A stretch of DNA of 64,000 nucleotides from a virus. Taxonomy: Duplodnaviria; Caudoviricetes. The stretch covers positions 1 to 64,000 of the IMG/VR virus record IMGVR_UViG_3300001598_000048. One strand, given 5' to 3'. Below the pieces are notes generated by a model. The model saw only the letters and a list, made by a program, of their open reading frames with translations, was not told the DNA's origin and ran no database searches. How positions within the stretch are numbered: position 1 is the stretch's first letter; each line of letters opens with the position of its first letter. Of the stretch, positions 1 through 64,000 are shown piece by piece. Both the position numbers and the translations under genes were made by a program.

Positions 1-1256
1 CATCCTGCTACGCTTGGATAAGCGTATATTGCAGATGTAGAAGGTGTCACTGTTACTAATGCAGTCTTACTTGTTGTTGTAGTTGCAAATGAAGTACAAG
101 TTTTAATATTATAATATTTATCTGTACCATATTGCATTGAATTAATATATCCTGCCGTATTAACTCTTGCTTGTGGAGAAAGCGTTAAATTAGCTGGCAT
201 AGCGGAAACTTCATCAAAATAAGTAGACAAACCTACATTATTAATAAAAGGTGTCATTGATCCTGTTGCAACTGCATTAATCTTTACATATTTAGTGTTC
301 TTTGTTCAACCAGCAGATGAACATTTTACATATTGAATTGCAGTTGAAGGAGTAATTGTTGTAATTAAATCAGTTCCAGCGCTTCCAGTTGCTCAAGATG
401 ATAATAATAAATTACCGCTATTATCTGTTAGTGTAGTATTAGTTCCATCATTATATGTCGCTACGGCATTACTAAATGATATATTTTGTCCACCTTGATC
501 TGAAATTTCTACATTTGTTCAACAACTATTTATTCCGCAATGACGATATACATAAAGATCATGATCGCTTGTATCGTGATATATATCTGTTGTTTCTCCA
601 TCGCAAGAATAAAGATATAGAGATAAACATCCATAATAATCATCAATACGCATTGAACCATTATTATGACGAACTTTTAGATAATTATTATTAATTAAAT
701 TAGAAATAATACCATTATTATTAATCGTTGATATTGTAGCATCATATTCTCCATCACCATAATTATTGATTGTTGTAATAGAACCTTGTTCAGTTGAATC
801 TGCATTATTATTTAGAAGACTTATTGAAGCAGAATTTCTTATAGAACCTATAAAACCAGAATTATCTATTGAATTTATACTCGCACTTGATTTAACAAAT
901 AAACTACTTAATGTTGTTAAACTTGGTATATCTAATCTATATATTTTTAATAAATCGCTATATCCAGCGGTTGAAACTATAGGTACGTTAGTAGATGCAG
1001 ATGAATAAAAAACATTTGAATATACTGCATCTGGCATAGTACCAGTTAATTTAGTATAATTATCTTTATAGAAAGTTTTATTTAATCTTACATCTGCTTC
1101 ACTTGCGTTTCCGTCTAAAACTGGCGCCGCAGGTCTAGTATAATTAACGTATATGTCGGCATCGCAATATTTTCCCGCAGTAGTGCATTTTAATGAACCT
1201 GTTGCACTTGTGGAACCTATTACTGTATTTTTATATTTAATTTCTACTTCTGCCAT
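1..1256 (-). CDS. Tail-fibre or tail-associated protein, runs off the window; needs TGA=Trp
   Basis: Track ORF 519-1256 stays open to position 1 across in-frame TGA at 519, 393 and 306; S/T/N/G-rich; last of a fibre gene array. Confidence 0.7.
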
Positions 1257-1257
1257 T

Positions 1258-2646
1258 TTATATTACCGTCCCATCCCAAATAGGTAGACTTACTTCTGAA
1301 ATAACAGTTGAGCCTACACATATTTGAATTTTTCCATTTGAAATATTTACTGTATCAACTATATTTGGTTTATTTAATAAATCATTATAACTACCAGTTT
1401 TACTTATTTTATGTAAATTGATTGTTCCTCCAAATGATTCATTAGTAGCAGTTGATTGTGTAGTTGTATTTGTTGTATTTAATACTCCAATAGTTGGTAT
1501 TGTAACTGCGCTTCCATATGCAGTTATATGACCTTGAGCATCAATTTTTATAGGATAAACTGCTTGTGCTGTTTGTGCTGTAATACTATTACTATGATTA
1601 AATTTAGTTCCAGATAATGATAAACCAGTTCCAGCAGAATAAGTTGTATCTGTAAATTTTGGAGATGAACCAACACTAACGCCATTAATAACCTTTACGT
1701 CATTACAAGTAAAACCATCGACTGGAACCGCAATGTAATTATATCCACTTACTGTTGCATATTCAGTATGATTTTTACCAATGAACTCTAATCCATAGTT
1801 AGAGTCAGCATTAAAATTTGTCATAACTTTAACATCTATAGAGTAATCGTTTTTTGCACCATAAGTACTTGTATATCTTTTAAGTTTTAAATAATAAACA
1901 TCTGTATTTGCAGTTGGTTGATAAATACCTAGTATATTGCTTCCATTGTAATTACAAGAATTAATCATAAATTTATTTTGTTGTCTACAATATCCAGTAA
2001 TTGTTGTTGAACCACTTGTATTATCGTAAACTGCTTGAACAAAGAATTTAGGTAATCTACTATAATATGTATAACCCGTTTTTACTTTTATATAAATATA
2101 AGTTTCATCTTGTAATTGATTTGTCAATGATAATGAAGCATTATATTGAGTTGTATCGTTTCTCCAATTACTTGAACTTGCTGTAGTTACTACAACGTGT
2201 CTTCTATATACTTTATTTGTATCTGATGCTAAATAATATTGACCATATCTATTACCAGTTAAAGCAAATATTTCTGCTTCAGTCATTGTTCCAGCTAAAC
2301 AACCTGGACCAATACCTATTTCACAAGTTAATTCTTGTGTAAATGCCATTGCTTGATCGTTTAAATGCAATAAGTCTACAGTATCTGCATTACCACCATT
2401 TGCAGGTAAAGATGTAACTGCACTACCATATCCTGTGATATGACCATAAGTATCTATTTTTATTGGATATAATGCTTGAGTTCCTTGAGCAGTAATTGCT
2501 GTATTTGAATGTCCTACTTTTTTAGATGTAATTGAAAGTCCTTTTTCTGCTTGTGATATAAAATTTTGATTAGTTATATATGTCTTAATAGATGACGCGA
2601 GCGTACTTAAGCCCGCGTAATCTAAATATTTATTAGCATTTGCCAT
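1258..2646 (-). CDS. Tail-fibre-like protein (462 aa)
   Basis: N-terminal YLDYxGL motif shared with the gene at 2659-5532; internal duplicated HSN..ITAQ..Q A.YPIKID..GHIT.YGSAVT module; KISKTGSYNDL module; both Trp codons are TGG. Confidence 0.75.
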   Translation of the reverse strand: MANANKYLDYAGLSTLASSIKTYITNQNFISQAEKGLSITSKKVGHSNTAITAQGTQALYPIKIDTYGHITGYGSAVTSLPANGGNADTVDLLHLNDQAMAFTQELTCEIGIGPGCLAGTMTEAEIFALTGNRYGQYYLASDTNKVYRRHVVVTTASSSNWRNDTTQYNASLSLTNQLQDETYIYIKVKTGYTYYSRLPKFFVQAVYDNTSGSTTITGYCRQQNKFMINSCNYNGSNILGIYQPTANTDVYYLKLKRYTSTYGAKNDYSIDVKVMTNFNADSNYGLEFIGKNHTEYATVSGYNYIAVPVDGFTCNDVKVINGVSVGSSPKFTDTTYSAGTGLSLSGTKFNHSNSITAQTAQAVYPIKIDAQGHITAYGSAVTIPTIGVLNTTNTTTQSTATNESFGGTINLHKISKTGSYNDLLNKPNIVDTVNISNGKIQICVGSTVISEVSLPIWDGTVI

Positions 2647-4085
2647 AAAAACTCCTTTCTATGCAAATAATGCTTGAATAGATGCATCTGTAATTGGAGA
2701 TAATGTATCACCATCAGGTGTAGTAAGTACTCCACTTGAATTTAAAGTAGAATATGTATTAGTTGCACTAAAATTTAATTTATTTGAACTTCAAGAAATA
2801 GTTACATTTGCACCAGCTTTAAAATCTAATGCACCAGTGTTAATAGCACTTCCTAAGATTTGAGTTCCATCTAATTTGATATTTCTTCAAGTATTTGTAT
2901 CAACTGGAATTTGAGAAGTTAATGCTAAAGTACCAGATGCAGATGGTCAATTAATATCATATGTATTGTTACCTACAGTTTTTTCAATCATTGAAGAATT
3001 TATTTCCAATCTTTTTGTAGGTAAATCAGGATCTGCAAATTCTATACTTGAACTACTTAAATGACTATAAGTATTTGCATTACCACCGTATACAAAAATT
3101 CCGTCAAATAATACTTTTGTATAAACATCAGTATTAAAAGAACTTGTAACATATAATTGATTTCCATTAATATATATGTTTTTATTTGCATAAGATTGTA
3201 TATATGAATTCGTATTATTTGTTGAATAAGATTGAACACCTGTTAAATAGTGTTTATTCTCATTCATTTGGTAATTACCAACATTAACTAAATCTTCTGT
3301 TACTGCTAAAGTTACTTCTTTTTCATCAGAATATAATGGTAAATAATATATATTATTTTTTGCAAAAAATGCCGCAAATTCTTCAGATGGATCACTAAAA
3401 TCTGCAGCGAATCCAAACGAACCATTAGTAGTATTAAACAACAAACAATTAATATCTAAGTTAATAAAATTGATACCATTAGTAGTTGTTTGTGTAATAC
3501 TAAGACCACCGTTATTTAGTAAAACTCCTCCTTTACTTCCAGCTAAAGTAAGATTTCCTGGAATAATTGATGCATAATCATTATCAGTACCATTATCAGT
3601 AATAAATAACTGACTGTGATTTAATTCAGCATATTTACTAGCTGTTTCTGTAATATGTAAAGTAGAACCGCTTGCATAGATATATTTATTGGAATAGGTT
3701 TGAGGATTAGTTCCACTACCTAAAGCACCAATTAAATACAATGCACTAGCACTTCAAGTTGCACCTGCGGTATTTTTTGTATCATTATCAGTAGAAGTGA
3801 TTGTTATCTCATTATTTGCAGTTTTAGATACGGTTGTAGCGCCAGATCCTTTAATATTTAAAGTAACATCTGTACTTTGATTTGCAGTAAATTCAGTTGC
3901 AGTAGTTCCACTACCTTGAATAGATAATTTACCGTTATTTACAGTTGGAATACTAGGTTTATCTAATAAGTCGTTATATGAACCAGTCTTACTTATTTTA
4001 TGTAAATTAATTGTTCCAGAAAATGATTCATTTGTAGCAGTTGATTGTGTTGCGGTATTATTAGTATTTAAAATACCCAATGTCG
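1371..4085. repeat. Diverged direct repeat shared by two fibre genes (about 1371-1495 and 3961-4085)
   Basis: Both encode LNT.NT.TQSTATNESF.GTINLHKISKTGSYNDLL.KP; DNA roughly 80% identical by eye. Confidence 0.8.
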
Positions 4086-5532
4086 GAATTTGATCAACCA
4101 ATGCTAATCTGCCACTTGCAGAAGGCCATGACATTATTATATCTGACGTTGTTTCGCCTTTTCTTCTTGTTATAAAATTTTCATCAATTCAAATTTGATT
4201 TGAACCAGATATATGTATATTATTTATGCCATAATTAGCACTTCTATCATTAGTTATTACTTGGAATGAATATTTATTCATTATCGAACGATCTGAACTA
4301 ATGTCTCCAATACATATTCCATTTTGATATAAACATATATTTGAAGCAGCATAAGATTGGATATAAGAAGTACTACTAGTAGTAGATACAGACGTAACTC
4401 CAGTTAAATAATATTGTGTATTAATATTAGAAGCATAATAATTTCCTACTGTATTCTTTGTATCTATATAAGAACTATTAATAGTAATTGTTTTTTGACT
4501 ACTATTTCCTACAATTGAGACATTATTTCCTGCTAAAAATTGAACCGCAGCACTTGCATCAAAAGTAACGTTACTAGTAGTTACAGTTTGATTTGCTAAT
4601 GTTGGTTTTTCTGTTTCTAATTTATAAACTGTAATATTTGAAGCAGTAGTTGATTGTACTCATCTATCAGGATAATTTTCATCTTCAAGATAAATATTAT
4701 CTCCAATTTTAAAATTAGCAATTGGAATAGTAGCACCACTTTTATCTATAAAAGACGAAAGCGTAACACTTGCGGCTGAAGTAGCTAAAGATGACATTTT
4801 TGTCGTATTAGTTACATAAGCTTTTACTTTACCTTGAGCAATAGCTCTAACTTCTTCTATTTTATTATAAACTGTAAGAGCACCAAAATAATTTGTATCT
4901 GTTACAGTTGAAGCATAGTTATTTGTTTTATTACTCGATGCTTCTGCACCAAGACCTGTTAAATCTGATAAAGCAACTGCAGTAGAACTAGTAATATGTC
5001 CATATGCATCATAAGCGAATTTTAAGAAACTATTTGAAGTAACAGAAGCAATACTACTATTACTATGACTAAAAGTTGCTTTTCCAGTAGTTCCGTCAGA
5101 AGAAATTGAAATTCCTCCGCCAGCAATTAAATCTAATGCGGTAAAATTATTACTTGCTAAGATACTATTTCCATTTACTTTAATTGTTCTTCAAGTTGTC
5201 GATTCATGAGTATCTGTCCAAGGAACAGTTACATATGCGTCATGATTATCAGTCAATTGAACTTTATAATTTCTATTTTCTGCACTTGAAGGTTCATTAA
5301 AATTAAAACCTAAATTAATTAAATTGGTAGAACCATCTGCTTCAATTTTACCGTTTGCTTCTTTCATTCCTGGTAAGAATGAAAAAGTACTATTTGCATA
5401 TGATGCAAGTGCGATTGTACTTACATCTAAATTATCAATCGCACTTGCTATTGCAGTACTTATATAAGTTTTAATATTACTGGTATATACAGATAGACCA
5501 GTATAATCTAAATATTGTTTTTGTATTGCCAT
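2659..5532 (-). CDS. Long tail-fibre protein (957 aa with TGA=Trp)
   Basis: Track ORFs 5191-5532, 3754-4134 and 2947-3741 share one frame; no TAA/TAG until TAG at 2659; 7 TGA (5191, 4660, 4189, 3754, 2947, 2887, 2791) vs 2 TGG; fibre motifs RAIAQGKVKAYV, WPSASG.LAL, DTKNTAG. Confidence 0.8.
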
Positions 5533-5541
5533 ATTGCGCCT

Positions 5542-8500
5542 CTATTGAAATAAATCTCCAATTTTTTCATTACTAATTGAAAGAGTTGGATAAATATAAT
5601 GTTGCTGTAAAATTAAACCGCTTCCTTCTGAATTGAAAACTGGTCTATATATTGTACCGTTTAAATCTGTCATACAACAATAGCGAGGTAAATCTTCATC
5701 ATAAATAGGAATATTATCTCCACCTGTCATATGTAATAAATAAAATTTTGCTCTAGAAGCATCACAATTTGTATTTTGATATTGAACTATAAGTGAATCA
5801 CTAGAAGTATCACCAATTATATTATAATCATTTAATCTATAACCATTAATATTAGTTAAAGTATTCGTTATTAATGCAAATTGCGAATCACCTGAAATTT
5901 CTACAGATGAAGATAATGTAGTTAAACTGATATGCGGTCCTTCACTAAATATAGTTGGTTCTGGACCACTATAAGATATCTTTGTAGGTCTTTCTACGAT
6001 TGGACCCGCAATTAATTCATTATGAAGATGTTCAGATTGATTTATTTTATCATATAAAGATACATCTTGAATATTATCTAAAACTGGAACCAGATCAAAG
6101 ATTAAATTATTATTTTCATCATATATCTTAAAATATTTTATAAAATATTTATTACTGCTTGTATATAAGAAAGTTCAGTTATTAGTTCGTTCTCTTCATG
6201 TGCAATTATTGAAAATAGGAAAATACATATTCTCATATTTTGTTTCTGTTGAAGTAGCAGAAGGAATTATTTCTATATTATCAATTTGAAGTCTATTTTT
6301 TTCTATAATAATAGTATGAAAACTCGATGTAATTAAAGGATAATTAATATCAGATGTTCATCCATGTTCTATTGTAACAAAATTTGAATTAGTTTGTATA
6401 GAACATAAACTTCCATTTGTTTTTTGTAATCCGCATAAACGTTGTGTTTCAGTACTAAAAACTTTAAAACAAATTTCATATTTAAATTTATCTGATAAAC
6501 AATTAAAATCAAAAGTTATATTATTATTAGATTTTGTTTTAGAGACATAATCTAATAGTTCATAATTATCAGGAATTCCACCTTCTCTACCGATATTAAT
6601 ATATCTACCAGCATTTTCATTTGTAAGTTTAATATCACTTAATAGCGCTAACGTACCACTTGAAGATGGTAAATTATATGTTTTTGAAGCTAAAGATTTA
6701 AATTGAGCATATAATCTTGGAGTTCCATTTAATACAGATAAACCAACTTTTCCATACATAAATCCTATTGCACCTGTAGTGCAACTAGTTTCAATACCAT
6801 AAGAATTAATAGATGTAGTATAATCATAATCTTCTGTACTTGTTTGAATTTGCAATAAAGAACCAGTAGCTTTTATATAATTATTTAAATAACTTTGAAT
6901 ATTTGCTGCGGATGAAGTTGCTCCTGCAAAGTATAAAGTTGCTGAAGCATCTGCAAAAGTCGCACCTATTGTATTTTTAGTATCAGTTGCATTAAAAGTA
7001 ATAGACGAACTGCCTGCTGAAGCCGCAATTGTAATATTATCACCTTGTATAAAATCAATACAAGAAGAGGCGCTAAATGTTATATTGTTTGCTTTAATTG
7101 TTTGATTTGAAATATTTATAGTTTGATCAGAACTTTGATTTAATGTAAATGAATCTAATAAAGAACCATTACTATTCAAAGTTATTCTTGCATCATTTGG
7201 CGCCGCAGCACTAATTGATAGTAAAGCAAATTTAATATAAATTTGATGTGGATAAGCGGTTCCTGAAATATTATTTACTTCGTAAATATATCTAGAATTG
7301 TATATTGTATTTACTTCTTGACCTTCAGCTGCATATTGACTATAAATATTAATTATATCTCCTTTAGATATAAAATCTCTTAAATCAAAATAATCGTCTC
7401 TGCCATCATCTTTACTTCTAAATATAATATATTTACTATTATTATTATCACTATGTGTTTCTAATGTTAAATATCAATGATTTGTTGATTCTTCAAAAAA
7501 TGTATTATAAATATCTTCTGTTAGATGTTCAAATTCTAAATTTAAATTATTTCCTTCACAGTAATTTAATACATCAGGACTTCCACCACGACCTATATAA
7601 GTTAAATCTGGCGTATAAAAAGATTTTGATGAATTAGAATGTCTAGGATTTATTTTAGTATTAATAGCAAATTCTCTAGTTTTTTGTTCTATGTTTTTTG
7701 TTAATGCTATTTCTCCAGATGTATTTGAAGGAAAACTAAAGAAATAATTTCCACTTTTTATTCGTGGTTGATAAATATGATATTCAGTACTTGGTGATGT
7801 GTCTTCTCAAATAAAACCTAAATTTTTTGTTGATACTGGATTTGTATCTTTAATACCTATAAAATTACTACTAATTTCTGAATAATATTGATTACCTTGT
7901 TGATAATTAAAACCTACCGTTAAAGAATCTTTTTTTAATTTAAAATATTTATTTGCATAAGTTTGTGGATTTGTTCCGCTAGCAGTAACACCAATTAAAT
8001 ATAAAGTACTGCTATCACTACTTCATGTCGCACCAGCGGTATTTTTTGTATCGTGTGTTTCAATTGTTAGTGTACCAGAGCTACCATCTACACTTGTATT
8101 TAAAGTAGTATCTCCACTTGCAGCAAACTTAATCGTTTTTGCTGATTCTTGATTAAAGGAAATAAAATCATCATTTCCTTTTTTAAAATTTAATGCATGT
8201 GTGTAATGCGTATCTGAAGCATTTATATATACCGTCTTATCTGAAACCGTTAAACTTGCTGCACCAGATGCATCAAAAGTTATTACATCATCAGAACCAA
8301 AAGAAGTGTTTCGTATTTGTATTGTTTGATTAGCTATATCGCTTACTAATGCGAAATTAACTGCTGTTGCTTCTACATTTTCTTTATATTGTGGTCTATT
8401 TGAATACGTTTGTAGTTCTGTTCAATAATTAGCTACATTTCTTTTTGCGAAATCACTACCAAAACTTAAATTACTTTCTGTTCCGGAATCAACTTTAGTT

Positions 8501-8988
8501 AAAACTAATTCATTATTTGATATATTTGCATCTTTAATATATTTGGTAATAGTAGTTCCACCGCCACCACCACCACTTAATTCATTAAATCTAATTCCAC
8601 TTGTTGCAATTTTTCCATCTCCGGAAATAATTGGTATTTCGCCTCTATGTTCTATTGAAATTGTTTTTTCTTCATCTCTATTTTCTAAAACTGTTAAATT
8701 AAAGTTGCAAGTTCTAGTAGAAGAATGTGCTGGAGCAGTGGCCATAACAGTAATTGAACTACTATTATTTATAGTATAGCTATATGTAGGTTGCATTGTT
8801 CCAGTATTAGTAACTCAAATAGAACAATTATTTAAATCTCTTACTCCTGGATAAGAATAAGTTGAACTTGTTGAAGTAGCACTTGGATTAAAAGTAAGAA
8901 CTTTTGAAGAAGTATCTTTATAAATACCGCCATTTCCTACAGCATATTCTTTAACAGCCTGTATTTTTTGTATTAAGTTATTATCCAT
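5542..8988 (-). CDS. Long tail-fibre or receptor-binding protein (1148 aa with TGA=Trp)
   Basis: RBS AGGAGG then ATG at 8988; track ORFs 8422-8796, 6358-7179 and 5542-5730 share one frame; 8 TGA; DTKNTAG/DTKNTIG modules; C-terminal region resembles phage fibre beta-sandwich domains (recalled). Confidence 0.75.
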
Positions 8989-9070
8989 AGGCACCTCCTA
9001 TCCAAAATTGTTGTCATAATATAAAGTTATTTTAACCTTACAAAAAAATTATACGACATAATAAGAAAAA

Positions 9071-9089
9071 ACGCAATTTTAGATTGCGT
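9071..9089. terminator. Intrinsic terminator-like hairpin
   Basis: ACGCAAT/ATTGCGT stem with A-run before and T-run after, next to the stop of the gene at 9093-9524. Confidence 0.6.
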
Positions 9090-9092
9090 CTT

Positions 9093-9524
9093 TTATAGTT
9101 TATCAGTTTCTATGTACTTCTCTCCTCACATTGTGGCTTGTGCTTCAAATCAAACCGCATCATATTCAGGAAGAGTAAAATATTTTTCTCTATTGTGTTT
9201 TAAAAGATATTCTCTATACCAATATCTTGTTGCAGATGGAATTTCAATTACAAAAAGATAAAGCGGTCCTCAGATGATATTTTGAAGTCCATGACCGCAT
9301 TCGTGTGATTGGATATAATCTTCTTGACAATCTTCTCCACATAAGAAGAAACAGCCGAAACTTACACCACCCCATCCTTTGGAAATAGTCTTATATATAC
9401 GTTCGTGATATTTATGCATTTTACCAAATGGTAAAATCATAAGAATTAAGCCGATTAAAGTTGCAGGTAAACCCCAAGTAAATGATAGAATGTAAAATAA
9501 AATTAATCAAAGTTTTCTTTTCAT
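9093..9524 (-). CDS. Small membrane protein with HExxH motif (143 aa, TGA=Trp), absent from the ORF track
   Basis: RBS GAGGTG, ATG at 9524; hydrophobic N-terminus MKRKLWLILFYILSFTWGLP; SHECGHGLQ; 4 TGA and 3 TGG; TAA at 9093. Confidence 0.75.
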
Positions 9525-9599
9525 AATACACCTCATATTTGATTTTATATAATTTATTATAGTAAATTCAATTTACAAAAAACAAATTTGAAATTAATC

Positions 9600-9628
9600 T
9601 TGACAAAATGAAAAATTAGTATTATACT
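9600..9628 (+). promoter_or_regulatory. sigma70/sigmaA-type promoter
   Basis: TTGACA-N17-TATACT. Confidence 0.8.
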
Positions 9629-9661
9629 ATGATGTGCAACAAAAAGTAAGGAGTAAATTAA

Positions 9662-10231
9662 ATGATAATAAAATGTTACAACGAAAGTCATAAAAATTTA
9701 ATTTTTCTTGATTTGGAATTTGAAAATAGAACACTTATACAATTTGCGGGATTATTATTCACTTGAATAGATGACGAAACATATCAATTGACAAGAAGTT
9801 GTAATCAATATGTAACCGCAAAAGTTTGTTATCCTTTTATGGAGTATACAAGTATTACTACGAATTTTCTAGAAGAAAACGGCATTACACTTAGAGATTT
9901 ACAAATTATCGTTAGAGATGATTTTTTAGCAGATGTAGATTTAGATGATACATTAGTTATTAGCCACGGTTTGCGCAATGATAGATTGATACTTGAAGAA
10001 AACGGCATTAATCTAATTTCGAAAAATGACAAACCCATCGATGGATATTGCACTTTTAATAATGCTCGTCGTATTTTAGAGCGCGAAAATCATGTCTCGG
10101 CTGCAGAACTTGCAGAGGAGGCGGGATATTATCTACATCACGCGCATAACGCATTTAACGATGTTTGGAGTGAAGTATCAATCTATACATTCTTAAAAAA
10201 GATAGAAAAACAAAAATTAGGAGATAAATAA
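9662..10231 (+). CDS. DEDDh (DnaQ-like) 3'-5' exonuclease (189 aa, one TGA)
   Basis: RBS AAGGAG; FLDLEFE (ExoI-like) lies upstream of the in-frame TGA at 9764; HHAHNAFND (ExoIII-like) downstream. Confidence 0.7.
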
Positions 10232-10710
10232 TGGAATTTTTATTATTAGACAAATTAAAAACCAATCAGGAATTTAATTATACTATGGTTGAATTTAATT
10301 TAGATTTGAATCAACATATGTTAAGTAATATCGCATATATAAATCAAGTTTTTAAAGATTATTTTTCATCTGTTAGTTATACAGCAATTGAAACTGAATA
10401 TTTAATAAGAATAAATATTGCGGATCAAATTGATGATGAGGAGGCATTTTTCAGCAATGCGGTTAAAACGATATTAGCAAAATTCGTTGATAATTTCTGC
10501 ATTTATGAAGGTCGTCCAAGAGAACATAGATTTGACATTCCTGAAAAATTATTAGATAAGATTATGATTAGTCGTTCACTTTTAAAGAAAATGATAAATC
10601 AAAAAACAAAAGCGGATCGAATTAATATTACTATTGTATGGAAAACCGCAAATGAGAATTTTATTTATGAATTATTAAATACTAAACATCCAGGTGAAGC
10701 GCATGAATAG
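10231..10710 (+). CDS. Hypothetical protein (159 aa)
   Basis: Translationally coupled ORF with RBS AGGAG. Confidence 0.7.
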   Translation: MEFLLLDKLKTNQEFNYTMVEFNLDLNQHMLSNIAYINQVFKDYFSSVSYTAIETEYLIRINIADQIDDEEAFFSNAVKTILAKFVDNFCIYEGRPREHRFDIPEKLLDKIMISRSLLKKMINQKTKADRINITIVWKTANENFIYELLNTKHPGEAHE

Positions 10711-11197
10711 AAAATTAGATTTTTATACAGATGGAGCTTATTCTTCTAAAAGTGAAATGGGCGGTTGAGCCGCGCTTTGTATTGAAGAAGATGAAGTAAT
10801 TAATACAAGAACTGGTTATGAACCATATTCAACAGGAAATAGATGCGAACTTTTGGCGCTCTTAAGTGCTTTAGAAGATGCAAACACTGTGGAAACAAGT
10901 AGAACAAAGATAACTATTTATACTGATAGTGCATATGTTGCGAATTGTTTTGCAGATGGTTGGTATAGAAATTGGTTATCAAATGGTTGGAAAACTGCGG
11001 ATAAACAACCAGTTAAGAATCAAGATTTATGGGTAAGAATAATTGCATTATATATTAAAATGAAAGAAAAACGTGATCTTGAAATTGTATGGATTAAAGG
11101 ACACGCTAAAAATAAATGGAATGAATATGCGGATTTACTTGCCAAGAAACAGAGAATTTTATTAGAACAAAAGATGAAGGAGGCAGATGAAAAATAA
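10703..11197 (+). CDS. rnhA: Ribonuclease HI (164 aa, one TGA)
   Basis: YTDGA...GG[TGA]AA, NRCEL, IYTDSAYV, VKNQDLW, WIKGHA, NEYADLLA; TGA at 10766 falls on the conserved GGW position. Confidence 0.92.
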
Positions 11198-11736
11198 TGA
11201 AAATATTAATTTTAATGCCTTGCGATGAACAGCACGTTTATGCCGCAAGTGGTATATATAAAGCGCTTTCAGATGAAGTAAAAGATAAATGCTTTGTTAT
11301 GCCAATGTTTATGGATTATTTAATTAATACGAAAATAGTTGGAAATTGGATAATGGCTTTCTATGATGCTTTAATTAGTGCTAAGAATCTATGTAAAGCC
11401 GCAGATGAAAAAAATGATGATGTTATTATTATTGGAAATGCTCCATCTGCCGTTAAATTTGATGCTGTTTTCAATTTTCAAGATATAGAAGAAGATATGG
11501 CTTATGAAGATAAGTTTATTGAAAAGATAAAAGAAATAGTTGCTGAAAATGAAAAATTAATCGGCTATGTTAATGATTTACATAAAGCCGAAGAAAGTAA
11601 AATGCCTTTGCATAATTGTAAGGCTACAGGCGAATTTTTATCTGCTTATATTAAAACAGATGCAAAGTTAAATTTATTAAAAGAAGAATACGAACAACGT
11701 CTTAATAGGAAAATTCCAGATGTTCTCGAAAGCTAA
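11197..11736 (+). CDS. Hypothetical protein (179 aa)
   Basis: Coupled ORF with RBS AGGAGG. Confidence 0.7.
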   Translation: MKILILMPCDEQHVYAASGIYKALSDEVKDKCFVMPMFMDYLINTKIVGNWIMAFYDALISAKNLCKAADEKNDDVIIIGNAPSAVKFDAVFNFQDIEEDMAYEDKFIEKIKEIVAENEKLIGYVNDLHKAEESKMPLHNCKATGEFLSAYIKTDAKLNLLKEEYEQRLNRKIPDVLES

Positions 11737-13024
11737 TAATTTTGAATTAGACCTTAAAGATTTGGATGAGTCTCAGCTCGCAGCCGTGACAAGTGCGGAA
11801 GAAAATGTCGTTATAAGGGCTTCGGCAGGTAGCGGCAAAACTAAATCTTTAATAAGTGCGATTGCAAATTACAGATATGAACATATTAACGATAGGATTT
11901 GCGCAATTACGTATACTCGTGCCGCACGTTCTGAAATGGAAGAACGTTTAAAAAATATGGGTATATTTGATGTAGAAGTTACTACAATCCACGTATGAGC
12001 CCGCAATCAATTAGAATTCTTTGCGGATCATTATGACTTCTTAATCAATATTTTACAAGAATCGCAAATTAAAAAGATATTAAAGAATGAAATTGTGCCG
12101 CAATATCTTCTAAAATCTAAGGTTAAATCTGTTAATATTGATATTTTATATACTTATATCACTGGTAGTAAAAATATGGATATAAGTGATAATTATCGCC
12201 GCACACTAAATGCAATTGAAACAAGATATATAGATTATAAACGAAATCAACATCTGTATGATTTTACAGATTATCCTTTATATCTATATGATGTATTAAC
12301 TATTTATAATGAAAATATAAATACTATTGATGCTTTATTTGTGGATGAGTTTCAAGACGTTGATGAAACACAATTTAAGATATTTGAAAAAGTTAATACA
12401 AATAAGAAATTCTTTATTGGCGATCCTTGGCAAAGTATATTTGTTTTTAGAGGAGCCGATGGAGAAGTTTTCAGCAAACTTGACAAATTTAAACAATATA
12501 AATTAAAATATAATTATCGTAGTTATCAAGAGATTATTGATTACGCAACTACTGTATATGATACACTAAAAAAAGATGTAGAAATTGAAGAAGAAAATCC
12601 AAATGGATTTTATATTTCAGAGATTAATTGAAGCGATCCGAGTTCTGTTATTTGTGATAGAAAATATGGTGGTTCAGTTACTGTTGTTAATCCTTATAGT
12701 GTAAGTTGAATTTTTACTGATACTAATAAAACTTATGTTGCATCTACTCTTGAATTTAATAATATTATGACTTCTAATCCGATGATACTTTGCAGAACGA
12801 ATAAACAAGTAAGAGAAATTCAGTCTTGTGGTTATATTAATGCAAGTACGGTTCATCAAGCAAAAGGATTGGAATATGATAATGTTATTGTTATTGATTG
12901 CGATATAAAATCAATGGAAGATTTGAATATTGCTTATGTTGCAATGACACGAGCAAAAAACAATCTTTTTGTTATTAATTGAAGTCAATTTGAATTATTA
13001 TTTAAAAATTGACTGGAGGGATAG
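11720..13024 (+). CDS. UvrD/Rep-like SF1 helicase (434 aa, 5 TGA)
   Basis: ASAGSGKT, ITYTRAA, VDEFQD, IGDPWQSI, NYRS, TVHQAKGLEYD, YVAMTRAK in one frame across TGA at 11996, 12629, 12707, 12980 and 13010; TAG at 13022. Confidence 0.9.
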
Positions 13025-13025
13025 T

Positions 13026-14714
13026 ATGTGGACTAATTATAATTTAACCGATCTATTGTATTCTGTAGTTGGAAGAAAACCTACTAGTTCTATGTCTATA
13101 ACTATCAAAATGAAACAATTAAAACAAGCATTTAATAGTATCGATTTAGTGCTTATTTATAATAATAATCTTGATGATGTAGATATTACTTGAAAATATG
13201 GTACATATGAAAATAAACCAGTTTTAGATTTTACACACGGATCTGTTGATTATGTTACTGTTCAAATACAAGCAATTGTTCTTGCACAACTTTTTAAATA
13301 TTCTACTGATGTGGAGGGAATACCATCTCAGGAAATAGAATTTATTTATGATCCTCAGATTAAAATGAATAGAACAAATGATATAAATTGATATAATATG
13401 TTTACAAATGATATAGGAGTGCAATTTGATGATTCTTACGGTTATCGTTGAAGTGAATCTAAATATTTAGAAAATGCTACAAACATTTTTTCAATACAAA
13501 ATTTAATAAGTAATTCTGATGCTGCAAATGCGATGAATGGAAATGTTATTCATTATAGATATGGAGTAAATGGAAAAGCAATAAATGCAAAAGGAAGAAT
13601 TGGTACAGATATAACAACTGAAACAGGATATAGAGATAAAAATACTGGTAGTTATTTTGATTTTTATAATAAAATTGAATATCTTGGTATGTATAGTGAG
13701 TCTGAAAATAATTTTTCTCATTTTGATGCAAGTAATCATTTTGTTACTTTAAATGCTTCTGGAAGTTCTATATCATACGAAGGTCCTTTTATATTTGCTC
13801 GAGTATGCAATGATTATAATTGTTTGTTAGAAAACTATTCAGATATTTATGCAAAAACAGATCATAATTTTAGTTATATATCCTATCAACAAGGAATTAA
13901 TTTAAAATTAAAAAATAAAACTATTGAATATTTCTTTGGAAATAATTGTACAAATCCTTCAAAAATTGCTAAACCAATTGATTTAGACGGAAAAATTTCT
14001 TTTAGTTCTTTATCTTCTAGTTTATCTTCTACATATTCTTTTGATGGTTCTAGTATTACACCAGAAACTAATATTAAAATAGAAGTTCCACAATTAAGTT
14101 CTGATGTTATTGGATATGATACTGCTTGAGATATTGCAAGACATATAAAATTAGAAAATTTTGCAACAGAAAGAAAACTTTATATACGATATTGAAAACA
14201 AGATGATGGAGAAAAGATTTCTTCTATAACTTTAAATAATTTAAGTCATATAACATCATCTTGTTTGAAATTCACAGATTTTAATATAGAATTATTTAAA
14301 CCTTGAAATATAGTAAATCCAAAATCTACTCTTTTAGGATGAGATTTAACTACAAACTATAATCTAAATCTCTCAAATACAGTATCTTATAGTTGAAATG
14401 ATAATTGAACTGGAGAAACACTTTATTTCGAAAGACATGATAGGAAAGAATATGGTTATGTAATTTTAGGAAAATATGGAGATTTACAATTAACAAATGA
14501 TAAGAATTTATTAAATTTAACAGATGAAGGACATAATTATTATATACAATTAGATAAACCAGATAATTATAGACAATATGCAATGTGAAGAAGCAAAAGT
14601 ACGGAATCAAATCATTTAACATATTCTATTACTTCTTTCTGTGAACCAGAAAATTCTAATAAATATAGATATTTTGTTTTTAAATTGTACAATATTACGA
14701 ATTCTATTAATTAA
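13026..14714 (+). CDS. Hypothetical N/S/T/Y-rich protein (562 aa, 10 TGA)
   Basis: RBS GGAGG, ATG at 13026, open to TAA at 14712 when TGA=Trp; includes track ORF 13533-14129. Confidence 0.75.
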
Positions 14715-14721
14715 AATTTTC

Positions 14722-14750
14722 TTGACAAATAGAAAAAAATATACTATAAT
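14722..14750 (+). promoter_or_regulatory. sigmaA-type promoter
   Basis: Perfect TTGACA-N17-TATAAT. Confidence 0.85.
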
Positions 14751-14801
14751 AATAATATAAGGATAAGTATTAACTTATCCTTTTATTGAAAGGAAAAAAA
14801 T

Positions 14802-15824
14802 ATGAAAACTATAAAAACTATAAACGATTTCGCAATGATGGAACCAATGAAATATTACAACAATGAAGATGAAAATAATCAAAAACGTCAAGATATTTTA
14901 TTAAATAAAGATAATCTTTATATTGCAACAGAAAAACACGATGGCGACTGGGGAATGTTTATTCACTATAGTAAAGGAAAAAACTTAGTTCGTAGTAGAA
15001 GTATAAGTAAAGTTACAGGAGTATATGGTGATTATACAGCAAAAGTTCCGCATTTAGTTGAAGAAATGGATAATTGGCCAGATAATACAGTAGTATTAGC
15101 AGAATTATGTTTTAAAGAATATGGAACTAATGCTAACACAGTTGGAACAATTTTAAGATGTCTTCCACCTAAAGCGATTGAACGTCAAAAGACAACTCCA
15201 TTATATGCTTATATATTTGATGTGCTAATGTATAACGGAGAAGATTTAACTAATAAACCATATTTAGAACGTATTTATTGGGAATATAATTATCGTTTTG
15301 AAGAAGAATATTTTTTTAGACGCACTGAATTATTTTATGATAACTTTGCAGAACACGCAGATGAAATTATCGTCGCAGGAGGAGAAGGTATAGTTATTCA
15401 AAAAAAATCTAATCCTTATATGTCAGGAACTAGAACTGCGTGGGCAACATTAAAAATGAAGCAAAGTTTACCGCATATGGAACTTAAAGTAATAGGATTT
15501 ATTGAACCAAATAAATTTTATGAGGGGGATTTTTCACCTATTTGGAAATATAAATTAGAGGATGGAACTTTAGTTACAAAACCATATTTTTATGGTTGGA
15601 AAGTCGGAGTTATTGTTGATTATAATGGTGTAGCAGTTAGAGTTACATCTGGTGCAACTGATGAAGATATGGAATGGTTAGCATCTAATGAAGCTGCAGA
15701 AAAACTTGCTGCGGGTGAAATATTTGCAGAGGTTAAAGCAATGAGTGAAAATGAAAAAGCATCATTACGTCACCCTGTATTAGTTAAGCTTAGAGTAGTT
15801 GAAGATGGCGTAAATGATAAATAG
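14802..15824 (+). CDS. ATP-dependent DNA ligase
   Basis: Motif I EKHDG, VLAEL, YIFDVL, EGIVIQK, KMK, LRHP; 7 Trp all TGG. Confidence 0.88.
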   Translation: MKTIKTINDFAMMEPMKYYNNEDENNQKRQDILLNKDNLYIATEKHDGDWGMFIHYSKGKNLVRSRSISKVTGVYGDYTAKVPHLVEEMDNWPDNTVVLAELCFKEYGTNANTVGTILRCLPPKAIERQKTTPLYAYIFDVLMYNGEDLTNKPYLERIYWEYNYRFEEEYFFRRTELFYDNFAEHADEIIVAGGEGIVIQKKSNPYMSGTRTAWATLKMKQSLPHMELKVIGFIEPNKFYEGDFSPIWKYKLEDGTLVTKPYFYGWKVGVIVDYNGVAVRVTSGATDEDMEWLASNEAAEKLAAGEIFAEVKAMSENEKASLRHPVLVKLRVVEDGVNDK

Positions 15825-15832
15825 GAGATAAT

Positions 15833-16123
15833 ATGAAAATAGAAAATAAATGTAAAAGTTGTAAACACGAAAAAGTTTGTCGATTTAAAGATGCATTTGA
15901 AGGTTCAAAAGAATTATTAGAAATATCAAGTAATTGGTTAGAAAGTGATAATTTTTCAATTGAATTAAAATGTAAACATTATGAAGAAGTATGGAGAAAT
16001 ACTTATGGAACAATTACTACAACACCATATTATAATGGCGGTTTTAAAATTAGTGATAATTTAAATTTTACTAATACACTTACTTCATCTGGAGATAATA
16101 ATGGACAAAGTACAACGATTTAG
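15833..16123 (+). CDS. Small Cys-containing hypothetical protein
   Basis: CKSCKHEKVC; RBS AGGAG. Confidence 0.65.
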   Translation: MKIENKCKSCKHEKVCRFKDAFEGSKELLEISSNWLESDNFSIELKCKHYEEVWRNTYGTITTTPYYNGGFKISDNLNFTNTLTSSGDNNGQSTTI

Positions 16124-16439
16124 AGAAATTGTAAATCAAATGGCTGATTTATATGAAAAGAAAAATAAAAACTATGGTAATAGTTTTGGCGAATTATTTG
16201 AAAAACTTGGTCCAATATCAGGATTAGTTCCGCTTCATAATAAGTTAGACAGAATAACTAATTTAGTAATAGGCGGTAAAAATGATTTCGAATCAGTAGA
16301 AGATAGTTTAAAAGATTTAGCTTGTTATGCAATTATGAATTTAATTGAAAGAGAATATCAAGAGAATAAATTAAAATCAGAAGAAACAAGTTATGAATGT
16401 GTAACTGAAATTGATTGGGGTAAAAAAAATGCAGAATAA
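16101..16439 (+). CDS. DUF1599-like (nucleotide modification associated domain 1) protein
   Basis: LYEKKNKNYGNSF...LHNKLDR...ESVEDSLKDLACYAIM pattern (recalled family signature). Confidence 0.75.
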   Translation: MDKVQRFREIVNQMADLYEKKNKNYGNSFGELFEKLGPISGLVPLHNKLDRITNLVIGGKNDFESVEDSLKDLACYAIMNLIEREYQENKLKSEETSYECVTEIDWGKKNAE

Positions 16440-17016
16440 ACCTCTTGGTTATTTAGGCGGAGATATTATGACTAAAGGCGCAAATCTTGCGCGTCAACAA
16501 GAGTATGATGAATTCAAGAAACTTGATATTGACGTTGATGTTTATTCACCAGTAATGAATAAATCAATTAATGACAAAGCATCAATGACAGAAGAAGAAA
16601 ATAATCATCTTGCGGAAAAAATTACAGATGCCGATATTGAAAGATTATGGAATAGTGATTTTGTAGTTATGTGTCCAGAACAAAGCGCAATTGGCTCAAT
16701 GTGCGAAACTGGCACACTTTATGGCTGGAAATATTTAACAAATAAGTTGTTATCAAAGATAAATGAATTACAAGAAGATGGAAAATCAGATAGAGAGATT
16801 TTGAGTTATTTATTTGGTGAATTAATGAGAATTCAAAATAAAGATATAGGTTATCATTACTTTGATATTAGAACAAATCACTTAAATGAAAAAGATTGGC
16901 GCAGAAGTTTTTCTATCAATCAATTATTATATGGTATGATACTTTATTCATCATCTGTTGGTGATTTTGAAACCTTTGATGAAATAATGAGTAGATTAAA
17001 AGAAAAATATAAATAG
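16411..17016 (+). CDS. Nucleoside 2-deoxyribosyltransferase-like protein
   Basis: GYLGG, VYSP, DIERLWNSD, GSMCETG pattern; true start may be about 16429. Confidence 0.7.
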   Translation: MIGVKKMQNKPLGYLGGDIMTKGANLARQQEYDEFKKLDIDVDVYSPVMNKSINDKASMTEEENNHLAEKITDADIERLWNSDFVVMCPEQSAIGSMCETGTLYGWKYLTNKLLSKINELQEDGKSDREILSYLFGELMRIQNKDIGYHYFDIRTNHLNEKDWRRSFSINQLLYGMILYSSSVGDFETFDEIMSRLKEKYK

Positions 17017-17025
17017 GAGTTTAAT

Positions 17026-17208
17026 ATGAGTGAAAAAATAAAAAGTTTAATTTTTAACATTTTAGCCATTGTATTCATCGTAATAGTATTGGCAGCCGCC
17101 GTTTGTACCGCATGCGGTTTTCAATCATTGGTTTTATCAATTTTAACATTGGTAAGTCTAATTGCTTTTATTACATTTGCTACTATTTTTAGATTTAAAA
17201 ATAAATAG
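17026..17208 (+). CDS. Small two-helix membrane protein
   Basis: Two hydrophobic stretches; RBS AGGAG. Confidence 0.65.
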   Translation: MSEKIKSLIFNILAIVFIVIVLAAAVCTACGFQSLVLSILTLVSLIAFITFATIFRFKNK

Positions 17209-17217
17209 GAGTAGCAG

Positions 17218-18498
17218 ATGAGTACTTTAATTTATAGCATTAGCGATAAACCAAAAACCATTAAGGAGTGATGTTTATATACATTACAAATGGTTCTTGC
17301 TGTATTTGTTGCTACAGTATTAATTTCTGATATATGCGGAACTCCAGTCAGTGCCTGTTTAATTGGCGCTTGTATTGGAACAATTATTTATCAATTAATT
17401 ACAGGATTTAAATCGCCTATGTTCATTTCAAGTTGCGGCGCCACAGTCAGTGCTGTTATTGGCGCACTTGCACTTCCAAGTATTAATGGACAAAACTATT
17501 TAATGGTAGTTTTTGGCGGTATTATTATTGCGATTGTTTATATGATTTTTGCCGCCTTGTATCAAATTAAAGGCGCTAACTTCATTAATAAAATATTACC
17601 ACCAACTATCGTAGGCTCAATTACAATAGTTATAGGTTTAAATCTTGCGGGATTTTTAATTACTTATACGCATGATAGTAATACTTGAGAAGTAATCGTT
17701 GCTATTTGCACTATGTTTGTAGTTGTGGTTTCATCGCATTATTTTAAAGGTTTTATGAAAACCATTCCATTTTTATTTGGTTTAGCATTTGGATATGTGT
17801 TTTGTTTAATATTAAAATTATTCGACATTAATATTATTAGTTTTGAATCTTTTAATAATTTACATTGATATCCAGAATTTACTTTCTTAAAATGGAATTC
17901 AGGTGATTTTAGTTGGTCTAATTTAGGACAAACAGTATTATTATTCTTACCAGTTGCTTTATGCGCTATTTGCGAACATATTTCAGATCATAAGACTTTA
18001 TCTAATATAGTAGAACAAGATTTAATTGCAAATCCGGGTTTAAATAAAACTTTACTTGGAGATGGAATTGCTTCTGCCGTTGGAACAATTACGTGTGGTT
18101 TACCTAATACAAGTTATGGTGAATCAATTGCAACAATAGGTTTTAGTAAAGTTGCATCTGTATGGATTACGACTGCGGCGGCCGCATTTATTGGTTTACT
18201 GTCATTTTGTGCGCCTATTACTGCTTTTATAGAAACAATACCAAGTTGTGTATTTGGTGGTTGCGCAATGGTCTTATATGGATATATTGCAGCAAGTGGA
18301 TTAAAAACATTAATGAATAATAAAGTAGATTTAGAAGATAATAAAAATCTAACTATTGTATCAGTTGTATTATGCGTAGGAGTAGGTGGAATATTTTTAT
18401 TTAGCGCATCTTTTGCTGGTGTAAGTTTAGCAATGGTATTAGGTGTTATTTTAAATCTAATTTTAAGGAATAAAAATGACGAAGAAGGAATTAAGTAA
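17218..18498 (+). CDS. uraA: NCS2-family (UraA-like) nucleobase permease (426 aq-equivalent: 426 aa, 3 TGA)
   Basis: One frame joins track ORFs 17290-17688 and 18268-18498; EHISDH, GLNKTLLGDG, GLPNTSYGES, VLYGYIAASG signatures; many TM segments. Confidence 0.88.
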
Positions 18499-18682
18499 AC
18501 TTTTAAGAAGTTTACCACGCAATACAAAAATACAATTAAATGGAGAAGATGATATAATCGTAACTTATTGAATGAACAATGAAGGTCGATGCGGAATTAA
18601 TCTATGCAATTCTCCGAATGTAGAAAATGTTGAAATAAAAACATTTTCAAATAGTGAAAATTTATTTGACAAAGTCGAATAA
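18476..18682 (+). CDS. Possible small hypothetical protein (68 aa, one TGA)
   Basis: ATG overlapping the permease stop region; open to TAA at 18680 with TGA=Trp. Confidence 0.4.
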
Positions 18683-18694
18683 ATGTAGTATAAT
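18666..18694 (+). promoter_or_regulatory. sigmaA-type promoter
   Basis: TTGACA-N17-TATAAT. Confidence 0.85.
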
Positions 18695-18807
18695 AAATTA
18701 TAAGTTAAGAAAAAGAAAAAAGATTACTAAGATTAAATATTGGTAATGCGAAGTAACTTTATCTTTATTAACAAAAAAAATAATACAAATAGGAAAGGAA
18801 ATTAAAC

Positions 18808-19077
18808 ATGCCAACATCAAAAGCTGCTGAATTTATCAGCTACACAGACAACGAAAAAGTTGCAATCGAAACATTAAAAGCTAACAGAGGACAACATTTA
18901 TCTGCAAAAGAATTAGGAATCGCTGTAGCATTATTAACTTCAATCGGTAAGAAAGCCGTAGACGAAAGACCAATGGCTGAAGGCGTTGAAAGAATCGTTC
19001 TTAACAAAGAAGATTATGAATACGTTTGCCCAACTTGCGGTTCTAAACATTCTTATAAATTATACTGGATTGACTAA
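18808..19077 (+). CDS. Small putative DNA-binding protein (winged-helix-like plus CPTC knuckle), probably highly expressed
   Basis: Strong RBS; codon style (ATC/AAC/TAC/GCT) like the capsid gene; resembles the N-terminus of the ORF at 24444. Confidence 0.6.
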   Translation: MPTSKAAEFISYTDNEKVAIETLKANRGQHLSAKELGIAVALLTSIGKKAVDERPMAEGVERIVLNKEDYEYVCPTCGSKHSYKLYWID

Positions 19078-19085
19078 TTAATTAA

Positions 19086-19170
19086 CTTGTTGCATCTATT
19101 CGCAGCAAGGTATCGATACTACTGTGTCCAATATGAATAGGTGTGTCACTTAATAATGGTCAACACAAAG
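19086..19170 (+). ncRNA. Candidate structured RNA (hairpin plus pseudoknot) in the 3' UTR
   Basis: Stem 19086-93/19102-09; its loop ATCTATTC is complementary to GAATAGGT at 19135-42; palindrome GTATCGATAC at 19110-19. Confidence 0.35.
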
Positions 19171-19175
19171 TAAAA

Positions 19176-19209
19176 GAGGAAACTACAGGTCGGTTTCTTC
19201 TTTTCTTTT
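19176..19209 (+). terminator. Intrinsic terminator
   Basis: GAGGAAAC/GTTTCTTC stem followed by TTTTCTTTT. Confidence 0.7.
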
Positions 19210-19219
19210 AATTTTTATT

Positions 19220-19666
19220 ATGGAGAGCAAAATGAAATTACAATTTAAAGAATTTTTACATAGAATGGAAGATTCTGAAGCCTTTTCAACAAAAGAAACA
19301 AGTGCTGGAATTTTAACTATTCAACAAACAGAAAGAAATGCTCTTCGCAAGGAAGGATTAGCCGCTCTTAAAAGCGATTTAGAAAGTCTATATGGAGATG
19401 AATTCGATATAGTAGAAACTAAAGAAGGTATCGTTGTTGTCGCAGAAGGCGAAGATTATACTTTTAGTTGAGAAATCAAATGCACAATCAAGAGTTTGGA
19501 TTATGATCCATTCATCGAAGCGAATAATTTTGCGGATTTAGAGGCTATGAAAGCGCAAAAGAAAGCCGTTAGAGAAGCAGAAGCCGCAGAGAAACTTGAG
19601 AAGAAAAAAGAGAAACAAAGAGCTAAGGCTTTAGAAACATTAAGAAAATTAGAAGCAGAAGAATAA
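19220..19666 (+). CDS. Hypothetical protein with charged coiled-coil C-terminus (148 aa, one TGA)
   Basis: Track ORF ends at TGA 19469; frame continues to TAA at 19664, followed by an AGAAGCAG/CTGCTTCT hairpin. Confidence 0.7.
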
Positions 19667-19744
19667 TTACTGCTTCTTTTATTTTCAGATTTAATTCAAA
19701 ATAACTTCAAAATTAAAATCTTAATTAAATTATTAAAATAATAT

Positions 19745-19773
19745 TTGACAAAGTAAAAAAACTTTAGTATAAT
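19745..19773 (+). promoter_or_regulatory. sigmaA-type promoter
   Basis: TTGACA-N17-TATAAT. Confidence 0.85.
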
Positions 19774-19798
19774 ATATTTATATGAAAGGAGTAATAAT

Positions 19799-21718
19799 AT
19801 GAAAACATATGATGAGAATAGTATTGTTACCTTAAAACCTCGTGAAGCAGTTAGACAAAGTTTAGGTATGTATATAGGTAGTAATGACACTACTGGTATG
19901 CATCATTTATTAACTGAAATTATTGCAAATGCAATGGATGAAGCTGCCGCAGGATATGGTAAATTAATAAAAGTTAATATTGAAACATCAACAAATACTG
20001 CCGTTGTAATTGATGAAGGTAGAGGTATACCATTTCATAAGAATGCATCTGGAAACTATGCAATAGTAGAAATGTGTACAAGTTTACATAGTGGTGGTAA
20101 ATTTGAAGGTCAAGGAAATTATAAATCTTCATTAGGATTAAATGGTGTTGGTGCAACAGTAACTAATGCGCTTTCAAGTGAATTTGTTATACAGGTTTGG
20201 AGAGATGGAGAATATTGTATATTTGGCGTCTATGACGGAGAATATGATGAACCAGTAATTGAGAAATATGCTGGAAAAATTCACGGTTCAATGATTAGTT
20301 TTATTCCAGATACAGAAATATTTGGCGATGCGAAATGGGATTTAGAAAAGATTAAAAATGAACTTCAACTTCACGCTTTGTTAAATAATGGAATTACATT
20401 TGAATTATGGGCAGATGGAAAAGAATGCGCAAAGTTTATCTATACAAATGGAATTAAAGATATGTTGGCAATTAAGACTCAGGGATTAAATATGTTAACT
20501 GATCCAGTGTATAGTTCCGCCTTTATAACAAATGATGCTGGAGAAACTTGTGATGTTGAATTTGCATTTGCTTATAGTGATAAAACATATGAAAGTATTT
20601 ATTCTTTTGTTAATGGTGGTTATACACCTAACGATGGAACACACGTAACTGGTTGGAAAACTGCCTTTACTTCCGCCATTAATAAATTAGCGAGAGATAG
20701 TGAAGTTTTAAAAGATAAAGATAAAAATCTTGCAGGTGAAATTGTAAGAAAAGGTTTAGTATTAGTTTTATCTATTAAGATGAGTGAAAGACCGCAATTT
20801 GGTGAACAAACAAAGTTAACACTTAATAGTCCATCTGCTCGTGGTTTTTGTAGCAAAGCCGTTGGTCAAATGACTTTAAATGCAAAAGTAATAAAACAAA
20901 TCTTAGATAAAATTATGATTGAACAAAAAGCCGAAGAAGCCGCACAACGTAAACGTGAAGCTCAAGAAAAAATTGCTCGTGGTGGAAAATCTATGAACAG
21001 TTTAAGAGACCTTCCAGATAAATTAGCAGACGCTCGTGATTTTAACGATGCGGAACTTTATCTCGTAGAAGGAGATTCTGCCGCTTCTGGTGCTAAATCT
21101 ACGAAGGCGCCTAATATGGCTGTTTTGCCGCTACGTGGTAAAGTTAAGAATTGTACAAGTCTTGAGTTGGCAGATGCAATTAAATCAGATGTAATTAAAG
21201 ATTTATTAACAGTTTTAGGTTGCGGAGTAGGCGATCACTTTAATATTAATAATTTAAGATATAATAAGATAATTATTATGACCGATGCTGATTCGGATGG
21301 CGGACATATAGAATTGCTTCTAGTTACATTGTTCTTACATCATCTGCCTGAAATTATTAAGGCTGGTAAACTTTATGCCGCAACTCCTCCTTTATTTAGA
21401 ACACAAAATAAAAAAGAAACTAAATATTGGAGAACTAATGATGCGGAATTTAATAAATATGTGCGTAATCATAAAGATTTAGAAATTCAAAGAATAAAAG
21501 GACTTGGTGAAATGGCGGCTCAAGAATTATATAAGACTACTATGGATCCAGACAATCGTCAATTAGTTCAATTAACTACTGAAGATTTAGAGGCAACATT
21601 AGCATTATATGATAAATTAATGGGTAAGATACCTGCTTTAAGAAGAGAATTTATCTTAAAGAATAAATTATCATCGCTTGAAGATGGTGATTTCTATGAT
21701 GATGATTTTGAAGAATAA
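19799..21718 (+). CDS. gyrB: Type IIA topoisomerase subunit B (GyrB/ParE-like)
   Basis: EIIANAMDE, DEGRGIP, LHSGGKF, GLNGVG, EGDSA, PLRGK, IMTDADSDG, KGLGEM. Confidence 0.95.
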   Translation: MKTYDENSIVTLKPREAVRQSLGMYIGSNDTTGMHHLLTEIIANAMDEAAAGYGKLIKVNIETSTNTAVVIDEGRGIPFHKNASGNYAIVEMCTSLHSGGKFEGQGNYKSSLGLNGVGATVTNALSSEFVIQVWRDGEYCIFGVYDGEYDEPVIEKYAGKIHGSMISFIPDTEIFGDAKWDLEKIKNELQLHALLNNGITFELWADGKECAKFIYTNGIKDMLAIKTQGLNMLTDPVYSSAFITNDAGETCDVEFAFAYSDKTYESIYSFVNGGYTPNDGTHVTGWKTAFTSAINKLARDSEVLKDKDKNLAGEIVRKGLVLVLSIKMSERPQFGEQTKLTLNSPSARGFCSKAVGQMTLNAKVIKQILDKIMIEQKAEEAAQRKREAQEKIARGGKSMNSLRDLPDKLADARDFNDAELYLVEGDSAASGAKSTKAPNMAVLPLRGKVKNCTSLELADAIKSDVIKDLLTVLGCGVGDHFNINNLRYNKIIIMTDADSDGGHIELLLVTLFLHHLPEIIKAGKLYAATPPLFRTQNKKETKYWRTNDAEFNKYVRNHKDLEIQRIKGLGEMAAQELYKTTMDPDNRQLVQLTTEDLEATLALYDKLMGKIPALRREFILKNKLSSLEDGDFYDDDFEE

Positions 21719-21729
21719 ATAAAATTATC

Positions 21730-21758
21730 TTGACAAATATAAAAAAATATACTATAAT
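21730..21758 (+). promoter_or_regulatory. sigmaA-type promoter
   Basis: TTGACA-N17-TATAAT. Confidence 0.85.
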
Positions 21759-21777
21759 ATAGTATAAATATAAATAT

Positions 21778-22068
21778 ATGGAGAAAAATATGGAAAACGA
21801 AAAAGAAACTCAACAAACTCAACAAATTCAAGGCTGGAAAGATGTTCAAATTAATGGACAATTACCATTAGAAGCTATTCTTAACTTCTTCAATATCTTA
21901 AATCAAAGACTTTGCACAGTTGAAGATTTAACTAAAGTAAGCGGTCCAGATGGAAGTGATGTAACTTTAACTGAATTATATCGTTTACAAACTGAAGAAC
22001 AAATGAAACAAGCTCAAGCTAAAGCAGAAGAAACAAAAGAAGAAACAACAGAAGAACAACAAGCATAA
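21778..22068 (+). CDS. Hypothetical Q/E-rich protein (96 aa)
   Basis: ORF lying between the two topoisomerase subunit genes. Confidence 0.65.
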   Translation: MEKNMENEKETQQTQQIQGWKDVQINGQLPLEAILNFFNILNQRLCTVEDLTKVSGPDGSDVTLTELYRLQTEEQMKQAQAKAEETKEETTEEQQA

Positions 22069-22089
22069 TTAAAAAGGAGACAATGAACA

Positions 22090-24348
22090 ATGGTAAATAA
22101 TCTTGACGAAAGAACGAAAACTGACTTTTTAGTCTATGCAAACAGTGTTATCAAAAGTCGTGCGATTCCATTCGTAGAAGATAACTTAAAACCTGTTCAT
22201 AGACGTATCCTATATACTCTTTGGTTAGATAAATTATATCCAGATAAGAAAACTAAAAAATGTGCTACTGAAGTAGGTAGAACAATGGCGTTAAATCCGC
22301 ACGGTGATGTCGCAATATATGGCGCTTTAATAAGATTAAGTCAACCTTGGAAATTAAGATATCCTTTAATATATTTACAAGGTTCAAATGGAAACTTATT
22401 AGGCGATCCATTCGCGGCTTCACGTTATACTGAATGTCGTTTAAGTCCAATTGGAATGTTAATGTTAGACGATATTGATAAAGATGCCGTTGAATTTAAA
22501 CCTAATTATGATGAAACAGTAGATGAACCAATTGTATTGCCATCTCGTTTCCCATATTTATTATGCGGAAATAATAGCGGTATTGCGGTTGGTATGAGTA
22601 GTGATTTAGTATCTCATAACTATAATGAAGTTGCAGATGGAATAAAATATTATTTAGACCATAAAGATTGTAGTATTGCTGATTTAATGAAATATATTAA
22701 AGGTCCTGACTTTCCAACTAAAGGAAAAATATTAAATGGTGAAGAATTAGAACAAATCTACACCTCAGGTCAAGGTGCGGTAAGAGTTCAAGCGCATTAT
22801 GATATTCATAAACAAAATAATGGTAAAACATTATTAGTATTTCACGATATTCCTTATGGAGTTGAAATAACAAGCGGAGTTTTAGCACCTTTAAAGAAAT
22901 TAGTTTTAGAAGAAGGATATGAAGCATTTGAAGATTTTTATGCTGAATGTACAAATCCTGATATGCAATATTATGATATATTTATTACACTTGCAAAAGG
23001 TGCAGATGTATTAAAGTGTTTAAGTATTTTATTCTCAAAGACAAGACTTGAAGATAGTATTAAGATTAATCAAACTGTTATCATAGATGGAGAACCGCAT
23101 TTATTAAATCTTAAACAATTAATTTCTTATTGGATTAATTTTAGAAGTGATATAATTGTTCGTATATCAAAAGATAATTATGAAAAAACAAATCATAAAT
23201 TAATTGTTACTCTTGGTTTACAAAAATGTATGTCTAATATTGATTTATTAGTATCTTTAATTAGAAATAGTGAATCTAGAGCAGATGCAAAAGTTAAAAT
23301 TATGAAAGAGTTTGTTCTTAATGATGAGCAAGCTGATGCGGTTTTAGATATGAAATTAAGTAAATTAAGTCGTTTAGATTTAGTAGCACTTGATGAAGAC
23401 GAAAAGAAATATCGTAACACATTAGCCGATCTTAAGAATATTATTGATAACGAAAATGTTCGTTATGAATTAATTAAACGTGATTTAGATGAAATGCGCA
23501 AAATTATCGGCGTAGATGAAAGATTAACTGAAATATCTTATAGACATCCAGTTATATCGAATGGCGAAGTAATTGAAATAAAAAGTAAAGAAGAATGGTT
23601 TGTATGTTCTGATGGCGTTATTTCTGCCAAAGATCAAACTACTTTAAGCGGCGTTAAAACACCTAGTGATACATTAAAAAATATTGTATATGCATATAAT
23701 AGAGATGATATTGTAGTTTTTACCGCTAATGGAGAAATGTGTCCAATAGGAAAAATGCCTTTAAGTTCTAATTGGAAAATATTTAAAGGATTTGCAAACT
23801 CTCAAAAGAAAAAAATAGTATCAGTTACAAAAAATGGTAATATCAAAGTTACTAATGCATCTGAATATCGTTTGAATAAAGTAGAAAAAGTTATGAAGTT
23901 AAAAGAAGATGATAGTTTAATTATGATAGATATGGTATCAGATGAAGATTTTATCATATTATATGATGGACAAAATCATATTCTTAAACTTGTGGTTAAA
24001 GATCTTCCAGTTGCATCAAAATTAACTGTTGGAGTAAAGAGCGGATTCTCAGTAGTTGAAAATGCTTTTGCGGCTACAGATAGCGATTTTATATTAACAG
24101 GAACTTCTGATAATAAATGTAAATATACATCTGTTAAAGATTTTAATATTGATAATCGTGGTAATAAAGGACAACAATTAACTGAAGATACAAAGTTTGT
24201 AACAAACTTTGATAATAGTAGAGATGCAGTTTATGTATTTCCTAAACAAGGCAAAGCGTTTACTGTGCCTAAAAATAAACTCTCAGTGAAGAGTAGAATC
24301 GCAATAGGAGCATCTATAACAACACGAGCGATAGTTAATATTTTGTAA
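22090..24348 (+). CDS. gyrA: Type IIA topoisomerase subunit A (GyrA/ParC-like)
   Basis: RAIP..EDNLKPVHRR, PHGD, FAASRYTE (catalytic Tyr), GIAVGM, GPDFPT, QADAVLDMKL. Confidence 0.95.
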   Translation: MVNNLDERTKTDFLVYANSVIKSRAIPFVEDNLKPVHRRILYTLWLDKLYPDKKTKKCATEVGRTMALNPHGDVAIYGALIRLSQPWKLRYPLIYLQGSNGNLLGDPFAASRYTECRLSPIGMLMLDDIDKDAVEFKPNYDETVDEPIVLPSRFPYLLCGNNSGIAVGMSSDLVSHNYNEVADGIKYYLDHKDCSIADLMKYIKGPDFPTKGKILNGEELEQIYTSGQGAVRVQAHYDIHKQNNGKTLLVFHDIPYGVEITSGVLAPLKKLVLEEGYEAFEDFYAECTNPDMQYYDIFITLAKGADVLKCLSILFSKTRLEDSIKINQTVIIDGEPHLLNLKQLISYWINFRSDIIVRISKDNYEKTNHKLIVTLGLQKCMSNIDLLVSLIRNSESRADAKVKIMKEFVLNDEQADAVLDMKLSKLSRLDLVALDEDEKKYRNTLADLKNIIDNENVRYELIKRDLDEMRKIIGVDERLTEISYRHPVISNGEVIEIKSKEEWFVCSDGVISAKDQTTLSGVKTPSDTLKNIVYAYNRDDIVVFTANGEMCPIGKMPLSSNWKIFKGFANSQKKKIVSVTKNGNIKVTNASEYRLNKVEKVMKLKEDDSLIMIDMVSDEDFIILYDGQNHILKLVVKDLPVASKLTVGVKSGFSVVENAFAATDSDFILTGTSDNKCKYTSVKDFNIDNRGNKGQQLTEDTKFVTNFDNSRDAVYVFPKQGKAFTVPKNKLSVKSRIAIGASITTRAIVNIL

Positions 24349-24357
24349 AAAATATAT

Positions 24358-24386
24358 TTGCTAAAATGGAAAAAATATACTATAAT
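24358..24386 (+). promoter_or_regulatory. sigmaA-type promoter followed by a 10-bp leader inverted repeat (24391-24420)
   Basis: TTGCTA-N17-TATAAT; TATATAAGGA/TCTTTATATA. Confidence 0.7.
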
Positions 24387-24443
24387 TAATTATATAAGGA
24401 AGTAGCCACATCTTTATATATTATTAGTTATAAGGAGTAAATT

Positions 24444-24710
24444 ATGGACGAAATTGTTTTAACTGATAATGGTAAAATAGTTTTAGCTTTTATGCAAAAG
24501 AACGATAAGATTTATGTTGGTAAAGACTTATCTGAATTAACTAATATTAAAGGTATCTATCCTGTACTTAACTCATTAGTTAAAAAAGATTTAGTTGAAC
24601 CTGCAGAATCTATCGTTAGAGATTTTACTAATAATAAAGGCGAAACTAAACCTAAAGAATATAAAACTTATCAATTAACTGAAAACGGTCGAAACTATAT
24701 AATCAAATAA
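24444..24710 (+). CDS. Winged-helix DNA-binding protein
   Basis: VLNSLVKKDLVE...YQLTENG pattern. Confidence 0.65.
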   Translation: MDEIVLTDNGKIVLAFMQKNDKIYVGKDLSELTNIKGIYPVLNSLVKKDLVEPAESIVRDFTNNKGETKPKEYKTYQLTENGRNYIIK

Positions 24711-24758
24711 TAAACAAGTGGCAAATAAAATATAAATAAATAGAAAGGTAAAAGAAAA

Positions 24759-25619
24759 ATGGAAAAATTTAAGAAAAATGAATTTACATTAGTCGGAACT
24801 TTAGCCAATGCAGACATTAAGTTAGGTAATAGAACTAATGATGGTGCTGGTTATGTTTCAGTAAAAGCAATCGTAACAAATAATATCAACGGAAGAAACA
24901 ATGAATTTGAAGTAGAATTTTATGCTTATGAAATGACTGCTAAAAAAGAAGTAAGTAAACTTTATACTAATTATGTAGAAATGAACAAATTAGTTGGAAA
25001 GAAAGTTGAAATTAATGGCTCATTAAAAGAAAATAGATATTGGTCTAACAATCAAGGTCAAATTATTTCTACAACAACTTTATCAGGAAAGTTTATTAAA
25101 GGCGCATTAGAAACTACTCCAGAAGTTGCTACATTTGTTATTGGTGGATTCGTAGCAAAAGAATTAGTAGAAAAGAAAAATAAGAATAATGAAATTTATA
25201 GATATGATTTAACTATTGCCCAAACTGATTATACTGAAACTTCATTAAATATGTTTACATTACATGTAAATCCAGATGAAACTGCAATTGTTAATGGCGT
25301 TAGAAATTATCAAGCTGGTCAAACAATTAAATTAGATGGTTCTTTATCATTCACTGTTGAAGAAAAAGTAGTTGAAGATACTAACACAGCATTTGGTAAA
25401 CCACTACCAAAAGTTTATAAGAATAAATCAAAGAACTTCTTTATTGAAAGCGGTTCAAATCCTATTAAAGATGAATCTAGTTATGATTCTGAAGCTATAA
25501 GAAATCTTATTGATGCTTATAAAGCTAAAGACGTTGAATTAGCAGCTGGTGCTAAAAAAGAAAACGCTCCTGTAGTAAAAGAAGCTCCAGTTAAGACTAG
25601 ACAAACAAGTTTAGTATAA
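24759..25619 (+). CDS. ssb: Probable single-stranded DNA-binding protein (two OB-like repeats)
   Basis: VEINGSL and IKLDGSL repeats; position before the annealing protein and helicase. Confidence 0.55.
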   Translation: MEKFKKNEFTLVGTLANADIKLGNRTNDGAGYVSVKAIVTNNINGRNNEFEVEFYAYEMTAKKEVSKLYTNYVEMNKLVGKKVEINGSLKENRYWSNNQGQIISTTTLSGKFIKGALETTPEVATFVIGGFVAKELVEKKNKNNEIYRYDLTIAQTDYTETSLNMFTLHVNPDETAIVNGVRNYQAGQTIKLDGSLSFTVEEKVVEDTNTAFGKPLPKVYKNKSKNFFIESGSNPIKDESSYDSEAIRNLIDAYKAKDVELAAGAKKENAPVVKEAPVKTRQTSLV

Positions 25620-25630
25620 TTTAATATAAT

Positions 25631-25658
25631 GGGCGAATAATTATTTTATTCGTCCTTT
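25631..25658 (+). terminator. Intrinsic terminator-like hairpin
   Basis: GGGCGAATAA/TTATTCGTCC followed by TTT. Confidence 0.65.
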
Positions 25659-25686
25659 AAATCAATTTTAGGAGATATAAATAGAT

Positions 25687-26448
25687 ATGGAAGAAAATAA
25701 AAATATAAACACATTTGAAATATTAAATAATATAAATTTAAACGACAAAACAAAAGAAAAAATTGGTTTAAAATATTTAAGTTGGGCTTATGCTTGGGGA
25801 GAATTAAAGAAAGCATTTCCAGATGCTTCTTATATAATTTATGATAGAGATATAACTACAACTGAAGAAATAATAACAAAAGAAGATGGATATGAAAAGA
25901 AAACTACAATAACTACAACAAACACAGTTCCATACTTTACAGATGGAAAAACTTGTTTTGTTAAAGTTGGTGTAAATATTAATGGAGTAGAATATATAGA
26001 ACAATTTCCAATAATGGATAATAAGAATAACTCTGTTCCTTATTCATCAATTACAATGGTTGCTGTTAATAAGGCTTTACAAAGAGCATTTGTTAAAGCG
26101 TGTGCAAGACATGGACTTGGATTATATATTTATGCAGGTGAAGATTTACCAGAAGCAGAAAAAACTGCGCCTCTTAATATAGATTTTAATGCCATAGCAA
26201 TAGAAGTATCTAATGCGGCTTTCAATCCTATTGAGGAACCGCAATTTAAATTAATGCTTGGTGATATCATTAATAAAGTTCAAAATGTTGCATATGTAGA
26301 TGAAGTTAAAACAGGTATATCAAATTATATAGTATCTATTAATCAAGGTAAACGTTTATCTCAATTATCATATAGTACAGATTGTTTAATGGTTCAAAAA
26401 ATAGACGCCTTTATTAAGAAAGTTGAAAGTCAACTTGATAGAGGTTAG
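25687..26448 (+). CDS. DUF1071/Sak3-like single-strand annealing protein
   Basis: YLSWAYAW, NKALQRAFVKACARHGLGLYIYAGEDLP. Confidence 0.85.
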   Translation: MEENKNINTFEILNNINLNDKTKEKIGLKYLSWAYAWGELKKAFPDASYIIYDRDITTTEEIITKEDGYEKKTTITTTNTVPYFTDGKTCFVKVGVNINGVEYIEQFPIMDNKNNSVPYSSITMVAVNKALQRAFVKACARHGLGLYIYAGEDLPEAEKTAPLNIDFNAIAIEVSNAAFNPIEEPQFKLMLGDIINKVQNVAYVDEVKTGISNYIVSINQGKRLSQLSYSTDCLMVQKIDAFIKKVESQLDRG

Positions 26449-26450
26449 AA

Positions 26451-26876
26451 TTGGCATCTATTGCTAAAACAAGAAAAGAACTTGAAGAATTAATTAAGGA
26501 AGTGATGAGTATTACAACCATCACTCCTTTGATTAACAAACATATCGATGATTTAGTATTACTTAATGATATGACTTTTCTTGAAATTATGCGTTGTATA
26601 GTTTATATAGATGAAGTATTGCAACGCAAAATAGAACCATTTTATGGTATTAAAACCCAAGTTTTAAGCATAAGAGAACAATCAAATAAATATTTTAAAC
26701 AGAAGGAACTTGACCTTCAAAAACAATCTGAAGAAGGCGCGAAGATTGTACAGTATCAAGACAATAATATTATATTCAACATAAAATCATTAAAAAGTAA
26801 AAAAAGAAATCCTAAACAATTTTTTGACGTGGCGGAAATAGAACTTCCGCAAGGAGAAGAAAATGGCAATAGTTAA
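26451..26876 (+). CDS. Hypothetical replication-associated protein
   Basis: TTG start; coupled to the helicase gene. Confidence 0.55.
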   Translation: MASIAKTRKELEELIKEVMSITTITPLINKHIDDLVLLNDMTFLEIMRCIVYIDEVLQRKIEPFYGIKTQVLSIREQSNKYFKQKELDLQKQSEEGAKIVQYQDNNIIFNIKSLKSKKRNPKQFFDVAEIELPQGEENGNS

Positions 26877-28452
26877 AAAAGAATTGTTCGATAAGAACGC
26901 TTCTCTCTTTGTATTAAGTTGTTTAATGAGACGTCCACTTTTATTGCAAGATGACAAATATGCATTTGTAAAGACAGACTTTGATTCTCCGATTCATAGT
27001 ATGGTTTTTTATGCAATTTTTAATATGGCACAAGAAGGAGTTGAAAAAATAACTCCGCAAGATATAGACATTTATCTTAAACAATATAGTGCGCAATATG
27101 AATTTTATAAACAAAATAAAGGTTATGAATTTGTATTACAATGTTATCAAACAACAGAAGGAACAGATGACAAACAATTTGAAACATACTATAATCGTTT
27201 AAAAAAGTTCTCAATGTTAAGAGATTTAGAATCTATTGGTATCGATACAAGCGAATTTTATGATACTGAAAAAGATGCTCTTAATATGGATTTAGAAGAT
27301 GAAAAGTTAAATAAAATGAATTTAACTTCTATTCCTGAAAGAATTAGAGAACGATTAGTAGAAATTGAGAGTAGACATATAGGAAAAGATCAAGGCACAT
27401 CTCAAAATATTGGAAAGAATATGAGAGACCTTGTTAGAGAATTAAGAGAAAGACCAGAGGTTGGTTTGCCGTTAGATGGAGATATAGTTAATTTTGCGGC
27501 ACGTGGAGCCAGATTAGGTAAAATGTATATCTATTCTGCGCCATCTGGTGCTGGTAAAACAAGATATATGGTAGGTAATGCTTGTGCAATTAGTTTGCCA
27601 TATCTTGATGAAGATGGACGTATAGTAAAAAGAGACGATTATAAAAAAGTATTATTTGTTGCAACTGAAATGCAGGCAGATGAAATTCAAACATTAGTAT
27701 TAGCATATGTAAGCGGTGTTAATGAAAAACATATATTATTAGGTGATTATACTGCAGATGAACTTCAAAGAATAGAATGGGCTGAAGATATAATTGATAA
27801 ATATGCGGATAATTTTATCATTGAATGTATTCCAGATCCAAGTATAGCATTAATTAAAGCGCGTCTTGCTAAATATATAGTTCAAGATGAAATAGAATAT
27901 ATATTTTATGATTATATATTTAGTTCACCTGGATTATTAGGCGAATTTAGAGATATCGCAGTTCGTGAAGATGTAGCATTAATGATGTTAGCAAATAGTT
28001 TAAAAGAAACCGCAATGGTTTATAATGTATTTATTCAAAGTGCTACGCAATTAAATGATGGTTGGTCTAAAAAAGAAATTGGACTAAGAGATCAGAATTG
28101 TTTACGTGGTTCAAAAGCGATTGCGGATAAAATAGATATTGGTTTTATTGGTGTAAGAATTGCGGAAGAAGAAATGAAACAAATTGATGCTATTTGGCGT
28201 CAAATGTTATTGCAAGAACCGCATAAGTTTCAATCAAATAAACAACCAAACATAGTAATAGATATATATAAGAATAGACGTGGAGAATTAAATTGTGTTA
28301 AAGTATTTAGACATTTTGATTATGGAACTTGCAGATGCAAAGATTTATTTGTAACAGATGCACAATATAATGCCATTGGCGAGATTGGTATTTTAAAATA
28401 TGAAAAGCGTGCATATGACTTCTTAGATATGAAAACTAGAGGTGAATTATAA
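26863..28452 (+). CDS. dnaB: DnaB-like replicative helicase
   Basis: SAPSGAGKT, FVATEM, FYDYI, ATQLN, LRGSKAIADKID, IYKNRRG. Confidence 0.9.
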   Translation: MAIVKKELFDKNASLFVLSCLMRRPLLLQDDKYAFVKTDFDSPIHSMVFYAIFNMAQEGVEKITPQDIDIYLKQYSAQYEFYKQNKGYEFVLQCYQTTEGTDDKQFETYYNRLKKFSMLRDLESIGIDTSEFYDTEKDALNMDLEDEKLNKMNLTSIPERIRERLVEIESRHIGKDQGTSQNIGKNMRDLVRELRERPEVGLPLDGDIVNFAARGARLGKMYIYSAPSGAGKTRYMVGNACAISLPYLDEDGRIVKRDDYKKVLFVATEMQADEIQTLVLAYVSGVNEKHILLGDYTADELQRIEWAEDIIDKYADNFIIECIPDPSIALIKARLAKYIVQDEIEYIFYDYIFSSPGLLGEFRDIAVREDVALMMLANSLKETAMVYNVFIQSATQLNDGWSKKEIGLRDQNCLRGSKAIADKIDIGFIGVRIAEEEMKQIDAIWRQMLLQEPHKFQSNKQPNIVIDIYKNRRGELNCVKVFRHFDYGTCRCKDLFVTDAQYNAIGEIGILKYEKRAYDFLDMKTRGEL

Positions 28453-29528
28453 TGAATTTTAAAGAATTAAGAGATCAGTTATCAGATGAAATGATAAAAG
28501 ACATTCTCTCGCAATTTAATGTCGAACCATACAATGAAACTGCCGATGCAATTATATTCCCAACTTGTTGTCATAATTTAGAAGGCGGAAGTCCTAAATT
28601 ATATTATTATAAGTCAACAAAATTGTTTACTTGTTTTACAGATTGTTCTGCTACATTTGATATATTTACTTTATTACAAAAAATGTATCGTTTACGTGGA
28701 CAAGAAATTACTTTAAGACAAGCGATTCAAATTTGTGATTTAGATACAACTTATGTAAAAAATACAGATATAAGTTATAACTGCGCAGAAGATTTAAAGT
28801 ATTTACAAGAATTAAATAATACATTTTTACCTAATGTTGATTCTTTAGAATTTAAAACATATGATGCAAGTATATTAAATAGATATGCATTTGATTATAT
28901 GGGTTTAATGCCTTGGATACAAGAAGGAATCGGCATTGAAGCATTACAAAAGTTTAATATAAAATATGATAATTATAATGATTGCATTATTATTCCTAAC
29001 TTTGATTATGATGGAAAATTAATCGGCATTCGTGGTAGATATTTTAAAGATGCAGATGTGGCAAAAGGAAAATATAGACCAATTTATAATAATGGTATTT
29101 TATATAATCACCCTACTGGAAGAACTTTTTACGGCATTTTTGAAAATCATTTGAATATAGAACGTAAACATACTTGTGTTATTCTTGAAGGAGAAAAATC
29201 AGTTCTTAAATATGGAACGATTTATGGACAAGAAAATAATATTGCTCTTGCAACATTAGGACAAAACATAAGTAAAGATCATATTCAATATTTATTAAAA
29301 ATGAAAGTTAGAAATGTAATTTTAGCATACGATACAGATTATGAAGACTATGATCAATTAAAAGAAACAGAACAAAAATATATAGAAAAGGCAAAAATTT
29401 TAGCGCCATATTTTAATGTAAGTATATTAATGGATTATGATTTTACATTACCTTATAAATCAAGTCCTGTTGATGGTGGTAAAGAAACCTTTGAAAAGAT
29501 TTTAAAAAATAGGAGAATAATTCATTAA
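28452..29528 (+). CDS. dnaG: DNA primase (Zn finger plus TOPRIM)
   Basis: TCCHN...CFTDC, IIIPNFD..GKLIGIRGR, LEGEKSV, LAYDTD. Confidence 0.85.
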   Translation: MNFKELRDQLSDEMIKDILSQFNVEPYNETADAIIFPTCCHNLEGGSPKLYYYKSTKLFTCFTDCSATFDIFTLLQKMYRLRGQEITLRQAIQICDLDTTYVKNTDISYNCAEDLKYLQELNNTFLPNVDSLEFKTYDASILNRYAFDYMGLMPWIQEGIGIEALQKFNIKYDNYNDCIIIPNFDYDGKLIGIRGRYFKDADVAKGKYRPIYNNGILYNHPTGRTFYGIFENHLNIERKHTCVILEGEKSVLKYGTIYGQENNIALATLGQNISKDHIQYLLKMKVRNVILAYDTDYEDYDQLKETEQKYIEKAKILAPYFNVSILMDYDFTLPYKSSPVDGGKETFEKILKNRRIIH

Positions 29529-31336
29529 TGAAACAAATTAGATTAAAAACAAATCATTTAACTGCGAATAGTAAAAGTTATATAACAGATTATCTTGGAA
29601 CTCTCGGCGTAAAACTCGAAGATGTTCCAAGCTTTATAGATAAACCAAGAATTGAAGATGAAGAAAGTGCGGAAAAACTTTGCAATATTAAAAGAGCCGC
29701 CGAAGTATTAATGCTTCATTTGCAAGATATAAGAAATCAAAGTAATGTTTTCGTTCAAGTAGATAGTGATACAGATGGATATACTTCCGCAAGTATTATT
29801 ATTGATTATTTAAGAAGAAGATTTGATTGCAATGTGAAATGGCGTTTGCATAATGGAAAAGAACACGGCATTATAGTTGAAAGCATACCAAGAGAATGTG
29901 ATTTAGTTATTATTCCAGATGCTGGTTCAAATCAATTTGAAGAACATACTAAATTAAATAAATTAGGTAAAGATACTATTATATTAGACCATCACGAAGT
30001 TACAGATGAAAATCTTGATAAATTAAAAATCACTCCTGCCATTATTGTTAATAATCAATTAAGTGAAGAATTTAGAAATAAGAATTTAAGTGGTGCAGGT
30101 GTAGTATACAAATTTATAAAATATATTGATGAACATTATTTCGCATCTAATATGATTTATGAAGATTATACAGATTTAGCCGCCATTGGTATTATTGCCG
30201 ATGCAATGAATATGCTTCAATTAGATAATAATTTTATCGCATATAAAGGTTTAAATAATATTAAAAGTAATTTTATAAAAGAGATTGCGGCTCGTCAATT
30301 AAGAGGAATCAAAGATCCAGAACATTTAACAAAAATAGATGTAGCATTTTATATTGCACCTGTTATTAATGGTGTAATAAGAAGTGGATCAGTAGAAGAT
30401 AAAGAAGCGGTTTTTAGAGCCATAAGTGAAAATAATTGCACTGAGATGTTTGTTTCTACTTGGCGTGGAAATGAAAGAAATGAAACATTATATCAATATG
30501 CGGCTCGTTTAGCTTCAAATGCAAAGGCAAGACAAGATAGTTCAAAGAAAAAGAGTTTTGAATGGCTTTGTGAAAAAATTGAATCAGAAGGTTGGAATAA
30601 TGATAATATCATTATTGCTACTATGAATGAAAAAGAATCTGCTAAAGTTAGTTCTACAATTACAGGTTTAATTGCAATGGAATTGGTTAAACATTATAAT
30701 AAACCAACTTTAGTTTTAAGACAAACAGAAGAAAATGGAAAAGTAGTTTATGGTGGTAGCGGAAGAAATGGAAACTTTTATGGATTAAGTGATTTAAAGA
30801 GCGCATTACACGATGCTGGTGCTTATTTCGTAGAAGGACACGCTAACGCATTTGGTTCTATTCTTACACCTGAACAAATTCCAAGTATTAGACAATACTT
30901 TAATGAGAATCTTGACGCCGCAACATTTAATGACACTGTATATGATGTTGATTATTGGTTCTCAACAAATGAAGAGTTAGATTATAATATGCTTTATGAA
31001 TTAGCAAAGTATGAATTTTTATATGGTAATTCTATTCCTCAACCAAGAATTGCAATTGATACAAACTTTAATAATGATGATGTATATTTTATGGGTGCAA
31101 CTAAAAACTCAATTAAAATTATGGTTGGAAGAATTGGTTGTGTAAGTTTTAGTAATGATGTTTTAACTACACAACTTAAAAAGATGCCAAACGGAGGTCA
31201 TGCTACAATAGTTGGTAGACCGCAAATAAACGAATGGAATGGAACAATATCAGTTCAAATGATGATTGATGATATTAAATTAACTCCACCATTTACAACT
31301 CCAAAATTTAACGGCAATATTATAGATTTAATATAG
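29528..31336 (+). CDS. recJ: RecJ-like DHH ssDNA exonuclease
   Basis: VDSDTDG, IPDAG, ILDHH, LSGAGV, GSGR, EGHANAFG. Confidence 0.9.
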   Translation: MKQIRLKTNHLTANSKSYITDYLGTLGVKLEDVPSFIDKPRIEDEESAEKLCNIKRAAEVLMLHLQDIRNQSNVFVQVDSDTDGYTSASIIIDYLRRRFDCNVKWRLHNGKEHGIIVESIPRECDLVIIPDAGSNQFEEHTKLNKLGKDTIILDHHEVTDENLDKLKITPAIIVNNQLSEEFRNKNLSGAGVVYKFIKYIDEHYFASNMIYEDYTDLAAIGIIADAMNMLQLDNNFIAYKGLNNIKSNFIKEIAARQLRGIKDPEHLTKIDVAFYIAPVINGVIRSGSVEDKEAVFRAISENNCTEMFVSTWRGNERNETLYQYAARLASNAKARQDSSKKKSFEWLCEKIESEGWNNDNIIIATMNEKESAKVSSTITGLIAMELVKHYNKPTLVLRQTEENGKVVYGGSGRNGNFYGLSDLKSALHDAGAYFVEGHANAFGSILTPEQIPSIRQYFNENLDAATFNDTVYDVDYWFSTNEELDYNMLYELAKYEFLYGNSIPQPRIAIDTNFNNDDVYFMGATKNSIKIMVGRIGCVSFSNDVLTTQLKKMPNGGHATIVGRPQINEWNGTISVQMMIDDIKLTPPFTTPKFNGNIIDLI

Positions 31337-31344
31337 GAGAATAT

Positions 31345-31578
31345 ATGACTACAAAAGAATTTTCAAACAAATATAACTTACCATTAGATATAATAAATTA
31401 TAAATTTGATTTATTTTCAATGTTAGATTATTTATATATTGCTTTTACAAAAGAACAACTAATTGAAATGATTAGCGATTATTATGATAATGCAGATCAA
31501 ATATATAATGATTTAGAAAAAACAGTATTAGAAGGTAGTGAATTTTTAGGAAAATTAGTTGACAAAAAGAAAAAATAA
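31345..31578 (+). CDS. Hypothetical protein (77 aa)
   Basis: RBS AGGAG. Confidence 0.6.
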   Translation: MTTKEFSNKYNLPLDIINYKFDLFSMLDYLYIAFTKEQLIEMISDYYDNADQIYNDLEKTVLEGSEFLGKLVDKKKK

Positions 31579-31587
31579 TACTATAAT
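31559..31587 (+). promoter_or_regulatory. sigmaA-type promoter
   Basis: TTGACA-N17-TATAAT. Confidence 0.85.
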
Positions 31588-31613
31588 ATATTATATGTAA
31601 AAGGAGAATAAAA

Positions 31614-34600
31614 ATGAGAGATTATATAGGATTACATAACCACACCGAATATTCAAATGTAAAAATAATAGATAGTATTAATAGATTCGATAGAATGGTA
31701 GATTATGCCTGGGATTTAAATATGAGTGGTCTGGCTTTAACAGACCACGATTGTTTAAGTGGAACAATGCAAGTCTTAGATATATATAAAGCAAAAATAA
31801 ATAAAGAATGGTATGCTATACATCCTGAATGGAATGCGAACGAACCAATGCCTACATTTGAAGAAAAGGCAAAAGAATTAGACTTTAAAGTCATTCTTGG
31901 TAACGAGATTTATTTAAGTGAAGAAGGTCTAACTGAAGCACAAATGGACGGAAATCATCCTGTTCATTTTTGGCATCTTATTTTAATTGCAAAAGATGCA
32001 GAAGGTTTTCATCAATTAAAGCAAATTAGTAGCGCAGCTTGGAAACGTGCTTGGTTTAGAAATATATTAAGAACTCCAACTTATCCATCTGATTTAATTG
32101 AATTTGTTAAAGGCGGACATTTAGTATGTTCAACTGCTTGTTTAGGTGGTTATCCAGCGTGGTGCTGGAAAATGATGAATAGTCAAGATTTATATCCTTT
32201 TGATGAAGAATTTTCATCTGCGAATTCTCCTGAATATTTTATTGAAAAGTTAGATAATCATTTAGCCGCAATGGAAGGATTATTTGGTAAAGGTAATTAT
32301 TATATTGAACTTCAACCAAATGAAGAAGATTCTGATCAAAATAACTATAATAAGTTTATGATAGATAGATATTGGGGAAAATATCCTTTTATCTTTACAA
32401 CAGACGCTCACTATTTAAAAGCAGATGAAAGAGAAGTTCATAAAGCATTTTTAAATAGTAAAAGTAGTAAAGATAGAGAAGTTGACGAATTTTATAAATA
32501 TGCTTATATTATTAGTCAAGAAGAAATCCGCAATTTAATGTTATATTTAACTGATGAACAGTTTATGGAAATGGTTAATAACACACGTAAAATAAAAGAT
32601 ATGTGTGAATTTTATGAATTAGAACAAAAACCTAAATTAGCAAAAGTAGAATATGAACATTGGGATGAATATGAAGAAGATTTACAAATATTTGAAGAAG
32701 TAAATGCGGAAAAATATCCTAACTTTTATTATTATTTACATAGTGAAAATAAGCCAGATAACTATCTAGCAAGATTAGTTGCGCATGGTTATGTTAATAA
32801 ATATAAAGATAATTGGTCTGATGATATATATTTTAGTAGACTTGAAGAAGAGTTTTGGACTTTAAAACAAGTCGGTGAAAAAATTGAACAACCAATGGCA
32901 GACTATTTTATCACAATGAGTAAGATTATAGATATTTGTTGGGATAATGCTCAAACAATAGTTGGACCTTCACGTGGATCTGCGGGCGCATTATTAATTA
33001 ATTATCTTTTAGGAATAACTCAAATGAATCCGATAGAAATGGAACTTCCATTTGTATGGCGTTTCTTACATCCATCAAGACCAGATCTACCAGATATAGA
33101 TTTTGATACAGAAAGCGATAAACGTGCGAAAGTATTTTTAGAAGTTAAAAAATATTTTGAAAGTATTGGTGGAGATGTTATTAATGTTTGTACTTTTGGT
33201 ACAGAAGGAACAAAATCTGCAATTAAAACTGCGGGACGTGGTTTAAATATTGATGATGATGTAATTAGTTATATAACTTCAATGATACCTAATGAAAGAG
33301 GTTTTGACTGGACGCTTCAAGATTGTTATTATGGAAATGATGATGATAAGAAGCCAATTAAAGCGTTTGTAGAACAAATGAATCAATATCCTGAATTATG
33401 GCAATTAGTTCAAACAATTGAAGGTTTAGTAACTAGATTAGGTGTTCACGCATCAGGTGTAGTTTGTGTTAATGATGATTTCACAAATTATAATAGTTAT
33501 ATGAAAACTTCAAAAGAACAATTAGTTACTTCTTATGACTTACATACATTAGAAAGATGTGGAATGGTTAAATATGACTTCTTAACTGTTTCCGCACTTG
33601 ATAGAATTAGACAATGTATGAATTATATGTTAGAAGATGGAACTATTGAATGGGAAGGAAGTCTAAGAAAAACATATAATAAATATCTTCATCCTGCGGT
33701 TTTAGATTATGATAGTAAAGAAATGTGGGATATGGTTGGTAATGGCGAAATTAGTAGTTTGTTCCAATTCGATACATTAGTAGGTAGTCAAGCAATTAAA
33801 GATATCCAACCTCGTAGTTTAAATGAATTAGCAATTTCATCTTCATTAATGAGATTAATGGCAGATGGAGAACTTCCATTAGCAAAGTTTGCAAGATTTA
33901 AACGTGTTCCATCATTATGGTATGATGAAATGAGTCGTATGGGTTTAAATCAAAATGAAATTAAAGTTCTTGAAAAATATCTTTATAAGAAAAAAGGTGT
34001 TGGTGAATCTCAAGAAGTTATTATGCAAATAGTAATGGATCCGCAAATTAGTGGGTTTGATATGAAAGAAGCAAATAAATTAAGAAAGACTATTGCTAAA
34101 AAGAAGTTCAGAGAAATTGAACAAGTTAAAGAATTATTTTATAGTAAAGGTACGGAACTCGGCACAAGTAAAGTATTATTAGATTATGTTTGGAATGTTC
34201 AAGTATCTATGCAGTTAGGTTATTCTTTCTCCGAGATTCATACAACTGCATACGCATTAATTGCGCTTCAAGAAATGAATTTAGCATATAAGTATCCAAT
34301 TATTTATTGGAATTGTGCTTGTTTATCAGTTGATGCATCAGCAATTAATGCACAAGACTTCTATAATTTAATTGATGATGATATTTTAACAGTTGATGAG
34401 GTTGAAGGAAAAAAGATCCAAAATAAAATGGATTATGCGAAACTTGCAGCCGCATTAGATAAGTTTAAAAATATATGTAAAATTAATCTTCCTGATATAA
34501 ATAAATCAAGATTAAGTTTTACACCTGATAAAGACACAAATAATATTCTTTATGGATTAAAAGGAATCACTAAAGTAACAGATCCAGTTATTGAAGAAAT

Positions 34601-35669
34601 AATGTATAATAGACCTTTTAGTTCATTAGAAGACTTTTATAATAGAGTAACAAAACGTATTGTAACAAAAGATAAAATTATTAATTTAATTAAGTCAGGT
34701 GCATTTGATAATATAGAAAAGAAATCTCGTGCAGAAATATTAAAAAAGTTCGTATGGATGATTTGTGAACCTAAGAAAAAATTAACAATGCAAAATGCAA
34801 ATATGTTAATTGATGCGGAACTTTTACCTACTTCTTTAAATTATTATGCAGATGTATATAAAATAACAAAAGAATTGAGAAAAAATAGAGATGCGCTTAA
34901 ATTATGGTATTGCGCAGATAGATTAGAAGTTCCTGTAAATAAAGTTGATATATGGCGTCAAATAGTTGCTGATAGCAAAATAGTTCCGCAAGATTTAGTT
35001 ATAGATGGAGAAGAACGTCGTGTACTTGATAGCAATAAATGGGATAACTTTTATGAAAGAAATATGGCATATATAAAGGCGTATATAACTGAGAATCAAT
35101 TAGATTTATTAAATGAATTAAATAATAAATTGTTTAATGACGAGTTTAATAAATATTGTTCAGGTGATGAGTTGCAATGGGAATTAGATAGTATGAACTT
35201 CTATTTTAAAGAACATCCATTAAATATTGGTATTAAAGATATGCCGATTGTAGTTGATAGATTGGAGTGTATTATTGAAGGTGCTCAAGACGGAATGTTC
35301 TATATTAAAGGAAAAGAGATTCCTAAAATGAAATTGTATACTATTGCTGGAACAGTTATAGATAGAGATACAACAAAAGGTTTAGTAACTATTCAATGTA
35401 CAGATGGAGTAGTTAATATTAAATTATATAAGAGTTTGTTTGCTGCATATAATAAAGCCGTTGCTTATGAAGATGAAAACGGAAATAAATATATTGAAGA
35501 AGAAAGTTTCTTTGAAAAAGGTGTTCATTTATTAATAACTGGTATTCAACGCGGCGCTACTTTTGTTCCAAAAGTATATAAAAATGTTGGTCGTCATAGT
35601 ATTGTTAGAATAATATTAAATGATGATAATACATTTAAAAAGTTTGAATCAAAAGAGGAAATTGAATAA
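31614..35669 (+). CDS. dnaE: DNA polymerase III alpha subunit (family C)
   Basis: PHP HNHTEYS/LTDH/TDAHY, GPSRGSAG, PDIDFD, GVHASG, KYDFL, HTTAY; 26 Trp all TGG. Confidence 0.95.
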   Translation: MRDYIGLHNHTEYSNVKIIDSINRFDRMVDYAWDLNMSGLALTDHDCLSGTMQVLDIYKAKINKEWYAIHPEWNANEPMPTFEEKAKELDFKVILGNEIYLSEEGLTEAQMDGNHPVHFWHLILIAKDAEGFHQLKQISSAAWKRAWFRNILRTPTYPSDLIEFVKGGHLVCSTACLGGYPAWCWKMMNSQDLYPFDEEFSSANSPEYFIEKLDNHLAAMEGLFGKGNYYIELQPNEEDSDQNNYNKFMIDRYWGKYPFIFTTDAHYLKADEREVHKAFLNSKSSKDREVDEFYKYAYIISQEEIRNLMLYLTDEQFMEMVNNTRKIKDMCEFYELEQKPKLAKVEYEHWDEYEEDLQIFEEVNAEKYPNFYYYLHSENKPDNYLARLVAHGYVNKYKDNWSDDIYFSRLEEEFWTLKQVGEKIEQPMADYFITMSKIIDICWDNAQTIVGPSRGSAGALLINYLLGITQMNPIEMELPFVWRFLHPSRPDLPDIDFDTESDKRAKVFLEVKKYFESIGGDVINVCTFGTEGTKSAIKTAGRGLNIDDDVISYITSMIPNERGFDWTLQDCYYGNDDDKKPIKAFVEQMNQYPELWQLVQTIEGLVTRLGVHASGVVCVNDDFTNYNSYMKTSKEQLVTSYDLHTLERCGMVKYDFLTVSALDRIRQCMNYMLEDGTIEWEGSLRKTYNKYLHPAVLDYDSKEMWDMVGNGEISSLFQFDTLVGSQAIKDIQPRSLNELAISSSLMRLMADGELPLAKFARFKRVPSLWYDEMSRMGLNQNEIKVLEKYLYKKKGVGESQEVIMQIVMDPQISGFDMKEANKLRKTIAKKKFREIEQVKELFYSKGTELGTSKVLLDYVWNVQVSMQLGYSFSEIHTTAYALIALQEMNLAYKYPIIYWNCACLSVDASAINAQDFYNLIDDDILTVDEVEGKKIQNKMDYAKLAAALDKFKNICKINLPDINKSRLSFTPDKDTNNILYGLKGITKVTDPVIEEIMYNRPFSSLEDFYNRVTKRIVTKDKIINLIKSGAFDNIEKKSRAEILKKFVWMICEPKKKLTMQNANMLIDAELLPTSLNYYADVYKITKELRKNRDALKLWYCADRLEVPVNKVDIWRQIVADSKIVPQDLVIDGEERRVLDSNKWDNFYERNMAYIKAYITENQLDLLNELNNKLFNDEFNKYCSGDELQWELDSMNFYFKEHPLNIGIKDMPIVVDRLECIIEGAQDGMFYIKGKEIPKMKLYTIAGTVIDRDTTKGLVTIQCTDGVVNIKLYKSLFAAYNKAVAYEDENGNKYIEEESFFEKGVHLLITGIQRGATFVPKVYKNVGRHSIVRIILNDDNTFKKFESKEEIE

Positions 35670-36793
35670 TGAAGATAACGATTTGGGATATGGACTATTA
35701 TTATAATAGAAACAGTAAAAAGAAACCAGATGTAATGAAGTTATCTAGTTATTACAAACAATTGGGCGATAGCGTAAATTTTGTTCTTACTGAAGATGAT
35801 ATTAATAGATTTGCGGAAATTATTTATGTCTTTAAAGATAATAAAGATTTACCGCAACCTCCTGCGTCTTTCTTTTTAGATCCTCGTGTGCGTTGGGATG
35901 GTAAAGCATATACGATGCGCAAAAAATGACGTATGACTGATGTAATGCTTGCTTGTAGACCAGATTATTTATTATATCCTTTTAGAGATATAAAGGAAGA
36001 TCGTTCTGAATACATTAGATTATTTAATGATAAGGCGGAATTATTGCCGCATATTCAAGATTGAAGTAATAGTTTTAAAAATAAATATGCCATTGTAATT
36101 GATAAAAATATGTGGCAAAGTGATTTAATTTCTTTAATACAAGGATTAAATATGCTTACTAATGTTAAAAATATCTCTTTTTCTGAACCAATATGAATTC
36201 AAAAAATAATATCTAATAATTTAATCAAAGATGCATTTATTAAATTGAATTTTATTGCTGGTAGTAATTTAGAATGGACAATGGTTAAAATAAATCAGTT
36301 AGATGATATAATTGATTTTATTAGAGATTTTAAAAAACTACATCCAACAGTAGATGCGAATAAAATTATTGTAGATTGTAGAGAAAAGAATTCCGATCAT
36401 TGGAATAATAAACAAAATGCGCTTGATGAATTTCAGCGCACTAAAGAACTAATTATCAGATGCAAAAGAGAAGATTTTAGAATAGAAGTTCGCATGCCCG
36501 CAAATAGATTTGAAACGCCTTATTTTCAACTATTTGAACATTTAAGTATGTGGACAGATAAATATTTTAATTTAAGTTGGCTTGAATATATAACTTTAAA
36601 ATATGCGGGACGCCATTGTAGTTATGAACATTATTGGAATCATCCAGAAGAATGGCACGAAATATTTAGAGATTTATTAAGACAGACTTATACAGATCAT
36701 GATTTTTTATTATCAACTATGAAAAATCATAGAGTATCAGAAAATAAAATACCATGGAAAATGTGGGAAGAGGAGTTTAAATATGGATTGTAA
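35669..36793 (+). CDS. Degenerate radical-SAM-like protein lacking CxxxCxxC (374 aa, 3 TGA)
   Basis: One frame across TGA at 35927, 36062 and 36194; DVMKLSSYYKQLGDSV and RPDYLLYP resemble a phage radical-SAM family N-terminus (recalled). Confidence 0.5.
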
Positions 36794-37040
36794 ATTAACA
36801 AATGAAGGAACGACAATTTTTAATGAAAATTATACTATTTGCATTGATGGAGTAGATATTGAAAAATTAGAAAATAATTCTACATACTGCATTAGTTTTT
36901 CAATTGATGATTATACAGTAGATGATGTATCTAGAGTGCTTCAAGGATTAAATAATTGGATGAAAGAAAATGATAGAAATATAATTTTTATTGCAAAAAC
37001 AAGTGAAATTAAAATGGAGAAAGTAGATAATGAAGTATAA
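36783..37040 (+). CDS. Hypothetical protein (85 aa)
   Basis: Coupled ORF. Confidence 0.6.
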   Translation: MDCKLTNEGTTIFNENYTICIDGVDIEKLENNSTYCISFSIDDYTVDDVSRVLQGLNNWMKENDRNIIFIAKTSEIKMEKVDNEV

Positions 37041-37629
37041 AGAATATAATAGAATATGTATTTTAGATACTGAAACAACTGATATATATTGGAATACTTG
37101 TGCACCAGTGCAAATTGCCGCAATAATTTGTGATGGCGATGGAAATGTAATTGATAGTTTTAATGAAAGAATTAAAACTACACATCAAATTGCGCCAGAT
37201 GCAAGTGCAGTTCATGGTATATATGCTAAAGATTTAGTAAATTGTCGTAAAGAAAGTGAAGTTTTAATGTCATTTTGTGCTTGGATGAAACAACAAGAAG
37301 TAGATTTATTATTAACATATAATGGTGAAGCATTTGATAGACGTATGTTAAATTGCAGATGTCAAAAATTAAATATACCTTTTAAGTATTTTGAGAAAGA
37401 AAGTTTCCCTGGACTGGATGGATATTATGATTGTATCGCAGAAGCAAAGCGCCGCAATTTATTTGGTTTAAAAGATAAATTAGGTCGCAAATGGAGATTA
37501 ACATTAGTTAGTGAAGCATTGGGTTTTAGTACTGAAAATGCGCACGATGCTCTCGCCGATGTTTATATGCTTAAGAACTGCTTTTTTAAAGTAGATCCGA
37601 TAATTCATCCGCAAGATTGGAAAGAATAA
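37030..37629 (+). CDS. dnaQ: DnaQ-like 3'-5' exonuclease (Pol III epsilon-like)
   Basis: LDTETT, VHGI, TYNGEAFD, AHDALADV; 4 Trp all TGG. Confidence 0.85.
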   Translation: MKYKEYNRICILDTETTDIYWNTCAPVQIAAIICDGDGNVIDSFNERIKTTHQIAPDASAVHGIYAKDLVNCRKESEVLMSFCAWMKQQEVDLLLTYNGEAFDRRMLNCRCQKLNIPFKYFEKESFPGLDGYYDCIAEAKRRNLFGLKDKLGRKWRLTLVSEALGFSTENAHDALADVYMLKNCFFKVDPIIHPQDWKE

Positions 37630-37652
37630 AAAGAGACCATAATGGTCTCTTT
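37630..37652. terminator. Bidirectional terminator between convergent blocks
   Basis: AAAGAGACC-ATAAT-GGTCTCTTT. Confidence 0.8.
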
Positions 37653-37655
37653 CTT

Positions 37656-38846
37656 TTAATCATTTAGTAAATTAATACCATCTATACTTAAATCAAAGTA
37701 TGGAGCTGATCTAAATTTAGATTCTTGGAAATATCCATCTATAATGACTTCTGTCTCACCAACATAAGTTCCATCATCATCTACATCTGCTAAATATGTA
37801 GTAATCTTATTTCCTTTTACGGTAAAATTATCTATATCAAATACTTTAATTTCGCCTTTCTTAAAACTTTCAATAGCGGCGTCAATTGCTTCTTGTGTTC
37901 CTGCTGCGGCATTTTTTCCGCATTCAGTCATTTTAACTGAACCAGTTGCTAAAGTTCCTATCCAATCGTAATCAATTTTTTGTTTATTTAAAACTTGTGT
38001 AATTGCATATTCGAAATATGGTGCCCAATCAATTCTTGAAGATACAATGAATGTTTCAGGACATTGTGTAGCAGTTGAACCATTATATGATACATTTGGA
38101 ACTTTTGCATTTTCACAAGCATCTGGAGCGCCATAAGAATCGGCGTGTTGAGAAATTAATACGCATCTGCCTTGAATTAAAGCTTCAGTTGTTGATTTCT
38201 CTTTATCGAAATCGTACCAACTAGAAGTAAATCTTACATCCATGGTTACAGATGGACAAACTGATTTAGCACCTAAATAGAATGCAGTATAACCTGATTT
38301 TACTTCGGCATAAGGAAATGCTCCTACATAACCAATCTTTGCTTGATCTGCGGTAATTTTCTTCGCAGTGATCATTTCATTTAATTTCATTCCTGCGGCA
38401 ATACCAGCGATATAACGACCTTCATAGATTGCGGCAAAAGCATTTGAATAATTATCTAACTTTTCAGTATGCGCTTTTACGCCAGTTGCGTGTGCAAAAT
38501 ATGTATTAGGATTAGATTTTGCGGCTAAAATAATATATCCTTCATGTCCGAATGAATCCGCAAATACGAAATCACAAGTTACTGCTAATTCACAAGCTTT
38601 GTCATAACATTCTTGTCCTTCTGGAACACCTGTTACTAATTCTAATTGATCTTCTGAAATACCTAAATTATCAAGAGCGGTTTTCATTGATGTAATAAAA
38701 TTGGCATCGTATGTAGAACTTTCATCGTGCAAGCAAATTAAACCAATTTTGATGTTATCTTTAGAAAGTTCTTTTGTAGTTTTTTGACAACCGAACAAAC
38801 TTAAAGAAACTAATAATGCAAAAAGAAATACGAAAATCTTTTTCAT
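37656..38846 (-). CDS. BMP/PnrA-family lipoprotein (nucleoside-binding ABC substrate-binding type)
   Basis: Signal peptide with lipobox LSLFGC; FADSFG, IYEGRYIAGIAAGM, IGYVGAFP.AEV, SWYD..KE, SQHADS, SRIDW. Confidence 0.88.
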   Translation of the reverse strand: MKKIFVFLFALLVSLSLFGCQKTTKELSKDNIKIGLICLHDESSTYDANFITSMKTALDNLGISEDQLELVTGVPEGQECYDKACELAVTCDFVFADSFGHEGYIILAAKSNPNTYFAHATGVKAHTEKLDNYSNAFAAIYEGRYIAGIAAGMKLNEMITAKKITADQAKIGYVGAFPYAEVKSGYTAFYLGAKSVCPSVTMDVRFTSSWYDFDKEKSTTEALIQGRCVLISQHADSYGAPDACENAKVPNVSYNGSTATQCPETFIVSSRIDWAPYFEYAITQVLNKQKIDYDWIGTLATGSVKMTECGKNAAAGTQEAIDAAIESFKKGEIKVFDIDNFTVKGNKITTYLADVDDDGTYVGETEVIIDGYFQESKFRSAPYFDLSIDGINLLND

Positions 38847-38874
38847 TTAATTTGTTTTATCTCCTATAAAATTT

Positions 38875-38897
38875 AAAACCTCTTTTAAAGAGGTTTT
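38875..38897. terminator. Hairpin between the holin-like gene and the BMP gene
   Basis: AAAACCTCT/AGAGGTTTT inverted repeat. Confidence 0.55.
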
Positions 38898-38902
38898 ATT
38901 AA

Positions 38903-39244
38903 TTATCTAGTTAATCCATTTACAAATGAAATGGTTTGATCAATATAAGCGCTAAGTTGATCTAAGAATATAGTTATGTCTATTCCTGCGGCTGCACATC
39001 CAGCCTTAACAGAATTAATAACCATTACTTTTTTATCTGCACCAACTGCTAATTCTTTTTCGACTTCTTGCATAGATTTATCCGCAATTGCCATTATTAA
39101 ATTCCAAACTTCTTGAGCGCTTTTTTCTTTTGTTGCTTTAATAAAAGATTTAATTGAAAAATATGCACCAATACCTGTTCCTATTAATCCTAAAAATCCG
39201 GTTATTAAGGCAATTAAACCATTAACTGTTGTAATCCAATTCAT
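38903..39244 (-). CDS. Holin-like protein (LL-H-like: one N-terminal TM segment, helical C-terminus)
   Basis: N-terminal TM; AIADKSMQEVE...GADKKVMV pattern. Confidence 0.55.
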   Translation of the reverse strand: MNWITTVNGLIALITGFLGLIGTGIGAYFSIKSFIKATKEKSAQEVWNLIMAIADKSMQEVEKELAVGADKKVMVINSVKAGCAAAGIDITIFLDQLSAYIDQTISFVNGLTR

Positions 39245-39252
39245 ACTTTCTC

Positions 39253-39657
39253 CTATCTATCCTTTGGAGTATCTGGCATATTTATTAGTTTTTCTCTGTA
39301 ACTATCCATAACGCCATTGCTTCCAAGTGCGTGATAATTTTTATAAATATTTTCAAAATGGTCTTTTACTTCTCTTGGACAATATCTTTTATCTTTTCAA
39401 GCATCAAATATTTCACACAAATCGTGTCTTAAGCCAGCCTGAACGCCGCTTGATAATAATTCAGTTCTGTCGTAAATTTCATTTGTTTTTTCAGTGAGCG
39501 GTTTTAATTCTTCACGAACAATAATTGTTATATTTCTTTTTTCTTGTTCTGTCTCTGCATGATTTACAAGCTCTTTTTTCTTATTTATAAAAGACATAAC
39601 AATGGCTGTAATAACACTTACAGCAATTCCAGAACATACGGATACTAGCCATTCCAT
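39253..39657 (-). CDS. Membrane-anchored lysis-cassette protein (134 aa, one TGA)
   Basis: N-terminal TM, coiled coil, GLRHDL...YKNYHALGSNG; TGA at 39397, TAG at 39253. Confidence 0.65.
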
Positions 39658-39701
39658 AATCTTACCTCATCAAATGAAACAATATTGCTTCATTATAATT
39701 T

Positions 39702-39776
39702 AGTATAGAAAGTTTTTTCTTAAAAAACAAAAACGACTAAACGATAATTGAAAAATAGAATGATTTTTTGTATACT
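39702..39776. promoter_or_regulatory. Divergent sigmaA-like promoters
   Basis: Plus: TTGAAA-N17-TATACT (39748-76). Minus: TTGTTT-N17-TATACT (39730-39702). Confidence 0.55.
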
Positions 39777-39791
39777 TAAAGTAGTTAGGAG

Positions 39792-39977
39792 ATGATATTT
39801 ATGACAAATGAAGAAATTATTAAATTCAAACTTAATGTAAATAATTTTACATTAGAAGAATTAAAAAAAGAACAACAAGACATTCAAGCTTCAATTAGTA
39901 AAATGATTCTTGATAGTGATTTAATTATTAAAGCCGCCATTATTGAAACTTTAATTAATGAAAAGGAAGCTAAATAA
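39792..39977 (+). CDS. Hypothetical coiled-coil protein (61 aa)
   Basis: RBS AGGAG; coupled to the RuvC-like gene. Confidence 0.6.
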   Translation: MIFMTNEEIIKFKLNVNNFTLEELKKEQQDIQASISKMILDSDLIIKAAIIETLINEKEAK

Positions 39978-40699
39978 TGGGTAAACTTTCACATCAACAA
40001 ATAGCAGATGAAATAAAGGAAAAAGGTTTTGAATTAATAGACGATACGGGCTATACGAATATGACAAGCCGCATTATTGTTAAATGCGGAAAAGGACATT
40101 TATCAGAAACATCACTTGCGGATTTTAGACATCCTAGTTTTAATTGTCCTAAATGCGATAAAAATATTAATTTTATTAATCCTACTGCAGTTCCAGCGAA
40201 AGGAAATAAAAGAAGAATAATTGCATTTGATCAAGCGACTGAAAAATTTGGATTAAGTATTTTTGATAATGGAGAATTAGTATTTTATAATCTATATCAA
40301 TTTAGCGGTGATTTAGTTACTCGTTTAGTTAAATGTCGCAAATTAGTAAATAATATTGTTATTGGAAAATGAGAACCTGATTTTATTGTTATGGAAGATA
40401 TACAGATGCAAAATGGAACTATAACTTTTAAAGTATTATCAATGTTACTCGGCATTATAGAAGAATGTTGCGCCGAAAATAATATTGAGTATGAAGTTGT
40501 AAGTCCTAATGTATGACGTAAATTTGCCGGCACTTGCGGAAAAACTAGAAATGAAGAGAAAAAATTAAGTGTAGCAATGGTTGCGGAAAAATATGGCATT
40601 AAAGTTACTGACGATGTCGCTGAAGCTATTTTAATCGGCAGATATGGCGTAAAGATGCATGGTCAAGAAATTACAATGGCATTTGGTAAAATAAAATAA
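39977..40699 (+). CDS. ruvC: RuvC-like Holliday junction resolvase with N-terminal Zn-ribbon (240 aa, 2 TGA)
   Basis: C..GH and CPKC; IIAFDQAT; VMEDIQ; SPNV[TGA]RK; DDVAEAILIG; TGA at 40370 and 40514. Confidence 0.85.
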
Positions 40700-40723
40700 A
40701 AGACTTAGAAATATCTAAGTCTT
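40700..40723. terminator. Bidirectional terminator
   Basis: AAGACTTAGA-AATA-TCTAAGTCTT. Confidence 0.8.
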
Positions 40724-41642
40724 ATTTTTTTAATTGTTCAATTTGAAGTTTTAAATCTTCAATTTCTTTTTGTTGTTCTTGAATACCTTTTCAAAGTAAA
40801 TAGATAAGTTTTGATTCTTTGATAGACATATAATTACCATCAATACCATCTGCTTTTTCATTTGCAACAAATGAGAATGATTCAGAATCATATTTTTGTA
40901 TATCTTGAGCAATAATACCAATTACTTTATCTTTATTGTCTAAATAATTGAAAGTTTTAACTTCTATATTCTTAATAATCTCTAATGCGTTAATAAGATA
41001 TGGATTAATATGTTCTTTTGCTCTTTCATCTGAAGTAGCATTAAAATAAAGTGCATTGCAAGAGCCATTAGAATGTATATTACCGCCAACACCAATACCT
41101 CCTGTAACTATTAAAGCTCCTGTTTGATAACTCGTAGATTGAGTAGATGCTGAACAATTTATTGTTTGTGGTAATGTTATTTGATTGCTATTTATAGAAA
41201 TAGTAGATCCTGAAGAAATTAATTGAAAACCAGTAGATGCAGTTAAAGTAATTCCTTTTGCTGATGTAATTGAAATATTATCACTATCACCAGTTCCAGA
41301 AGATGTTAAAGAAATATTTTTACCTAATAATGTTGAATTTAAACTATTATTACCAAAATTTATTTCACTACTACTTATTGTTGATAAATACGAATAGTTT
41401 GTATTGTCAATTCTTGTTTGAACAACAGCAACACTACTAAAACATAAATTTTGATTCATTATCAATCCTGCTCTATTGGTTGTTACAATAGTTCCGCAAT
41501 CTGTTTGTACAGCTGACATTGAATTTCCTGTTAAAATTGTTGGATTTCCAGTACTAGTAAAATGTATTCAAGTTCAATACCCACTATTTATTGATGTAGT
41601 TTCTGAAGCACATCCTTTTATATGATTATAAAATATTGCCAT
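40722..41642 (-). CDS. Tail fibre/spike with C-terminal peptidase-S74-like intramolecular chaperone (306 aa, 3 TGA)
   Basis: TGALIVTGGIGVGG, ATSDERAKEHI, GIIAQD, LL[TGA]KGIQEQQKEIEDLK. Confidence 0.8.
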
Positions 41643-41684
41643 ATTTTTCACCTCTTAATTATAAAATATTATAATTAATAACCT

Positions 41685-41718
41685 GAGAGAAGTCAATTTA
41701 AGACTTCTCTCTTTTTTT
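41685..41718 (+). terminator. Hairpin with T-tract on the plus (antisense) strand
   Basis: GAGAGAAGTC/GACTTCTCTC followed by T7. Confidence 0.55.
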
Positions 41719-41720
41719 TA

Positions 41721-44700
41721 TTATCTTATTAGTTTTAATAACTCTTTTACAATTTTATCTTTATATCTTACAATATTAACAGTTAAAGAAACATCAGAAT
41801 CTTTACGTAAAGAATATGATTCATCTGTAACGAAAAGATATTGTTGTAAACTATTTTTAATTTCATCAAATTCATCATAATATTCATCTGCTTCTATTTG
41901 TATACCATCACCAATTTTTATTTCTTGACCAATATATCCTTTTAAATGTTTTATATCTATCATAGTAATATTATATTGGCGTTCAATATCTTTATAATCT
42001 TCAAAAGCTAATTTAGACATATTATATAATGTTTCAGAATCTAATGCATCTTCATTTTTATACGATTGTTCAATAATAATACTAGGATAGAGTCTATAGA
42101 TTTTATATCATTGATTATTATGTTCTAATAAAGAATTTTCATATTCTTGAGGAGTATAATCTTTATAATTACCATTTTTTAAAGCAATTAACATCATTTC
42201 ATACCATCCGCCAAAATTACTAGATTCTGATATTGTATTATTTGTTAATAAATTAAGTATTTGATTTCAAGTTTTACCACCACTTATTGCTTTATAATAT
42301 GTCATTTCATAAAGTTGTGTTGCTGTTCAAATACCATTTGTATTTAATTTTAATTTTTCGTTTGTAAATACTTCTTGTAAAAAACTATTATATAATTTAG
42401 TATCAGTATTGCATATTTGATCTAAACTAACAATATTACCATATTTTAGATTTTCATTATAATTATTAAAATCACTTTTTAATATATTTGCTGTTTCTAG
42501 ATTTGTGCTATATGTCTCAAGATTTTTAATCGAATTAAAATTAAATTTATATTTATTTGAATTACTATCTATTACAATATCTGGAATAAAATCATTTAAT
42601 AATATTGGTTTTGCAGTTCTATTGTTTTCTGCATCCAATTTAATTACAATATTAATAATTGAATCAGCAAAATAATTAAGATTGCCATTAACAGTCTTTT
42701 GTCAATTGTCTGGTATGAAATATTTACAATATTTACTTGCAGTTAATGCTTGTTGTCAATATGATTCTAAATTTGATTCAATTAAAATAGCTTGTTCTTG
42801 TAAATAAGAATCAGAAGAATTATTATATAAGTATCAATATTCTCCATTGCTATAATTACCAATTGCAATTGTTTTTGTAATATAAGTTCCTGTTACATTA
42901 TTATTAACTAATACAGATGAATCTTTTGGAATAAAAGTATGATTAAAACTTGTACTTACTCCTGTAGCGTTAAAATCAAATTCCATATATCCAGTAGTTT
43001 CTAATTTTCAAGAAGCTGATGTCGCATCCTTTCTTGTGTAATAATTAATAGGAACAATACGTTTGTGATCTGTACCAGAAGAACTAAATTGAGAATTAAA
43101 AACATAATAATTTGATTTTGAATAATAATATTTATTTTGTTTAATTGCTTGTTCTAGACTACATGTTGGTATTTTATCTTCTCCATAAAAGTATTGAGTG
43201 TCTGCATTAAAAATACTAGAATCTGTTATTAATTCAAAATCACTATATTTTCCTTGCTTTACGGATAAATTAACAGCAAAAGAAGAAAATTTAAATAAAT
43301 CCAATTGGCATCCATCAGATAAATTAAATAATAAACTTGTATTTAATTTTTGAATTGCTTTTAATTTGTTTTCTAAATTATCTCCAGATAAATCAGGAAA
43401 ACTTAATTCATAATCTTCATTTTTTAAAATATAACATTTAAAAGTGCTGTTATCTTTTTCAATTTTAAATCTTATATAATTTCCAACACTTTCTGTACTA
43501 ACTGATTCTGTATCAAAAATATCTTTTAATGCATCTATAATACCAATTTTTTTAACAGATGAAAAATCTGATTCAAGTCAATTATTATTTTCTATTAAAG
43601 CAGTTCTAAGATCTTCTAATATAGTATCTAATGGATAATATACAATTTTATTTAATATAATATTTCCATAAGTATTAAAAGAATATTGTTTTCCATAAAT
43701 TGAATTAATTGTATCAATTTGATCTGCAGGTAAAATATAATATGTATCTACATTATTAATGAAATCATTATTATTTAGAATACGTCAGAAATCTGTTTTA
43801 TAATAGTATTTTGCAGAATTAGTTCTTGTGCCATTATAAAATCCTCTTAAATACTCAAGATTTATATGTATATCTACATAATCACTAACTACTTCATAAC
43901 TATCTATGCTAATTAAATTATTATTTAATAATGTATATGCACTTTGTGGGAAATATCTTCCAACTAAAGCATAATAATTATTTTCAACAAATTCATTATT
44001 TAGATTTTGTTGAATAAAAGTAGTATAATCTCCATTTATAAAGAAATAGTTTTTGTTATTGGCAAAATTACTATCATAATCATTAAATTTATTGCCGATT
44101 TTTTTATTAGAAGATAATGCAATATATTTTGTTTTTCCTTTATTGTCAAAACCTGTTTGTCTATCGGCTTTATTTTTAATTGTTTTTCAATAATCTTTAT
44201 TAGTTAATTTTTTTATTGAAGATATTGATTCTTTTTTAGATTTTCTTACTCTTCTATAATAATTGCTAAAATTAGAATAATTAACAAAAGGAATTGTTTG
44301 ATAAGATAATTTCGAATCATCTGATACATAAATAATTTCATTATTCTCAATAAAATTTTTAGATTTCATATAAATCTCATTTAAAGGAATATTTGAAAAA
44401 TATACTACGCTATCTTGATCTTCATTCATACTATCATATGCTTCTAAGTTACTAATTATATCTGTTGTTAACATTCCTGATAGATTTCCATAAAATTCAT
44501 TTAAAAGAGGTAAATTCATTCTAGGATTTGAAGCAATAGCTTGATTATCAAAAACTAAATAATAATTATCTTTTTGTTTATTATAAGCAGAAGTAATTAT
44601 TGTACTTTCTGTATTTGCTACTGAAGCATTGTTTAAAAAGCAATTATTTAAAAAGTTTTCTTTCATATCTGTAATAGTTACAGGTGTATAGTTTAAAGTT

Positions 44701-47297
44701 AAACCATTAAGAGAATCATTTCCATATTTTAATGTATAATTATTATTTAATTCATCTCCAGTATTAAAATGATAAATATTCTTTGCAGTAAGAGAATATT
44801 TTGAAGATCCATATTCTTTAATTGCTTCTAATTGCCATAAAGCTTGATTGCTTGAATAACCACTAATACAAGATCCAGATACAGAATGCGAAAAAACATA
44901 ACGTGTTGAAGAAGCACCTATATCATATTGAGTTCAATTTTCATCTCCAAAAGGAAGACTATTGCATTCTTTAGTAAAGTAATATTCATAATATTGAATT
45001 GAATCGTCATATGTAGTTGTATGAATATTTTCTATTGATGTGTTAAGAGTACAAAATAGCATCGTACTTGGAGAAGTATTCGCTAAATAATAATTTCCGT
45101 TAGCGATAATTGTATTATCTACTTTTAATGAATTATCTAATTTGTTATATATGTTATCTTCTTTTTTATATATTGGTATAGATAAAAATTCCTTTGCGGT
45201 AACACCAGATTGATTTGTTAATTTAGCATAATATGGAGTATCAAAACCATATGCATAAGTTGAGCCTGTAGATAAAAAATCTGGCATTTCTATTGTATAT
45301 TTATATAGATTGCCATTAAAGAAATTAATTTTTTCTTCAAAATATTTTCTAAAATCATACATATTTTTTAAAAATCTTTGTTCGGCATTAATATATTTAT
45401 TTACGTAATCACTTAAAGTCTCATCATAATTAATACAATTATTCTCATTAGAAACTTCTTTTCTTAACGATTCTAGTGCTAATAAAAAACTATTAGTATC
45501 AAGTGTTGCATTTTTATTAATAAAAGGATTTAATATATTTGCTTGAAATTGCGCTCCAATATTATCTATTGTATTAGTAAGATCAGATATGATTTTAGTT
45601 TTTTTATGAATTGCTGCATAATATTCATCGGCATGAAGCATTAGTCTACCATTAATAATACGTAAATCGTTTTGCAACATATTGACAATATTTAAGTATT
45701 CTGCTTTATTAAGAATATTATGTTTATAATAATATGAAAAATCAATTAATTTATTCTCTAATCAAGGACAAGCGTCTGCGATTTTCGCAAATAAAAGTTC
45801 TTCTTTACTTGTATCTCTATAACAATTAATTCATATATCAAAATTAACGTCTGTTAATGAACCTGAAAAAGGTATAGAAATTCGTAATCCACTTCAAGAT
45901 GTTTTTAAATATTGTTCAGGAATTTCCTTGTTTTCTTCAAAAGAATCAATTCATTCGTTTCCTATTTTAATTCCAATAGTAAATTTAGTATCTCCATTAT
46001 AAACAATGCCATTAGGTAAGGAAATATTACTTCTTTTTCCATTTATTGAAAGTTTTATACGATTATAGAGTTTCTTTTCTGAGAAATCTATTGTTGTAAT
46101 ATAACCATTAGAAGTTTTCTTTTTAATATAAAGATATAATCTATCATTTAATATTTCAAAATGATCATAATGTCCATTATCATCATCAGGTATTCAAATT
46201 TTATAGCCATCAGATAAACTATTAGCATTAAAATTATAATTAGAACATATTTGAGTAAAATAACCGCTATAATATTTACTATCTAATCATATTTGATCTT
46301 GAAATAATTTTTTAAAAAATGTAGGTATTGCTGGAAATAATGTAATTGTTTCTTCATCAATAGTTCCACCTTCGACATTTAATACAGTAGCTAATGAATT
46401 TCCGCTATGACTTAAAGAAAAATTTTGTATATCACTATAAGGGGAATATTTTAAACCAGTAGTATTCTTATTTTTGATTGGTTCAAATCAATAAAACATT
46501 GAGAAAGAACCATTATCATTCATATATTCATAAGTTTTTAACATTAAACCTAATTGTTCTCCTAAAGAAATTAGAATAGAATTAGATGTTCCAGAACCAG
46601 AAAATGGCAATGTTTCATTATATTCTGGTTCTGTATATATTGATTTAATTTTTTTAATAGAAGTGTTTTTTAAACTTTGTAGTTTTTCAGGACAAAGAAT
46701 TTCAAATCCTTTGTTATGATTTATATCTTCTACTAAATATAATTCTTGATTTAAACCTAAATATGTATATGATATATGACAATCTTTATTTATTTTTTCT
46801 TTTACTCATCAATCTATTGTTTGAGAACCAATATAATCTTCAGATTCTGAATTATTTTCAATAGAATAAGTAATATTTTGATGACTTAACTGATAAGAAA
46901 AACTATCTGAACATTTATATTCATAAGTCATATTAAGTTCTTTAAAAGTAAAACTTATATCTGAAACAGTAAAAAGATATTGATTTTCATATTTATCAAT
47001 TAATAATAATTGAGTTCCAACTACAATATTGTGTATAAAAGGATTTTCTTCTCTTCTGTCATCTCGTATAATATATCTATTCATTTTAAAAGATAGTTCT
47101 TTTTGTGCGTTTTTATGTAGAGTTAATTTTTCATCATAACTATAACAAAAAGAATTACCAGTTTCTAATCTAATGCCATTTGATGTAGTATTATTATTAA
47201 TAGATTGAAATTCACTTATTGTTTGTGATAAAAATTTTAATTCATTTATAGTAGAACTAGAATGAATATTTAAATATTTTAATATAAATTTTGCCAT
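41721..47297 (-). CDS. Giant minor tail, baseplate or host-specificity protein (1858 aa with TGA=Trp)
   Basis: Six track ORFs share one frame; hand check of all gaps found no TAA/TAG; 20 TGA vs 2 TGG, including tandem TGA TGA at 46806-46811. Confidence 0.75.
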
Positions 47298-47310
47298 ATT
47301 TTCTACCTCT

Positions 47311-48171
47311 CTATAAAATTTTAATATTTAAATTATTAAAAGTCAAAGTTTCTTTTTCTTTAATAGCATAAACAGATTTTCTTATTAAAGTAGCTTGATC
47401 AATATAAGTATCAGTTTCATAAATTTTATCAGAAAAGAATTCTTCTTCATCGATTGTTAAATAATCTTGTATTGTGGCTACATACGCATTGTTTTTTAAA
47501 ATTGGACCATTTCATTGATTACCAACAATATCTATAATATAAGAATCAATAAAATTAATTGTTTTTGTTTCTTCTGGTCAATTTGTATATTGGCCTTTAT
47601 TGATATATCTTAAATTAAAATTAGAAATATTAAAAATAGTTTTATTAGAAAAAGCACCCAAATCATTTTTATAATAATTAGTATTTAATTCTTTATTATA
47701 AATAGAACTTCATATATAATATCCTCCATTACCAACAGGATATACTAAGAAATTTGCTGGATTTAAATATGCTGGATTTATAGACGTAGTTTGATTAGGA
47801 TTAGTAGTTATTAGACCAGTTGGTAAAATATTACAAATGATACAATATCCTGATTTAAATTCATATGCAGTATTACCTAAATAGAATTTACCATCAATTC
47901 CATTATTAATAACACCTTGACGATATAATAGTTTATGAGGATAAAATTTTCTATTAGTACCTTCTATTTGTAAAATACCTTTTTCCAATAAGATAGCATC
48001 TGTCATTATGACTTCTTCTTTTTTGCTTGTGCTATTAAAAATATCAAAATCTGGATTATAATAATATCAATAATCAAATATTGTATTTGTTTTATGTGCT
48101 AAATTTTTGACATAATTATATCAGGAATTTCAATAGTTTATATTATGATGATTAAAATTATATATCTTCAT
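47311..48171 (-). CDS. Tail-module structural protein (286 aa, 6 TGA)
   Basis: RBS AGGTG, ATG at 48171, TAG at 47311. Confidence 0.65.
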
Positions 48172-48178
48172 AAAACAC

Positions 48179-48916
48179 CTATTTAACTATTGCAAAAGAT
48201 AATAATTCTGGTCAGTTTGCACTACAAGTAAAATTACTGTTATCGGATGTCCATTTTAAATCAGTATATATTTCTTCATTATTACTTGCAAAAATTTTAA
48301 TTACTGGTTTAATAATATTTTCACCTTCTTTTTTTACAGGAAATGAAGTATTATCAGAAGTCAATATATTACCATATATATTTTCAGACGTTTGTATTCC
48401 TATATTTTTAAAATTTAAAGTTGCATATGGTTGAGTTACTGTTCATGTTCTATCTGAAGGGGTGATATCAGCAGTACCAGTAGGAGTAAGATTAGTAAAG
48501 CTATAACTAATTTCTACATTATTATTTCCTGCATTCATTTTTAATTGAGAAGGATAAAATACTCCTCCACGTTCTGATTGAATATAGATAGCAGAAGAAT
48601 CTGTATTTTTATATATAATATCTCCTCTAGATAAAACTAAATTTTGATCTTCAATATTTTTTTCGAAACTATCCGAATCAATAATTAATCCAGTATTAGG
48701 AAGAAGATTATTAAATTTACTTAAGAATTCTTCTTCCGTTTTTACTACTTCAGATATTTTATAGACATCTCATTGTGTTAATTCTTTTTTAATAAAATCC
48801 ATTTTTTTATCTAAAAATTCTAAATCTTCTTTAGCATTGGCGGCTGTGTATGTAGTAATACCAGAAGCTATAGATGGTAATTCTGTATTTCTAACAAATT
48901 TTTTATTTAAATTCAT
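48179..48916 (-). CDS. Tail-module structural protein (245 aa, 3 TGA), absent from the ORF track
   Basis: RBS AGGAGG, ATG at 48916, TAG at 48179. Confidence 0.65.
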
Positions 48917-48927
48917 ATCTAAACCTC

Positions 48928-50106
48928 CTATATTACATTAGTTCTTGGATAAGTTGTAATATTTGTTTCGCTAGTAGAAATAATTCAAGAACTATTATTA
49001 GAAGTTGTAATTAAAATTAAACTTTTTGGAATTGTAATTGAATTAAAACCACACTCTGGAAAGAAAAATTTCTTAGTAGAAAAAGTTTGTACTAAATTTT
49101 CTCCAGAAGAAGATTGTGTTGTAAGTGTTAATAATTTTCTCGTATCATTTCCCAATCCTAAAAATAATAAACCAGTTTCAGAATCATATTCAATAGTAAA
49201 TTTTAATATATCATTTGTAGCATCATTAGATTGGTTTGTATTATTAAAAATAGTAGTTAGATTATCTAAAGTTATATTGAATAAATTGTCAAATAATTCA
49301 TAATCAGAAAAAGGATTATAATTAGGTGGAGTTACTTGAGATGCCGAAGATTTTAAACGATAAATTGAACAAGTAATTGTTACATTATTACTAATAGTCG
49401 TAGCATCAGTTTTTGGTTGTAAAGTTGCAGAAAGATACAAAGGAGTTTTATTAAAAGTTTCTTTTACATATTCTGGATTATTATTGTCTTCAAATTGCCA
49501 ATATGGTTGAAACAGACTACCACCAACTAAATCTTGATGCCATTCAGTTGGAATGATTGCTCTTACACAATTCGGACCTTGTAATTCTCAATTAAGTGTC
49601 ATTTCTGTATAATACATATAATTATTATCTTCTTTTCCAACAATAGTTCTTGTAGAATCAGATATGCTACTTAATTTTACTAAATAAGCATATTGTCTAT
49701 TAAAACCAAAAGATAAATAATCTATTTCATATGGATCTAAAAATTTTAAAAACTTTTGATAATCTTCTATATTTATCCAATAAACTCCAATTTTAAATTT
49801 TAAAGTTTGTGTTTTAAAATTGATACCCATTAAAGTTCCAGACGAAGATTCAAATTGAGGATTAGTATATTCATTAGAAAAAGAAGGTCCATTATAAAAT
49901 TGTAAATCATCTGAATTAATAATAAATGCGCCAAAATTTAAAAAAGCATCATATCCTCTTCAAAGAAAACTAGTAAAATCATCTAAACCAGAACATAACT
50001 GTGAACGATTGTTCACAGTTATAGTTGATGGATTAATTCCCATAAAATAATCTGAAGATAAAGGTATATAATTTCCGTAGTTTTTATTAAGTCTACTATA
50101 ACTCAT
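48928..50106 (-). CDS. Distal-tail (Dit)-like protein (392 aa, 3 TGA)
   Basis: Immediately follows the tape-measure gene; joins track ORFs 49588-49830 and 48985-49440; call is positional. Confidence 0.55.
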
Positions 50107-50107
50107 A

Positions 50108-53100
50108 TTAACTAACCCCCATTTCTTTTAATAAATTAAAAATAGTATCGATAACAACATTTTCTTGATCGCGTGTTAAAGTTGTTATATTTTCTTGATT
50201 TAAAGATAAACTTACTTGTCTATTATCAGCAGATGTAGAAATGTTATTTCAATCTATTCCGCTCATTAAATCACTACTAAAAAAAGTTGTTTTATAAGTT
50301 TCTAACAAGTTTTGTGTTTGTAAGTCTGTTAAATTCGCAGCGCCACTTCTAAAGAGTGAAGCTAAGAAATTAGTAGGATCAGACATTTCTATATTCATAG
50401 CATTTAAAAGCGCATAACTATTTTCTAATAATTCATCAAATTTATCATTAATATCATTAATAGTATCATCAATATCTGTGATAACTGCCTCTTGCGCTCT
50501 TTCTCTTAATGTTTTTATTCTTTCTTCTTCTAGATCTTTTAATTGCTTTTCTAATTGTTGTTTAGTTGCTTGTGAAGAAGTATCTGTAGAAGTTGCAAGT
50601 TTATTTAAAGAAGTCATTAATTTTTCAACATTTTCTTCATAATCTTCATCTTCTGCTTCTTGATTAACTGCATCAAAATATTTTTGATATGCTTCTTTTC
50701 TTGAATTTAGATTTTTTTCTAATGCTTCTTTTTGTTTTTGTAAATATTCTTTATAGATATTTAATTGCGCTTCTTCTTGTTCTACTTGTTGCTCTAATGA
50801 AACTTCAGTGAATTCATCAAGATTATTTAAACTTTCTAACTCTAATTCTAATTGATAGATTAGTGATTGATTTTGTTGATCAATAGATCTGGCTTTTTCT
50901 ATTTGTATTTTTAAGAATAATTCTTGTCTTCTTTCTTCTATTTTTTCTAAAAGAGTTGCATTATTCATTAATGCTTTATGAATTGAATTATAATTACCGC
51001 TTTCGAATGCTTTTGCTAATTCCGGATCTCCTGCAAATAGTTCCGCATTATCTTGCATAAATTGAAATTTATCATTTTGAGACATCGTATTTCATTTAGA
51101 AGTTGTTTCATAAATATTATCAACCATATTAGTTAAACTGTCTAAATTTTGTCCAATATTTAATATAGTTGTACTAATTGAATTATCAATGATATTTACA
51201 ATTTGATCCCATGCTTTTTGATATTCACCTCCAGAAGCTTTTATTTCATCTATATATGTACCAAATACAGATTCAATAGATTCTTTTATAGAAGTTTGTC
51301 CAGATGCAAAATTCGCTAATAGATTATCAATTAAACCTCTATAATCTTCTGAAACAAAATTTAAATCAGTTAAAGTATTAAGTTTTTCATAAGAACTATA
51401 TAATTCATTTAATTTATCTGTTGTTATTCCAATACTATCTATATATTCAATAATTTGACCATTATTAATCGATTGTAATTCGACAAGTCTATCAAATTCA
51501 TTATATAAAGTATGAAAAGCTTCTTTCATATCTCCAGTTAAAAATTGATATGTTTTGGTATAAGCGTTAATTTTATCCATTAAACTTGCATCATCGTTAG
51601 TAAGTGCATAAGATGTTTGTAATTCATTTAGTGATGTAACTAAAGATTTTATGACTTCTGGATTGTTTAATAATGCTGCCGCAACAGATGCATCTAATTC
51701 TTCAAGAATATTTTGAGTTAATGTTTCAACACCTTCTGCAATATTTTCTATTTCATCTACATAAGTATACAATCTACTATTATTAATTGCATATACTCAA
51801 TCAGAATTTTCTTTTAATAATGCAAGTCTCTGTGCTTCTGTTTTTAAAGAATTGTATTCATCAATTTGCTTATTTCTTAATGTTCTAGCTTCAGCTTCTG
51901 CTTGTTTTGCAATTTGTTCTAGATAATCTCTACGACCTCTTGTTGTTATAAGACCTTCATATTCTTCTTTTTGTGCATCTGTTAGAGAGTCTGCAGCTGA
52001 AGTCAGAAGTTCTTCCATTTCTTTTAAGTCAGCGTTTGTTTTAAGAACTTTATTATCTATTTTATCAAAAGAATCAACTATATTATCAAGTTCTGTTGCT
52101 TGTTTGTTTAAATTATAGATTTTAGATGATAATTTATCAATACTTTCTGAAGTTTTTTCACTTTCACTTTTTTTTGTTCCAGATATTCCTTTATGAATAG
52201 ATACACCAGCAAGTGCTATCATACCAGCAACAGATGCAACAACTCCTGCAGCAACAATATTACCTGCAATAGGACCTAAATCAGTAATACATTTAGTATA
52301 TGCTTGTCCTAATAATACTCCAAGAGTTTTTATTCTAGCAAGTAATCCTTTCTTTTCTATTCCAATACCAGCAATTGCATTTTTATTTTGTGCTAATTGA
52401 AGCATATTAATGACTTGCATTATAGTCATAATAGGCGTTAATACACTTAATAAATTACCAAATATACTAGTAAGACCAGAAGCATTTTGCATTAATGATA
52501 TACTTGTTTCAGCTTGTTGTAATTGTAAACCTGTAATTTCACTTTGAGTTAAAGCTATTTCTTTTTCTAGTGCTAATTTATCTACTGCCATTGCTTTGTC
52601 TACTTGTGCTGTAGCAAGTTCTATTGAACAGCCAGTTTTTTTCATCACATTAGCAATAGCTGTTTCTCTTGTAAATTCTTTTGCTTTTTGAACTTGTTTT
52701 AAAGCCATTAAATATGCTTTTTTATCAATAAGTTCTGTAGCAATTTTTGTTTTCTTTTCTTCTAAAATTGCTCTATTTTGAGCTTTTTGAACTTCTCATC
52801 TTTTTGTTGCTGAACCTAATAAAGCAGCAGATAAAAAAACCAAAGAAGTAATGGATACGAATTGACTTTTTAATGCTTCACCAATACCTTCTAATATTTT
52901 AGAACCAAATTCTACTAATTTGATTAAAGCATCATTATTAACTGCATTACTAACAATTTCTTCTCAAGCAACTTTTACTTTATTTAAAGCAGCTTCCATT
53001 CCTTCCATATAAGTTGCCATTTGTGCTAAAGTAGCACCTTGAGAACGTTGAGCAACTTCTTGTAATTCAATAACACGTTCATAGTCAGTCATCATGGCAA

Positions 53101-54742
53101 TTAAACGTGATTGTTGTCTTGTACCAGCAAGTGCTTTTGCAACTGCTGCTTGTTGATTGCTATTTAATGTATCTCATTTTTTACCTAATTCATCTAATAC
53201 ATCTTGTGTTGAACGTAATTCTCCATTAGTGTCTTTTAATTTTATATCAACATATGCCAATTGCGTTTCAACATTATTTATATCAGTATCTCCAGCTAAA
53301 GTTTCACCATAGTCTGTTAATTCACGCATACGAGCAATAATTGTCTTAAGCGCAGTACCCATAGTTTCTGGAGCTTCTCTTGTTGTTTCTAGACCTTTAG
53401 CAAGTAATGCAGTTGTATAGTCAATAGACATTCCTGCTAAATTTGCTTGTGATGCAACTTTACTTAAGGCAGTTGCTAATTCATCATAAGATGTCGCTGA
53501 TGTTGCCGCTATAGCCGCAAATTTATCTGATACTTTCATCGCATCAGATGCAGACATTTGGAATCCATTTAAAGCAGTTGTTAAATAATTAACAGATTCC
53601 GTAGCACTAATACCTGCAACTTTTGCCGCAGAAATTGCTGCTTCAGTTAATTTTAATGCTTCTTGCGCAGTTTTACCTTGACGCATGAATTGAGTTGATA
53701 CTTGAGCAACTTCTTTAGTTGTAGCACCTGTAGTTTTTGCAATTTCTTGATAAGATTTTAATAAAGCATAAGTTTGTTCTCTGGTTTTACCAGTAACCAT
53801 TGCTTGTTCTGTTAAATTTTTATCTAAATCTTGAACTGTTTTAACCGCAGAACGCATTGCTGTTCGTACGTTTTTAATAACAAGACCATAAATAGTCATT
53901 TGTTTAATAGCCTTACCAACAGCGCCAGATTGTTTTTCTATTCCTTTATTTAAATCATTTAATTCTTTATTAGGATTAACTAATTCTTCTGTAGAATTTC
54001 CATTAGAATTGTTGGATATTTGATTTCCTTCATCATTAATTGTTTTTAATTTTTGAATTAAGATATCTAATTCATTTCCAAATTCTTGCATTTTTACTGC
54101 AGCAGAATTTGAAGGATCTGTAGTATCTCCTAGTTTAGTAATATCTTTATTCGTTATTTCAATTTCAGAATCAGCTAAAGCAATACCTGCTTTTAAATTT
54201 AAATATTCTTGTCCTTCTGATTGTGTTCTAGTAAGAATTTCTTTTGCTGCAATATCTGCTTCTGTATTTCCTAATAAAGCCTCTTTCTTTAAATATTCAT
54301 AACTTCTAATTTGTTTTCCTCTTGTATTTCCATATTGAGCAATAAGATTTTTTTCTTTTGCCAAATCATCTAAATATTTTTTAGGAACTTGATCTGGACC
54401 TTTTACTCTAGATGACTTTAATTGTTCAGCCATTTTGGCTCTTTCTTCAGTTAACTTTTTTAATTGATTTTGTAAAGTTTCTAATTCTTTAGGTATTCCT
54501 TTCATACCTGCTGCAGAATTAACCAAATCTTTAATAACACTAGAAAGTAAAGTACTGGCTTTATTGAAATCTTTAGCAGTTGCATTTGCTCCTTTTCCAA
54601 GAATTGATGTTACTTGACTAATCGCAGCAAATGCTTTATTTTGTTTTTCTTGAGGCATTGAAGAATTTATAATTTTTTGTTGTAAATCTTTTACTTTTTC
54701 TTCAAGTTGAACTTTTAGAGTTACTTGATTATTACCAGGCAT
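50108..54742 (-). CDS. Tape measure protein (1544 aa, 6 TGA)
   Basis: Four track ORFs in one frame; TP901-type core (ESVNYLTTALNGF, DKFAAIA, LATALSK, PETMGTALKTIIAR, LAGTRQQSRL); coiled coils. Confidence 0.9.
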
Positions 54743-54761
54743 AAATTACCTCCAAGCAATA

Positions 54762-55097
54762 TTAATTTTTCATAATATTGCTTAATTTATCTAAATTTTC
54801 TTTTACTTCGTTATTTTCAGTTTCAAAAGTAGCTCCTAATTGTTCGAGTACTTCATTAATTTTATCTAAATTTAAATTATTAATACCTTTTTGAATCTTA
54901 TTAAATATTTCAGTATAATTAAAAGCATAAAATACTTTACTATATTTAATTACATCAAATAAAGATATTTTAGTTTTTTTAAAGAAATCTGATTGTTTAT
55001 ATTCTTTTTCAAATTCTGCGGTTTTTTCAATAAGATCAAAGAAATTTTCTTCCGCTAATAATTCTTTGATTTTTGTTTCTAATTCTTTATTATTCAT
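54762..55097 (-). CDS. Hypothetical helical protein (possible tail assembly chaperone)
   Basis: Directly upstream of the tape-measure gene. Confidence 0.45.
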   Translation of the reverse strand: MNNKELETKIKELLAEENFFDLIEKTAEFEKEYKQSDFFKKTKISLFDVIKYSKVFYAFNYTEIFNKIQKGINNLNLDKINEVLEQLGATFETENNEVKENLDKLSNIMKN

Positions 55098-55116
55098 AAT
55101 ATCCTTTCCTTTCTAT

Positions 55117-55818
55117 TTATTCTAAAGTTATATAATCTTCACCTGTATCTAAAACCTTAAAAATTAAATCTACGGTATTTGAAGATCTATATAAACTAAT
55201 TGTTTTATCAATTGTAATAACACATTTTTCAATATGTATCCAACTTGTATTAGTTTCATCTTCTTTATTTCCAAGAATTTCTAAATCAAGTGTTAAATAT
55301 TTATTATTATTTTTATTTAAACTGTATGCAAGAGTTCCTTCATAAGAATAGAAAATTAAATAACTACTATTCGCTTTTTGAAGAGTAAGTTCATGAGATT
55401 GAGTTAAATCAATTTCTCCTTCCGCTCTTTCTAAATTTCCTTCATCATTATAAATAAACACTTGATAAATCTTGGTTAAAGAACTATCTAAAAAAATCTT
55501 TTTATTTGCATCTGTAATAAAATTTTTACTAACATTACATAATTTTACTTCAGATTTGAGGAAAATTAAATTCAAAATTTTATTTGTAAGTATTACGTTA
55601 GGTATACGAACTTCTGATACAGAATCTGCATAATAGCCTAATTGTTGTAAATCAGTTTTAGCTTTCTTTTCAATTTGTTTAAAATTTACAGTTGCTTCTA
55701 TATCTTTTAAAACTGTATATGGTTGATTTCCATAAGTCATTTGAACTTCGCCAATATTAGAACCAGAAAAAGATCTTATAATACAGTTCGCTTTATTACC
55801 AAGTTTATAAGTTTCCAT
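55117..55818 (-). CDS. Hypothetical tail-module protein (233 aa)
   Basis: RBS GAGGTG; position in the tail module. Confidence 0.55.
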   Translation of the reverse strand: METYKLGNKANCIIRSFSGSNIGEVQMTYGNQPYTVLKDIEATVNFKQIEKKAKTDLQQLGYYADSVSEVRIPNVILTNKILNLIFLKSEVKLCNVSKNFITDANKKIFLDSSLTKIYQVFIYNDEGNLERAEGEIDLTQSHELTLQKANSSYLIFYSYEGTLAYSLNKNNNKYLTLDLEILGNKEDETNTSWIHIEKCVITIDKTISLYRSSNTVDLIFKVLDTGEDYITLE

Positions 55819-55841
55819 ATAGTCACCTCATTTCTAATAAT

Positions 55842-55870
55842 AGTATAATGAACGAAATCGAAAAAATCAA
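55842..55870 (-). promoter_or_regulatory. sigmaA-like promoter restarting tail-gene transcription
   Basis: TTGATT-N17-TATACT on the minus strand. Confidence 0.55.
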
Positions 55871-55898
55871 TTTCAGATATTAAAAAAGAGAAGAAAAA

Positions 55899-56363
55899 TT
55901 ATTTCTTCTCAATTTGAAATCTATATGTAATATCTATCCAATCTTTATTATTTTTCTTATAGAACTTTTGATTCGTAGTTTTCTTATTTAACGGTCCAGC
56001 AGATGGAATATATGGACCAACTTTATAATAATCTAAAACAGATGCTAAAGTTTTATCAAATTCTTTTGAACCACTATACATCGCTGTTTTTAATTTAGGA
56101 TATTTATTTTTAATAGCGATACTAAGTAATCTAATTTGATCGTGATCTCTATCTCCACCCATAAAACATAAACAAGAAATATGCGGATTTGCATCAATAA
56201 GTTTACACAAAGAAACAATATTAATTGGAGTGCCATAATCGTTCGCGAGTCAAGGTTCAAAACAATCTTGACAATGACACGGACAATTAGTAATGTTAAG
56301 ACATAATGTTATTTCATCTGGAACTTCAGTAAAAGTGATTAAAGTTTCCGCATATTTTAACAT
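55899..56363 (-). CDS. nrdG: Anaerobic RNR activating enzyme (154 aa, one TGA)
   Basis: EVPDEITL, CPCHCQDC radical-SAM motif, P[TGA]L at 56250, CFMGGD, YYKVGPY, TTNQ. Confidence 0.9.
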
Positions 56364-58219
56364 TCTTTTTTATCTACTCCTAGATACGCACGTTTACCTG
56401 CTTCGACTTGACGAGCCGCGCTAAATGAAGATACACGTTTTAGATATCCGATAATTCTAGTTGCATAATCAACATCATCTGAACCGCATTCTGGACAAGT
56501 ACCAAAAGTATGTTTGCTAATATGACCACAATTATTACAGATGGTATTCATAACATTATAAGTGAAGTATGAACATCCTTCAGCAACTGCAACGTCCATT
56601 AATTTACGATATTGTTCTGCGGTTAAATGTTCATCTAAATTATTATGAAGCGCGCTACCACCATCACATTGACCTGTAAAATTATTTCCATGATAGCGGA
56701 ATTTTTTAATTGGATCAATAGATTTATCTTCAACTAAATAGAAATAAGAATTATAACAATCTCTTGGAACAATATAACCATCTTTTTTATCCCATTTTGC
56801 ATTCTTAACGCCTAACGATTCCGCAGGAACAAATTCAGTATTAAATTTAGCGTGTTCTTCTCTTGCGCTTACATTCATTTCGTGAATTGTATTTAAAATA
56901 TCAGATGCAAACTGTTTATATTTGTCATTATTTGGATTAATTTCAATTCCTAAAAATTCTGCTGCTTCAACGAAACCATTGATACCAATTGTTAAATATT
57001 GTCTATCTAAATCAATAAATCCGGCATCATAAATAGTTAATAATCCACCATTTTTATAATCCCAAATAATTTCATTAAATGCTTTTAAATATTTATGAAT
57101 ACGAGAAACTATTGCGGCTAAATATTCCTTTAAAGGAACTTGTTGTTCTCTATACCAATCTTGAACAATGCGGTTTAAATTCATTGTAATAACGCCTTTT
57201 GAACCTGTTTCAATTCCACCTGCGCCAAGTGTATAAGAGAAGATATTATCTTCAATGCCGTTTCTAAGTCTGCAACAAGATGATAATGAATCTACACTTT
57301 CACTTTGATACATAAAGAACGATGCGCCTTCAGCCCACATTTTACAAGCGAATGCCGCAGTTTCTGGATCTGAATATACGCCATTTGGAGTATGCATATT
57401 AACTGTTTCAACTGGGAAAGTTAAAATAGTTTTAAGACGTTCTTTATTAAATCAATCAGCATAAAGTTTTTGTATTTCTTTTGTTGTTTTCCAACAAGGT
57501 TCATCTCCATCTGGAAATACGAAATCTTTAAAAATTGCTTCAAAATAATCGTGATCGAAATATGCAATATTTAAGAATATTGATTGATATCCACGTGCAC
57601 CCGCAGGTTGATTTACTGTATAAGTAATTTGTTCAAAATATTGTTGCAATTTTTCTCTTAATGTTACTTCTGGTTTTGATTGTCCCCATAAATATTCTAC
57701 TGTATCATCTAAATGATTAATATAATCTTGACCATAATCAATACGTGCAAAATGATCAAAATAAGTTAATGCTTCTGGAGTTGCTGTTGCTCCTGCAAAT
57801 TGTCCCGCAACGAGGAATACTAAATTGATAAAAGAACCGCAAAATGAACGTAAATGTTTAGGCGCAGTTGATCCGCCACCAATTTTTGTTAATCCATCTA
57901 AAAGATATGGATATAATGAAATTGAACAGCAATATGGGAATATTGAAGTTTCATCGTGTTTATAAATAATATGATGTGCTAAATCAATTTCATATTGTTT
58001 TGCCAATTCCGCATTATATTTTTTAGTTAATTTTAAACGCATTAATTCTCTATTGAGTGCGATAAAATTCTTTTTAGGCAATTCTGCCGCAAGTGTCGCA
58101 ATATTTTTAGTTGCTACATTTGCATTTTGGTCTACTTCACTACCTGACGCCGCATTTTTGGCAATCATATAGTTTTGCATAAACTCAATTTGTTGTTCTA
58201 ATGTTTGTTCTAAACTCAT
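56357..58219 (-). CDS. nrdD: Class III (anaerobic) ribonucleotide reductase (620 aa, one TGA)
   Basis: NANVATKN, YKHDE, YCCSI, TFPVET, SCCRL, EFVPAE, GGSALH, CNNC/CPEC, TRIIGYL; TGA at 57452. Confidence 0.95.
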
Positions 58220-58221
58220 TT

Positions 58222-58458
58222 TTAAACCTCTTCAAACTTTCCTGTATTTTTAAATCTTCTTAATAAATCAAGTGCATCTTTGTATTTGTATTTAGTTCCG
58301 TTGATGCAAAGAACAGGAACCGATGATATTCCTAACTCAGACATCACATCTGCATCTTGACAATCAGTGTAAGAAAGTTTACAAGCGTCGAGTTCACGTT
58401 TAAGCATTTTACACATTCCGCAAGTTGGTAAAGAATATACTATGATACTATCTTCCAT
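58222..58458 (-). CDS. Glutaredoxin/NrdH-like redoxin
   Basis: YSLPTCGMC, SSVPVL. Confidence 0.8.
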   Translation of the reverse strand: MEDSIIVYSLPTCGMCKMLKRELDACKLSYTDCQDADVMSELGISSVPVLCINGTKYKYKDALDLLRRFKNTGKFEEV

Positions 58459-58492
58459 ATATTATCTCCTATATTTTTTTTGTATGTATATT

Positions 58493-58521
58493 ATTATAGT
58501 TTTAATTTTGGGTTTTGTCAA
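58493..58521 (-). promoter_or_regulatory. sigmaA-type promoter of the RNR cassette
   Basis: TTGACA-N17-TATAAT on the minus strand. Confidence 0.85.
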
Positions 58522-58538
58522 AAGAGGACAAATAAAAA

Positions 58539-58560
58539 AAGATTCTCCGAAGAGAATCTT
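58539..58560 (-). terminator. Intrinsic terminator after the major-tail-like gene
   Basis: AAGATTCTC-CGAA-GAGAATCTT with T-run on the minus strand. Confidence 0.8.
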
Positions 58561-58570
58561 CCATAAAATA

Positions 58571-59236
58571 TTAACTTCTATTTACAATTGAGTAGAAGAA
58601 TTTATGTTTACAGCTTGCGCCTGATGTATCGCCAACAGTAATTTCAGTAGGAATTAAATCTCCATTGAGATCAAATACTGCGGCATCACCTTCAGCATCT
58701 TGATTTAAATTAAATATTGAATCTGGTAAGAAATTATAGAAAATAATACCAACATTCTTTTGTTCACCTTTTTTGTCAACAAAATATGTTTCACCAATAA
58801 TAGTTTTTGATGAATTGAAATCTTCTCCTATATTTAATGATTCTAATGTTTTTGCTGCTGTTCCTTCACTAACATAGTTAGCTACACCACCACAAAGATG
58901 ATCAATAGCATTAACATCTCCTAAAGCATCTTGCATTTCTAATCTGGCTTTTTTACCAAATTTTAATAATGGACTAGTAGATTGTCCGCCAGTAATAGTT
59001 TTATTTGGTCCTTCAAGAGTAACATTTGAAACTTTTAAATATTTTAATTCACAAAGTGCTGAAGCAGTAGCAGTAGATAAAGTATCTCAAATAGCACTTG
59101 CTGTTTGAGTAGCAAAACTTGAAGCATAAGTACTATTTTCGAATACATAAGCATTCATTACTGTTACAACACCGAATTCTTTCATTAAACTATCAAATGT
59201 TAAAGAAGTACCTTCTAAACGTGAATAATTAGCCAT
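58571..59236 (-). CDS. Probable major tail protein (221 aa, one TGA)
   Basis: ATG at 59236 with RBS GAGG; TGA at 59087; ITGG...LEMQDALG; position after the neck genes. Confidence 0.55.
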
Positions 59237-59251
59237 GTTATAACCTCTTAT

Positions 59252-59983
59252 TTATTTTATAAAGAAATCCAATTTCTTGCCTTTCTTTACATTTCCAGCC
59301 GCATATGCTTTTTCATTAAAGCGATAAGACACTTCTCCAGCGGCCATTTTTTGGAGTCAGTGAATTTGAGCCATTGTTTGATCAAGCAAATAATCAAAAG
59401 TTAATGAAGGAAAACTATAAGTAATAGATAAGATGACCTTGCTTAATCCATCAGCGTCGCTTTCCTTTTGAGCCTTTATCTTTTTGATTTTTTCTTCTGT
59501 TTCTTGTTGTTTAAGAAGCATAGCTTGTATCTCTGGAGTAAGATTATTAAGAGGTTGAGTTGTCTTTACTCCACATGTTAATTTTAATATATATACAATA
59601 TAATTTCAAATTTCAGATATTATAGTAACACCGTCAATTTTAATTATTTTTTCCGCATATATTATTTCTGCGGTAGGACAAATTTCTTTTAAAACGTCTA
59701 CCATTTGATTCGCAATCGAATTATATTCTTTATACATTCCTAATTCAAAAATAATTGTTTTAACATAATCATATGTATAGTTTAATTTAATTTTAGGAAA
59801 AAGTTTTAATCATTGCGCTTCATTCATTGTTCATAAATGGAAAATAGAATTCCATTTATCGTCAGAATAAAATGCTCTAACTGGTTTACAATGAATATTA
59901 ATTTTATTTTTTTTATCAATAATAATTGATATTATTTTCGTAGCGAATAATCTTGTAATACTGAAATTATCAGTAATTTCCAT
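59252..59983 (-). CDS. Hypothetical tail-module protein (243 aa, 4 TGA), absent from the ORF track
   Basis: Coupled ATG at 59983; open to TAA at 59252. Confidence 0.65.
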
Positions 59984-60489
59984 TATAATTCCGCCTTTCT
60001 TATAGAGATTTGATTATTAAAATTAAAACTAATACGATATCCGAAATGAGATTCTGAATAAGTTACAGCAGATGCGTAAGTAATACCTATTTCTCCTGCC
60101 GCCGAAAGTTTGATTCCGTCTAAACTATTTGTGACTTCATTAATAAGTTGTAAAAGTCTGTTTTTATTATTTTTCAATATTACATGCGCATAATCAGTAC
60201 CAACGAAAATATAGCCGCTTGCACGAGTTTCATCAGTAGATAAATTCATATCATTTAAATGAATTACTAAAAAAGTATTTCTATCTTTATTTTTTAAACC
60301 GCTTTCAATACGTGGTGCTAAAGATATGTATTCTTGATCAAGTAATTGTTGAAATGTAAGTGGAGTAAAAGATTCAGACATATCATTTTTATCTAAAACT
60401 AAAAGTTTTTGAAGATTTTGATTTTGACTTAATACTTGTCCCATTTCAAATAAAGTTTTCTCTATAATAAGTATTTTATTTTGGTTCAT
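59983..60489 (-). CDS. Probable tail terminator/completion protein
   Basis: Position in the neck-tail junction; positional call. Confidence 0.45.
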   Translation of the reverse strand: MNQNKILIIEKTLFEMGQVLSQNQNLQKLLVLDKNDMSESFTPLTFQQLLDQEYISLAPRIESGLKNKDRNTFLVIHLNDMNLSTDETRASGYIFVGTDYAHVILKNNKNRLLQLINEVTNSLDGIKLSAAGEIGITYASAVTYSESHFGYRISFNFNNQISIRKAEL

Positions 60490-61331
60490 TAAATCACCTC
60501 ATAATTAGTAACAACATTTTGTCCATTTGATTTTGTCGTAATAGTTACTTCATCAACGCCAAATGGAATAGCAAATGTAACAGATGTACTAGATAAATTT
60601 GATGATTTAACTTCTTTGTTTGATGATAAGAAATAGCCGTTTTCTGTGCTTAAAGTGATTGGAATTCCCGCACTTATCTTATATTTTCCTGTAGTTGGAT
60701 TATATGTTGGTGTAGAAATTATATCTGGATTTTCAATTACTGGTTGTTCAATTACGCCAGTAGTCGCAGATCCGCTTTTATCTTTACTCATTGTGCCAAG
60801 TTTTAATGTATAATAAGTTATACCTGCAGTAGAGATATTATCCATTTCTTGAACAGTAAATGAACGATTTGAAATAAGTATTTTATCATCAATATTAAGC
60901 GGTTGACCGCCTAAGATAAGAATAGGATGTTGTTGCGATTGCAATAACACTTTTTCTTTTAGTGCTACATTAATAGCACTTTCTTGTGGACCTTTAAAGA
61001 ATCCATAATTAGTGCCAACTTGAGTATTACATAAATATGCTAAATACTTATGAAATTTTACATTTTTAATTATAACGAATTCTTCTGAAATTAATCAATG
61101 ACAATTTTTTGCAGATCAAACACTTCCAATATCAAGTGGATCTGAAGTATAAGTATATATATATGCTAAATCCTTCTCTTGTCTATTTACAATCGCCGCA
61201 GTTTTAGCCACGCCTGTAGTGCTTGTAATAGTAGTAGAAGGATAACCGTTAAAAACAAATTTAGTACTTATATTATCGTTTGCTACTACTCTATCTTGAT
61301 TTAATTTTTTAAATCTTTCGAAACTATTCAT
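60489..61331 (-). CDS. Probable head-closure or neck protein (280 aa, 2 TGA)
   Basis: Track ORFs 61116-61331 and 60489-60950 share one frame across TGA at 61116 and 61095. Confidence 0.55.
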
Positions 61332-61849
61332 TAGTTAATATCCCCTAACGATGGTTTCTTTGTAGCAGAAACACGACTATAACGATTTTCTAAATCTCTA
61401 GCATTACTACGATATTGATCGAGTAATTTAATATTTTTATCTACTGCGTTTGCACGAGAGAAGGTTTTGATATTTGAATCTGTATAAATATCTTCAAAAT
61501 TATCAGCATTAGAGATTTGATATTCGCACCAATATACTTTCATTCAAGCGATAATAATTTCTATTTCTGCTTGAGTTAAATCGTTATTAAAATAAGCGTG
61601 CGGAATCGCATCATCATAACCTTCTTGTTCAGGAGTAATTATGATAAGACTATGATCTCGATTTCTAATTGCTCTAAAAGTAGTATAACTAATATCTATT
61701 TTAGGAAACTTGAAAGCGCAAATTGCGCGGCATGCTAAATAATAACATTCTTCATCAATATTATCTTCAGTGATTACGCCATAATATTCACCACGAATAG
61801 TAGCACGAAATGGTGGATATAAAACATCATCCCAATATTGATTTGGCAT
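61331..61849 (-). CDS. Probable head-tail adaptor (172 aa, one TGA)
   Basis: EIEIIIA[TGA]MKVYW joins two track ORFs; F.FPK and LT..EIEIIIA.M pattern. Confidence 0.6.
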
Positions 61850-61873
61850 AGTTTTTACCTCTTATTGGTTTTA

Positions 61874-62353
61874 CTATTCACCGTCTATTGTTAATTGAAC
61901 TTTGTATAAAGATTCAAGCATTTTAACTACGCCTTGAGTTAATTCAGACACATTAGCAGTTATGACATCCATAACTTTATCTTGACCGAAATCTTCACCG
62001 GCTTTCATAATAGCGGCTCTGTTTCCTGATTTAAGAATAGCAAGAATCTCTGCATCACGATTTACAGATGCAGGAACAAAATCTAAAACTTCATCAAAAT
62101 ATACACCTGCTTCAATAGCTGCTTTAACAATAGCGTCATTATCATCAAAAGTAATATATCCTTGTTTATACATTGAATAAACATCTTCATCTAAGAATAC
62201 GCCTAATGCCCAATCTAATGGTAAAGATTGTTGTGGAAGTCTATTTGTTAAATGAATTTTTCTAACAAGAGTGTTATTAGAAACTGGACGTAAATCAAAT
62301 AATACTTCCATTGGTGTAGTTTTAATAAGTTTAAAATTTCTATTTTCAGACAT
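61874..62353 (-). CDS. Hypothetical head-module protein (159 aa)
   Basis: RBS AGGAG; follows the capsid gene. Confidence 0.6.
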   Translation of the reverse strand: MSENRNFKLIKTTPMEVLFDLRPVSNNTLVRKIHLTNRLPQQSLPLDWALGVFLDEDVYSMYKQGYITFDDNDAIVKAAIEAGVYFDEVLDFVPASVNRDAEILAILKSGNRAAIMKAGEDFGQDKVMDVITANVSELTQGVVKMLESLYKVQLTIDGE

Positions 62354-62380
62354 TTTCTATGTCTCCTTTCTTTAATTTTT

Positions 62381-62413
62381 AAAAAGGGAGAAGAGAGAAA
62401 AACTCCTCTCCCC
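62381..62413 (-). terminator. Terminator after the major capsid gene
   Basis: GGGGAGAGGAG-TTTTT-CTCTCTTCTCCC-TTTTT on the minus strand. Confidence 0.7.
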
Positions 62414-62428
62414 GTAAAATAAGTTTAA

Positions 62429-63499
62429 TTAGTTAGTAATTTTAATTACAGCGTAGTTGTTAGCCATTGCAACGCCAACACCGAGCATTTTGTGAGCTTC
62501 CCATTTTTCTGAACCAGTAGCTTGTTCATTTCTCTTGATGTATAAATCGCCTTTCATAGCAACTTTTACAGGTTTAGCTCCACTTGGGATTACGAATACA
62601 TAATTGCTTGCATAAGCCCATTTATCGTTAGTTTTGTCTTCTAAGTAGTTAGGTAATTCAACAACGTTAACTCCTTTGTATACTTGAACGAAACCAACAT
62701 TTCTAATATCCATTGAGTCTTGGTTATTAGGATATCCTGCAGCATATGTTGTATTAGCAATTGGGTTGTATAAGTTTTGTAATTCTTTATAGAAACCGAA
62801 AATTGTTGGAACGCCATATTGTTTTACATATTGCATAACAATATCAATTGCTGCTCCCATAGTTTCTTTAGTTGTTAAGATGTTTCTATTAGAATCATAG
62901 TTATGGTTTCCAGAACCACTTGTAGCTGTACCAACGATCTTTTCATAAGGAGCGCCTGCAGCTGGTGTAGCACTGATTAATGCGTTATAAACTTCTTTAT
63001 AAACGACTTCTTGGAATCCTTCAACGATGTTATTGAATAATTCGCCTAATGTAATAGTTCCAAGTAATAATTCTTCTAAAGTTACATAGATACCAACAGT
63101 ATAAACATCAACTGGTAATGAGAAATACTTATTGTCTAATTTAGCAGCTCTATAGATACCGCCTCTTGCGCCTTTAGAAATAGTGAGTTTTGCACGTTTC
63201 TTTCCGATCTTTTCGATATCGAAAATAACTTCTGCGTCTCTTGCGAAAGTTTTAACTTCAGCAAATTGACCCATGATACCTTGAATCTTAGCAGGTAATA
63301 CTTCATCTACTAATTCTTCAACGATTGCGAATGCACTAGCTTCAGCTCTTTCAATTTCTTTATAAGTCGAATTTTCAGATAAACCGATTTCTTTTGCTAA
63401 AGCGTTAATAGCAGCTTCATTAACTTCTTGTGCTGAGAAGTTTGTGCTAGGTTGATTAGTTAAAGCGGCGATAATGCCTTTTCTTAATTCGTTTGTCAT
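62429..63499 (-). CDS. Major capsid protein (356 aa)
   Basis: Size, position, high-expression codon bias, HK97-like pattern (FAEVKTF, VVELPN, KPVKVAMKG); both Trp codons TGG. Confidence 0.8.
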   Translation of the reverse strand: MTNELRKGIIAALTNQPSTNFSAQEVNEAAINALAKEIGLSENSTYKEIERAEASAFAIVEELVDEVLPAKIQGIMGQFAEVKTFARDAEVIFDIEKIGKKRAKLTISKGARGGIYRAAKLDNKYFSLPVDVYTVGIYVTLEELLLGTITLGELFNNIVEGFQEVVYKEVYNALISATPAAGAPYEKIVGTATSGSGNHNYDSNRNILTTKETMGAAIDIVMQYVKQYGVPTIFGFYKELQNLYNPIANTTYAAGYPNNQDSMDIRNVGFVQVYKGVNVVELPNYLEDKTNDKWAYASNYVFVIPSGAKPVKVAMKGDLYIKRNEQATGSEKWEAHKMLGVGVAMANNYAVIKITN

Positions 63500-63517
63500 T
63501 TTCTTATACCTCTCTAA

Positions 63518-64000
63518 CTATTTAATGAACATATAATGATATGCTGTAGTTCCATCTGCTAAAGTTGTGCAAGTGAAAAAATCATCAGATTGACCAACAC
63601 CGTCAGTTGAAGCGATAGAAACAATTCTTCCATATAATGGATCAGAAGCATTAGAACCTAATTCTAATGACATATCTGACATCCATTCATCACCAGGCAT
63701 TAATTGAACTAATCTTAAGCATTCATGATTGATGTCTGTTGAATAGAATTTATTAGCATTAAATACTGTGTTTAATGGTTCATTGTAAACAATGAATAAT
63801 GAATCACCAACGACTGGATCTTTGATACCATCTTTACCGATAGTAACGATATGACCATTAGCGATATGATTAGTTGTAGCAGTAGATGTACTGTCTGCTA
63901 AATTATATTTTTCTTGTGTAAAAGTACTATTTGTTGAAGCAACTGGTAATTGAGAAACTACAAATCCAGGTTGTAATCCTTTTAAATTGTTAGGTTCAAC
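63518..64000 (-). CDS. Capsid-associated (decoration/cement-like) protein, start outside the window
   Basis: Frame open from 64000 to the stop at 63518 with no TGA; VEPNNL...Q and L..GDEW pattern; directly upstream of the capsid gene. Confidence 0.55.
   Translation of the reverse strand, partial: VEPNNLKGLQPGFVVSQLPVASTNSTFTQEKYNLADSTSTATTNHIANGHIVTIGKDGIKDPVVGDSLFIVYNEPLNTVFNANKFYSTDINHECLRLVQLMPGDEWMSDMSLELGSNASDPLYGRIVSIASTDGVGQSDDFFTCTTLADGTTAYHYMFIK

Follow-up and report, generated by a model that had tools for sequence, protein, structure and literature searches.

The phage contig described here reads TGA as tryptophan, as judged from codon exchange with relatives and from conserved alignment columns. 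Codon comparisons across the same relatives show that gene-specific purifying selection keeps TGA out of its replisome genes, and the TGA-free units coincide with perfect sigma-70 promoters. The window, which is the whole stretch of 64,000 nucleotides presented above, is part of a contig of 73,445 bp that covers ~66% of its genome. This contig probably represents about two thirds of an SPbeta-like siphophage genome with a full length of ~110 kb. There is no circular overlap between the contig ends, and genes are truncated at both of them. Its source is the gut of an animal or a human, and its host is most likely a member of the low-GC Bacillota that uses the standard code.

Recoding is evident across the genome, which has a GC content of 29%. 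Over all 73,445 bp, coding density rises from 0.753 with code 11 to 0.947 with code 4, a difference that bears out the claim of TGA recoding made in a first-pass annotation of this DNA. The contig contains 125-127 in-frame TGA codons and ~140 TGG codons, and TGA is present in about half of the genes (33-35 of 66-67). TGA has been abandoned as a stop codon: as that annotation had also proposed, the 66 complete genes all stop at TAA (48) or TAG (18) by codon count, including 32/32 of the genes that are free of TGA. A Shine-Dalgarno-like motif lies upstream of 52 of the 66 genes. Full-length conserved proteins require in-frame TGA as a sense codon, and the helicase, permease, RNase H, NrdD, portal and tape measure proteins are whole only under code 4. 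Under code 11, TGA-bearing proteins would lose 80% of their length on average, and the median position of the first in-frame TGA is at 18% of gene length. The recoding is partial, in that early and replication genes can be read in the standard code and others carry TGA.

Among 86 TGA sites of the contig that were aligned to relatives, the relatives have TGA at 31, TGG at 28 and a Ser codon at one, so that TGG accounts for 28/55 of the sites where the relative has a codon other than TGA. Exchanges between TGA and TGG at aligned sites amount to 28 + 49 cases. TGG prevails, and Gly is absent among the residues listed opposite the contig's TGA sites. Conserved motifs agree with this assignment. 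The RNase H sequence GG[TGA] aligns with GGW, as was originally asserted, and H[TGA] in the uracil permease aligns with the HW of UraA. Two TGA columns of the helicase are occupied by Trp in 119/119 (column 93) and 108/119 (column 421) of the homologues. A search of solved structures for the Trp sites of RuvC and NrdG gave no match for either protein.

TGA is distributed very unevenly among the following blocks and genes.

3..9536, minus strand: second block of large genes, most of them TGA-rich and probably encoding fibres; the contig end truncates the first gene
9662..14714, plus strand: DNA-processing operon dependent on TGA read-through (codon counts)
14802..35669, plus strand: replication block, essentially without in-frame TGA (PHROG annotation and codon counts)
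35669..36793, plus strand: Trp-rich gene directly 3' of DnaE with 3 TGA and 11 TGG, a natural control
37030..39244: TGA-free trio of a DnaQ-like exonuclease (plus strand), a Bmp/PnrA-like lipoprotein at 37656-38846 (minus strand) and a 113-aa gene (minus strand)
40722..54742, minus strand: TGA-rich tail module (codon counts and annotation)
54762..64000, minus strand: TGA-poor region that runs on into portal and packaging genes beyond the window (annotation and codon counts)

The replication block encodes an ATP-dependent ligase, a deoxyribosyltransferase, topoisomerase II subunits, a Sak-like annealing protein, DnaB, primase, RecJ and DnaE. It holds 5 TGA and 76 TGG in total, with the exceptions confined to a uracil permease (17218-18498; 3 TGA) and the genes at 18476-18682 and 19220-19666 (1 each). 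Ten core genes (ligase, both topoisomerase subunits, 24759-25619, Sak, DnaB, primase, RecJ, DnaE and DnaQ) carry 0 TGA and 60 TGG, 26 of the latter in DnaE, which reproduces exactly the earlier hand counts. A Fisher test by gene class, also proposed at that stage, separates this core from the tail and fibre genes, with their 59 TGA and 11 TGG, at p = 4e-26. The A-ending share of A/G twofold codon families in the core genes is 0.90, and the probability of finding 0/60 TGA under neutral code-4 use is ~4e-60. Avoidance of TGA as a restriction site or trinucleotide was ruled out by the 24.6 out-of-frame TGA per kb in these same genes.

The gene that follows DnaE in the same operon provides a clean contrast. 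TGG and TGA interchange freely in this gene among relatives, with 38 flips from TGG to TGA, whereas DnaE shows 0 in 113 comparisons. Thus, the absence of TGA from the replisome reflects selection rather than a lack of time. Even in relatives at 73-74% identity, DnaE has 0 TGA and 25-26 TGG, and DnaE, DnaB, primase and the topoisomerases remain without TGA in relatives down to 73% identity; RecJ and DnaQ carry one TGA in some of them. This conservation led us to reject a recent transfer of a TGA-free module.

The tail module is rich in TGA, and its TGA/TGG counts are 3/0 for a tail fibre with an S74 chaperone domain, 6/1 for the tape measure protein, 20/2 for a protein of 1858 aa (41721-47297), and 6/0, 3/1 and 3/3 for three genes of no assigned function. 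The genes of the block at 3..9536 have counts of 3/0, 0/2, 7/2, 8/0 and 4/3, the fourth of these being 5542-8994, and neither Pfam nor PHROG gave this block a function. The counts first given for 41721-47297, the fibre and the tape measure gene are all exact. Pfam searches with ten tail, fibre and small genes and ten head genes returned almost nothing, and no lysis gene was recognised among them.

The first-pass annotation had proposed that the replisome is compatible with code 11 and that the virion genes are not. This contrast stands for the core replisome and the tail and fibre genes, but as a division by function it is too simple. Seven of 24 virion-module genes are free of TGA, among them the YonB-like major capsid homologue (62429-63499; 0 TGA and 2 TGG), and the head and packaging genes are intermediate (18 TGA, 15 TGG). 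In the TGA-poor region, two small tail-associated genes lack TGA and the nrdG/nrdD operon, which lies there along with the head genes, carries one in each gene. Conversely, besides the permease and the gene after DnaE already mentioned, TGA occurs in DNA-metabolism genes that include RuvC (2), a GIY-YIG gene (8 TGA, 2 TGG) and members of the DNA-processing operon, namely RNase H (1 TGA, 6 TGG), a UvrD-like helicase (5 and 1) and an exonuclease-like gene (1 TGA). The same operon contains a 206-aa gene with 2 TGA and a 562-aa ORFan with 10 TGA and 1 TGG. A homologue search with this ORFan returned only a self-match, and its positional counterparts in relatives lack detectable similarity to it. 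The transcription unit, and probably protein abundance, fit the TGA pattern better than function does.

The TGA-free units are also linked with promoters. The contig has eight perfect sigma-70 promoters where 0.1 would be expected, all of them intergenic, and for seven of the eight the gene directly after the promoter is free of TGA. The exception stands ahead of the GIY-YIG gene. The promoter sites of the window are as follows.

9600-9628, plus strand: TTGACA-17-TATACT promoter upstream of the DNA-processing operon, conserved in relatives
14722..14750, plus strand: perfect TTGACA-17-TATAAT promoter upstream of ligase, at the start of the TGA-free block
18666..18694, plus strand: perfect consensus promoter upstream of the TGA-free gene 18808-19077
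19745..19773, plus strand: perfect consensus promoter upstream of the topoisomerase large subunit
21730..21758, plus strand: perfect consensus promoter upstream of 21778-22068 and the second topoisomerase subunit
31559..31587, plus strand: perfect consensus promoter upstream of DnaE
58493..58521, minus strand: perfect consensus promoter upstream of a small TGA-free ORF (58222-58458) and the nrdD/nrdG operon

NrdD, NrdG and the permease carry TGA though they lie in or beside early-type units.

Related phages encode a candidate suppressor for TGA. A tRNA with anticodon UCA is present in 5/5 related lineages examined (six contigs: G001, G002, L004/L005, L006 and L132). It has a covarying cloverleaf with a long variable arm, and its acceptor end resembles that of tRNA-Trp (A1-U72, G73). 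Three lineages carry it in a promoter-to-terminator cassette with the same consensus early promoter, followed by a small ORF, a GIY-YIG gene that needs UGA read-through, the tRNA and a terminator. The first-pass annotation had suggested looking for tRNA-Trp(UCA), RF1 or TrpRS; the 73,445-bp contig yielded no tRNA of any kind and neither RF1 nor TrpRS, with the tRNA search covering the window and the whole contig (ARAGORN with both codes, and Rfam). Domains of RF1 and of TrpRS/TyrRS were likewise absent from G000, G001 and G002. Permissive Rfam scans of the position syntenic with the G002 tRNA (18.3-19.8 kb) and of the region downstream of the GIY-YIG gene gave chance matches only, and an exact-pattern scan of IMG/VR for the anticodon arm of the G002 tRNA recovered G002 only. 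Presumably, the tRNA(UCA) gene lies in the missing third of this phage's genome.

We consider it quite likely that the phage makes a staged switch of code, in which expression of TGA-free early genes is followed by accumulation of a phage tRNA(UCA) and then by tolerance of TGA in later genes. Early genes would be expressed from consensus sigma-A/sigma-70 promoters and, having no in-frame TGA, could be translated by unmodified host machinery. The accumulating tRNA would compete with host RF2, such that UGA would increasingly mean Trp, and only genes translated after this point would tolerate TGA. AT mutation pressure would then drive TGG to TGA in the tolerant genes, and those for low-copy tail and fibre proteins, nucleases and ORFans would come near equilibrium. 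Late proteins made in very large amounts, such as capsid, would retain TGG, probably since every UGA that has to be suppressed lowers the yield. In effect, about half of the genes would be locked at the level of translation. Should the tRNA, too, be expressed from an early consensus promoter, the delay would have to stem from its accumulation. We infer the order of these events during infection and any adaptive role as a timer, and we likewise infer the identity and code of the host and the presence of the tRNA in this particular phage.

It is doubtful, though conceivable, that the pattern is an adaptive timer, with TGA positively selected to prevent the premature expression of particular late or toxic genes, such as those for tail, lysis and nucleases. 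The early position of the first TGA is in keeping with such a role, and the most TGA-rich genes include nucleases and hypervariable ORFans inside early-type units, such as the GIY-YIG gene and the 562-aa ORFan, and homologous slots in relatives carry 9-17 TGA. Moreover, three gene families of the Agate phages, an intron endonuclease included, have a significant TGA preference (Borges et al., bioRxiv 10.1101/2021.08.26.457843). However, the TGA share of the tail genes (59/70 = 84%) is not above the 95% of A/G twofold codons in these genes that end in A, and therefore mutation pressure alone is enough and passive accumulation explains the pattern equally well. TGA counts of the same gene also vary freely among relatives (0-5 in the helicase, 0-3 in the permease), as under drift. 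The original idea of a phage that switches code within a host that reads TGA as stop is supported, although indirectly, by the conserved TGA-free replisome, the comparison with Mycoplasma phages, the tRNA(UCA) of relatives and the RF2 genes described below; the pattern that it takes for a timer is explained equally well by passive accumulation.

A more specific version of the staged switch is rather unlikely but worth stating. The switch might be run by an unusual and possibly undescribed suppressor, namely a tRNA(UCA) with a Trp-like acceptor end and a covarying long arm, and the cassette might act as a self-reporting accumulation timer. If true, the extra arm could alter recognition by a synthetase, a modification enzyme or an anti-tRNA defence. 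Against the staged switch in general, the long arm together with G73 could in principle attract SerRS. The long-arm tRNA(UCA) is family-wide, and its charging is directly testable.

Indirect evidence also supports a host that reads TGA as stop, which would mean that the phage itself changes decoding. The host assignment draws on gene similarity, composition and binning. Judged by DnaE and capsid, the nearest relatives in culture are all phages of Bacillota. The best cellular match of the phage Bmp is in a 27% GC Bacilli MAG with RF2, and this match, together with binned phage relatives, was used to choose a candidate host order. In this order of low-GC, small-genome Bacilli, RF2 (prfB) is present in 97/106 genomes, which implies the standard code, and several of the prfB genes contain an in-frame TGA, as is typical of the RF2 frameshift site. 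Finding the host by CRISPR spacers, as had been suggested, was unsuccessful: two phage segments compared with the 106 genomes of the candidate order matched only homologous genes and AT-rich noise. One match of 34 nt in G064 lies outside any repeat array and was rejected as a spacer, and the presumed prophage G046:C1 proved to be a 181-kb contig of a distant phage that was binned into the MAG and is without tRNA(UCA).

It is very unlikely that the host itself uses code 4, as Mycoplasma-like Bacilli do, and that the TGA-free replisome stems from recent transfer from a code-11 phage or from codon bias linked to expression. The low GC content, the small-genome Bacilli among which the nearest Bmp donors are found, and the lack of a suppressor tRNA on the contig would be compatible with such a host. 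However, the TGA-free genes are conserved to 73% identity and their neighbours are saturated with flips, which rules out recent transfer; relatives encode their own tRNA(UCA); and most genomes of the candidate order have prfB. In addition, phages of true code-4 hosts use TGA in replication genes. The Mycoplasma phages MAV1 and P1 resemble this phage in GC content (27-29%), in reading TGA as Trp and in their TAA/TAG stops, but TGA is present in 14/15 genes of MAV1 and 9/11 of P1, replication genes included, with TGA:TGG ratios of 50:15 and 39:2. A phage of this type, with TGA in ~90% of genes, was rejected because the contig has TGA in ~50% (33/66) and none in its core replisome.

That TGA encodes Gly (code 25), Ser (via the long-arm, G73 tRNA) or selenocysteine is extremely improbable: the long arm and G73 are features of tRNA-Ser and tRNA-Sec, and ARAGORN calls the relatives' tRNA SeC under the bacterial code, but TGA swaps with TGG and sits in invariant Trp columns, Ser occurs opposite it once and Gly never among the residues listed (a phage of Absconditabacteria or Gracilibacteria was rejected on this ground), the 7-bp acceptor stem and 4-bp D stem differ from the 8/5 Sec architecture, and ~125 TGA codons with no sign of a SECIS-type context make Sec implausible.

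Among known systems, the phage matches the description of the Agate phages, for which standard-code replication genes and a homing endonuclease rich in TGA have been reported (Borges et al., bioRxiv 10.1101/2021.08.26.457843). Shared features are a genome of ~110-127 kb, an animal or human gut source, TGA as Trp, a replication machinery readable in the standard code, several modules of recoded structural genes, a homing-type endonuclease with many TGA codons, GC-skew replichores and the loss of TGA as a stop. The Agate phages differ in having a TGA suppressor tRNA, where the contig has none, and no lysis cassette was recognised on the contig. The Agate clade is defined on a large-terminase tree (at least 95% support), and the contig is likened to it by published description alone. 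The Agate report later appeared in Nat Microbiol (2022). The contig is therefore a clean example of a published pattern rather than a new phenomenon.

Partial recoding biased to late genes is also known from TAG-recoded crAss-like, Lak and phAss-1 phages (code 15), which carry their own suppressor tRNAs but reassign another stop to another amino acid (TAG to Gln). The crAss-like and Lak phages infect Bacteroidota, and the predicted host of phAss-1, the deposited phage with the best match to the capsid (28% identity), belongs to the Clostridia. The SPbeta-like phages of Bacillus, Staphylococcus and Enterococcus share a YorL-type DnaE, a YonB-type capsid, a large siphovirus-type genome and a long tape measure gene. 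The DnaE is a homologue of SPbeta YorL (37% identical over 99-100% of the length; 35-37% across SPbeta-like phages), and the capsid falls within YonB clusters and matches SPbeta-like phages at 26-28% identity. Such deep divergence (26-37% identity) signifies distant kinship only. We know of no description of stop-codon recoding in SPbeta-like phages.

Gene callers that use code 11 would fragment half of this phage's genome. To the Agate picture, the analysis adds a codon-level test of selection and a link to promoters, and it describes the tRNA with its long arm and its cassette. Both the contrast within one operon between DnaE and the next gene, as a case of purifying selection, and the coincidence of TGA-free units with perfect host-type promoters should be useful to specialists. 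More broadly, this phage adds a well-quantified case in which gut phages of standard-code hosts keep their early genes in the code of the host and the recoded stop accumulates in later ones.

The contig from which the window is drawn spans 73,445 bp, the window being its first 64 kb, and has 29% GC and no N. Its two ends both cut genes and show no terminal overlap, and a completeness of 66% (CheckV) implies a full genome of about 110 kb. By PHROG and Pfam annotation, the genes of the contig fall into three blocks:

9.7-37.6 kb, plus strand, replication and nucleotide-metabolism block
37.7-70.3 kb, minus strand, tail, nrd, head and packaging block
0-9.5 kb, minus strand, second block of large genes, probably fibre

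Using code 4 (TGA as tryptophan) instead of code 11 (TGA as stop) lifts coding density from 0.753 to 0.947, and reading TAG or TAA as sense yields no comparable gain. In the curated list of 66-67 genes on which our per-gene counts are based, 33-35 genes hold in-frame TGA, for totals of 125-127 TGA and about 140 TGG codons, and every gene ends in TAA or TAG. That TGA is read as tryptophan, as the first-pass annotation had proposed, is borne out by codon alignment of all genes common to the contig and eight related loci. The 86 aligned TGA codons stand opposite 31 TGA, 28 TGG and 27 other codons, and in the reverse direction 49 TGG codons of this phage face TGA in a relative. Glycine (code 25) is excluded because it never appears opposite TGA, and serine is strongly disfavoured because it does so only once in 86, with tyrosine accounting for five of the other codons. 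Individual sites agree with the tryptophan assignment. The GG[TGA] of RNase H aligns to GGW in a solved RNase H structure, the H[TGA] of the permease to HW of UraA, and two TGA columns of the UvrD-like helicase to tryptophan in 119/119 and 108/119 homologues. The helicase of the closest long relative is TGA-free and translatable under code 11.

The distribution of these codons among genes is highly uneven, and the hand counts reported earlier proved exact. Ligase, both topoisomerase subunits, the gene at 24759-25619, Sak, DnaB, primase, RecJ, DnaE and DnaQ together contain 0 TGA and 60 TGG codons (0/26 in DnaE), compared with TGA/TGG counts of 20/2 in the gene at 41721-47297, 8/0 in the probable fibre gene at 5542-8994 and 6/1 in the tape measure gene (core replisome versus tail and fibre genes, Fisher test, p = 4e-26). 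A-ending codons account for 90% of the A/G twofold families in the core replisome genes, so that neutral code-4 use would leave 60 tryptophan codons without a single TGA with a probability of about 4e-60. Nor are these genes averse to the trinucleotide as such, since out-of-frame TGA occurs in them at 24.6 per kb.

The stratification is therefore real, but it does not follow the replisome/virion line that had been drawn, because exceptions lie on both sides. Seven of the 24 genes in the virion module lack TGA, including the capsid homologue and two neighbours as well as two small tail genes. Head and packaging genes are intermediate (18/15; p = 0.003 versus tail, p = 1e-10 versus replisome). 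Among DNA-metabolism genes, those for the exonuclease-like protein, RNase H, helicase, RuvC/HNH, NrdD, NrdG and GIY-YIG need read-through, and the same holds for the uracil permease gene and the one that follows DnaE. That last gene (window 35669-36793, plus strand) encodes a 374-aa protein with 14 Trp residues, and relatives conserve it with 7-18 TGA codons. Another TGA-rich position follows the UvrD-like helicase, where every lineage carries an ORFan of 560-690 aa with abundant TGA codons and N/S/Y residues (window 13026-14714, plus strand; L004:11311-13371, L006:11310-13082 and L132:11312-13357 in related lineages). No similarity is detectable among the ORFans of different lineages, making this a hypervariable gene within the replication module.

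This phage is one of a large family with contigs of about 110-125 kb, for which more than 100 related contigs were found, and every sampled member is TGA-recoded with the same gene pattern. Relatives with DnaE at 73-74% protein identity have 0 TGA and 25-26 TGG codons in this gene, and no TGG-to-TGA difference is found in 113 aligned DnaE tryptophan codons, compared with 38 such flips in the gene immediately downstream. Synonymous change of tryptophan codons is thus saturated where it is allowed. This rules out recent transfer, or too little time, as the cause of the TGA-free genes, and the concern that transfer might explain the TGG bias can be set aside given that DnaE is TGA-free across relatives. 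Exceptions in relatives are rare: a RecJ with a single TGA codon, and some TGA-bearing DnaQ homologues. In G002, the closest long relative, DnaE (L022:9980-15602) is split by insertions of about 1.5 kb that include a 287-aa ORF with 3 TGA codons and probably represent a mobile intron or intein that carries a homing endonuclease.

No tRNA, RF1 domain or TrpRS domain is encoded on the 73,445-bp contig, which is 66% complete. A tRNA with anticodon UCA is present in all five related lineages with available sequence for the relevant region (G001, G002, L004/L005, L006 and L132), at these positions:

L004:4121-4217, tRNA(UCA)
L006:5342-5437, tRNA(UCA)
L132:7488-7584, tRNA(UCA)
L017:222-318, minus strand, tRNA(UCA)
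L023:1498-1592, minus strand, tRNA(UCA)

G001 is complete at 119.6 kb and has about 30 further tRNAs, Trp-CCA among them, and tRNA(UCA) is the sole tRNA of the 92-kb G002, whose DnaE is 78% identical to that of the contig. The tRNA is 95-97 nt long, with a normal 7/4/5/5 cloverleaf, a long, covarying variable arm (5 bp plus a 7-nt loop), discriminator G73 and an encoded CCA. Compensatory change is seen in 17 of 25 pairs, and A1-U72 is present in three of the four aligned copies (L004, L006, G001 and G002). TrpRS recognises G73 and A1-U72 as identity elements, whereas long variable arms typify tRNA-Ser and tRNA-Sec, and the amino acid was therefore assigned from the codon alignments rather than from the tRNA. 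In the literature covered, which was incomplete, we found no phage Trp suppressor described as having a long variable arm. L004, L006 and L132 carry the tRNA as the last gene of a cassette, in which a perfect consensus promoter is followed by a TGA-free ORF (about 100 aa), a GIY-YIG gene (115 aa, 3-4 TGA), tRNA(UCA) and a hairpin terminator. The contig has its own GIY-YIG gene at 70631-71614. Behind it come a GC-rich spacer and further promoter-ORF cassettes, which extend beyond the contig end, and we infer that the phage's tRNA(UCA) probably lies in the missing third of the genome, some 38 kb.

Perfect TTGACA-N17/18-TATAAT sites occur eight times on the contig, all intergenic, compared with 0.1 in block-wise shuffles. 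They precede ligase, gene 18808, both topoisomerase units, DnaE, the leading small ORF of the nrd operon, a small early ORF at 71.85 kb and the GIY-YIG gene, and a TGA-free gene follows directly in seven of eight cases. The TGA-bearing exonuclease/RNase H/helicase operon has another, near-consensus promoter, TTGACA-17-TATACT, which is kept in two relatives:

window 9600-9628, TTGACA-17-TATACT promoter
L004:7902-7930, the same promoter in a related lineage
L006:7723-7751, the same promoter in a further lineage

Judged from promoter sequence, the pattern fits early transcription of TGA-free genes by the host polymerase, and the TATACT promoter, unlike the perfect TATAAT ones, may mark a separate temporal class. 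Positions 71800-73445 of the contig (L001:13800-15445) form an array of early cassettes that continues past its end, each with a consensus promoter, strong RBS, TGA-free ORF of about 60 aa, hairpin and GC-rich spacer. Minus-strand ORFs placed there by a length-based gene caller are spurious.

Several observations bear on the host and its code. All cultured relatives of the phage infect Bacillota, and a Shine-Dalgarno-like motif accompanies 52 of 66 genes. DnaE resembles YorL of SPbeta-like Bacillus and Enterococcus phages over its full length (35-37% identity). The capsid homologue (62429-63499) groups with YonB-type capsid clusters and is 26-28% identical to proteins of phAss-1 and SPbeta-like phages, with all named hosts of the matches in Bacillota. 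A nucleoside 2-deoxyribosyltransferase, an NCS2/UraA-type uracil permease (both within window 16411-18498) and a Bmp/PnrA-like nucleoside-binding lipoprotein (37656-38846) look like a nucleobase/nucleoside salvage set. The lipoprotein gene was apparently acquired from low-GC Bacilli; its best cellular match (68% identity) is in a 'Bacilli bacterium' MAG from goat colon (1.4 Mb, 27% GC), where the locus has no in-frame TGA and prfB is encoded. In the GTDB order of this MAG, RF2 exceeds the curated cut-off in 97 of 106 genomes, and several of its RF2 genes contain a single in-frame TGA, the RF2 frameshift site. Two phages are binned in MAGs of the same order, a weak pointer to the host: a relative whose DnaE gene shares 76% nucleotide identity, and a more distant one of 181 kb. 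The latter, contig G046:C1 (L119-L128; 180,928 bp, 25 tRNAs), comes from a small-genome Bacilli MAG; its DnaE is 41% identical, and code 4 raises the coding density of some of its parts. No CRISPR match was found for two segments of the phage in the 106 genomes of this order. Mycoplasma phages served as a control: two of them, close in GC to the contig, have TGA in 14/15 and 9/11 genes, including those for a DnaB-like protein and DNA polymerase.

The pattern is already known, as Borges et al. describe the same situation, the TGA-recoded 'Agate' lineage of animal guts (~127 kb) included. Agate phages have standard-code replication genes, recoded structural and lysis modules and suppressor tRNAs for TGA, and one of their early genes contains an intron endonuclease rich in TGA (bioRxiv 10.1101/2021.08.26.457843). 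They found in-frame stops in 26-71% of genes in recoded clades on standard-code hosts versus 90% on recoded hosts (bioRxiv 10.1101/2021.08.26.457843). The roughly 50% of TGA-bearing genes and other features here agree with the published description of Agate phages. The phAss-1 group, whose capsid is related, offers a counterpart in which TAG is recoded (PMC10607447).

The observation of TGA recoding with a TGA-free replisome is thus confirmed, and the interpretation offered in the first-pass annotation is largely in line with published work, although its functional dichotomy is too tidy. Under code 11, TGA-bearing genes would lose about 80% of their residues, the median position of the first in-frame TGA being 18% of the way along the gene, so a lock on these genes exists as a practical effect. 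That the lock was selected as a timer is a separate, rival explanation. The best reading, for which the proof is indirect, is that the phage infects a Bacillota host with the standard code and uses a tRNA of its own to shift how UGA is decoded. With such a tRNA, selection would keep TGA out of genes translated before it has accumulated, and very abundant late proteins would disfavour TGA, probably because suppression competes with RF2. Elsewhere, TGA would drift toward the AT-driven equilibrium; in tail genes it makes up 84% of tryptophan codons, versus 95% A-ending codons in comparable families.

Follow-up and report, generated by a model that had tools for sequence, protein, structure and literature searches.

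Phage T7 primase recognizes the pentamers GGGTC, TGGTC, and GTGTC, which are asymmetric words needed on both strands about once per kb for lagging-strand starts. Short words can also be inflated by very-short-patch repair, as in the Dcm/Vsr system of Escherichia coli (CCWGG versus CTAG). In Chi-rich phages, the sites are strongly oriented (20 of 23 or 32 of 32 pointing one way) and terminally clustered, and a recombination module of the phage's own is typically absent (PMC12315714, PMC3784561). Here, we compare with these systems the word TGCGG, with its reverse complement CCGCA, in the 73,445-bp contig of a gut phage, of which the 64,000-nt stretch analyzed in detail is referred to as the window.

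Excess of TGCGG/CCGCA in the phage genome

The window has a GC content of 28.3% and contains 65 copies of TGCGG and 76 of CCGCA (141 together), and the entire contig contains 171, which corresponds to about 2.2 and 2.3 copies per kb, respectively. Base composition predicts 18.4 copies in the window (about one per 3.5 kb), giving a 7.65-fold excess, but this null is not stringent enough. A maximal-order Markov model expects 108 copies, a high figure because the 4-mer GCGG/CCGC itself carries signal (224 copies in the window versus 114 under the Markov model and 51 from base composition). As the decisive null, we used 300 within-gene synonymous-codon shuffles, which preserve the proteins and the codon usage of each gene, on genes called under code 4 with our own simple ORF picker (the "class C" counts being small, a technical limit). 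The genome-wide enrichment on both strands claimed in a preliminary description of this DNA is borne out and survives such shuffling, with the genes of the whole phage carrying 168 copies versus 60.1 ± 6.4 after shuffling (2.8-fold; z = 17; rank 1 among 5-mers). Under the same null, GCGG/CCGC ranks first among 4-mers (272 versus 134; z = 15.5). The control words GGCGA and CGCCA, equal enrichment of which would have spoken against the claim, reach 1.18- and 1.73-fold. Related words are elevated too (GCGGC, 2.4-fold; GGCGG, 2.0-fold; TGCGC, 2.0-fold; TGCCG, 1.75-fold), and other single-base neighbors of TGCGG lie at 1.3-fold (AGCGG), 0.7-fold (CGCGG), 1.1-fold (TGCGA), and 0.8-fold (TGCGT). We conclude that this TGA-recoded phage and its relatives carry a real signal at the level of the DNA word.

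The word might conceivably be a by-product of two other tendencies, the avoidance of restriction sites (GCWGC, AGCT, TGCA, and others) and the general grouping of G and C bases in AT-rich DNA, which would jointly inflate it. Avoidance is indeed strong (AGCT, 0.48-fold; CATG, 0.42-fold; GTAC, 0.54-fold; GGCC, 0.24-fold; GCWGC, 0.53-fold), and GCSGC naturally replaces GCWGC in Ala-Ala pairs, with TGCGGC constituting 49 of the 168 copies. However, TGCGGA (59 versus 23) and TGCGGT (45 versus 14) are equally enriched, and other GC-rich words are far weaker. Further, the word-bearing bacteria described below deplete neither TGCA nor TGCAG, and one bacterial genome that avoids TGCA (G007) gains no word. 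We accordingly regard an origin as a by-product as highly improbable.

Along the contig, the copies are split 78 to 93 between the strands, and we found no orientation switch, strand polarity, or clustering of the word. A flanking consensus was likewise not found, no base outside the 5-mer being informative. The enrichment factor is 2.6 in low-GC3 genes (pooled, 23 versus 8.8) and 2.8 in high-GC3 genes. The features relevant to this distribution and to the arguments that follow are listed here by their positions in the window.

9601 to 12600, plus strand: dense block of 15 copies, with exonuclease-like, RNase H, and UvrD-like helicase genes (Pfam RNase_H and UvrD-helicase matches)
11720 to 13024: UvrD-like helicase gene, recombination set with Sak
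25687 to 26448, plus strand: Sak single-strand annealing protein, part of the phage's own recombination set
28452 to 29528, plus strand: DnaG-type primase (PHROG match, DNA primase), putative reader of the word
29528 to 31336: RecJ-like gene, recombination set with Sak
31614 to 35669, plus strand: DnaE polymerase gene, a core-gene example with 11 copies versus 2.6 expected
37656 to 38846, minus strand: BMP-family lipoprotein gene, host-like, with 7 copies versus 1.8 expected
39977 to 40699: RuvC-like resolvase gene, recombination set with Sak
41721 to 50106, minus strand: word-poor zone (1 copy in 8.4 kb) of tail genes with many TGA codons
56100 to 58460, minus strand: dense block of 15 copies, with the genes for the anaerobic ribonucleotide reductase NrdD and its activase
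62429 to 63499, minus strand: capsid-like ORF with 0 copies, matching phrog_4088 (a PHROG of unknown function)

The local counts given earlier for the two dense blocks and the BMP gene proved exact. The NrdD gene in the second block, which is read through one TGA and yields a full-length NRDD match, has 12 copies versus 3.4 expected. The remark that the capsid gene has none is correct for the ORF listed above but uninformative, with 0.1 copies expected. In the word-poor zone, only about 1.1 copies are expected because GC3 is about 0.08. Gaps of about 10 kb on each strand at 41 to 55 kb speak against a rigid spacing requirement like that of obligatory priming sites.

Codon registers and site turnover in phage relatives

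The word had been described as being built through rare codons in different frames, and the codon contexts agree with this: GCG accounts for 32% of the alanine codons flanked by T on the 5' side and G on the 3' side and for 9% of those after A, ACC and GCC are mainly placed before GCA, and 32 of 51 CCG codons stand before C. The excess is independent of the codon register, being found in xxT-GCG-G (68 observed versus 31 expected), xCC-GCA (41 versus 7), TGC-GG (23 versus 13.3), CCG-CA (22 versus 3.8), and C-CGC-A (7 versus 1.4), and this register-wide enrichment recurs in four relatives (L001, L002, L003, and L005). Sense and antisense strands do not differ in how often they bear the word relative to expectation. 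When 484 testable 5-mers were scanned in 126 kb of coding DNA of the clade, strong elevation in every testable cell was confined to TGCGG (five of five; minimum ratio, 1.84; Stouffer z = 23.2, with the next word at 12.2). Enrichment in all registers and on both strands supports and strengthens the earlier proposal that the pressure acts at the level of DNA rather than on protein or codon usage.

Using DnaE as the anchor for finding phage relatives, we observed that TGA-recoded relatives with 73 to 78% identical DnaE retain the density of the word. TGCGG ranks first in both L003 (51 versus 21.6) and L005 (52 versus 19.3), and a further relative (G066:C57) has 36 copies versus 14.4 expected; no copy occurs in L004, a distant relative with the standard code. 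Of 41 sites at conserved amino acids, 14 are common to relatives, the baseline being about 35%. The word density is thus kept across the clade, and individual sites are not conserved beyond baseline.

The preliminary description had also offered a methyltransferase-driven, HIP1-like repeat. In a Dcm/Vsr- or HIP1-type drive, the word would be the target of a cytosine methylase, and its deaminated copies would be mended by very-short-patch repair, which would inflate it. Such a process would be strand symmetric, and both CpG-deamination products are depleted in the phage (TGTGG, 0.57-fold; TGCAG, 0.77-fold), but that depletion is forced by the design of the shuffle and is not independent evidence. 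Further, the register in which positions 2 and 5 of the word vary is enriched as well, and about 55 phage ORFs yielded 0 methyltransferases. Of 106 genomes of the candidate host order considered below, 0 have Vsr over the cutoff, and m5C methylases are uncorrelated with the word, occurring in two of five genomes that bear it, with G001 and G002 lacking them, and in three of five word-less genomes. This alternative is left unsupported, and we consider it the least probable of those discussed here.

The word in low-GC gut Bacilli

The best bacterial matches of the BMP-family protein (68 and 65% identical) come from low-GC "Bacilli bacterium" goat-gut MAGs. In the corresponding order, TGCGG ranks first in G002 (385 versus 157) and is raised 1.96-fold in G001, 2.7-fold in G028, 2.0-fold in G026, and 2.05-fold in G012; five genomes of the same order and of similar GC content show no TGCGG enrichment. 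The phage word is 2 to 4.6 times denser than that of the bacteria. That TGCGG tops the list in a subset of Bacilli is new here, and this partial parallel is limited to the alanine-codon register and to coding DNA. Across the five genomes, the alanine register shows 436 copies versus 177 and 183 versus 42, the TGC-GG and CCG-CA registers lie at 0.63- and 0.55-fold, respectively, and strictly intergenic DNA is not enriched (9 copies versus 7.1 expected). Selection for the word in the word-bearing bacteria was rejected, given the single codon register and the flat intergenic DNA. The link to a host is weak: it is drawn from one word, the BMP gene match, and GC content because whole 5-mer context profiles of phage and bacteria correlate weakly (r = 0 to 0.28), with word-bearing genomes doing no better than word-less ones. 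We refer to these Bacilli as a candidate order.

The phage might copy from its host a codon-pair preference that serves decoding efficiency, with the alanine codon GCG placed between T and G and GCA placed behind codons ending in C. The restriction of the bacterial signal to the alanine register and coding DNA and the large share of the phage excess held by that register are consistent with this suggestion. The 3' neighbor of a codon influences wobble decoding, with which the preference of GCG for a following purine agrees. However, that the two preferred contexts are the exact reverse complements of each other is not expected from translation. In the phage, moreover, enrichment extends to the Cys-Gly, Pro-Gln/His, and Arg registers, and the antisense strand is not disfavored. 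A translational origin hence appears improbable.

The proposal that TGCGG is the Chi site of a host AddAB or RecBCD, accumulated by the phage to dampen degradation or to support recombination-dependent replication, draws on the 3' core GCGG common to TGCGG and B. subtilis AGCGG (PMC3321194) and on the precedent of Chi accumulation in phages (PMC3784561, PMC12315714). Additionally, the word is overrepresented in some bacteria of the candidate order, with 69% of the copies on the leading strand, and in many genomes of the order, an ORF of about 800 aa is similar to the C-terminal portion of AddB. Nevertheless, the mechanism fails on several counts. AGCGG itself is raised merely 1.3-fold in the phage and is depleted (0.68- to 0.77-fold) in the closest bacterial genomes. 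The phage word lacks polarity and terminal clustering, and the phage carries its own Sak, RecJ-like nuclease, RuvC-like resolvase, and UvrD-like helicase. AddB is over the family cutoff in 0 genomes of the order, the two closest genomes (the word-bearing G001 and G002) have neither AddA nor AddB, and the distribution of the AddB-like ORF does not follow that of the word. The leading-strand skew is accounted for by gene orientation, since 91% of the genes lie on the leading strand; in lagging-strand genes, the word still stands 38:28 in the sense orientation. Together with the register-limited bacterial signal and the flat intergenic DNA, these findings make the Chi proposal very doubtful.

A purely neutral drive, with the word functionless and generated by neighbor-dependent mutation or mismatch repair bias in cells of the host lineage or in the phage replisome, is a more substantial alternative, although we think it somewhat unlikely. 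It agrees with an excess that is strand symmetric, unoriented, unclustered, and free of flanking consensus, with an identical factor across gene classes, with density kept while sites turn over, and with raised one-step neighbor words. Moreover, the bacterial preferences for alanine codon and preceding wobble base form a matrix that is symmetric under reverse complementation (TGCG, 1.5, and CGCA, 1.66; AGCG, 0.47, and CGCT, 0.56), and the bacterial enrichment is limited to the register in which positions 1 and 4 vary, which fits the single transition TGCAG to TGCGG. Against it, the phage is enriched in all three registers for the complete word, which calls for several independent context biases, and it exceeds the bacteria in density. 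Strictly intergenic bacterial DNA is not enriched, the order lacks Vsr, the presence of m5C methylases does not follow that of the word, and no enzyme with such specificity is known. The lack of site conservation beyond baseline, the 1.7- to 2.4-fold elevation of related words, and the gaps of about 10 kb per strand are at least as compatible with neutral drive as with selection.

A two-layer proposal and comparison with known systems

On the basis of these observations, we tentatively favor a two-layer view, in which a host-linked context bias is combined with selection in the phage for word density. A weak genome-wide pressure, equal on both strands, would keep the word at about 2.3 copies per kb, or 2.8 times the expectation, rather than conserve particular sites. 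The first layer, comprising about two-thirds of the excess, would be the alanine-codon register (xxT-GCG-G and xCC-GCA) and is most simply viewed as a host-linked, neighbor-base-dependent bias in synonymous choice because that register is inflated, in coding DNA only, in a subset of the small, low-GC gut Bacilli that form the likely order of the host. The second layer, about one-third of the excess, would comprise TGC-GG, CCG-CA, and C-CGC-A, which are favored in the phage clade only. Selection for the word itself predicts such favoring of all routes to the complete word, and we infer that this layer is maintained by selection rather than by mutation. The phage may thus have been selected for a dense, short, GC-rich recognition word in 28%-GC DNA, which would be read by an enzyme that tracks DNA from either direction. 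Candidate readers are the phage replication and recombination machinery (the DnaG-type primase or the operon of the UvrD-like helicase) or a host nuclease, and the logic would be Chi-like yet distinct from the Firmicute AddAB/AGCGG system. The third alternative of the preliminary description, a protein-binding or recognition site, may apply to TGCGG.

Among the known systems, Dcm/Vsr inflation resembles the present case in the strand-symmetric excess of a short word and the deficit of its transition neighbors but differs in that the candidate order is without Vsr, methylases are uncorrelated with the word, and non-CpG positions are favored too. Like the T7 primase pentamers, TGCGG is an asymmetric pentamer in a phage that encodes its own primase, a putative reader; unlike them, it has 10-kb gaps per strand. 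The Haemophilus uptake signal sequence (core AAGTGCGGT) includes the letters TGCGG and is likewise genome-wide and dense, at about one per kb; however, it has a consensus of at least nine bases and occurs in terminator pairs and intergenic DNA (PMC5217627), whereas TGCGG has no flanking information and its bacterial signal is confined to coding DNA. With the Firmicute AddAB Chi (B. subtilis AGCGG; PMC3321194, PMC4824097), TGCGG shares the form of a 5-mer with a GCGG end, but its first base is strongly T rather than A, AGCGG being only slightly raised in the phage and depleted in the candidate order. Chi-rich phages have their sites in one orientation at one genome end and are usually without their own recombinases, whereas TGCGG is equal on both strands and evenly spread in a phage with a full recombination set, and a matching AddAB or RecBCD was not found in the closest bacteria. 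Even so, as in the accumulation of Chi (E. coli GCTGGTGG) by LLS-type, P1-like, and T5-like phages (PMC3784561, PMC12315714), TGCGG is a short, asymmetric, host-linked word whose relative excess is higher in the phage than in the bacteria, with observed-to-expected ratios of the same order (2 to 5).

Size and sharpness of the TGCGG/CCGCA excess

The window makes up the first 64 kb of one viral contig, which is 73,445 bp long with a GC content of 28.7%. The TGA codons of this genome concern us only because word statistics require correct reading frames. Coverage by open reading frames (ORFs) rises from 0.80 under the standard code to 0.95 when TGA is read as Trp (code 4), and this reading joins fragments into genes of 1858, 1544, 1150, and 957 codons. 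The anaerobic ribonucleotide reductase NrdD is full-length only when read across one TGA, and the core replisome genes contain zero TGA codons. Recoding of TGA in late genes is a published pattern of recoded gut phages (bioRxiv 10.1101/2021.08.26.457843). A search with ARAGORN at default settings found no tRNA, and hence no suppressor, in the 73-kb contig.

Window regions read with TGA as Trp and genes identified in the phage
41721-47297: TGA read as Trp
50108-54742: TGA read as Trp
5542-8994: TGA read as Trp
56357-58219: TGA read as Trp
DNA metabolism: gyrase-like subunits, DnaB, primase, RecJ-like DHH nuclease, DnaE
DNA metabolism, further genes: Sak annealing protein, RuvC-like resolvase, UvrD-like helicase, RNase H, ATP-dependent ligase
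Other: NrdD, NrdG, BMP lipoprotein, tape measure protein, portal protein

Three neighboring genes at 16101-18498 of the window encode a DUF1599-like protein, a protein resembling nucleoside 2-deoxyribosyltransferase, and an NCS2 permease, the last complete only with TGA as Trp; along with an NT5C-like nucleotidase gene at contig positions 72633-73058, they could make up a module for nucleotide salvage or modification.

The window contains 141 copies of TGCGG or its complement, CCGCA, against 18.4 expected from base composition, and the local counts of the preliminary description were all exact on recount. Base composition alone is too lenient a null for a coding genome so rich in AT, and we therefore ran the shuffle for which that description had called, permuting synonymous codons 300 times among same-amino-acid positions inside each code 4 gene, with genes called by our own simple ORF picker. 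The excess survived this codon- and protein-preserving procedure (168 copies versus 60.1±6.4; z 17), in which TGCGG/CCGCA was the most deviant 5-mer and GCGG/CCGC the most deviant 4-mer. The two GC-rich words that had been proposed as controls, GGCGA (1.18) and CGCCA (1.73), remained below TGCGG (2.8).

Observed/expected ratios of TGCGG and neighboring words under the synonymous shuffle
TGCGG: 2.8
GGCGG: 2.0
TGCGC: 2.0
TGCCG: 1.75
AGCGG: 1.3
TGCGA: 1.1
TGCGT: 0.8
CGCGG: 0.7

The claim that the pressure acts on the DNA itself was borne out by the codon registers, i.e., the placements of the word relative to codons, for the excess occurs in every one of them and on both gene strands.

Copies of the word in the phage by codon register
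TGC-GG: 23 observed, 13.3 expected
xxT-GCG-G: 68 observed, 31 expected
CCG-CA: 22 observed, 3.8 expected
xCC-GCA: 41 observed, 7 expected
C-CGC-A: 7 observed, 1.4 expected

A scan of all 484 testable 5-mers, over 126 kb of coding DNA pooled from the phage and three relatives, found TGCGG raised in all five testable combinations of orientation and frame (lowest ratio, 1.84; combined z, 23). The runner-up was GCSGC (z 12), whose excess is partly due to the avoidance of GCWGC. A second, weaker over-represented word in the contig is CAGATG/CATCTG (116 copies versus 62 expected from the synonymous shuffle; z 7.9), which occurs mainly as xCA-GAT-G and xCA-TCT-G, with off-register copies raised too.

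Distribution and turnover of the sites in the phage clade

The flanking bases carry no information outside the 5-mer, so that there is no longer motif. Along the contig, the copies show neither clustering nor a switch of orientation, and the strands are represented by 78 and 93 copies. An arrangement in inverted repeats, as for a hairpin or dimer site, was discarded, as TGCGG-CCGCA pairs lie no closer than in label shuffles and short gaps are not in excess. Word density tracks third-position GC (GC3; rho 0.62) and has no link with TGA use (rho 0.07). The enrichment factor is the same in the pooled low-GC3 genes (23 versus 8.8 expected) and the remaining genes (145 versus 51), and the tail region at 41.7-50.1 kb is word-poor because it has too few G/C-ending codons.

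Four viral contigs whose DnaE is 73 to 78% identical to that of the phage are likewise TGA-recoded and have the excess in common with it; the word ranks first in two of them, L003 (51 versus 21.6 expected) and L005 (52 versus 19.3). A further TGA-recoded relative, the 17.9-kb contig L193 (G066:C57), binned whole into a metagenome-assembled genome (MAG) of Bacilli, has 36 copies against 14.4 expected. A distant standard-code relative (33% identity, 27% GC) has zero copies in 11 kb. In L005 (92 kb), the DnaE match at L005:10001-15596 takes up 5.6 kb rather than 4.06 kb, with an ORF for residues 7-651 only; this points to a split gene or to an inserted element (intein, intron, or homing element).

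In codon alignments at conserved amino acids, 14 of 41 sites are common to the relatives, a share equal to the baseline of GC-rich 5-mers; positional conservation of sites was accordingly rejected. Given that the relatives nonetheless keep the excess, it is the density that is maintained while individual sites turn over. A metagenome scan for relatives with which substitutions could be polarized found none closer than those compared. This turnover, the raised neighbor words, and the long gaps fit a purely neutral drive, in the form of a mutational or repair bias, at least as well as they fit selection. Enrichment of the complete word in every register is poorly predicted by a single bias of this kind. 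We hold a purely neutral origin to be somewhat less probable than the two-layer account put forward below. Were it correct, the bias would be unusually sequence-specific and would differ among sister lineages of one bacterial order.

The word in Bacilli of the probable host order

The BMP gene finds its best matches (68% and 65%) in G001 and G002, two goat-gut MAGs named "Bacilli bacterium" that are low in GC, measure 1.4 to 1.5 Mb, and follow the standard code. All of the bacterial genomes considered here are MAGs of unknown completeness, in which the word was counted over sampled stretches of 60 to 385 kb each. Under the same synonymous shuffle, with 340 to 385 kb sampled, the word is the top 5-mer in G002 (385 versus 157 expected; z 23) and the ninth in G001 (154 versus 79), and AGCGG is depleted in both (0.68- to 0.77-fold). 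Among nine further genomes of the candidate order, three have an excess of 2.0- to 2.7-fold and five of similar GC have none; one further genome, with 39.5% GC, has the word at only 1.4-fold and AGCGG higher. Genomes of similar GC thus differ, and the excess is a trait of particular lineages rather than one that AT-rich DNA has in general.

The bacterial enrichment is found only where wobble bases fall on positions 1 and 4 of the word, as seen in the following counts.

Copies of the word in the bacteria by codon register
xxT-GCG-G: 436 observed, 177 expected
xCC-GCA: 183 observed, 42 expected

The TGC-GG and CCG-CA registers are at 0.63- and 0.55-fold, and the strictly intergenic DNA of the bacteria with the word has 9 copies against 7.1 expected. 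The bacterial signal therefore differs in kind from that of the phage, of whose excess about two thirds lies in the register common to the bacteria and one third in registers enriched in the phage clade only. The bacterial preference matrix, which pairs alanine codons with the wobble base before them, is reverse-complement symmetric; this symmetry suggests a single DNA-level cause at one position. In five genomes with the word (G001, G002, G012, G026, and G028), CpG is generally avoided across codon boundaries (CGAA at 0.66 to 0.72, and TCGA at 0.53 to 0.63 in three of them), with NNC-GCA as a strong exception, up to fivefold. We rejected a host-mimicking oligonucleotide signature, as the 5-mer profiles of phage and bacteria, this word aside, correlate only weakly (r of 0 to 0.28) and the word-bearing genomes fare no better than others.

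L202 (G061:C1:145001-165000) is a standard-code, prophage-like stretch within a 181-kb bacterial contig and is distantly similar (27 to 47% at the amino acid level) to the structural genes of the phage. L193 and L202 both place this kind of phage in the candidate order of Bacilli. In a CRISPR spacer search of the 40- to 60-kb part of the window against genomes of the order, none of 20 short high-identity matches lay in a repeat array, and the E values were inflated by AT-rich composition; megablast gave no near-identical match in the phage collection.

Candidate causes and comparison with known systems

The reading of the word as a host AddAB Chi site did not hold up: the Bacillus subtilis Chi sequence, AGCGG, which may not be the Chi of this host, is only 1.3-fold enriched in the phage. 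In published Chi-rich phages, the sites are nearly all in one orientation (20 of 23 and 32 of 32) and massed toward one end, and the phages are typically without a recombination module (PMC12315714, PMC3784561). In contrast, the present phage has copies evenly spread over both strands and encodes its own Sak, RecJ-like, RuvC-like, and UvrD-like proteins. The word mismatch, the absence of orientation or clustering, and this recombination module all argue against a phage-borne Chi. As to the bacteria, searches of the MAGs G001 and G002 (completeness unknown) turned up helicases of UvrD/PcrA size but neither AddA nor AddB, and none of the 106 genomes of the candidate order, again MAGs of unknown completeness, has an AddB above the cutoff. 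An ORF of about 760 to 880 aa that resembles the AddB C terminus is common in the order (G017, G026, G028, G105, and others); it matches only profile positions of about 750 to 1150, the nuclease part, and might encode a shortened helicase-nuclease partner. Its presence does not track the word. The suggested replichore skew of the word proved attributable to the coding strand: 69% of the bacterial TGCGG copies are on the leading strand because 91% of the genes are, and in lagging-strand genes the sense orientation is still favored (38:28).

A methylation-linked drive gained no support. About 55 phage ORFs yielded neither a methyltransferase nor Vsr, the T:G mismatch endonuclease, and no Vsr above the cutoff turned up in the 106 genomes of the order. 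m5C methylases (PF00145) are present in two of five genomes with the word and three of five without it, and are absent from G001, G002, and G012. The CpG-transition neighbors TGTGG (0.57) and TGCAG (0.77) are depleted in the phage, a depletion forced by the shuffle design and hence not independent evidence. A DNA uptake sequence, expected to be a consensus of 9 to 12 bases in excess in intergenic DNA or terminators, was rejected given a mere 5-mer and the intergenic counts of the bacteria, and literature searches for TGCGG/CCGCA as a Chi or methylase motif returned nothing relevant beyond the Haemophilus USS.

Under the synonymous shuffle, the phage strongly avoids short palindromes, such as AGCT (0.48), CATG (0.42), GTAC (0.54), GATC (0.69), GGCC (0.24), CCGG (0.47), and CTAG (0.57), as well as GCAGC/GCTGC (GCWGC; 0.53). 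This suggests that its DNA encounters many restriction systems and lacks global hypermodification. The word is improbable as a by-product of restriction avoidance, as TGCGGA and TGCGGT (2.5- to 3.2-fold) are as enriched as TGCGGC; nor is avoidance of TGCA or TGCAG its driver, as neither is depleted in the bacteria with the word.

The DNA of the phage clade carries a sharply defined 5-bp word at high density through a genome-wide, strand-symmetric pressure, with a partial, register-limited parallel in some members of the probable host order. The cause is what we infer, and we tentatively put forward a two-layer account, possible though short of even confidence. The first layer would be a host-linked context bias acting in the alanine register. 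The second would be selection in the phage for a word that a putative DNA-tracking enzyme recognizes, with a logic like that of Chi but a system other than AddAB; selection for word density predicts an excess of the complete word in every register. A more specific proposal, which we consider distinctly improbable, makes TGCGG a new signal, for self-marking or traffic, that is read by a DNA-tracking enzyme other than AddAB/RecBCD. This clade of TGA-recoded gut phages would keep it at high density so that their 28%-GC DNA is replicated, recombined, or spared and other DNA is not. Its candidate readers would be the phage helicase/nuclease operon, the phage primase, or the AddB C-terminal-like nucleases (about 800 aa) of the host order.

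Under either selection or neutral drive, excess over base composition is insufficient as a criterion, and register-resolved shuffles tell the DNA-level signal of the phage from its one-register bacterial look-alike. If it is a recognition word, TGCGG would mark an as yet undescribed interaction of small-genome Bacilli with uncultured gut phages that recode a stop codon, and it could then also help in host assignment. From each of several genome-wide over-represented words, among them Chi, uptake sequences, KOPS, and HIP1, a piece of DNA machinery has come to light; the phage word fits none of the known systems and passes the strictest test available to sequence comparison, in all registers, on both strands, and across the phage clade.

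Follow-up and report, generated by a model that had tools for sequence, protein, structure and literature searches.

In virulent phages such as T4, T7 and SPO1, middle and delayed-early gene classes are set by promoters and sigma factors. Recoding of TGA in phages was treated by Borges et al., the journal version of whose work reportedly appeared in Nat Microbiol in 2022. That work describes TGA-to-Trp recoded gut phages, including the ~127-kb 'Agate' clade, and puts forward a model in which the replication machinery is encoded in the standard code and structural genes are recoded (10.1101/2021.08.26.457843). TGA was furthermore suggested to hold back an endonuclease that lies inside an early gene (10.1101/2021.08.26.457843).

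The window analysed here, i.e. the first 64,000 nt of IMG/VR record IMGVR_UViG_3300001598_000048, belongs to a 73-kb contig (GC content of 29%), which represents a fragment of a TGA-to-Trp recoded phage, truncated at both ends; syntenic relatives possess genomes of 92-130 kb. The phage is of a gut or rumen type. At the head of its + strand replication region lies an operon (window positions 9600-14714) of six ORFs with ribosome-binding sites, tightly packed with overlaps of 1-17 nt, and delimited as follows:

9600-9628, + strand: sigma-70/sigmaA-type promoter, TTGACA-17-TATACT, matching the consensus at 11 of 12 positions
9662-10231, + strand: DEDDh-type 3'-5' exonuclease, 189 aa, assigned from invariant motifs and Pfam matches of orthologues
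10231-10710, + strand: 159-aa ORF without TGA, with its own GGAG ribosome-binding site
10703-11197, + strand: RNase HI, 164 aa from ATG, assigned from Pfam RNase_H and PDB 3h08
11197-11736, + strand: 179-aa ORF without TGA, with its own GGAGG ribosome-binding site and an alpha/beta fold predicted by AlphaFold2
11720-13024, + strand: short UvrD/PcrA-like SF1 helicase, 434 aa, assigned from Pfam, PHROG and motifs
13026-14714, + strand: 562-aa ORF with 10 TGA and one TGG codon, preceded by a GGAGG ribosome-binding site
14722-14750, + strand: promoter of the TGA-free ligase unit, a perfect TTGACA-17-TATAAT, marking the 3' operon boundary

An earlier, sequence-only reading of this locus had reported a consensus promoter at 9600, a TGA in the exonuclease gene past the first acidic motif (codon 35), a TGA in the RNase HI gene (codon 22, the other six Trp codons being TGG), and five and ten TGA codons in the UvrD-like helicase and 562-aa ORF, respectively. 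All of these were found as reported, the exonuclease TGA lying at window position 9764 (after D17/E19) and that of RNase HI at 10766, as were the short products expected under code 11, with stops after 34, 21, 92 and 55 residues in these four genes in order. The accompanying interpretation is supported in part: four of the six ORFs need UGA decoding to reach full length. The ORFs at 10231-10710 (159 aa) and 11197-11736 (179 aa), which had gone unmentioned, are free of TGA.

The promoter at 9600 is followed by AAGGAG and the ATG at 9662. In eleven relatives, a sequence agreeing with the consensus at 10-12 of the 12 positions lies 54-63 nt ahead of the start of the exonuclease gene, the usual spacing in many relatives being ~59 nt, and the operon was shown to be kept across relatives together with its promoter. 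The TGA-free units of ligase, topoisomerase and DnaE are likewise preceded by near-consensus promoters of this sigma-70/sigmaA class, and the stretch between 14714 and the promoter at 14722 showed no intrinsic terminator. The region 9600-14714 probably owes its transcription to a promoter of host-sigmaA type, of the class found at the replisome units. By analogy with other Firmicute phages, a promoter of this type would be active early.

Five residues of the exonuclease (D17, E19, D107, H162 and D167) are invariant (alignment A2) and make up the DEDDh motif set of Exo I (DxE), Exo II (D) and Exo III (Hx4D). Pfam RNase_T was matched by four of seven orthologues (best E 9e-11) and DEDDh_C by five of seven. 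The query by itself fell under the Pfam threshold and matched phrog_192 only (E 9e-4), its hhalign comparison with the DnaQ-like gene of the same phage gave a probability of 49%, and the family profile retrieved nothing from PDB sequences at E <= 0.01. Codon 35 is the sole TGA of this gene, its other Trp codon (codon 169) being TGG. In most relatives, codon 35 specifies Arg or Lys, in close relatives Arg as CGC, CGT or AGA, the last of which is one base change away from TGA; TGA recurs at this site in L057 only.

The RNase HI assignment is based on matches to Pfam RNase_H (107.8 bits, cut-off 25.8), in an alignment that spans the TGA codon, to phrog_531 (E 5e-46) and to the solved structure 3h08 (E 1.7e-28), which has Trp at the TGA site and with which the D/E/D/D motifs (TDGA, NRCEL, TDSAY and YADLLA) align; in NCBIfam it scores 118, short of the equivalog cut-off of 160. 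An alternative start at GTG 10694 is possible. Among the 16 relative sequences with Trp at the TGA site, 11 have TGG, and TGA is present at this site in five other relatives. For the two TGA-free ORFs, as for a 147-aa membrane protein, no usable match was obtained in Pfam, PHROG or NCBIfam. The 159-aa ORF has weak orthologues (28-38% identity) at the same position in six relatives, and the 179-aa ORF has orthologues in 12. The AlphaFold2 model of the latter (mean pLDDT 86.5) gave no Foldseek match at E <= 1e-3, and resemblance to P-loop-kinase-like folds was weak (Foldseek E >= 4e-3; VIA-align Z <= 6.7, which is background level; Walker A motif absent).

The helicase matched Pfam UvrD-helicase (PF00580; 118.8 bits), again in an alignment spanning its TGA codons, UvrD_C (PF13361; 57.7 bits) and phrog_1967 (E 1e-66), and its GSGKT, DEFQD and other helicase motifs are invariant (alignment A1). 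Its NCBIfam UvrD/PcrA/Rep scores of 79-91 bits, against equivalog cut-offs above 900, do not identify it as an equivalog. TGA was observed at codons 93, 304, 330, 421 and 431, next to one TGG, and at the invariant Trp93 it is common to all close relatives (~54-63% identity) except one. The 562-aa ORF has no relative detectable by Pfam, PHROG or BLAST against relatives; it is rich in N, S, T and Y, with a GC3 of 0.08 that matches tail-fibre-like genes. The slot after uvrD is hypervariable, being occupied in relatives by unrelated TGA-rich ORFs (6-20 TGA), which in eight relatives lie directly 3' of uvrD and comprise 563-881 aa, and which in L001 and L007/L008 are shorter and placed further downstream. 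A synonymous-codon classifier (replisome versus virion), which splits the classes weakly and is taken as a hint only, scored RNase HI as replisome-like (-5.0) and the 562-aa ORF as virion-like (+1.2).

TGA stands for Trp in these genes, since TGA and TGG replace each other among relatives in Trp columns that are invariant in the RNase HI, UvrD and exonuclease alignments; orthologues also align through every TGA. No suppressor tRNA was found in the 73-kb contig. tRNA(UCA) is encoded, alongside tRNA-Trp(CCA), by relatives, having been identified in the syntenic genomes G001 and G003 and on the contigs of five others, and the G003 tRNA(UCA) region maps past the left end of the 73-kb contig. A tRNA-Ser-like nature of the relatives' long tRNA(UCA) was ruled out: the body is that of a tRNA-Trp (A1-U72, G73), and the extra arm is a copy of the Trp CCA anticodon loop. 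No consensus promoter is located directly 5' of the suppressor tRNA in G001 or G003. UGA is most likely decoded by a phage tRNA-Trp(UCA), presumably supplied by the phage itself as in these relatives. Among cellular genomes, only a Bacilli MAG contains a related contig (75% identical DnaE), an association by binning that is no proof of a host link; this MAG encodes RF2 (482.8 bits, over the cut-off), and the host probably uses the standard code.

In this phage, ligase, both topoisomerase subunits, Sak, DnaB, primase, RecJ and DnaE contain no TGA, and across four genomes the same genes have none at conserved Trp columns. The operon, with 17 TGA to 11 TGG codons, differs from the + strand replication block (7 to 78; Fisher p = 5e-8), a contrast that is not a chance effect. 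It is divided internally, as the upstream half (2 TGA to 9 TGG) cannot be told apart from the replication block (p = 0.27) and is distinct from virion genes (p = 9e-4), whereas the downstream half (15 to 2) is virion-like (p = 0.22). Codon counts pooled from 26 IMG/VR relatives (23 for RNase HI) extend this pattern. TGA accounts for none of the 256 Trp codons of ligase (0 TGA to 144 TGG) and the two topoisomerase subunits (0 to 58 and 0 to 54), as compared with 17 to 30 in the exonuclease, 18 to 115 in RNase HI and 32 to 61 in UvrD (Fisher p = 1e-6 to 2e-15 versus ligase). TGA codons are thus carried by these three families across relatives; that TGA recoding is not confined to virion and lysis genes is a general point already in print (10.1101/2021.08.26.457843).

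The same families nevertheless under-use TGA. Its share of Trp codons amounts to 15% in RNase HI, 13% in the 179-aa ORF, 37% in the exonuclease and 38% in UvrD, against a neutral expectation of 74-84% (74-78% for RNase HI, the exonuclease and UvrD) derived from how other two-fold codons are biased between A and G; for RNase HI, 15% was observed versus 78% expected (p = 4e-48), in pooled counts of related sequences in which ancestral TGG may be off equilibrium, so that the under-use may partly reflect time rather than selection. At least one TGA was found in the exonuclease of 10 of 26 relatives, the RNase HI of 10 of 23 and the UvrD of 16 of 26, with none in the remaining 16, 13 and 10. A consistently high TGA content is limited to the helicase and the hypervariable ORF that follows it, and TGA is near-universal or preferred among relatives in that hypervariable ORF only. 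The proposal that the TGA codons represent a selected lock on harmful enzymes is not supported by these data: the exonuclease and RNase HI codons are single and lineage-specific, TGA is absent from these genes in many relatives, and its strong under-use is the opposite of selection for TGA. Switching between TGA and TGG in relatives, which had been named as an observation that would speak against such a lock, was indeed seen for the exonuclease and RNase HI, and in part for UvrD; it is a weak discriminator, because virion genes flicker likewise (23 of 34 conserved Trp columns mixed).

We consider it reasonably probable that the operon represents a conserved accessory module with graded tolerance of TGA and no purpose-built lock. 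It would form a polycistronic DNA-metabolism module of exonuclease, RNase HI, helicase, two small ORFs and a hypervariable large ORF. TGA would be excluded absolutely from the core replisome, which is required before the code switch, and would be tolerated to varying degrees in the accessory module because the latter is dispensable at that stage, so that TGA codons arisen from TGG or Arg codons can be retained. Resistance to TGA would remain in RNase HI and the exonuclease, with one lineage-specific TGA apiece in this phage, and the helicase and hypervariable ORF would have drifted up to the level predicted by mutation bias. As a side effect, full-length exonuclease, RNase HI, helicase and 562-aa protein would be produced only once the suppressor is active. 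Less readily accommodated are the lack of a suppressor tRNA on the 73-kb contig, the TGA richness of other nucleases, namely a GIY-YIG nuclease gene of this phage (8 TGA) and a RuvC-like gene across relatives (24 TGA to 10 TGG), and the clade-wide TGA at UvrD Trp93 together with a large ORF that is always TGA-rich, both of which selected gating fits too.

Such gating, in which TGA is selected so that early mRNA yields nucleases and helicase only once suppressor tRNA accumulates, thereby sparing early replication, is regarded as unlikely. Beyond the Trp93 codon, the TGA-rich ORF found after uvrD wherever one is present and the TGA-rich GIY-YIG and RuvC-like genes, it would account for a promoter class identical to that of TGA-free replisome units and for the presence of TGA in at least one of exonuclease, RNase HI and UvrD in every close relative, and the same logic was put forward by Borges et al. 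for the intron endonuclease in an early gene. Yet each of these genes lacks TGA in 38-62% of relatives, two operon ORFs have none, the exonuclease TGA sits at an Arg/Lys site shared with L057 only, and RNase HI not only falls far short of its expected TGA share but carries at least one TGA in no more relatives (10 of 23) than per-codon usage predicts (~58%). A related idea, decidedly unlikely in our estimation, is that the number of TGA codons in a gene serves to time its translation in a graded manner, setting apart a 'middle' class among genes that share a single host-type promoter class; a lone TGA would then slightly delay or dampen expression (exonuclease, RNase HI), and five to ten would hold back the helicase and hypervariable ORF until suppressor tRNA is abundant. 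Downstream expression might in addition be reduced by polarity when translation of the first gene stops prematurely.

The single TGA codons of the exonuclease and RNase HI could instead be slightly deleterious changes of recent origin, or minority variants fixed in the metagenome consensus, devoid of regulatory meaning; the exonuclease may even be decaying. This reading appears highly improbable: the Arg codon 35 of close relatives, one base change from TGA when AGA, the isolated position of these codons in genes otherwise using TGG and the strong avoidance of TGA in both families are in its favour, but the RNase HI TGA is shared with L050, L051 and L055-L057, all catalytic motifs are intact and, with TGA read as Trp, the changes are missense or synonymous rather than knock-outs. 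A host natively using table 4, as in Mycoplasmatales, would require no switch and would make the TGA-free replisome block a recent import from standard-code phages. The absence of the tRNA from the 73-kb contig and the low GC content agree with this scenario, which was rejected as extremely improbable, given that ligase and topoisomerase are TGA-free in relatives at ~30-75% protein identity, so that import cannot be recent, that relatives own both tRNA(UCA) and tRNA-Trp(CCA), that the Bacilli MAG encodes RF2, and that TGA is under-used everywhere relative to the A/G bias.

In annotation, gene callers set to the standard code will fragment or overlook the exonuclease, RNase HI, helicase and 562-aa ORF. 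TGA gradients of this kind can help to identify which functions a phage needs ahead of the code switch. In catalytic motifs and domains, the enzymes correspond to bacterial RNase HI (3h08, of the E. coli 2rn2 family), DnaQ/RNase T DEDDh exonucleases and UvrD/PcrA SF1A helicases, with the differences that all NCBIfam equivalog scores are far under their cut-offs and that the helicase comprises 434 aa, as against 668-725 positions in the partly matched NCBIfam UvrD, PcrA and Rep models. As in T4, T7 and SPO1, accessory nucleases and helicases would be made after the first replication proteins; unlike in those phages, any delay would arise from decoding, through the supply of suppressor tRNA, and not from a separate promoter class. 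The phages of Borges et al. share in-frame TGA at Trp positions, standard-code replication genes, recoded structural genes and tRNA(UCA) in relatives, and the genome sizes and TGA recoding of the relatives are consistent with membership of the Agate clade. The operon fits the published code-switch model and adds no new mechanism to it. Family statistics for an exonuclease/RNase HI/UvrD operon are not given in that paper, and the present module lies between the two extremes (13-38% TGA), being TGA-depleted rather than TGA-preferring. A single lineage displays three tiers, with a replisome at zero TGA, accessory enzymes that tolerate yet avoid it, and virion genes and the hypervariable ORF that are saturated with it.

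The operon proposed at 9600-14714 by the sequence-only reading, comprising nuclease and helicase genes locked behind TGA codons until a switch of the genetic code, represents a real and conserved module, and its promoter and TGA counts were reproduced as follows.

9600-9628, (+) strand: promoter, TTGACA-17-TATACT
9662-10231, (+) strand: exonuclease gene, with its sole TGA at codon 35
10231-10710, (+) strand: 159-aa ORF, without TGA
10703-11197, (+) strand: RNase HI gene, with one TGA (codon 22) and six TGG
11197-11736, (+) strand: 179-aa ORF, without TGA
11720-13024, (+) strand: UvrD-like helicase gene, with five TGA and one TGG
13026-14714, (+) strand: 562-aa ORF, with ten TGA and one TGG

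Each of the two TGA-free ORFs (159 and 179 aa), which are additional to the genes previously described, possesses its own ribosome-binding site. The six ORFs abut or overlap by 1-17 nt, and no terminator was found between the operon and the next promoter at 14722. A small GC-rich hairpin within the RNase HI gene (GCGG-TTGAG-CCGC, 10761-10773) bears the TGA of that gene in its loop.

Perfect or near-perfect TTGACA-17-TATAAT sites were shown to precede several further transcription units, whereas consensus matches in the long structural blocks were observed only inside coding sequences.

Predicted consensus promoters in the window and the remainder of the contig, by start position
9600: operon
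14722: ligase
18666: small gene
19745 and 21730: both topoisomerase units
31559: DnaE
58521, (-) strand: 620-aa gene and neighbours
70465: gene with 8 TGA

It is plausible that the operon is transcribed along with the replisome genes. Directly 3' of the ligase -10 box, a 10-bp inverted repeat (AAGGATAAGT ATTA ACTTATCCTT, 14759-14782) was observed, which would constitute either the 5' end of the mRNA or an operator.

The identity of RNase HI is secure, with a Pfam score of 107.8 bits and a match to PDB 3h08 (E 1.7e-28) in which the catalytic motifs align and a Trp residue is located opposite the TGA position. The helicase is a short SF1A UvrD-like protein with the full motif set; in family-model comparison, it did not qualify as a UvrD, PcrA or Rep equivalog. 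The exonuclease's own sequence falls under Pfam thresholds, while its orthologues match RNase_T and DEDDh_C, and residues D17, E19, D107, H162 and D167 are invariant in the orthologue alignment. The 179-aa ORF yielded a good structure model (pLDDT 86.5), for which P-loop-kinase-like matches were no better than background, and sequence and profile searches detected no relative of the 562-aa ORF.

Alignments with relatives indicate that TGA is read as Trp in these genes. Codon 25 of RNase HI (GTG numbering) is TGG in 11 relative sequences and TGA in five, the invariant Trp93 of UvrD is encoded by TGA in nine relatives and by TGG in all others, and the other TGA sites align opposite aromatic and hydrophobic residues.

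To compare TGA usage among relatives, 26 loci (helicases 39-63% identical) were obtained from two helicase-query scans of IMG/VR. The gene order exonuclease, (159-aa ORF), RNase HI, 179-aa ORF and UvrD is retained in these loci, with the ligase gene located slightly further downstream of UvrD in several of them, and 13 of the 26 have a promoter-like site (10-12 of 12 positions) located 54-63 nt 5' of the exonuclease gene. In G003, a syntenic relative, the UvrD-like gene (L003:8813-11200) is interrupted by an intein, an insertion of ~350 aa matching LAGLIDADG, Hom_end and Hint.

Pooled Trp codons in relatives, TGA : TGG
Ligase: 0 : 144
Topoisomerase subunits: 0 : 58 and 0 : 54
Exonuclease: 17 : 30
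RNase HI: 18 : 115
UvrD: 32 : 61
Divergent membrane protein: 39 : 25

Based on these counts (Fisher p 1e-6 to 2e-15), the operon families constitute a class distinct from the replisome. No one enzyme was found to carry TGA as a fixed feature: TGA is absent from the exonuclease gene in 16/26 loci, from RNase HI in 13/23 and from UvrD in 10/26 (about 12/21, 10/19 and 8/22, respectively, among distinct sequences). Codon 35 of the exonuclease gene (9764), which is TGA here, specifies Arg (CGC, CGT or AGA) or Lys in most relatives, and the TGA recurs, separately, in a single related locus (L057). Positional conservation is, however, a poor test, as TGA/TGG flicker is normal in this lineage; among virion genes of four genomes, 23 of 34 conserved Trp columns are mixed.

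Mutation bias provided a better, neutral yardstick. Lys, Glu and Gln codons in these genes are A-ending in 74-84% of cases, and a neutral TGA share of Trp codons should therefore be similar. The observed shares were 15% for RNase HI (p = 4e-48), 13% for the 179-aa ORF, 37% for the exonuclease and 38% for UvrD, and the operon families thus avoid TGA, though less strictly than the replisome, which runs opposite to the prediction of a selected lock. Within this phage, the operon is heterogeneous: its first four ORFs (TGA : TGG 2 : 9) resemble the replication block (p = 0.27) and not the virion genes (p = 9e-4), while UvrD and the 562-aa ORF (15 : 2) resemble virion genes (p = 0.22). The proposed lock holds in a weak sense only, in that four products of this operon depend on UGA decoding in this phage. 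For the exonuclease and RNase HI, graded tolerance is better supported by the comparative data than an adaptive gate; gating of the helicase and the hypervariable 562-aa ORF is possible.

Further TGA-bearing genes were noted.

9093-9536, (-) strand: 147-aa membrane protein, divergent from the operon, with a HECGH (HExxH-like) motif and four TGA
17218-18498, (+) strand: 426-aa gene with three TGA, closing the ligase unit, whose other genes lack TGA
39977-40699, (+) strand: RuvC-like resolvase whose N-terminal part is HNH-like

The membrane protein, for which profile searches returned no family match, is retained beside the operon and bears TGA in 9/9 relatives. The 426-aa gene matched an unnamed PHROG family only in a profile scan; its counterparts in six relatives carry a single TGA each, the site of which varies. 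In most relatives, both conserved Trp positions of the resolvase are encoded by TGA (24 TGA : 10 TGG among 14 distinct sequences), a TGA saturation far above that of RNase HI.

The position directly 3' of uvrD was shown to be a hypervariable slot, occupied in eight relatives by an ORF of 563-881 aa with 7-20 TGA, and bounded by uvrD and the TGA-free unit that follows.

13026-14714: slot ORF of the window
L002:11318-13009 and L003:11187-13028: slot ORFs of two related loci
L051 and L053-L057: slot ORFs of six further loci

These ORFs have an N/S/T/Y-rich composition in common, and most lack detectable similarity to each other among the eight relatives compared. The GC3 of the 562-aa ORF (0.08) equals that of tail-fibre-like genes. 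The slot may represent a host-interaction or anti-defence cassette.

The single contig (73,445 bp, GC 29%), of which the window represents the first 64 kb, is densely coding once TGA is treated as a sense codon. Its (+) strand carries replication and recombination genes at 14.8-37.6 kb (ATP-dependent ligase, nucleoside deoxyribosyltransferase, two topoisomerase II subunits, Sak, DnaB, primase, RecJ, DnaE-type polymerase and DnaQ-like exonuclease), and its (-) strand tail-fibre-like genes and the remaining genes common to related phages. Cumulative GC skew reaches a minimum near 8-10 kb (~9500), where the divergent intergenic region 5' of the operon is located, and a maximum near 38 kb (~38000). 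Both turning points coincide with gene-strand switches, and may either mark the origin and terminus of replication or result from coding-strand bias alone. The contig is most likely an incomplete genome, as both ends cut through open reading frames, a tRNA search of the 73,445 bp found no tRNA gene, and the IMG/VR contigs with which it is syntenic nearly end to end are larger (92-130 kb) and contain 1 to 42 tRNA matches each.

Among these relatives, G001 and G003 encode a tRNA(UCA) of 95-97 nt located 6-10 kb upstream of the operon, in G003 within the portion mapping past the left end of the present contig, and five further related contigs also carry such a gene. A 17.9 kb contig (L127, JAEDHQ010000038.1), whose DnaE is 75% identical, was assigned by binning to 'MAG: Bacilli bacterium isolate MAG140', which represents a weak host lead; this MAG encodes RF2, and its second release-factor hit is probably RF1. 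The tRNA(UCA) of the relatives, the RF2-encoding Bacilli MAG and the complete lack of TGA in replisome genes together favour a standard-code host and a code switch made by the phage.

L003:334-428, (+) strand: UGA suppressor tRNA
L029:2930-3026, (+) strand: UGA suppressor tRNA
L130-L246: further UGA suppressor tRNAs

The suppressor combines a tRNA-Trp body (A1-U72, G73) and a UCA anticodon with an additional variable-region hairpin, a second anticodon-like element on which a literature search found no paper. The stem of this hairpin varies in sequence among copies with pairing retained, CCAAA is present in 26 of 51 distinct long suppressor-tRNA forms in IMG/VR, and the 7-nt loop, (C/G)UCCAAA, is a copy of the CCA anticodon loop of tRNA-Trp.
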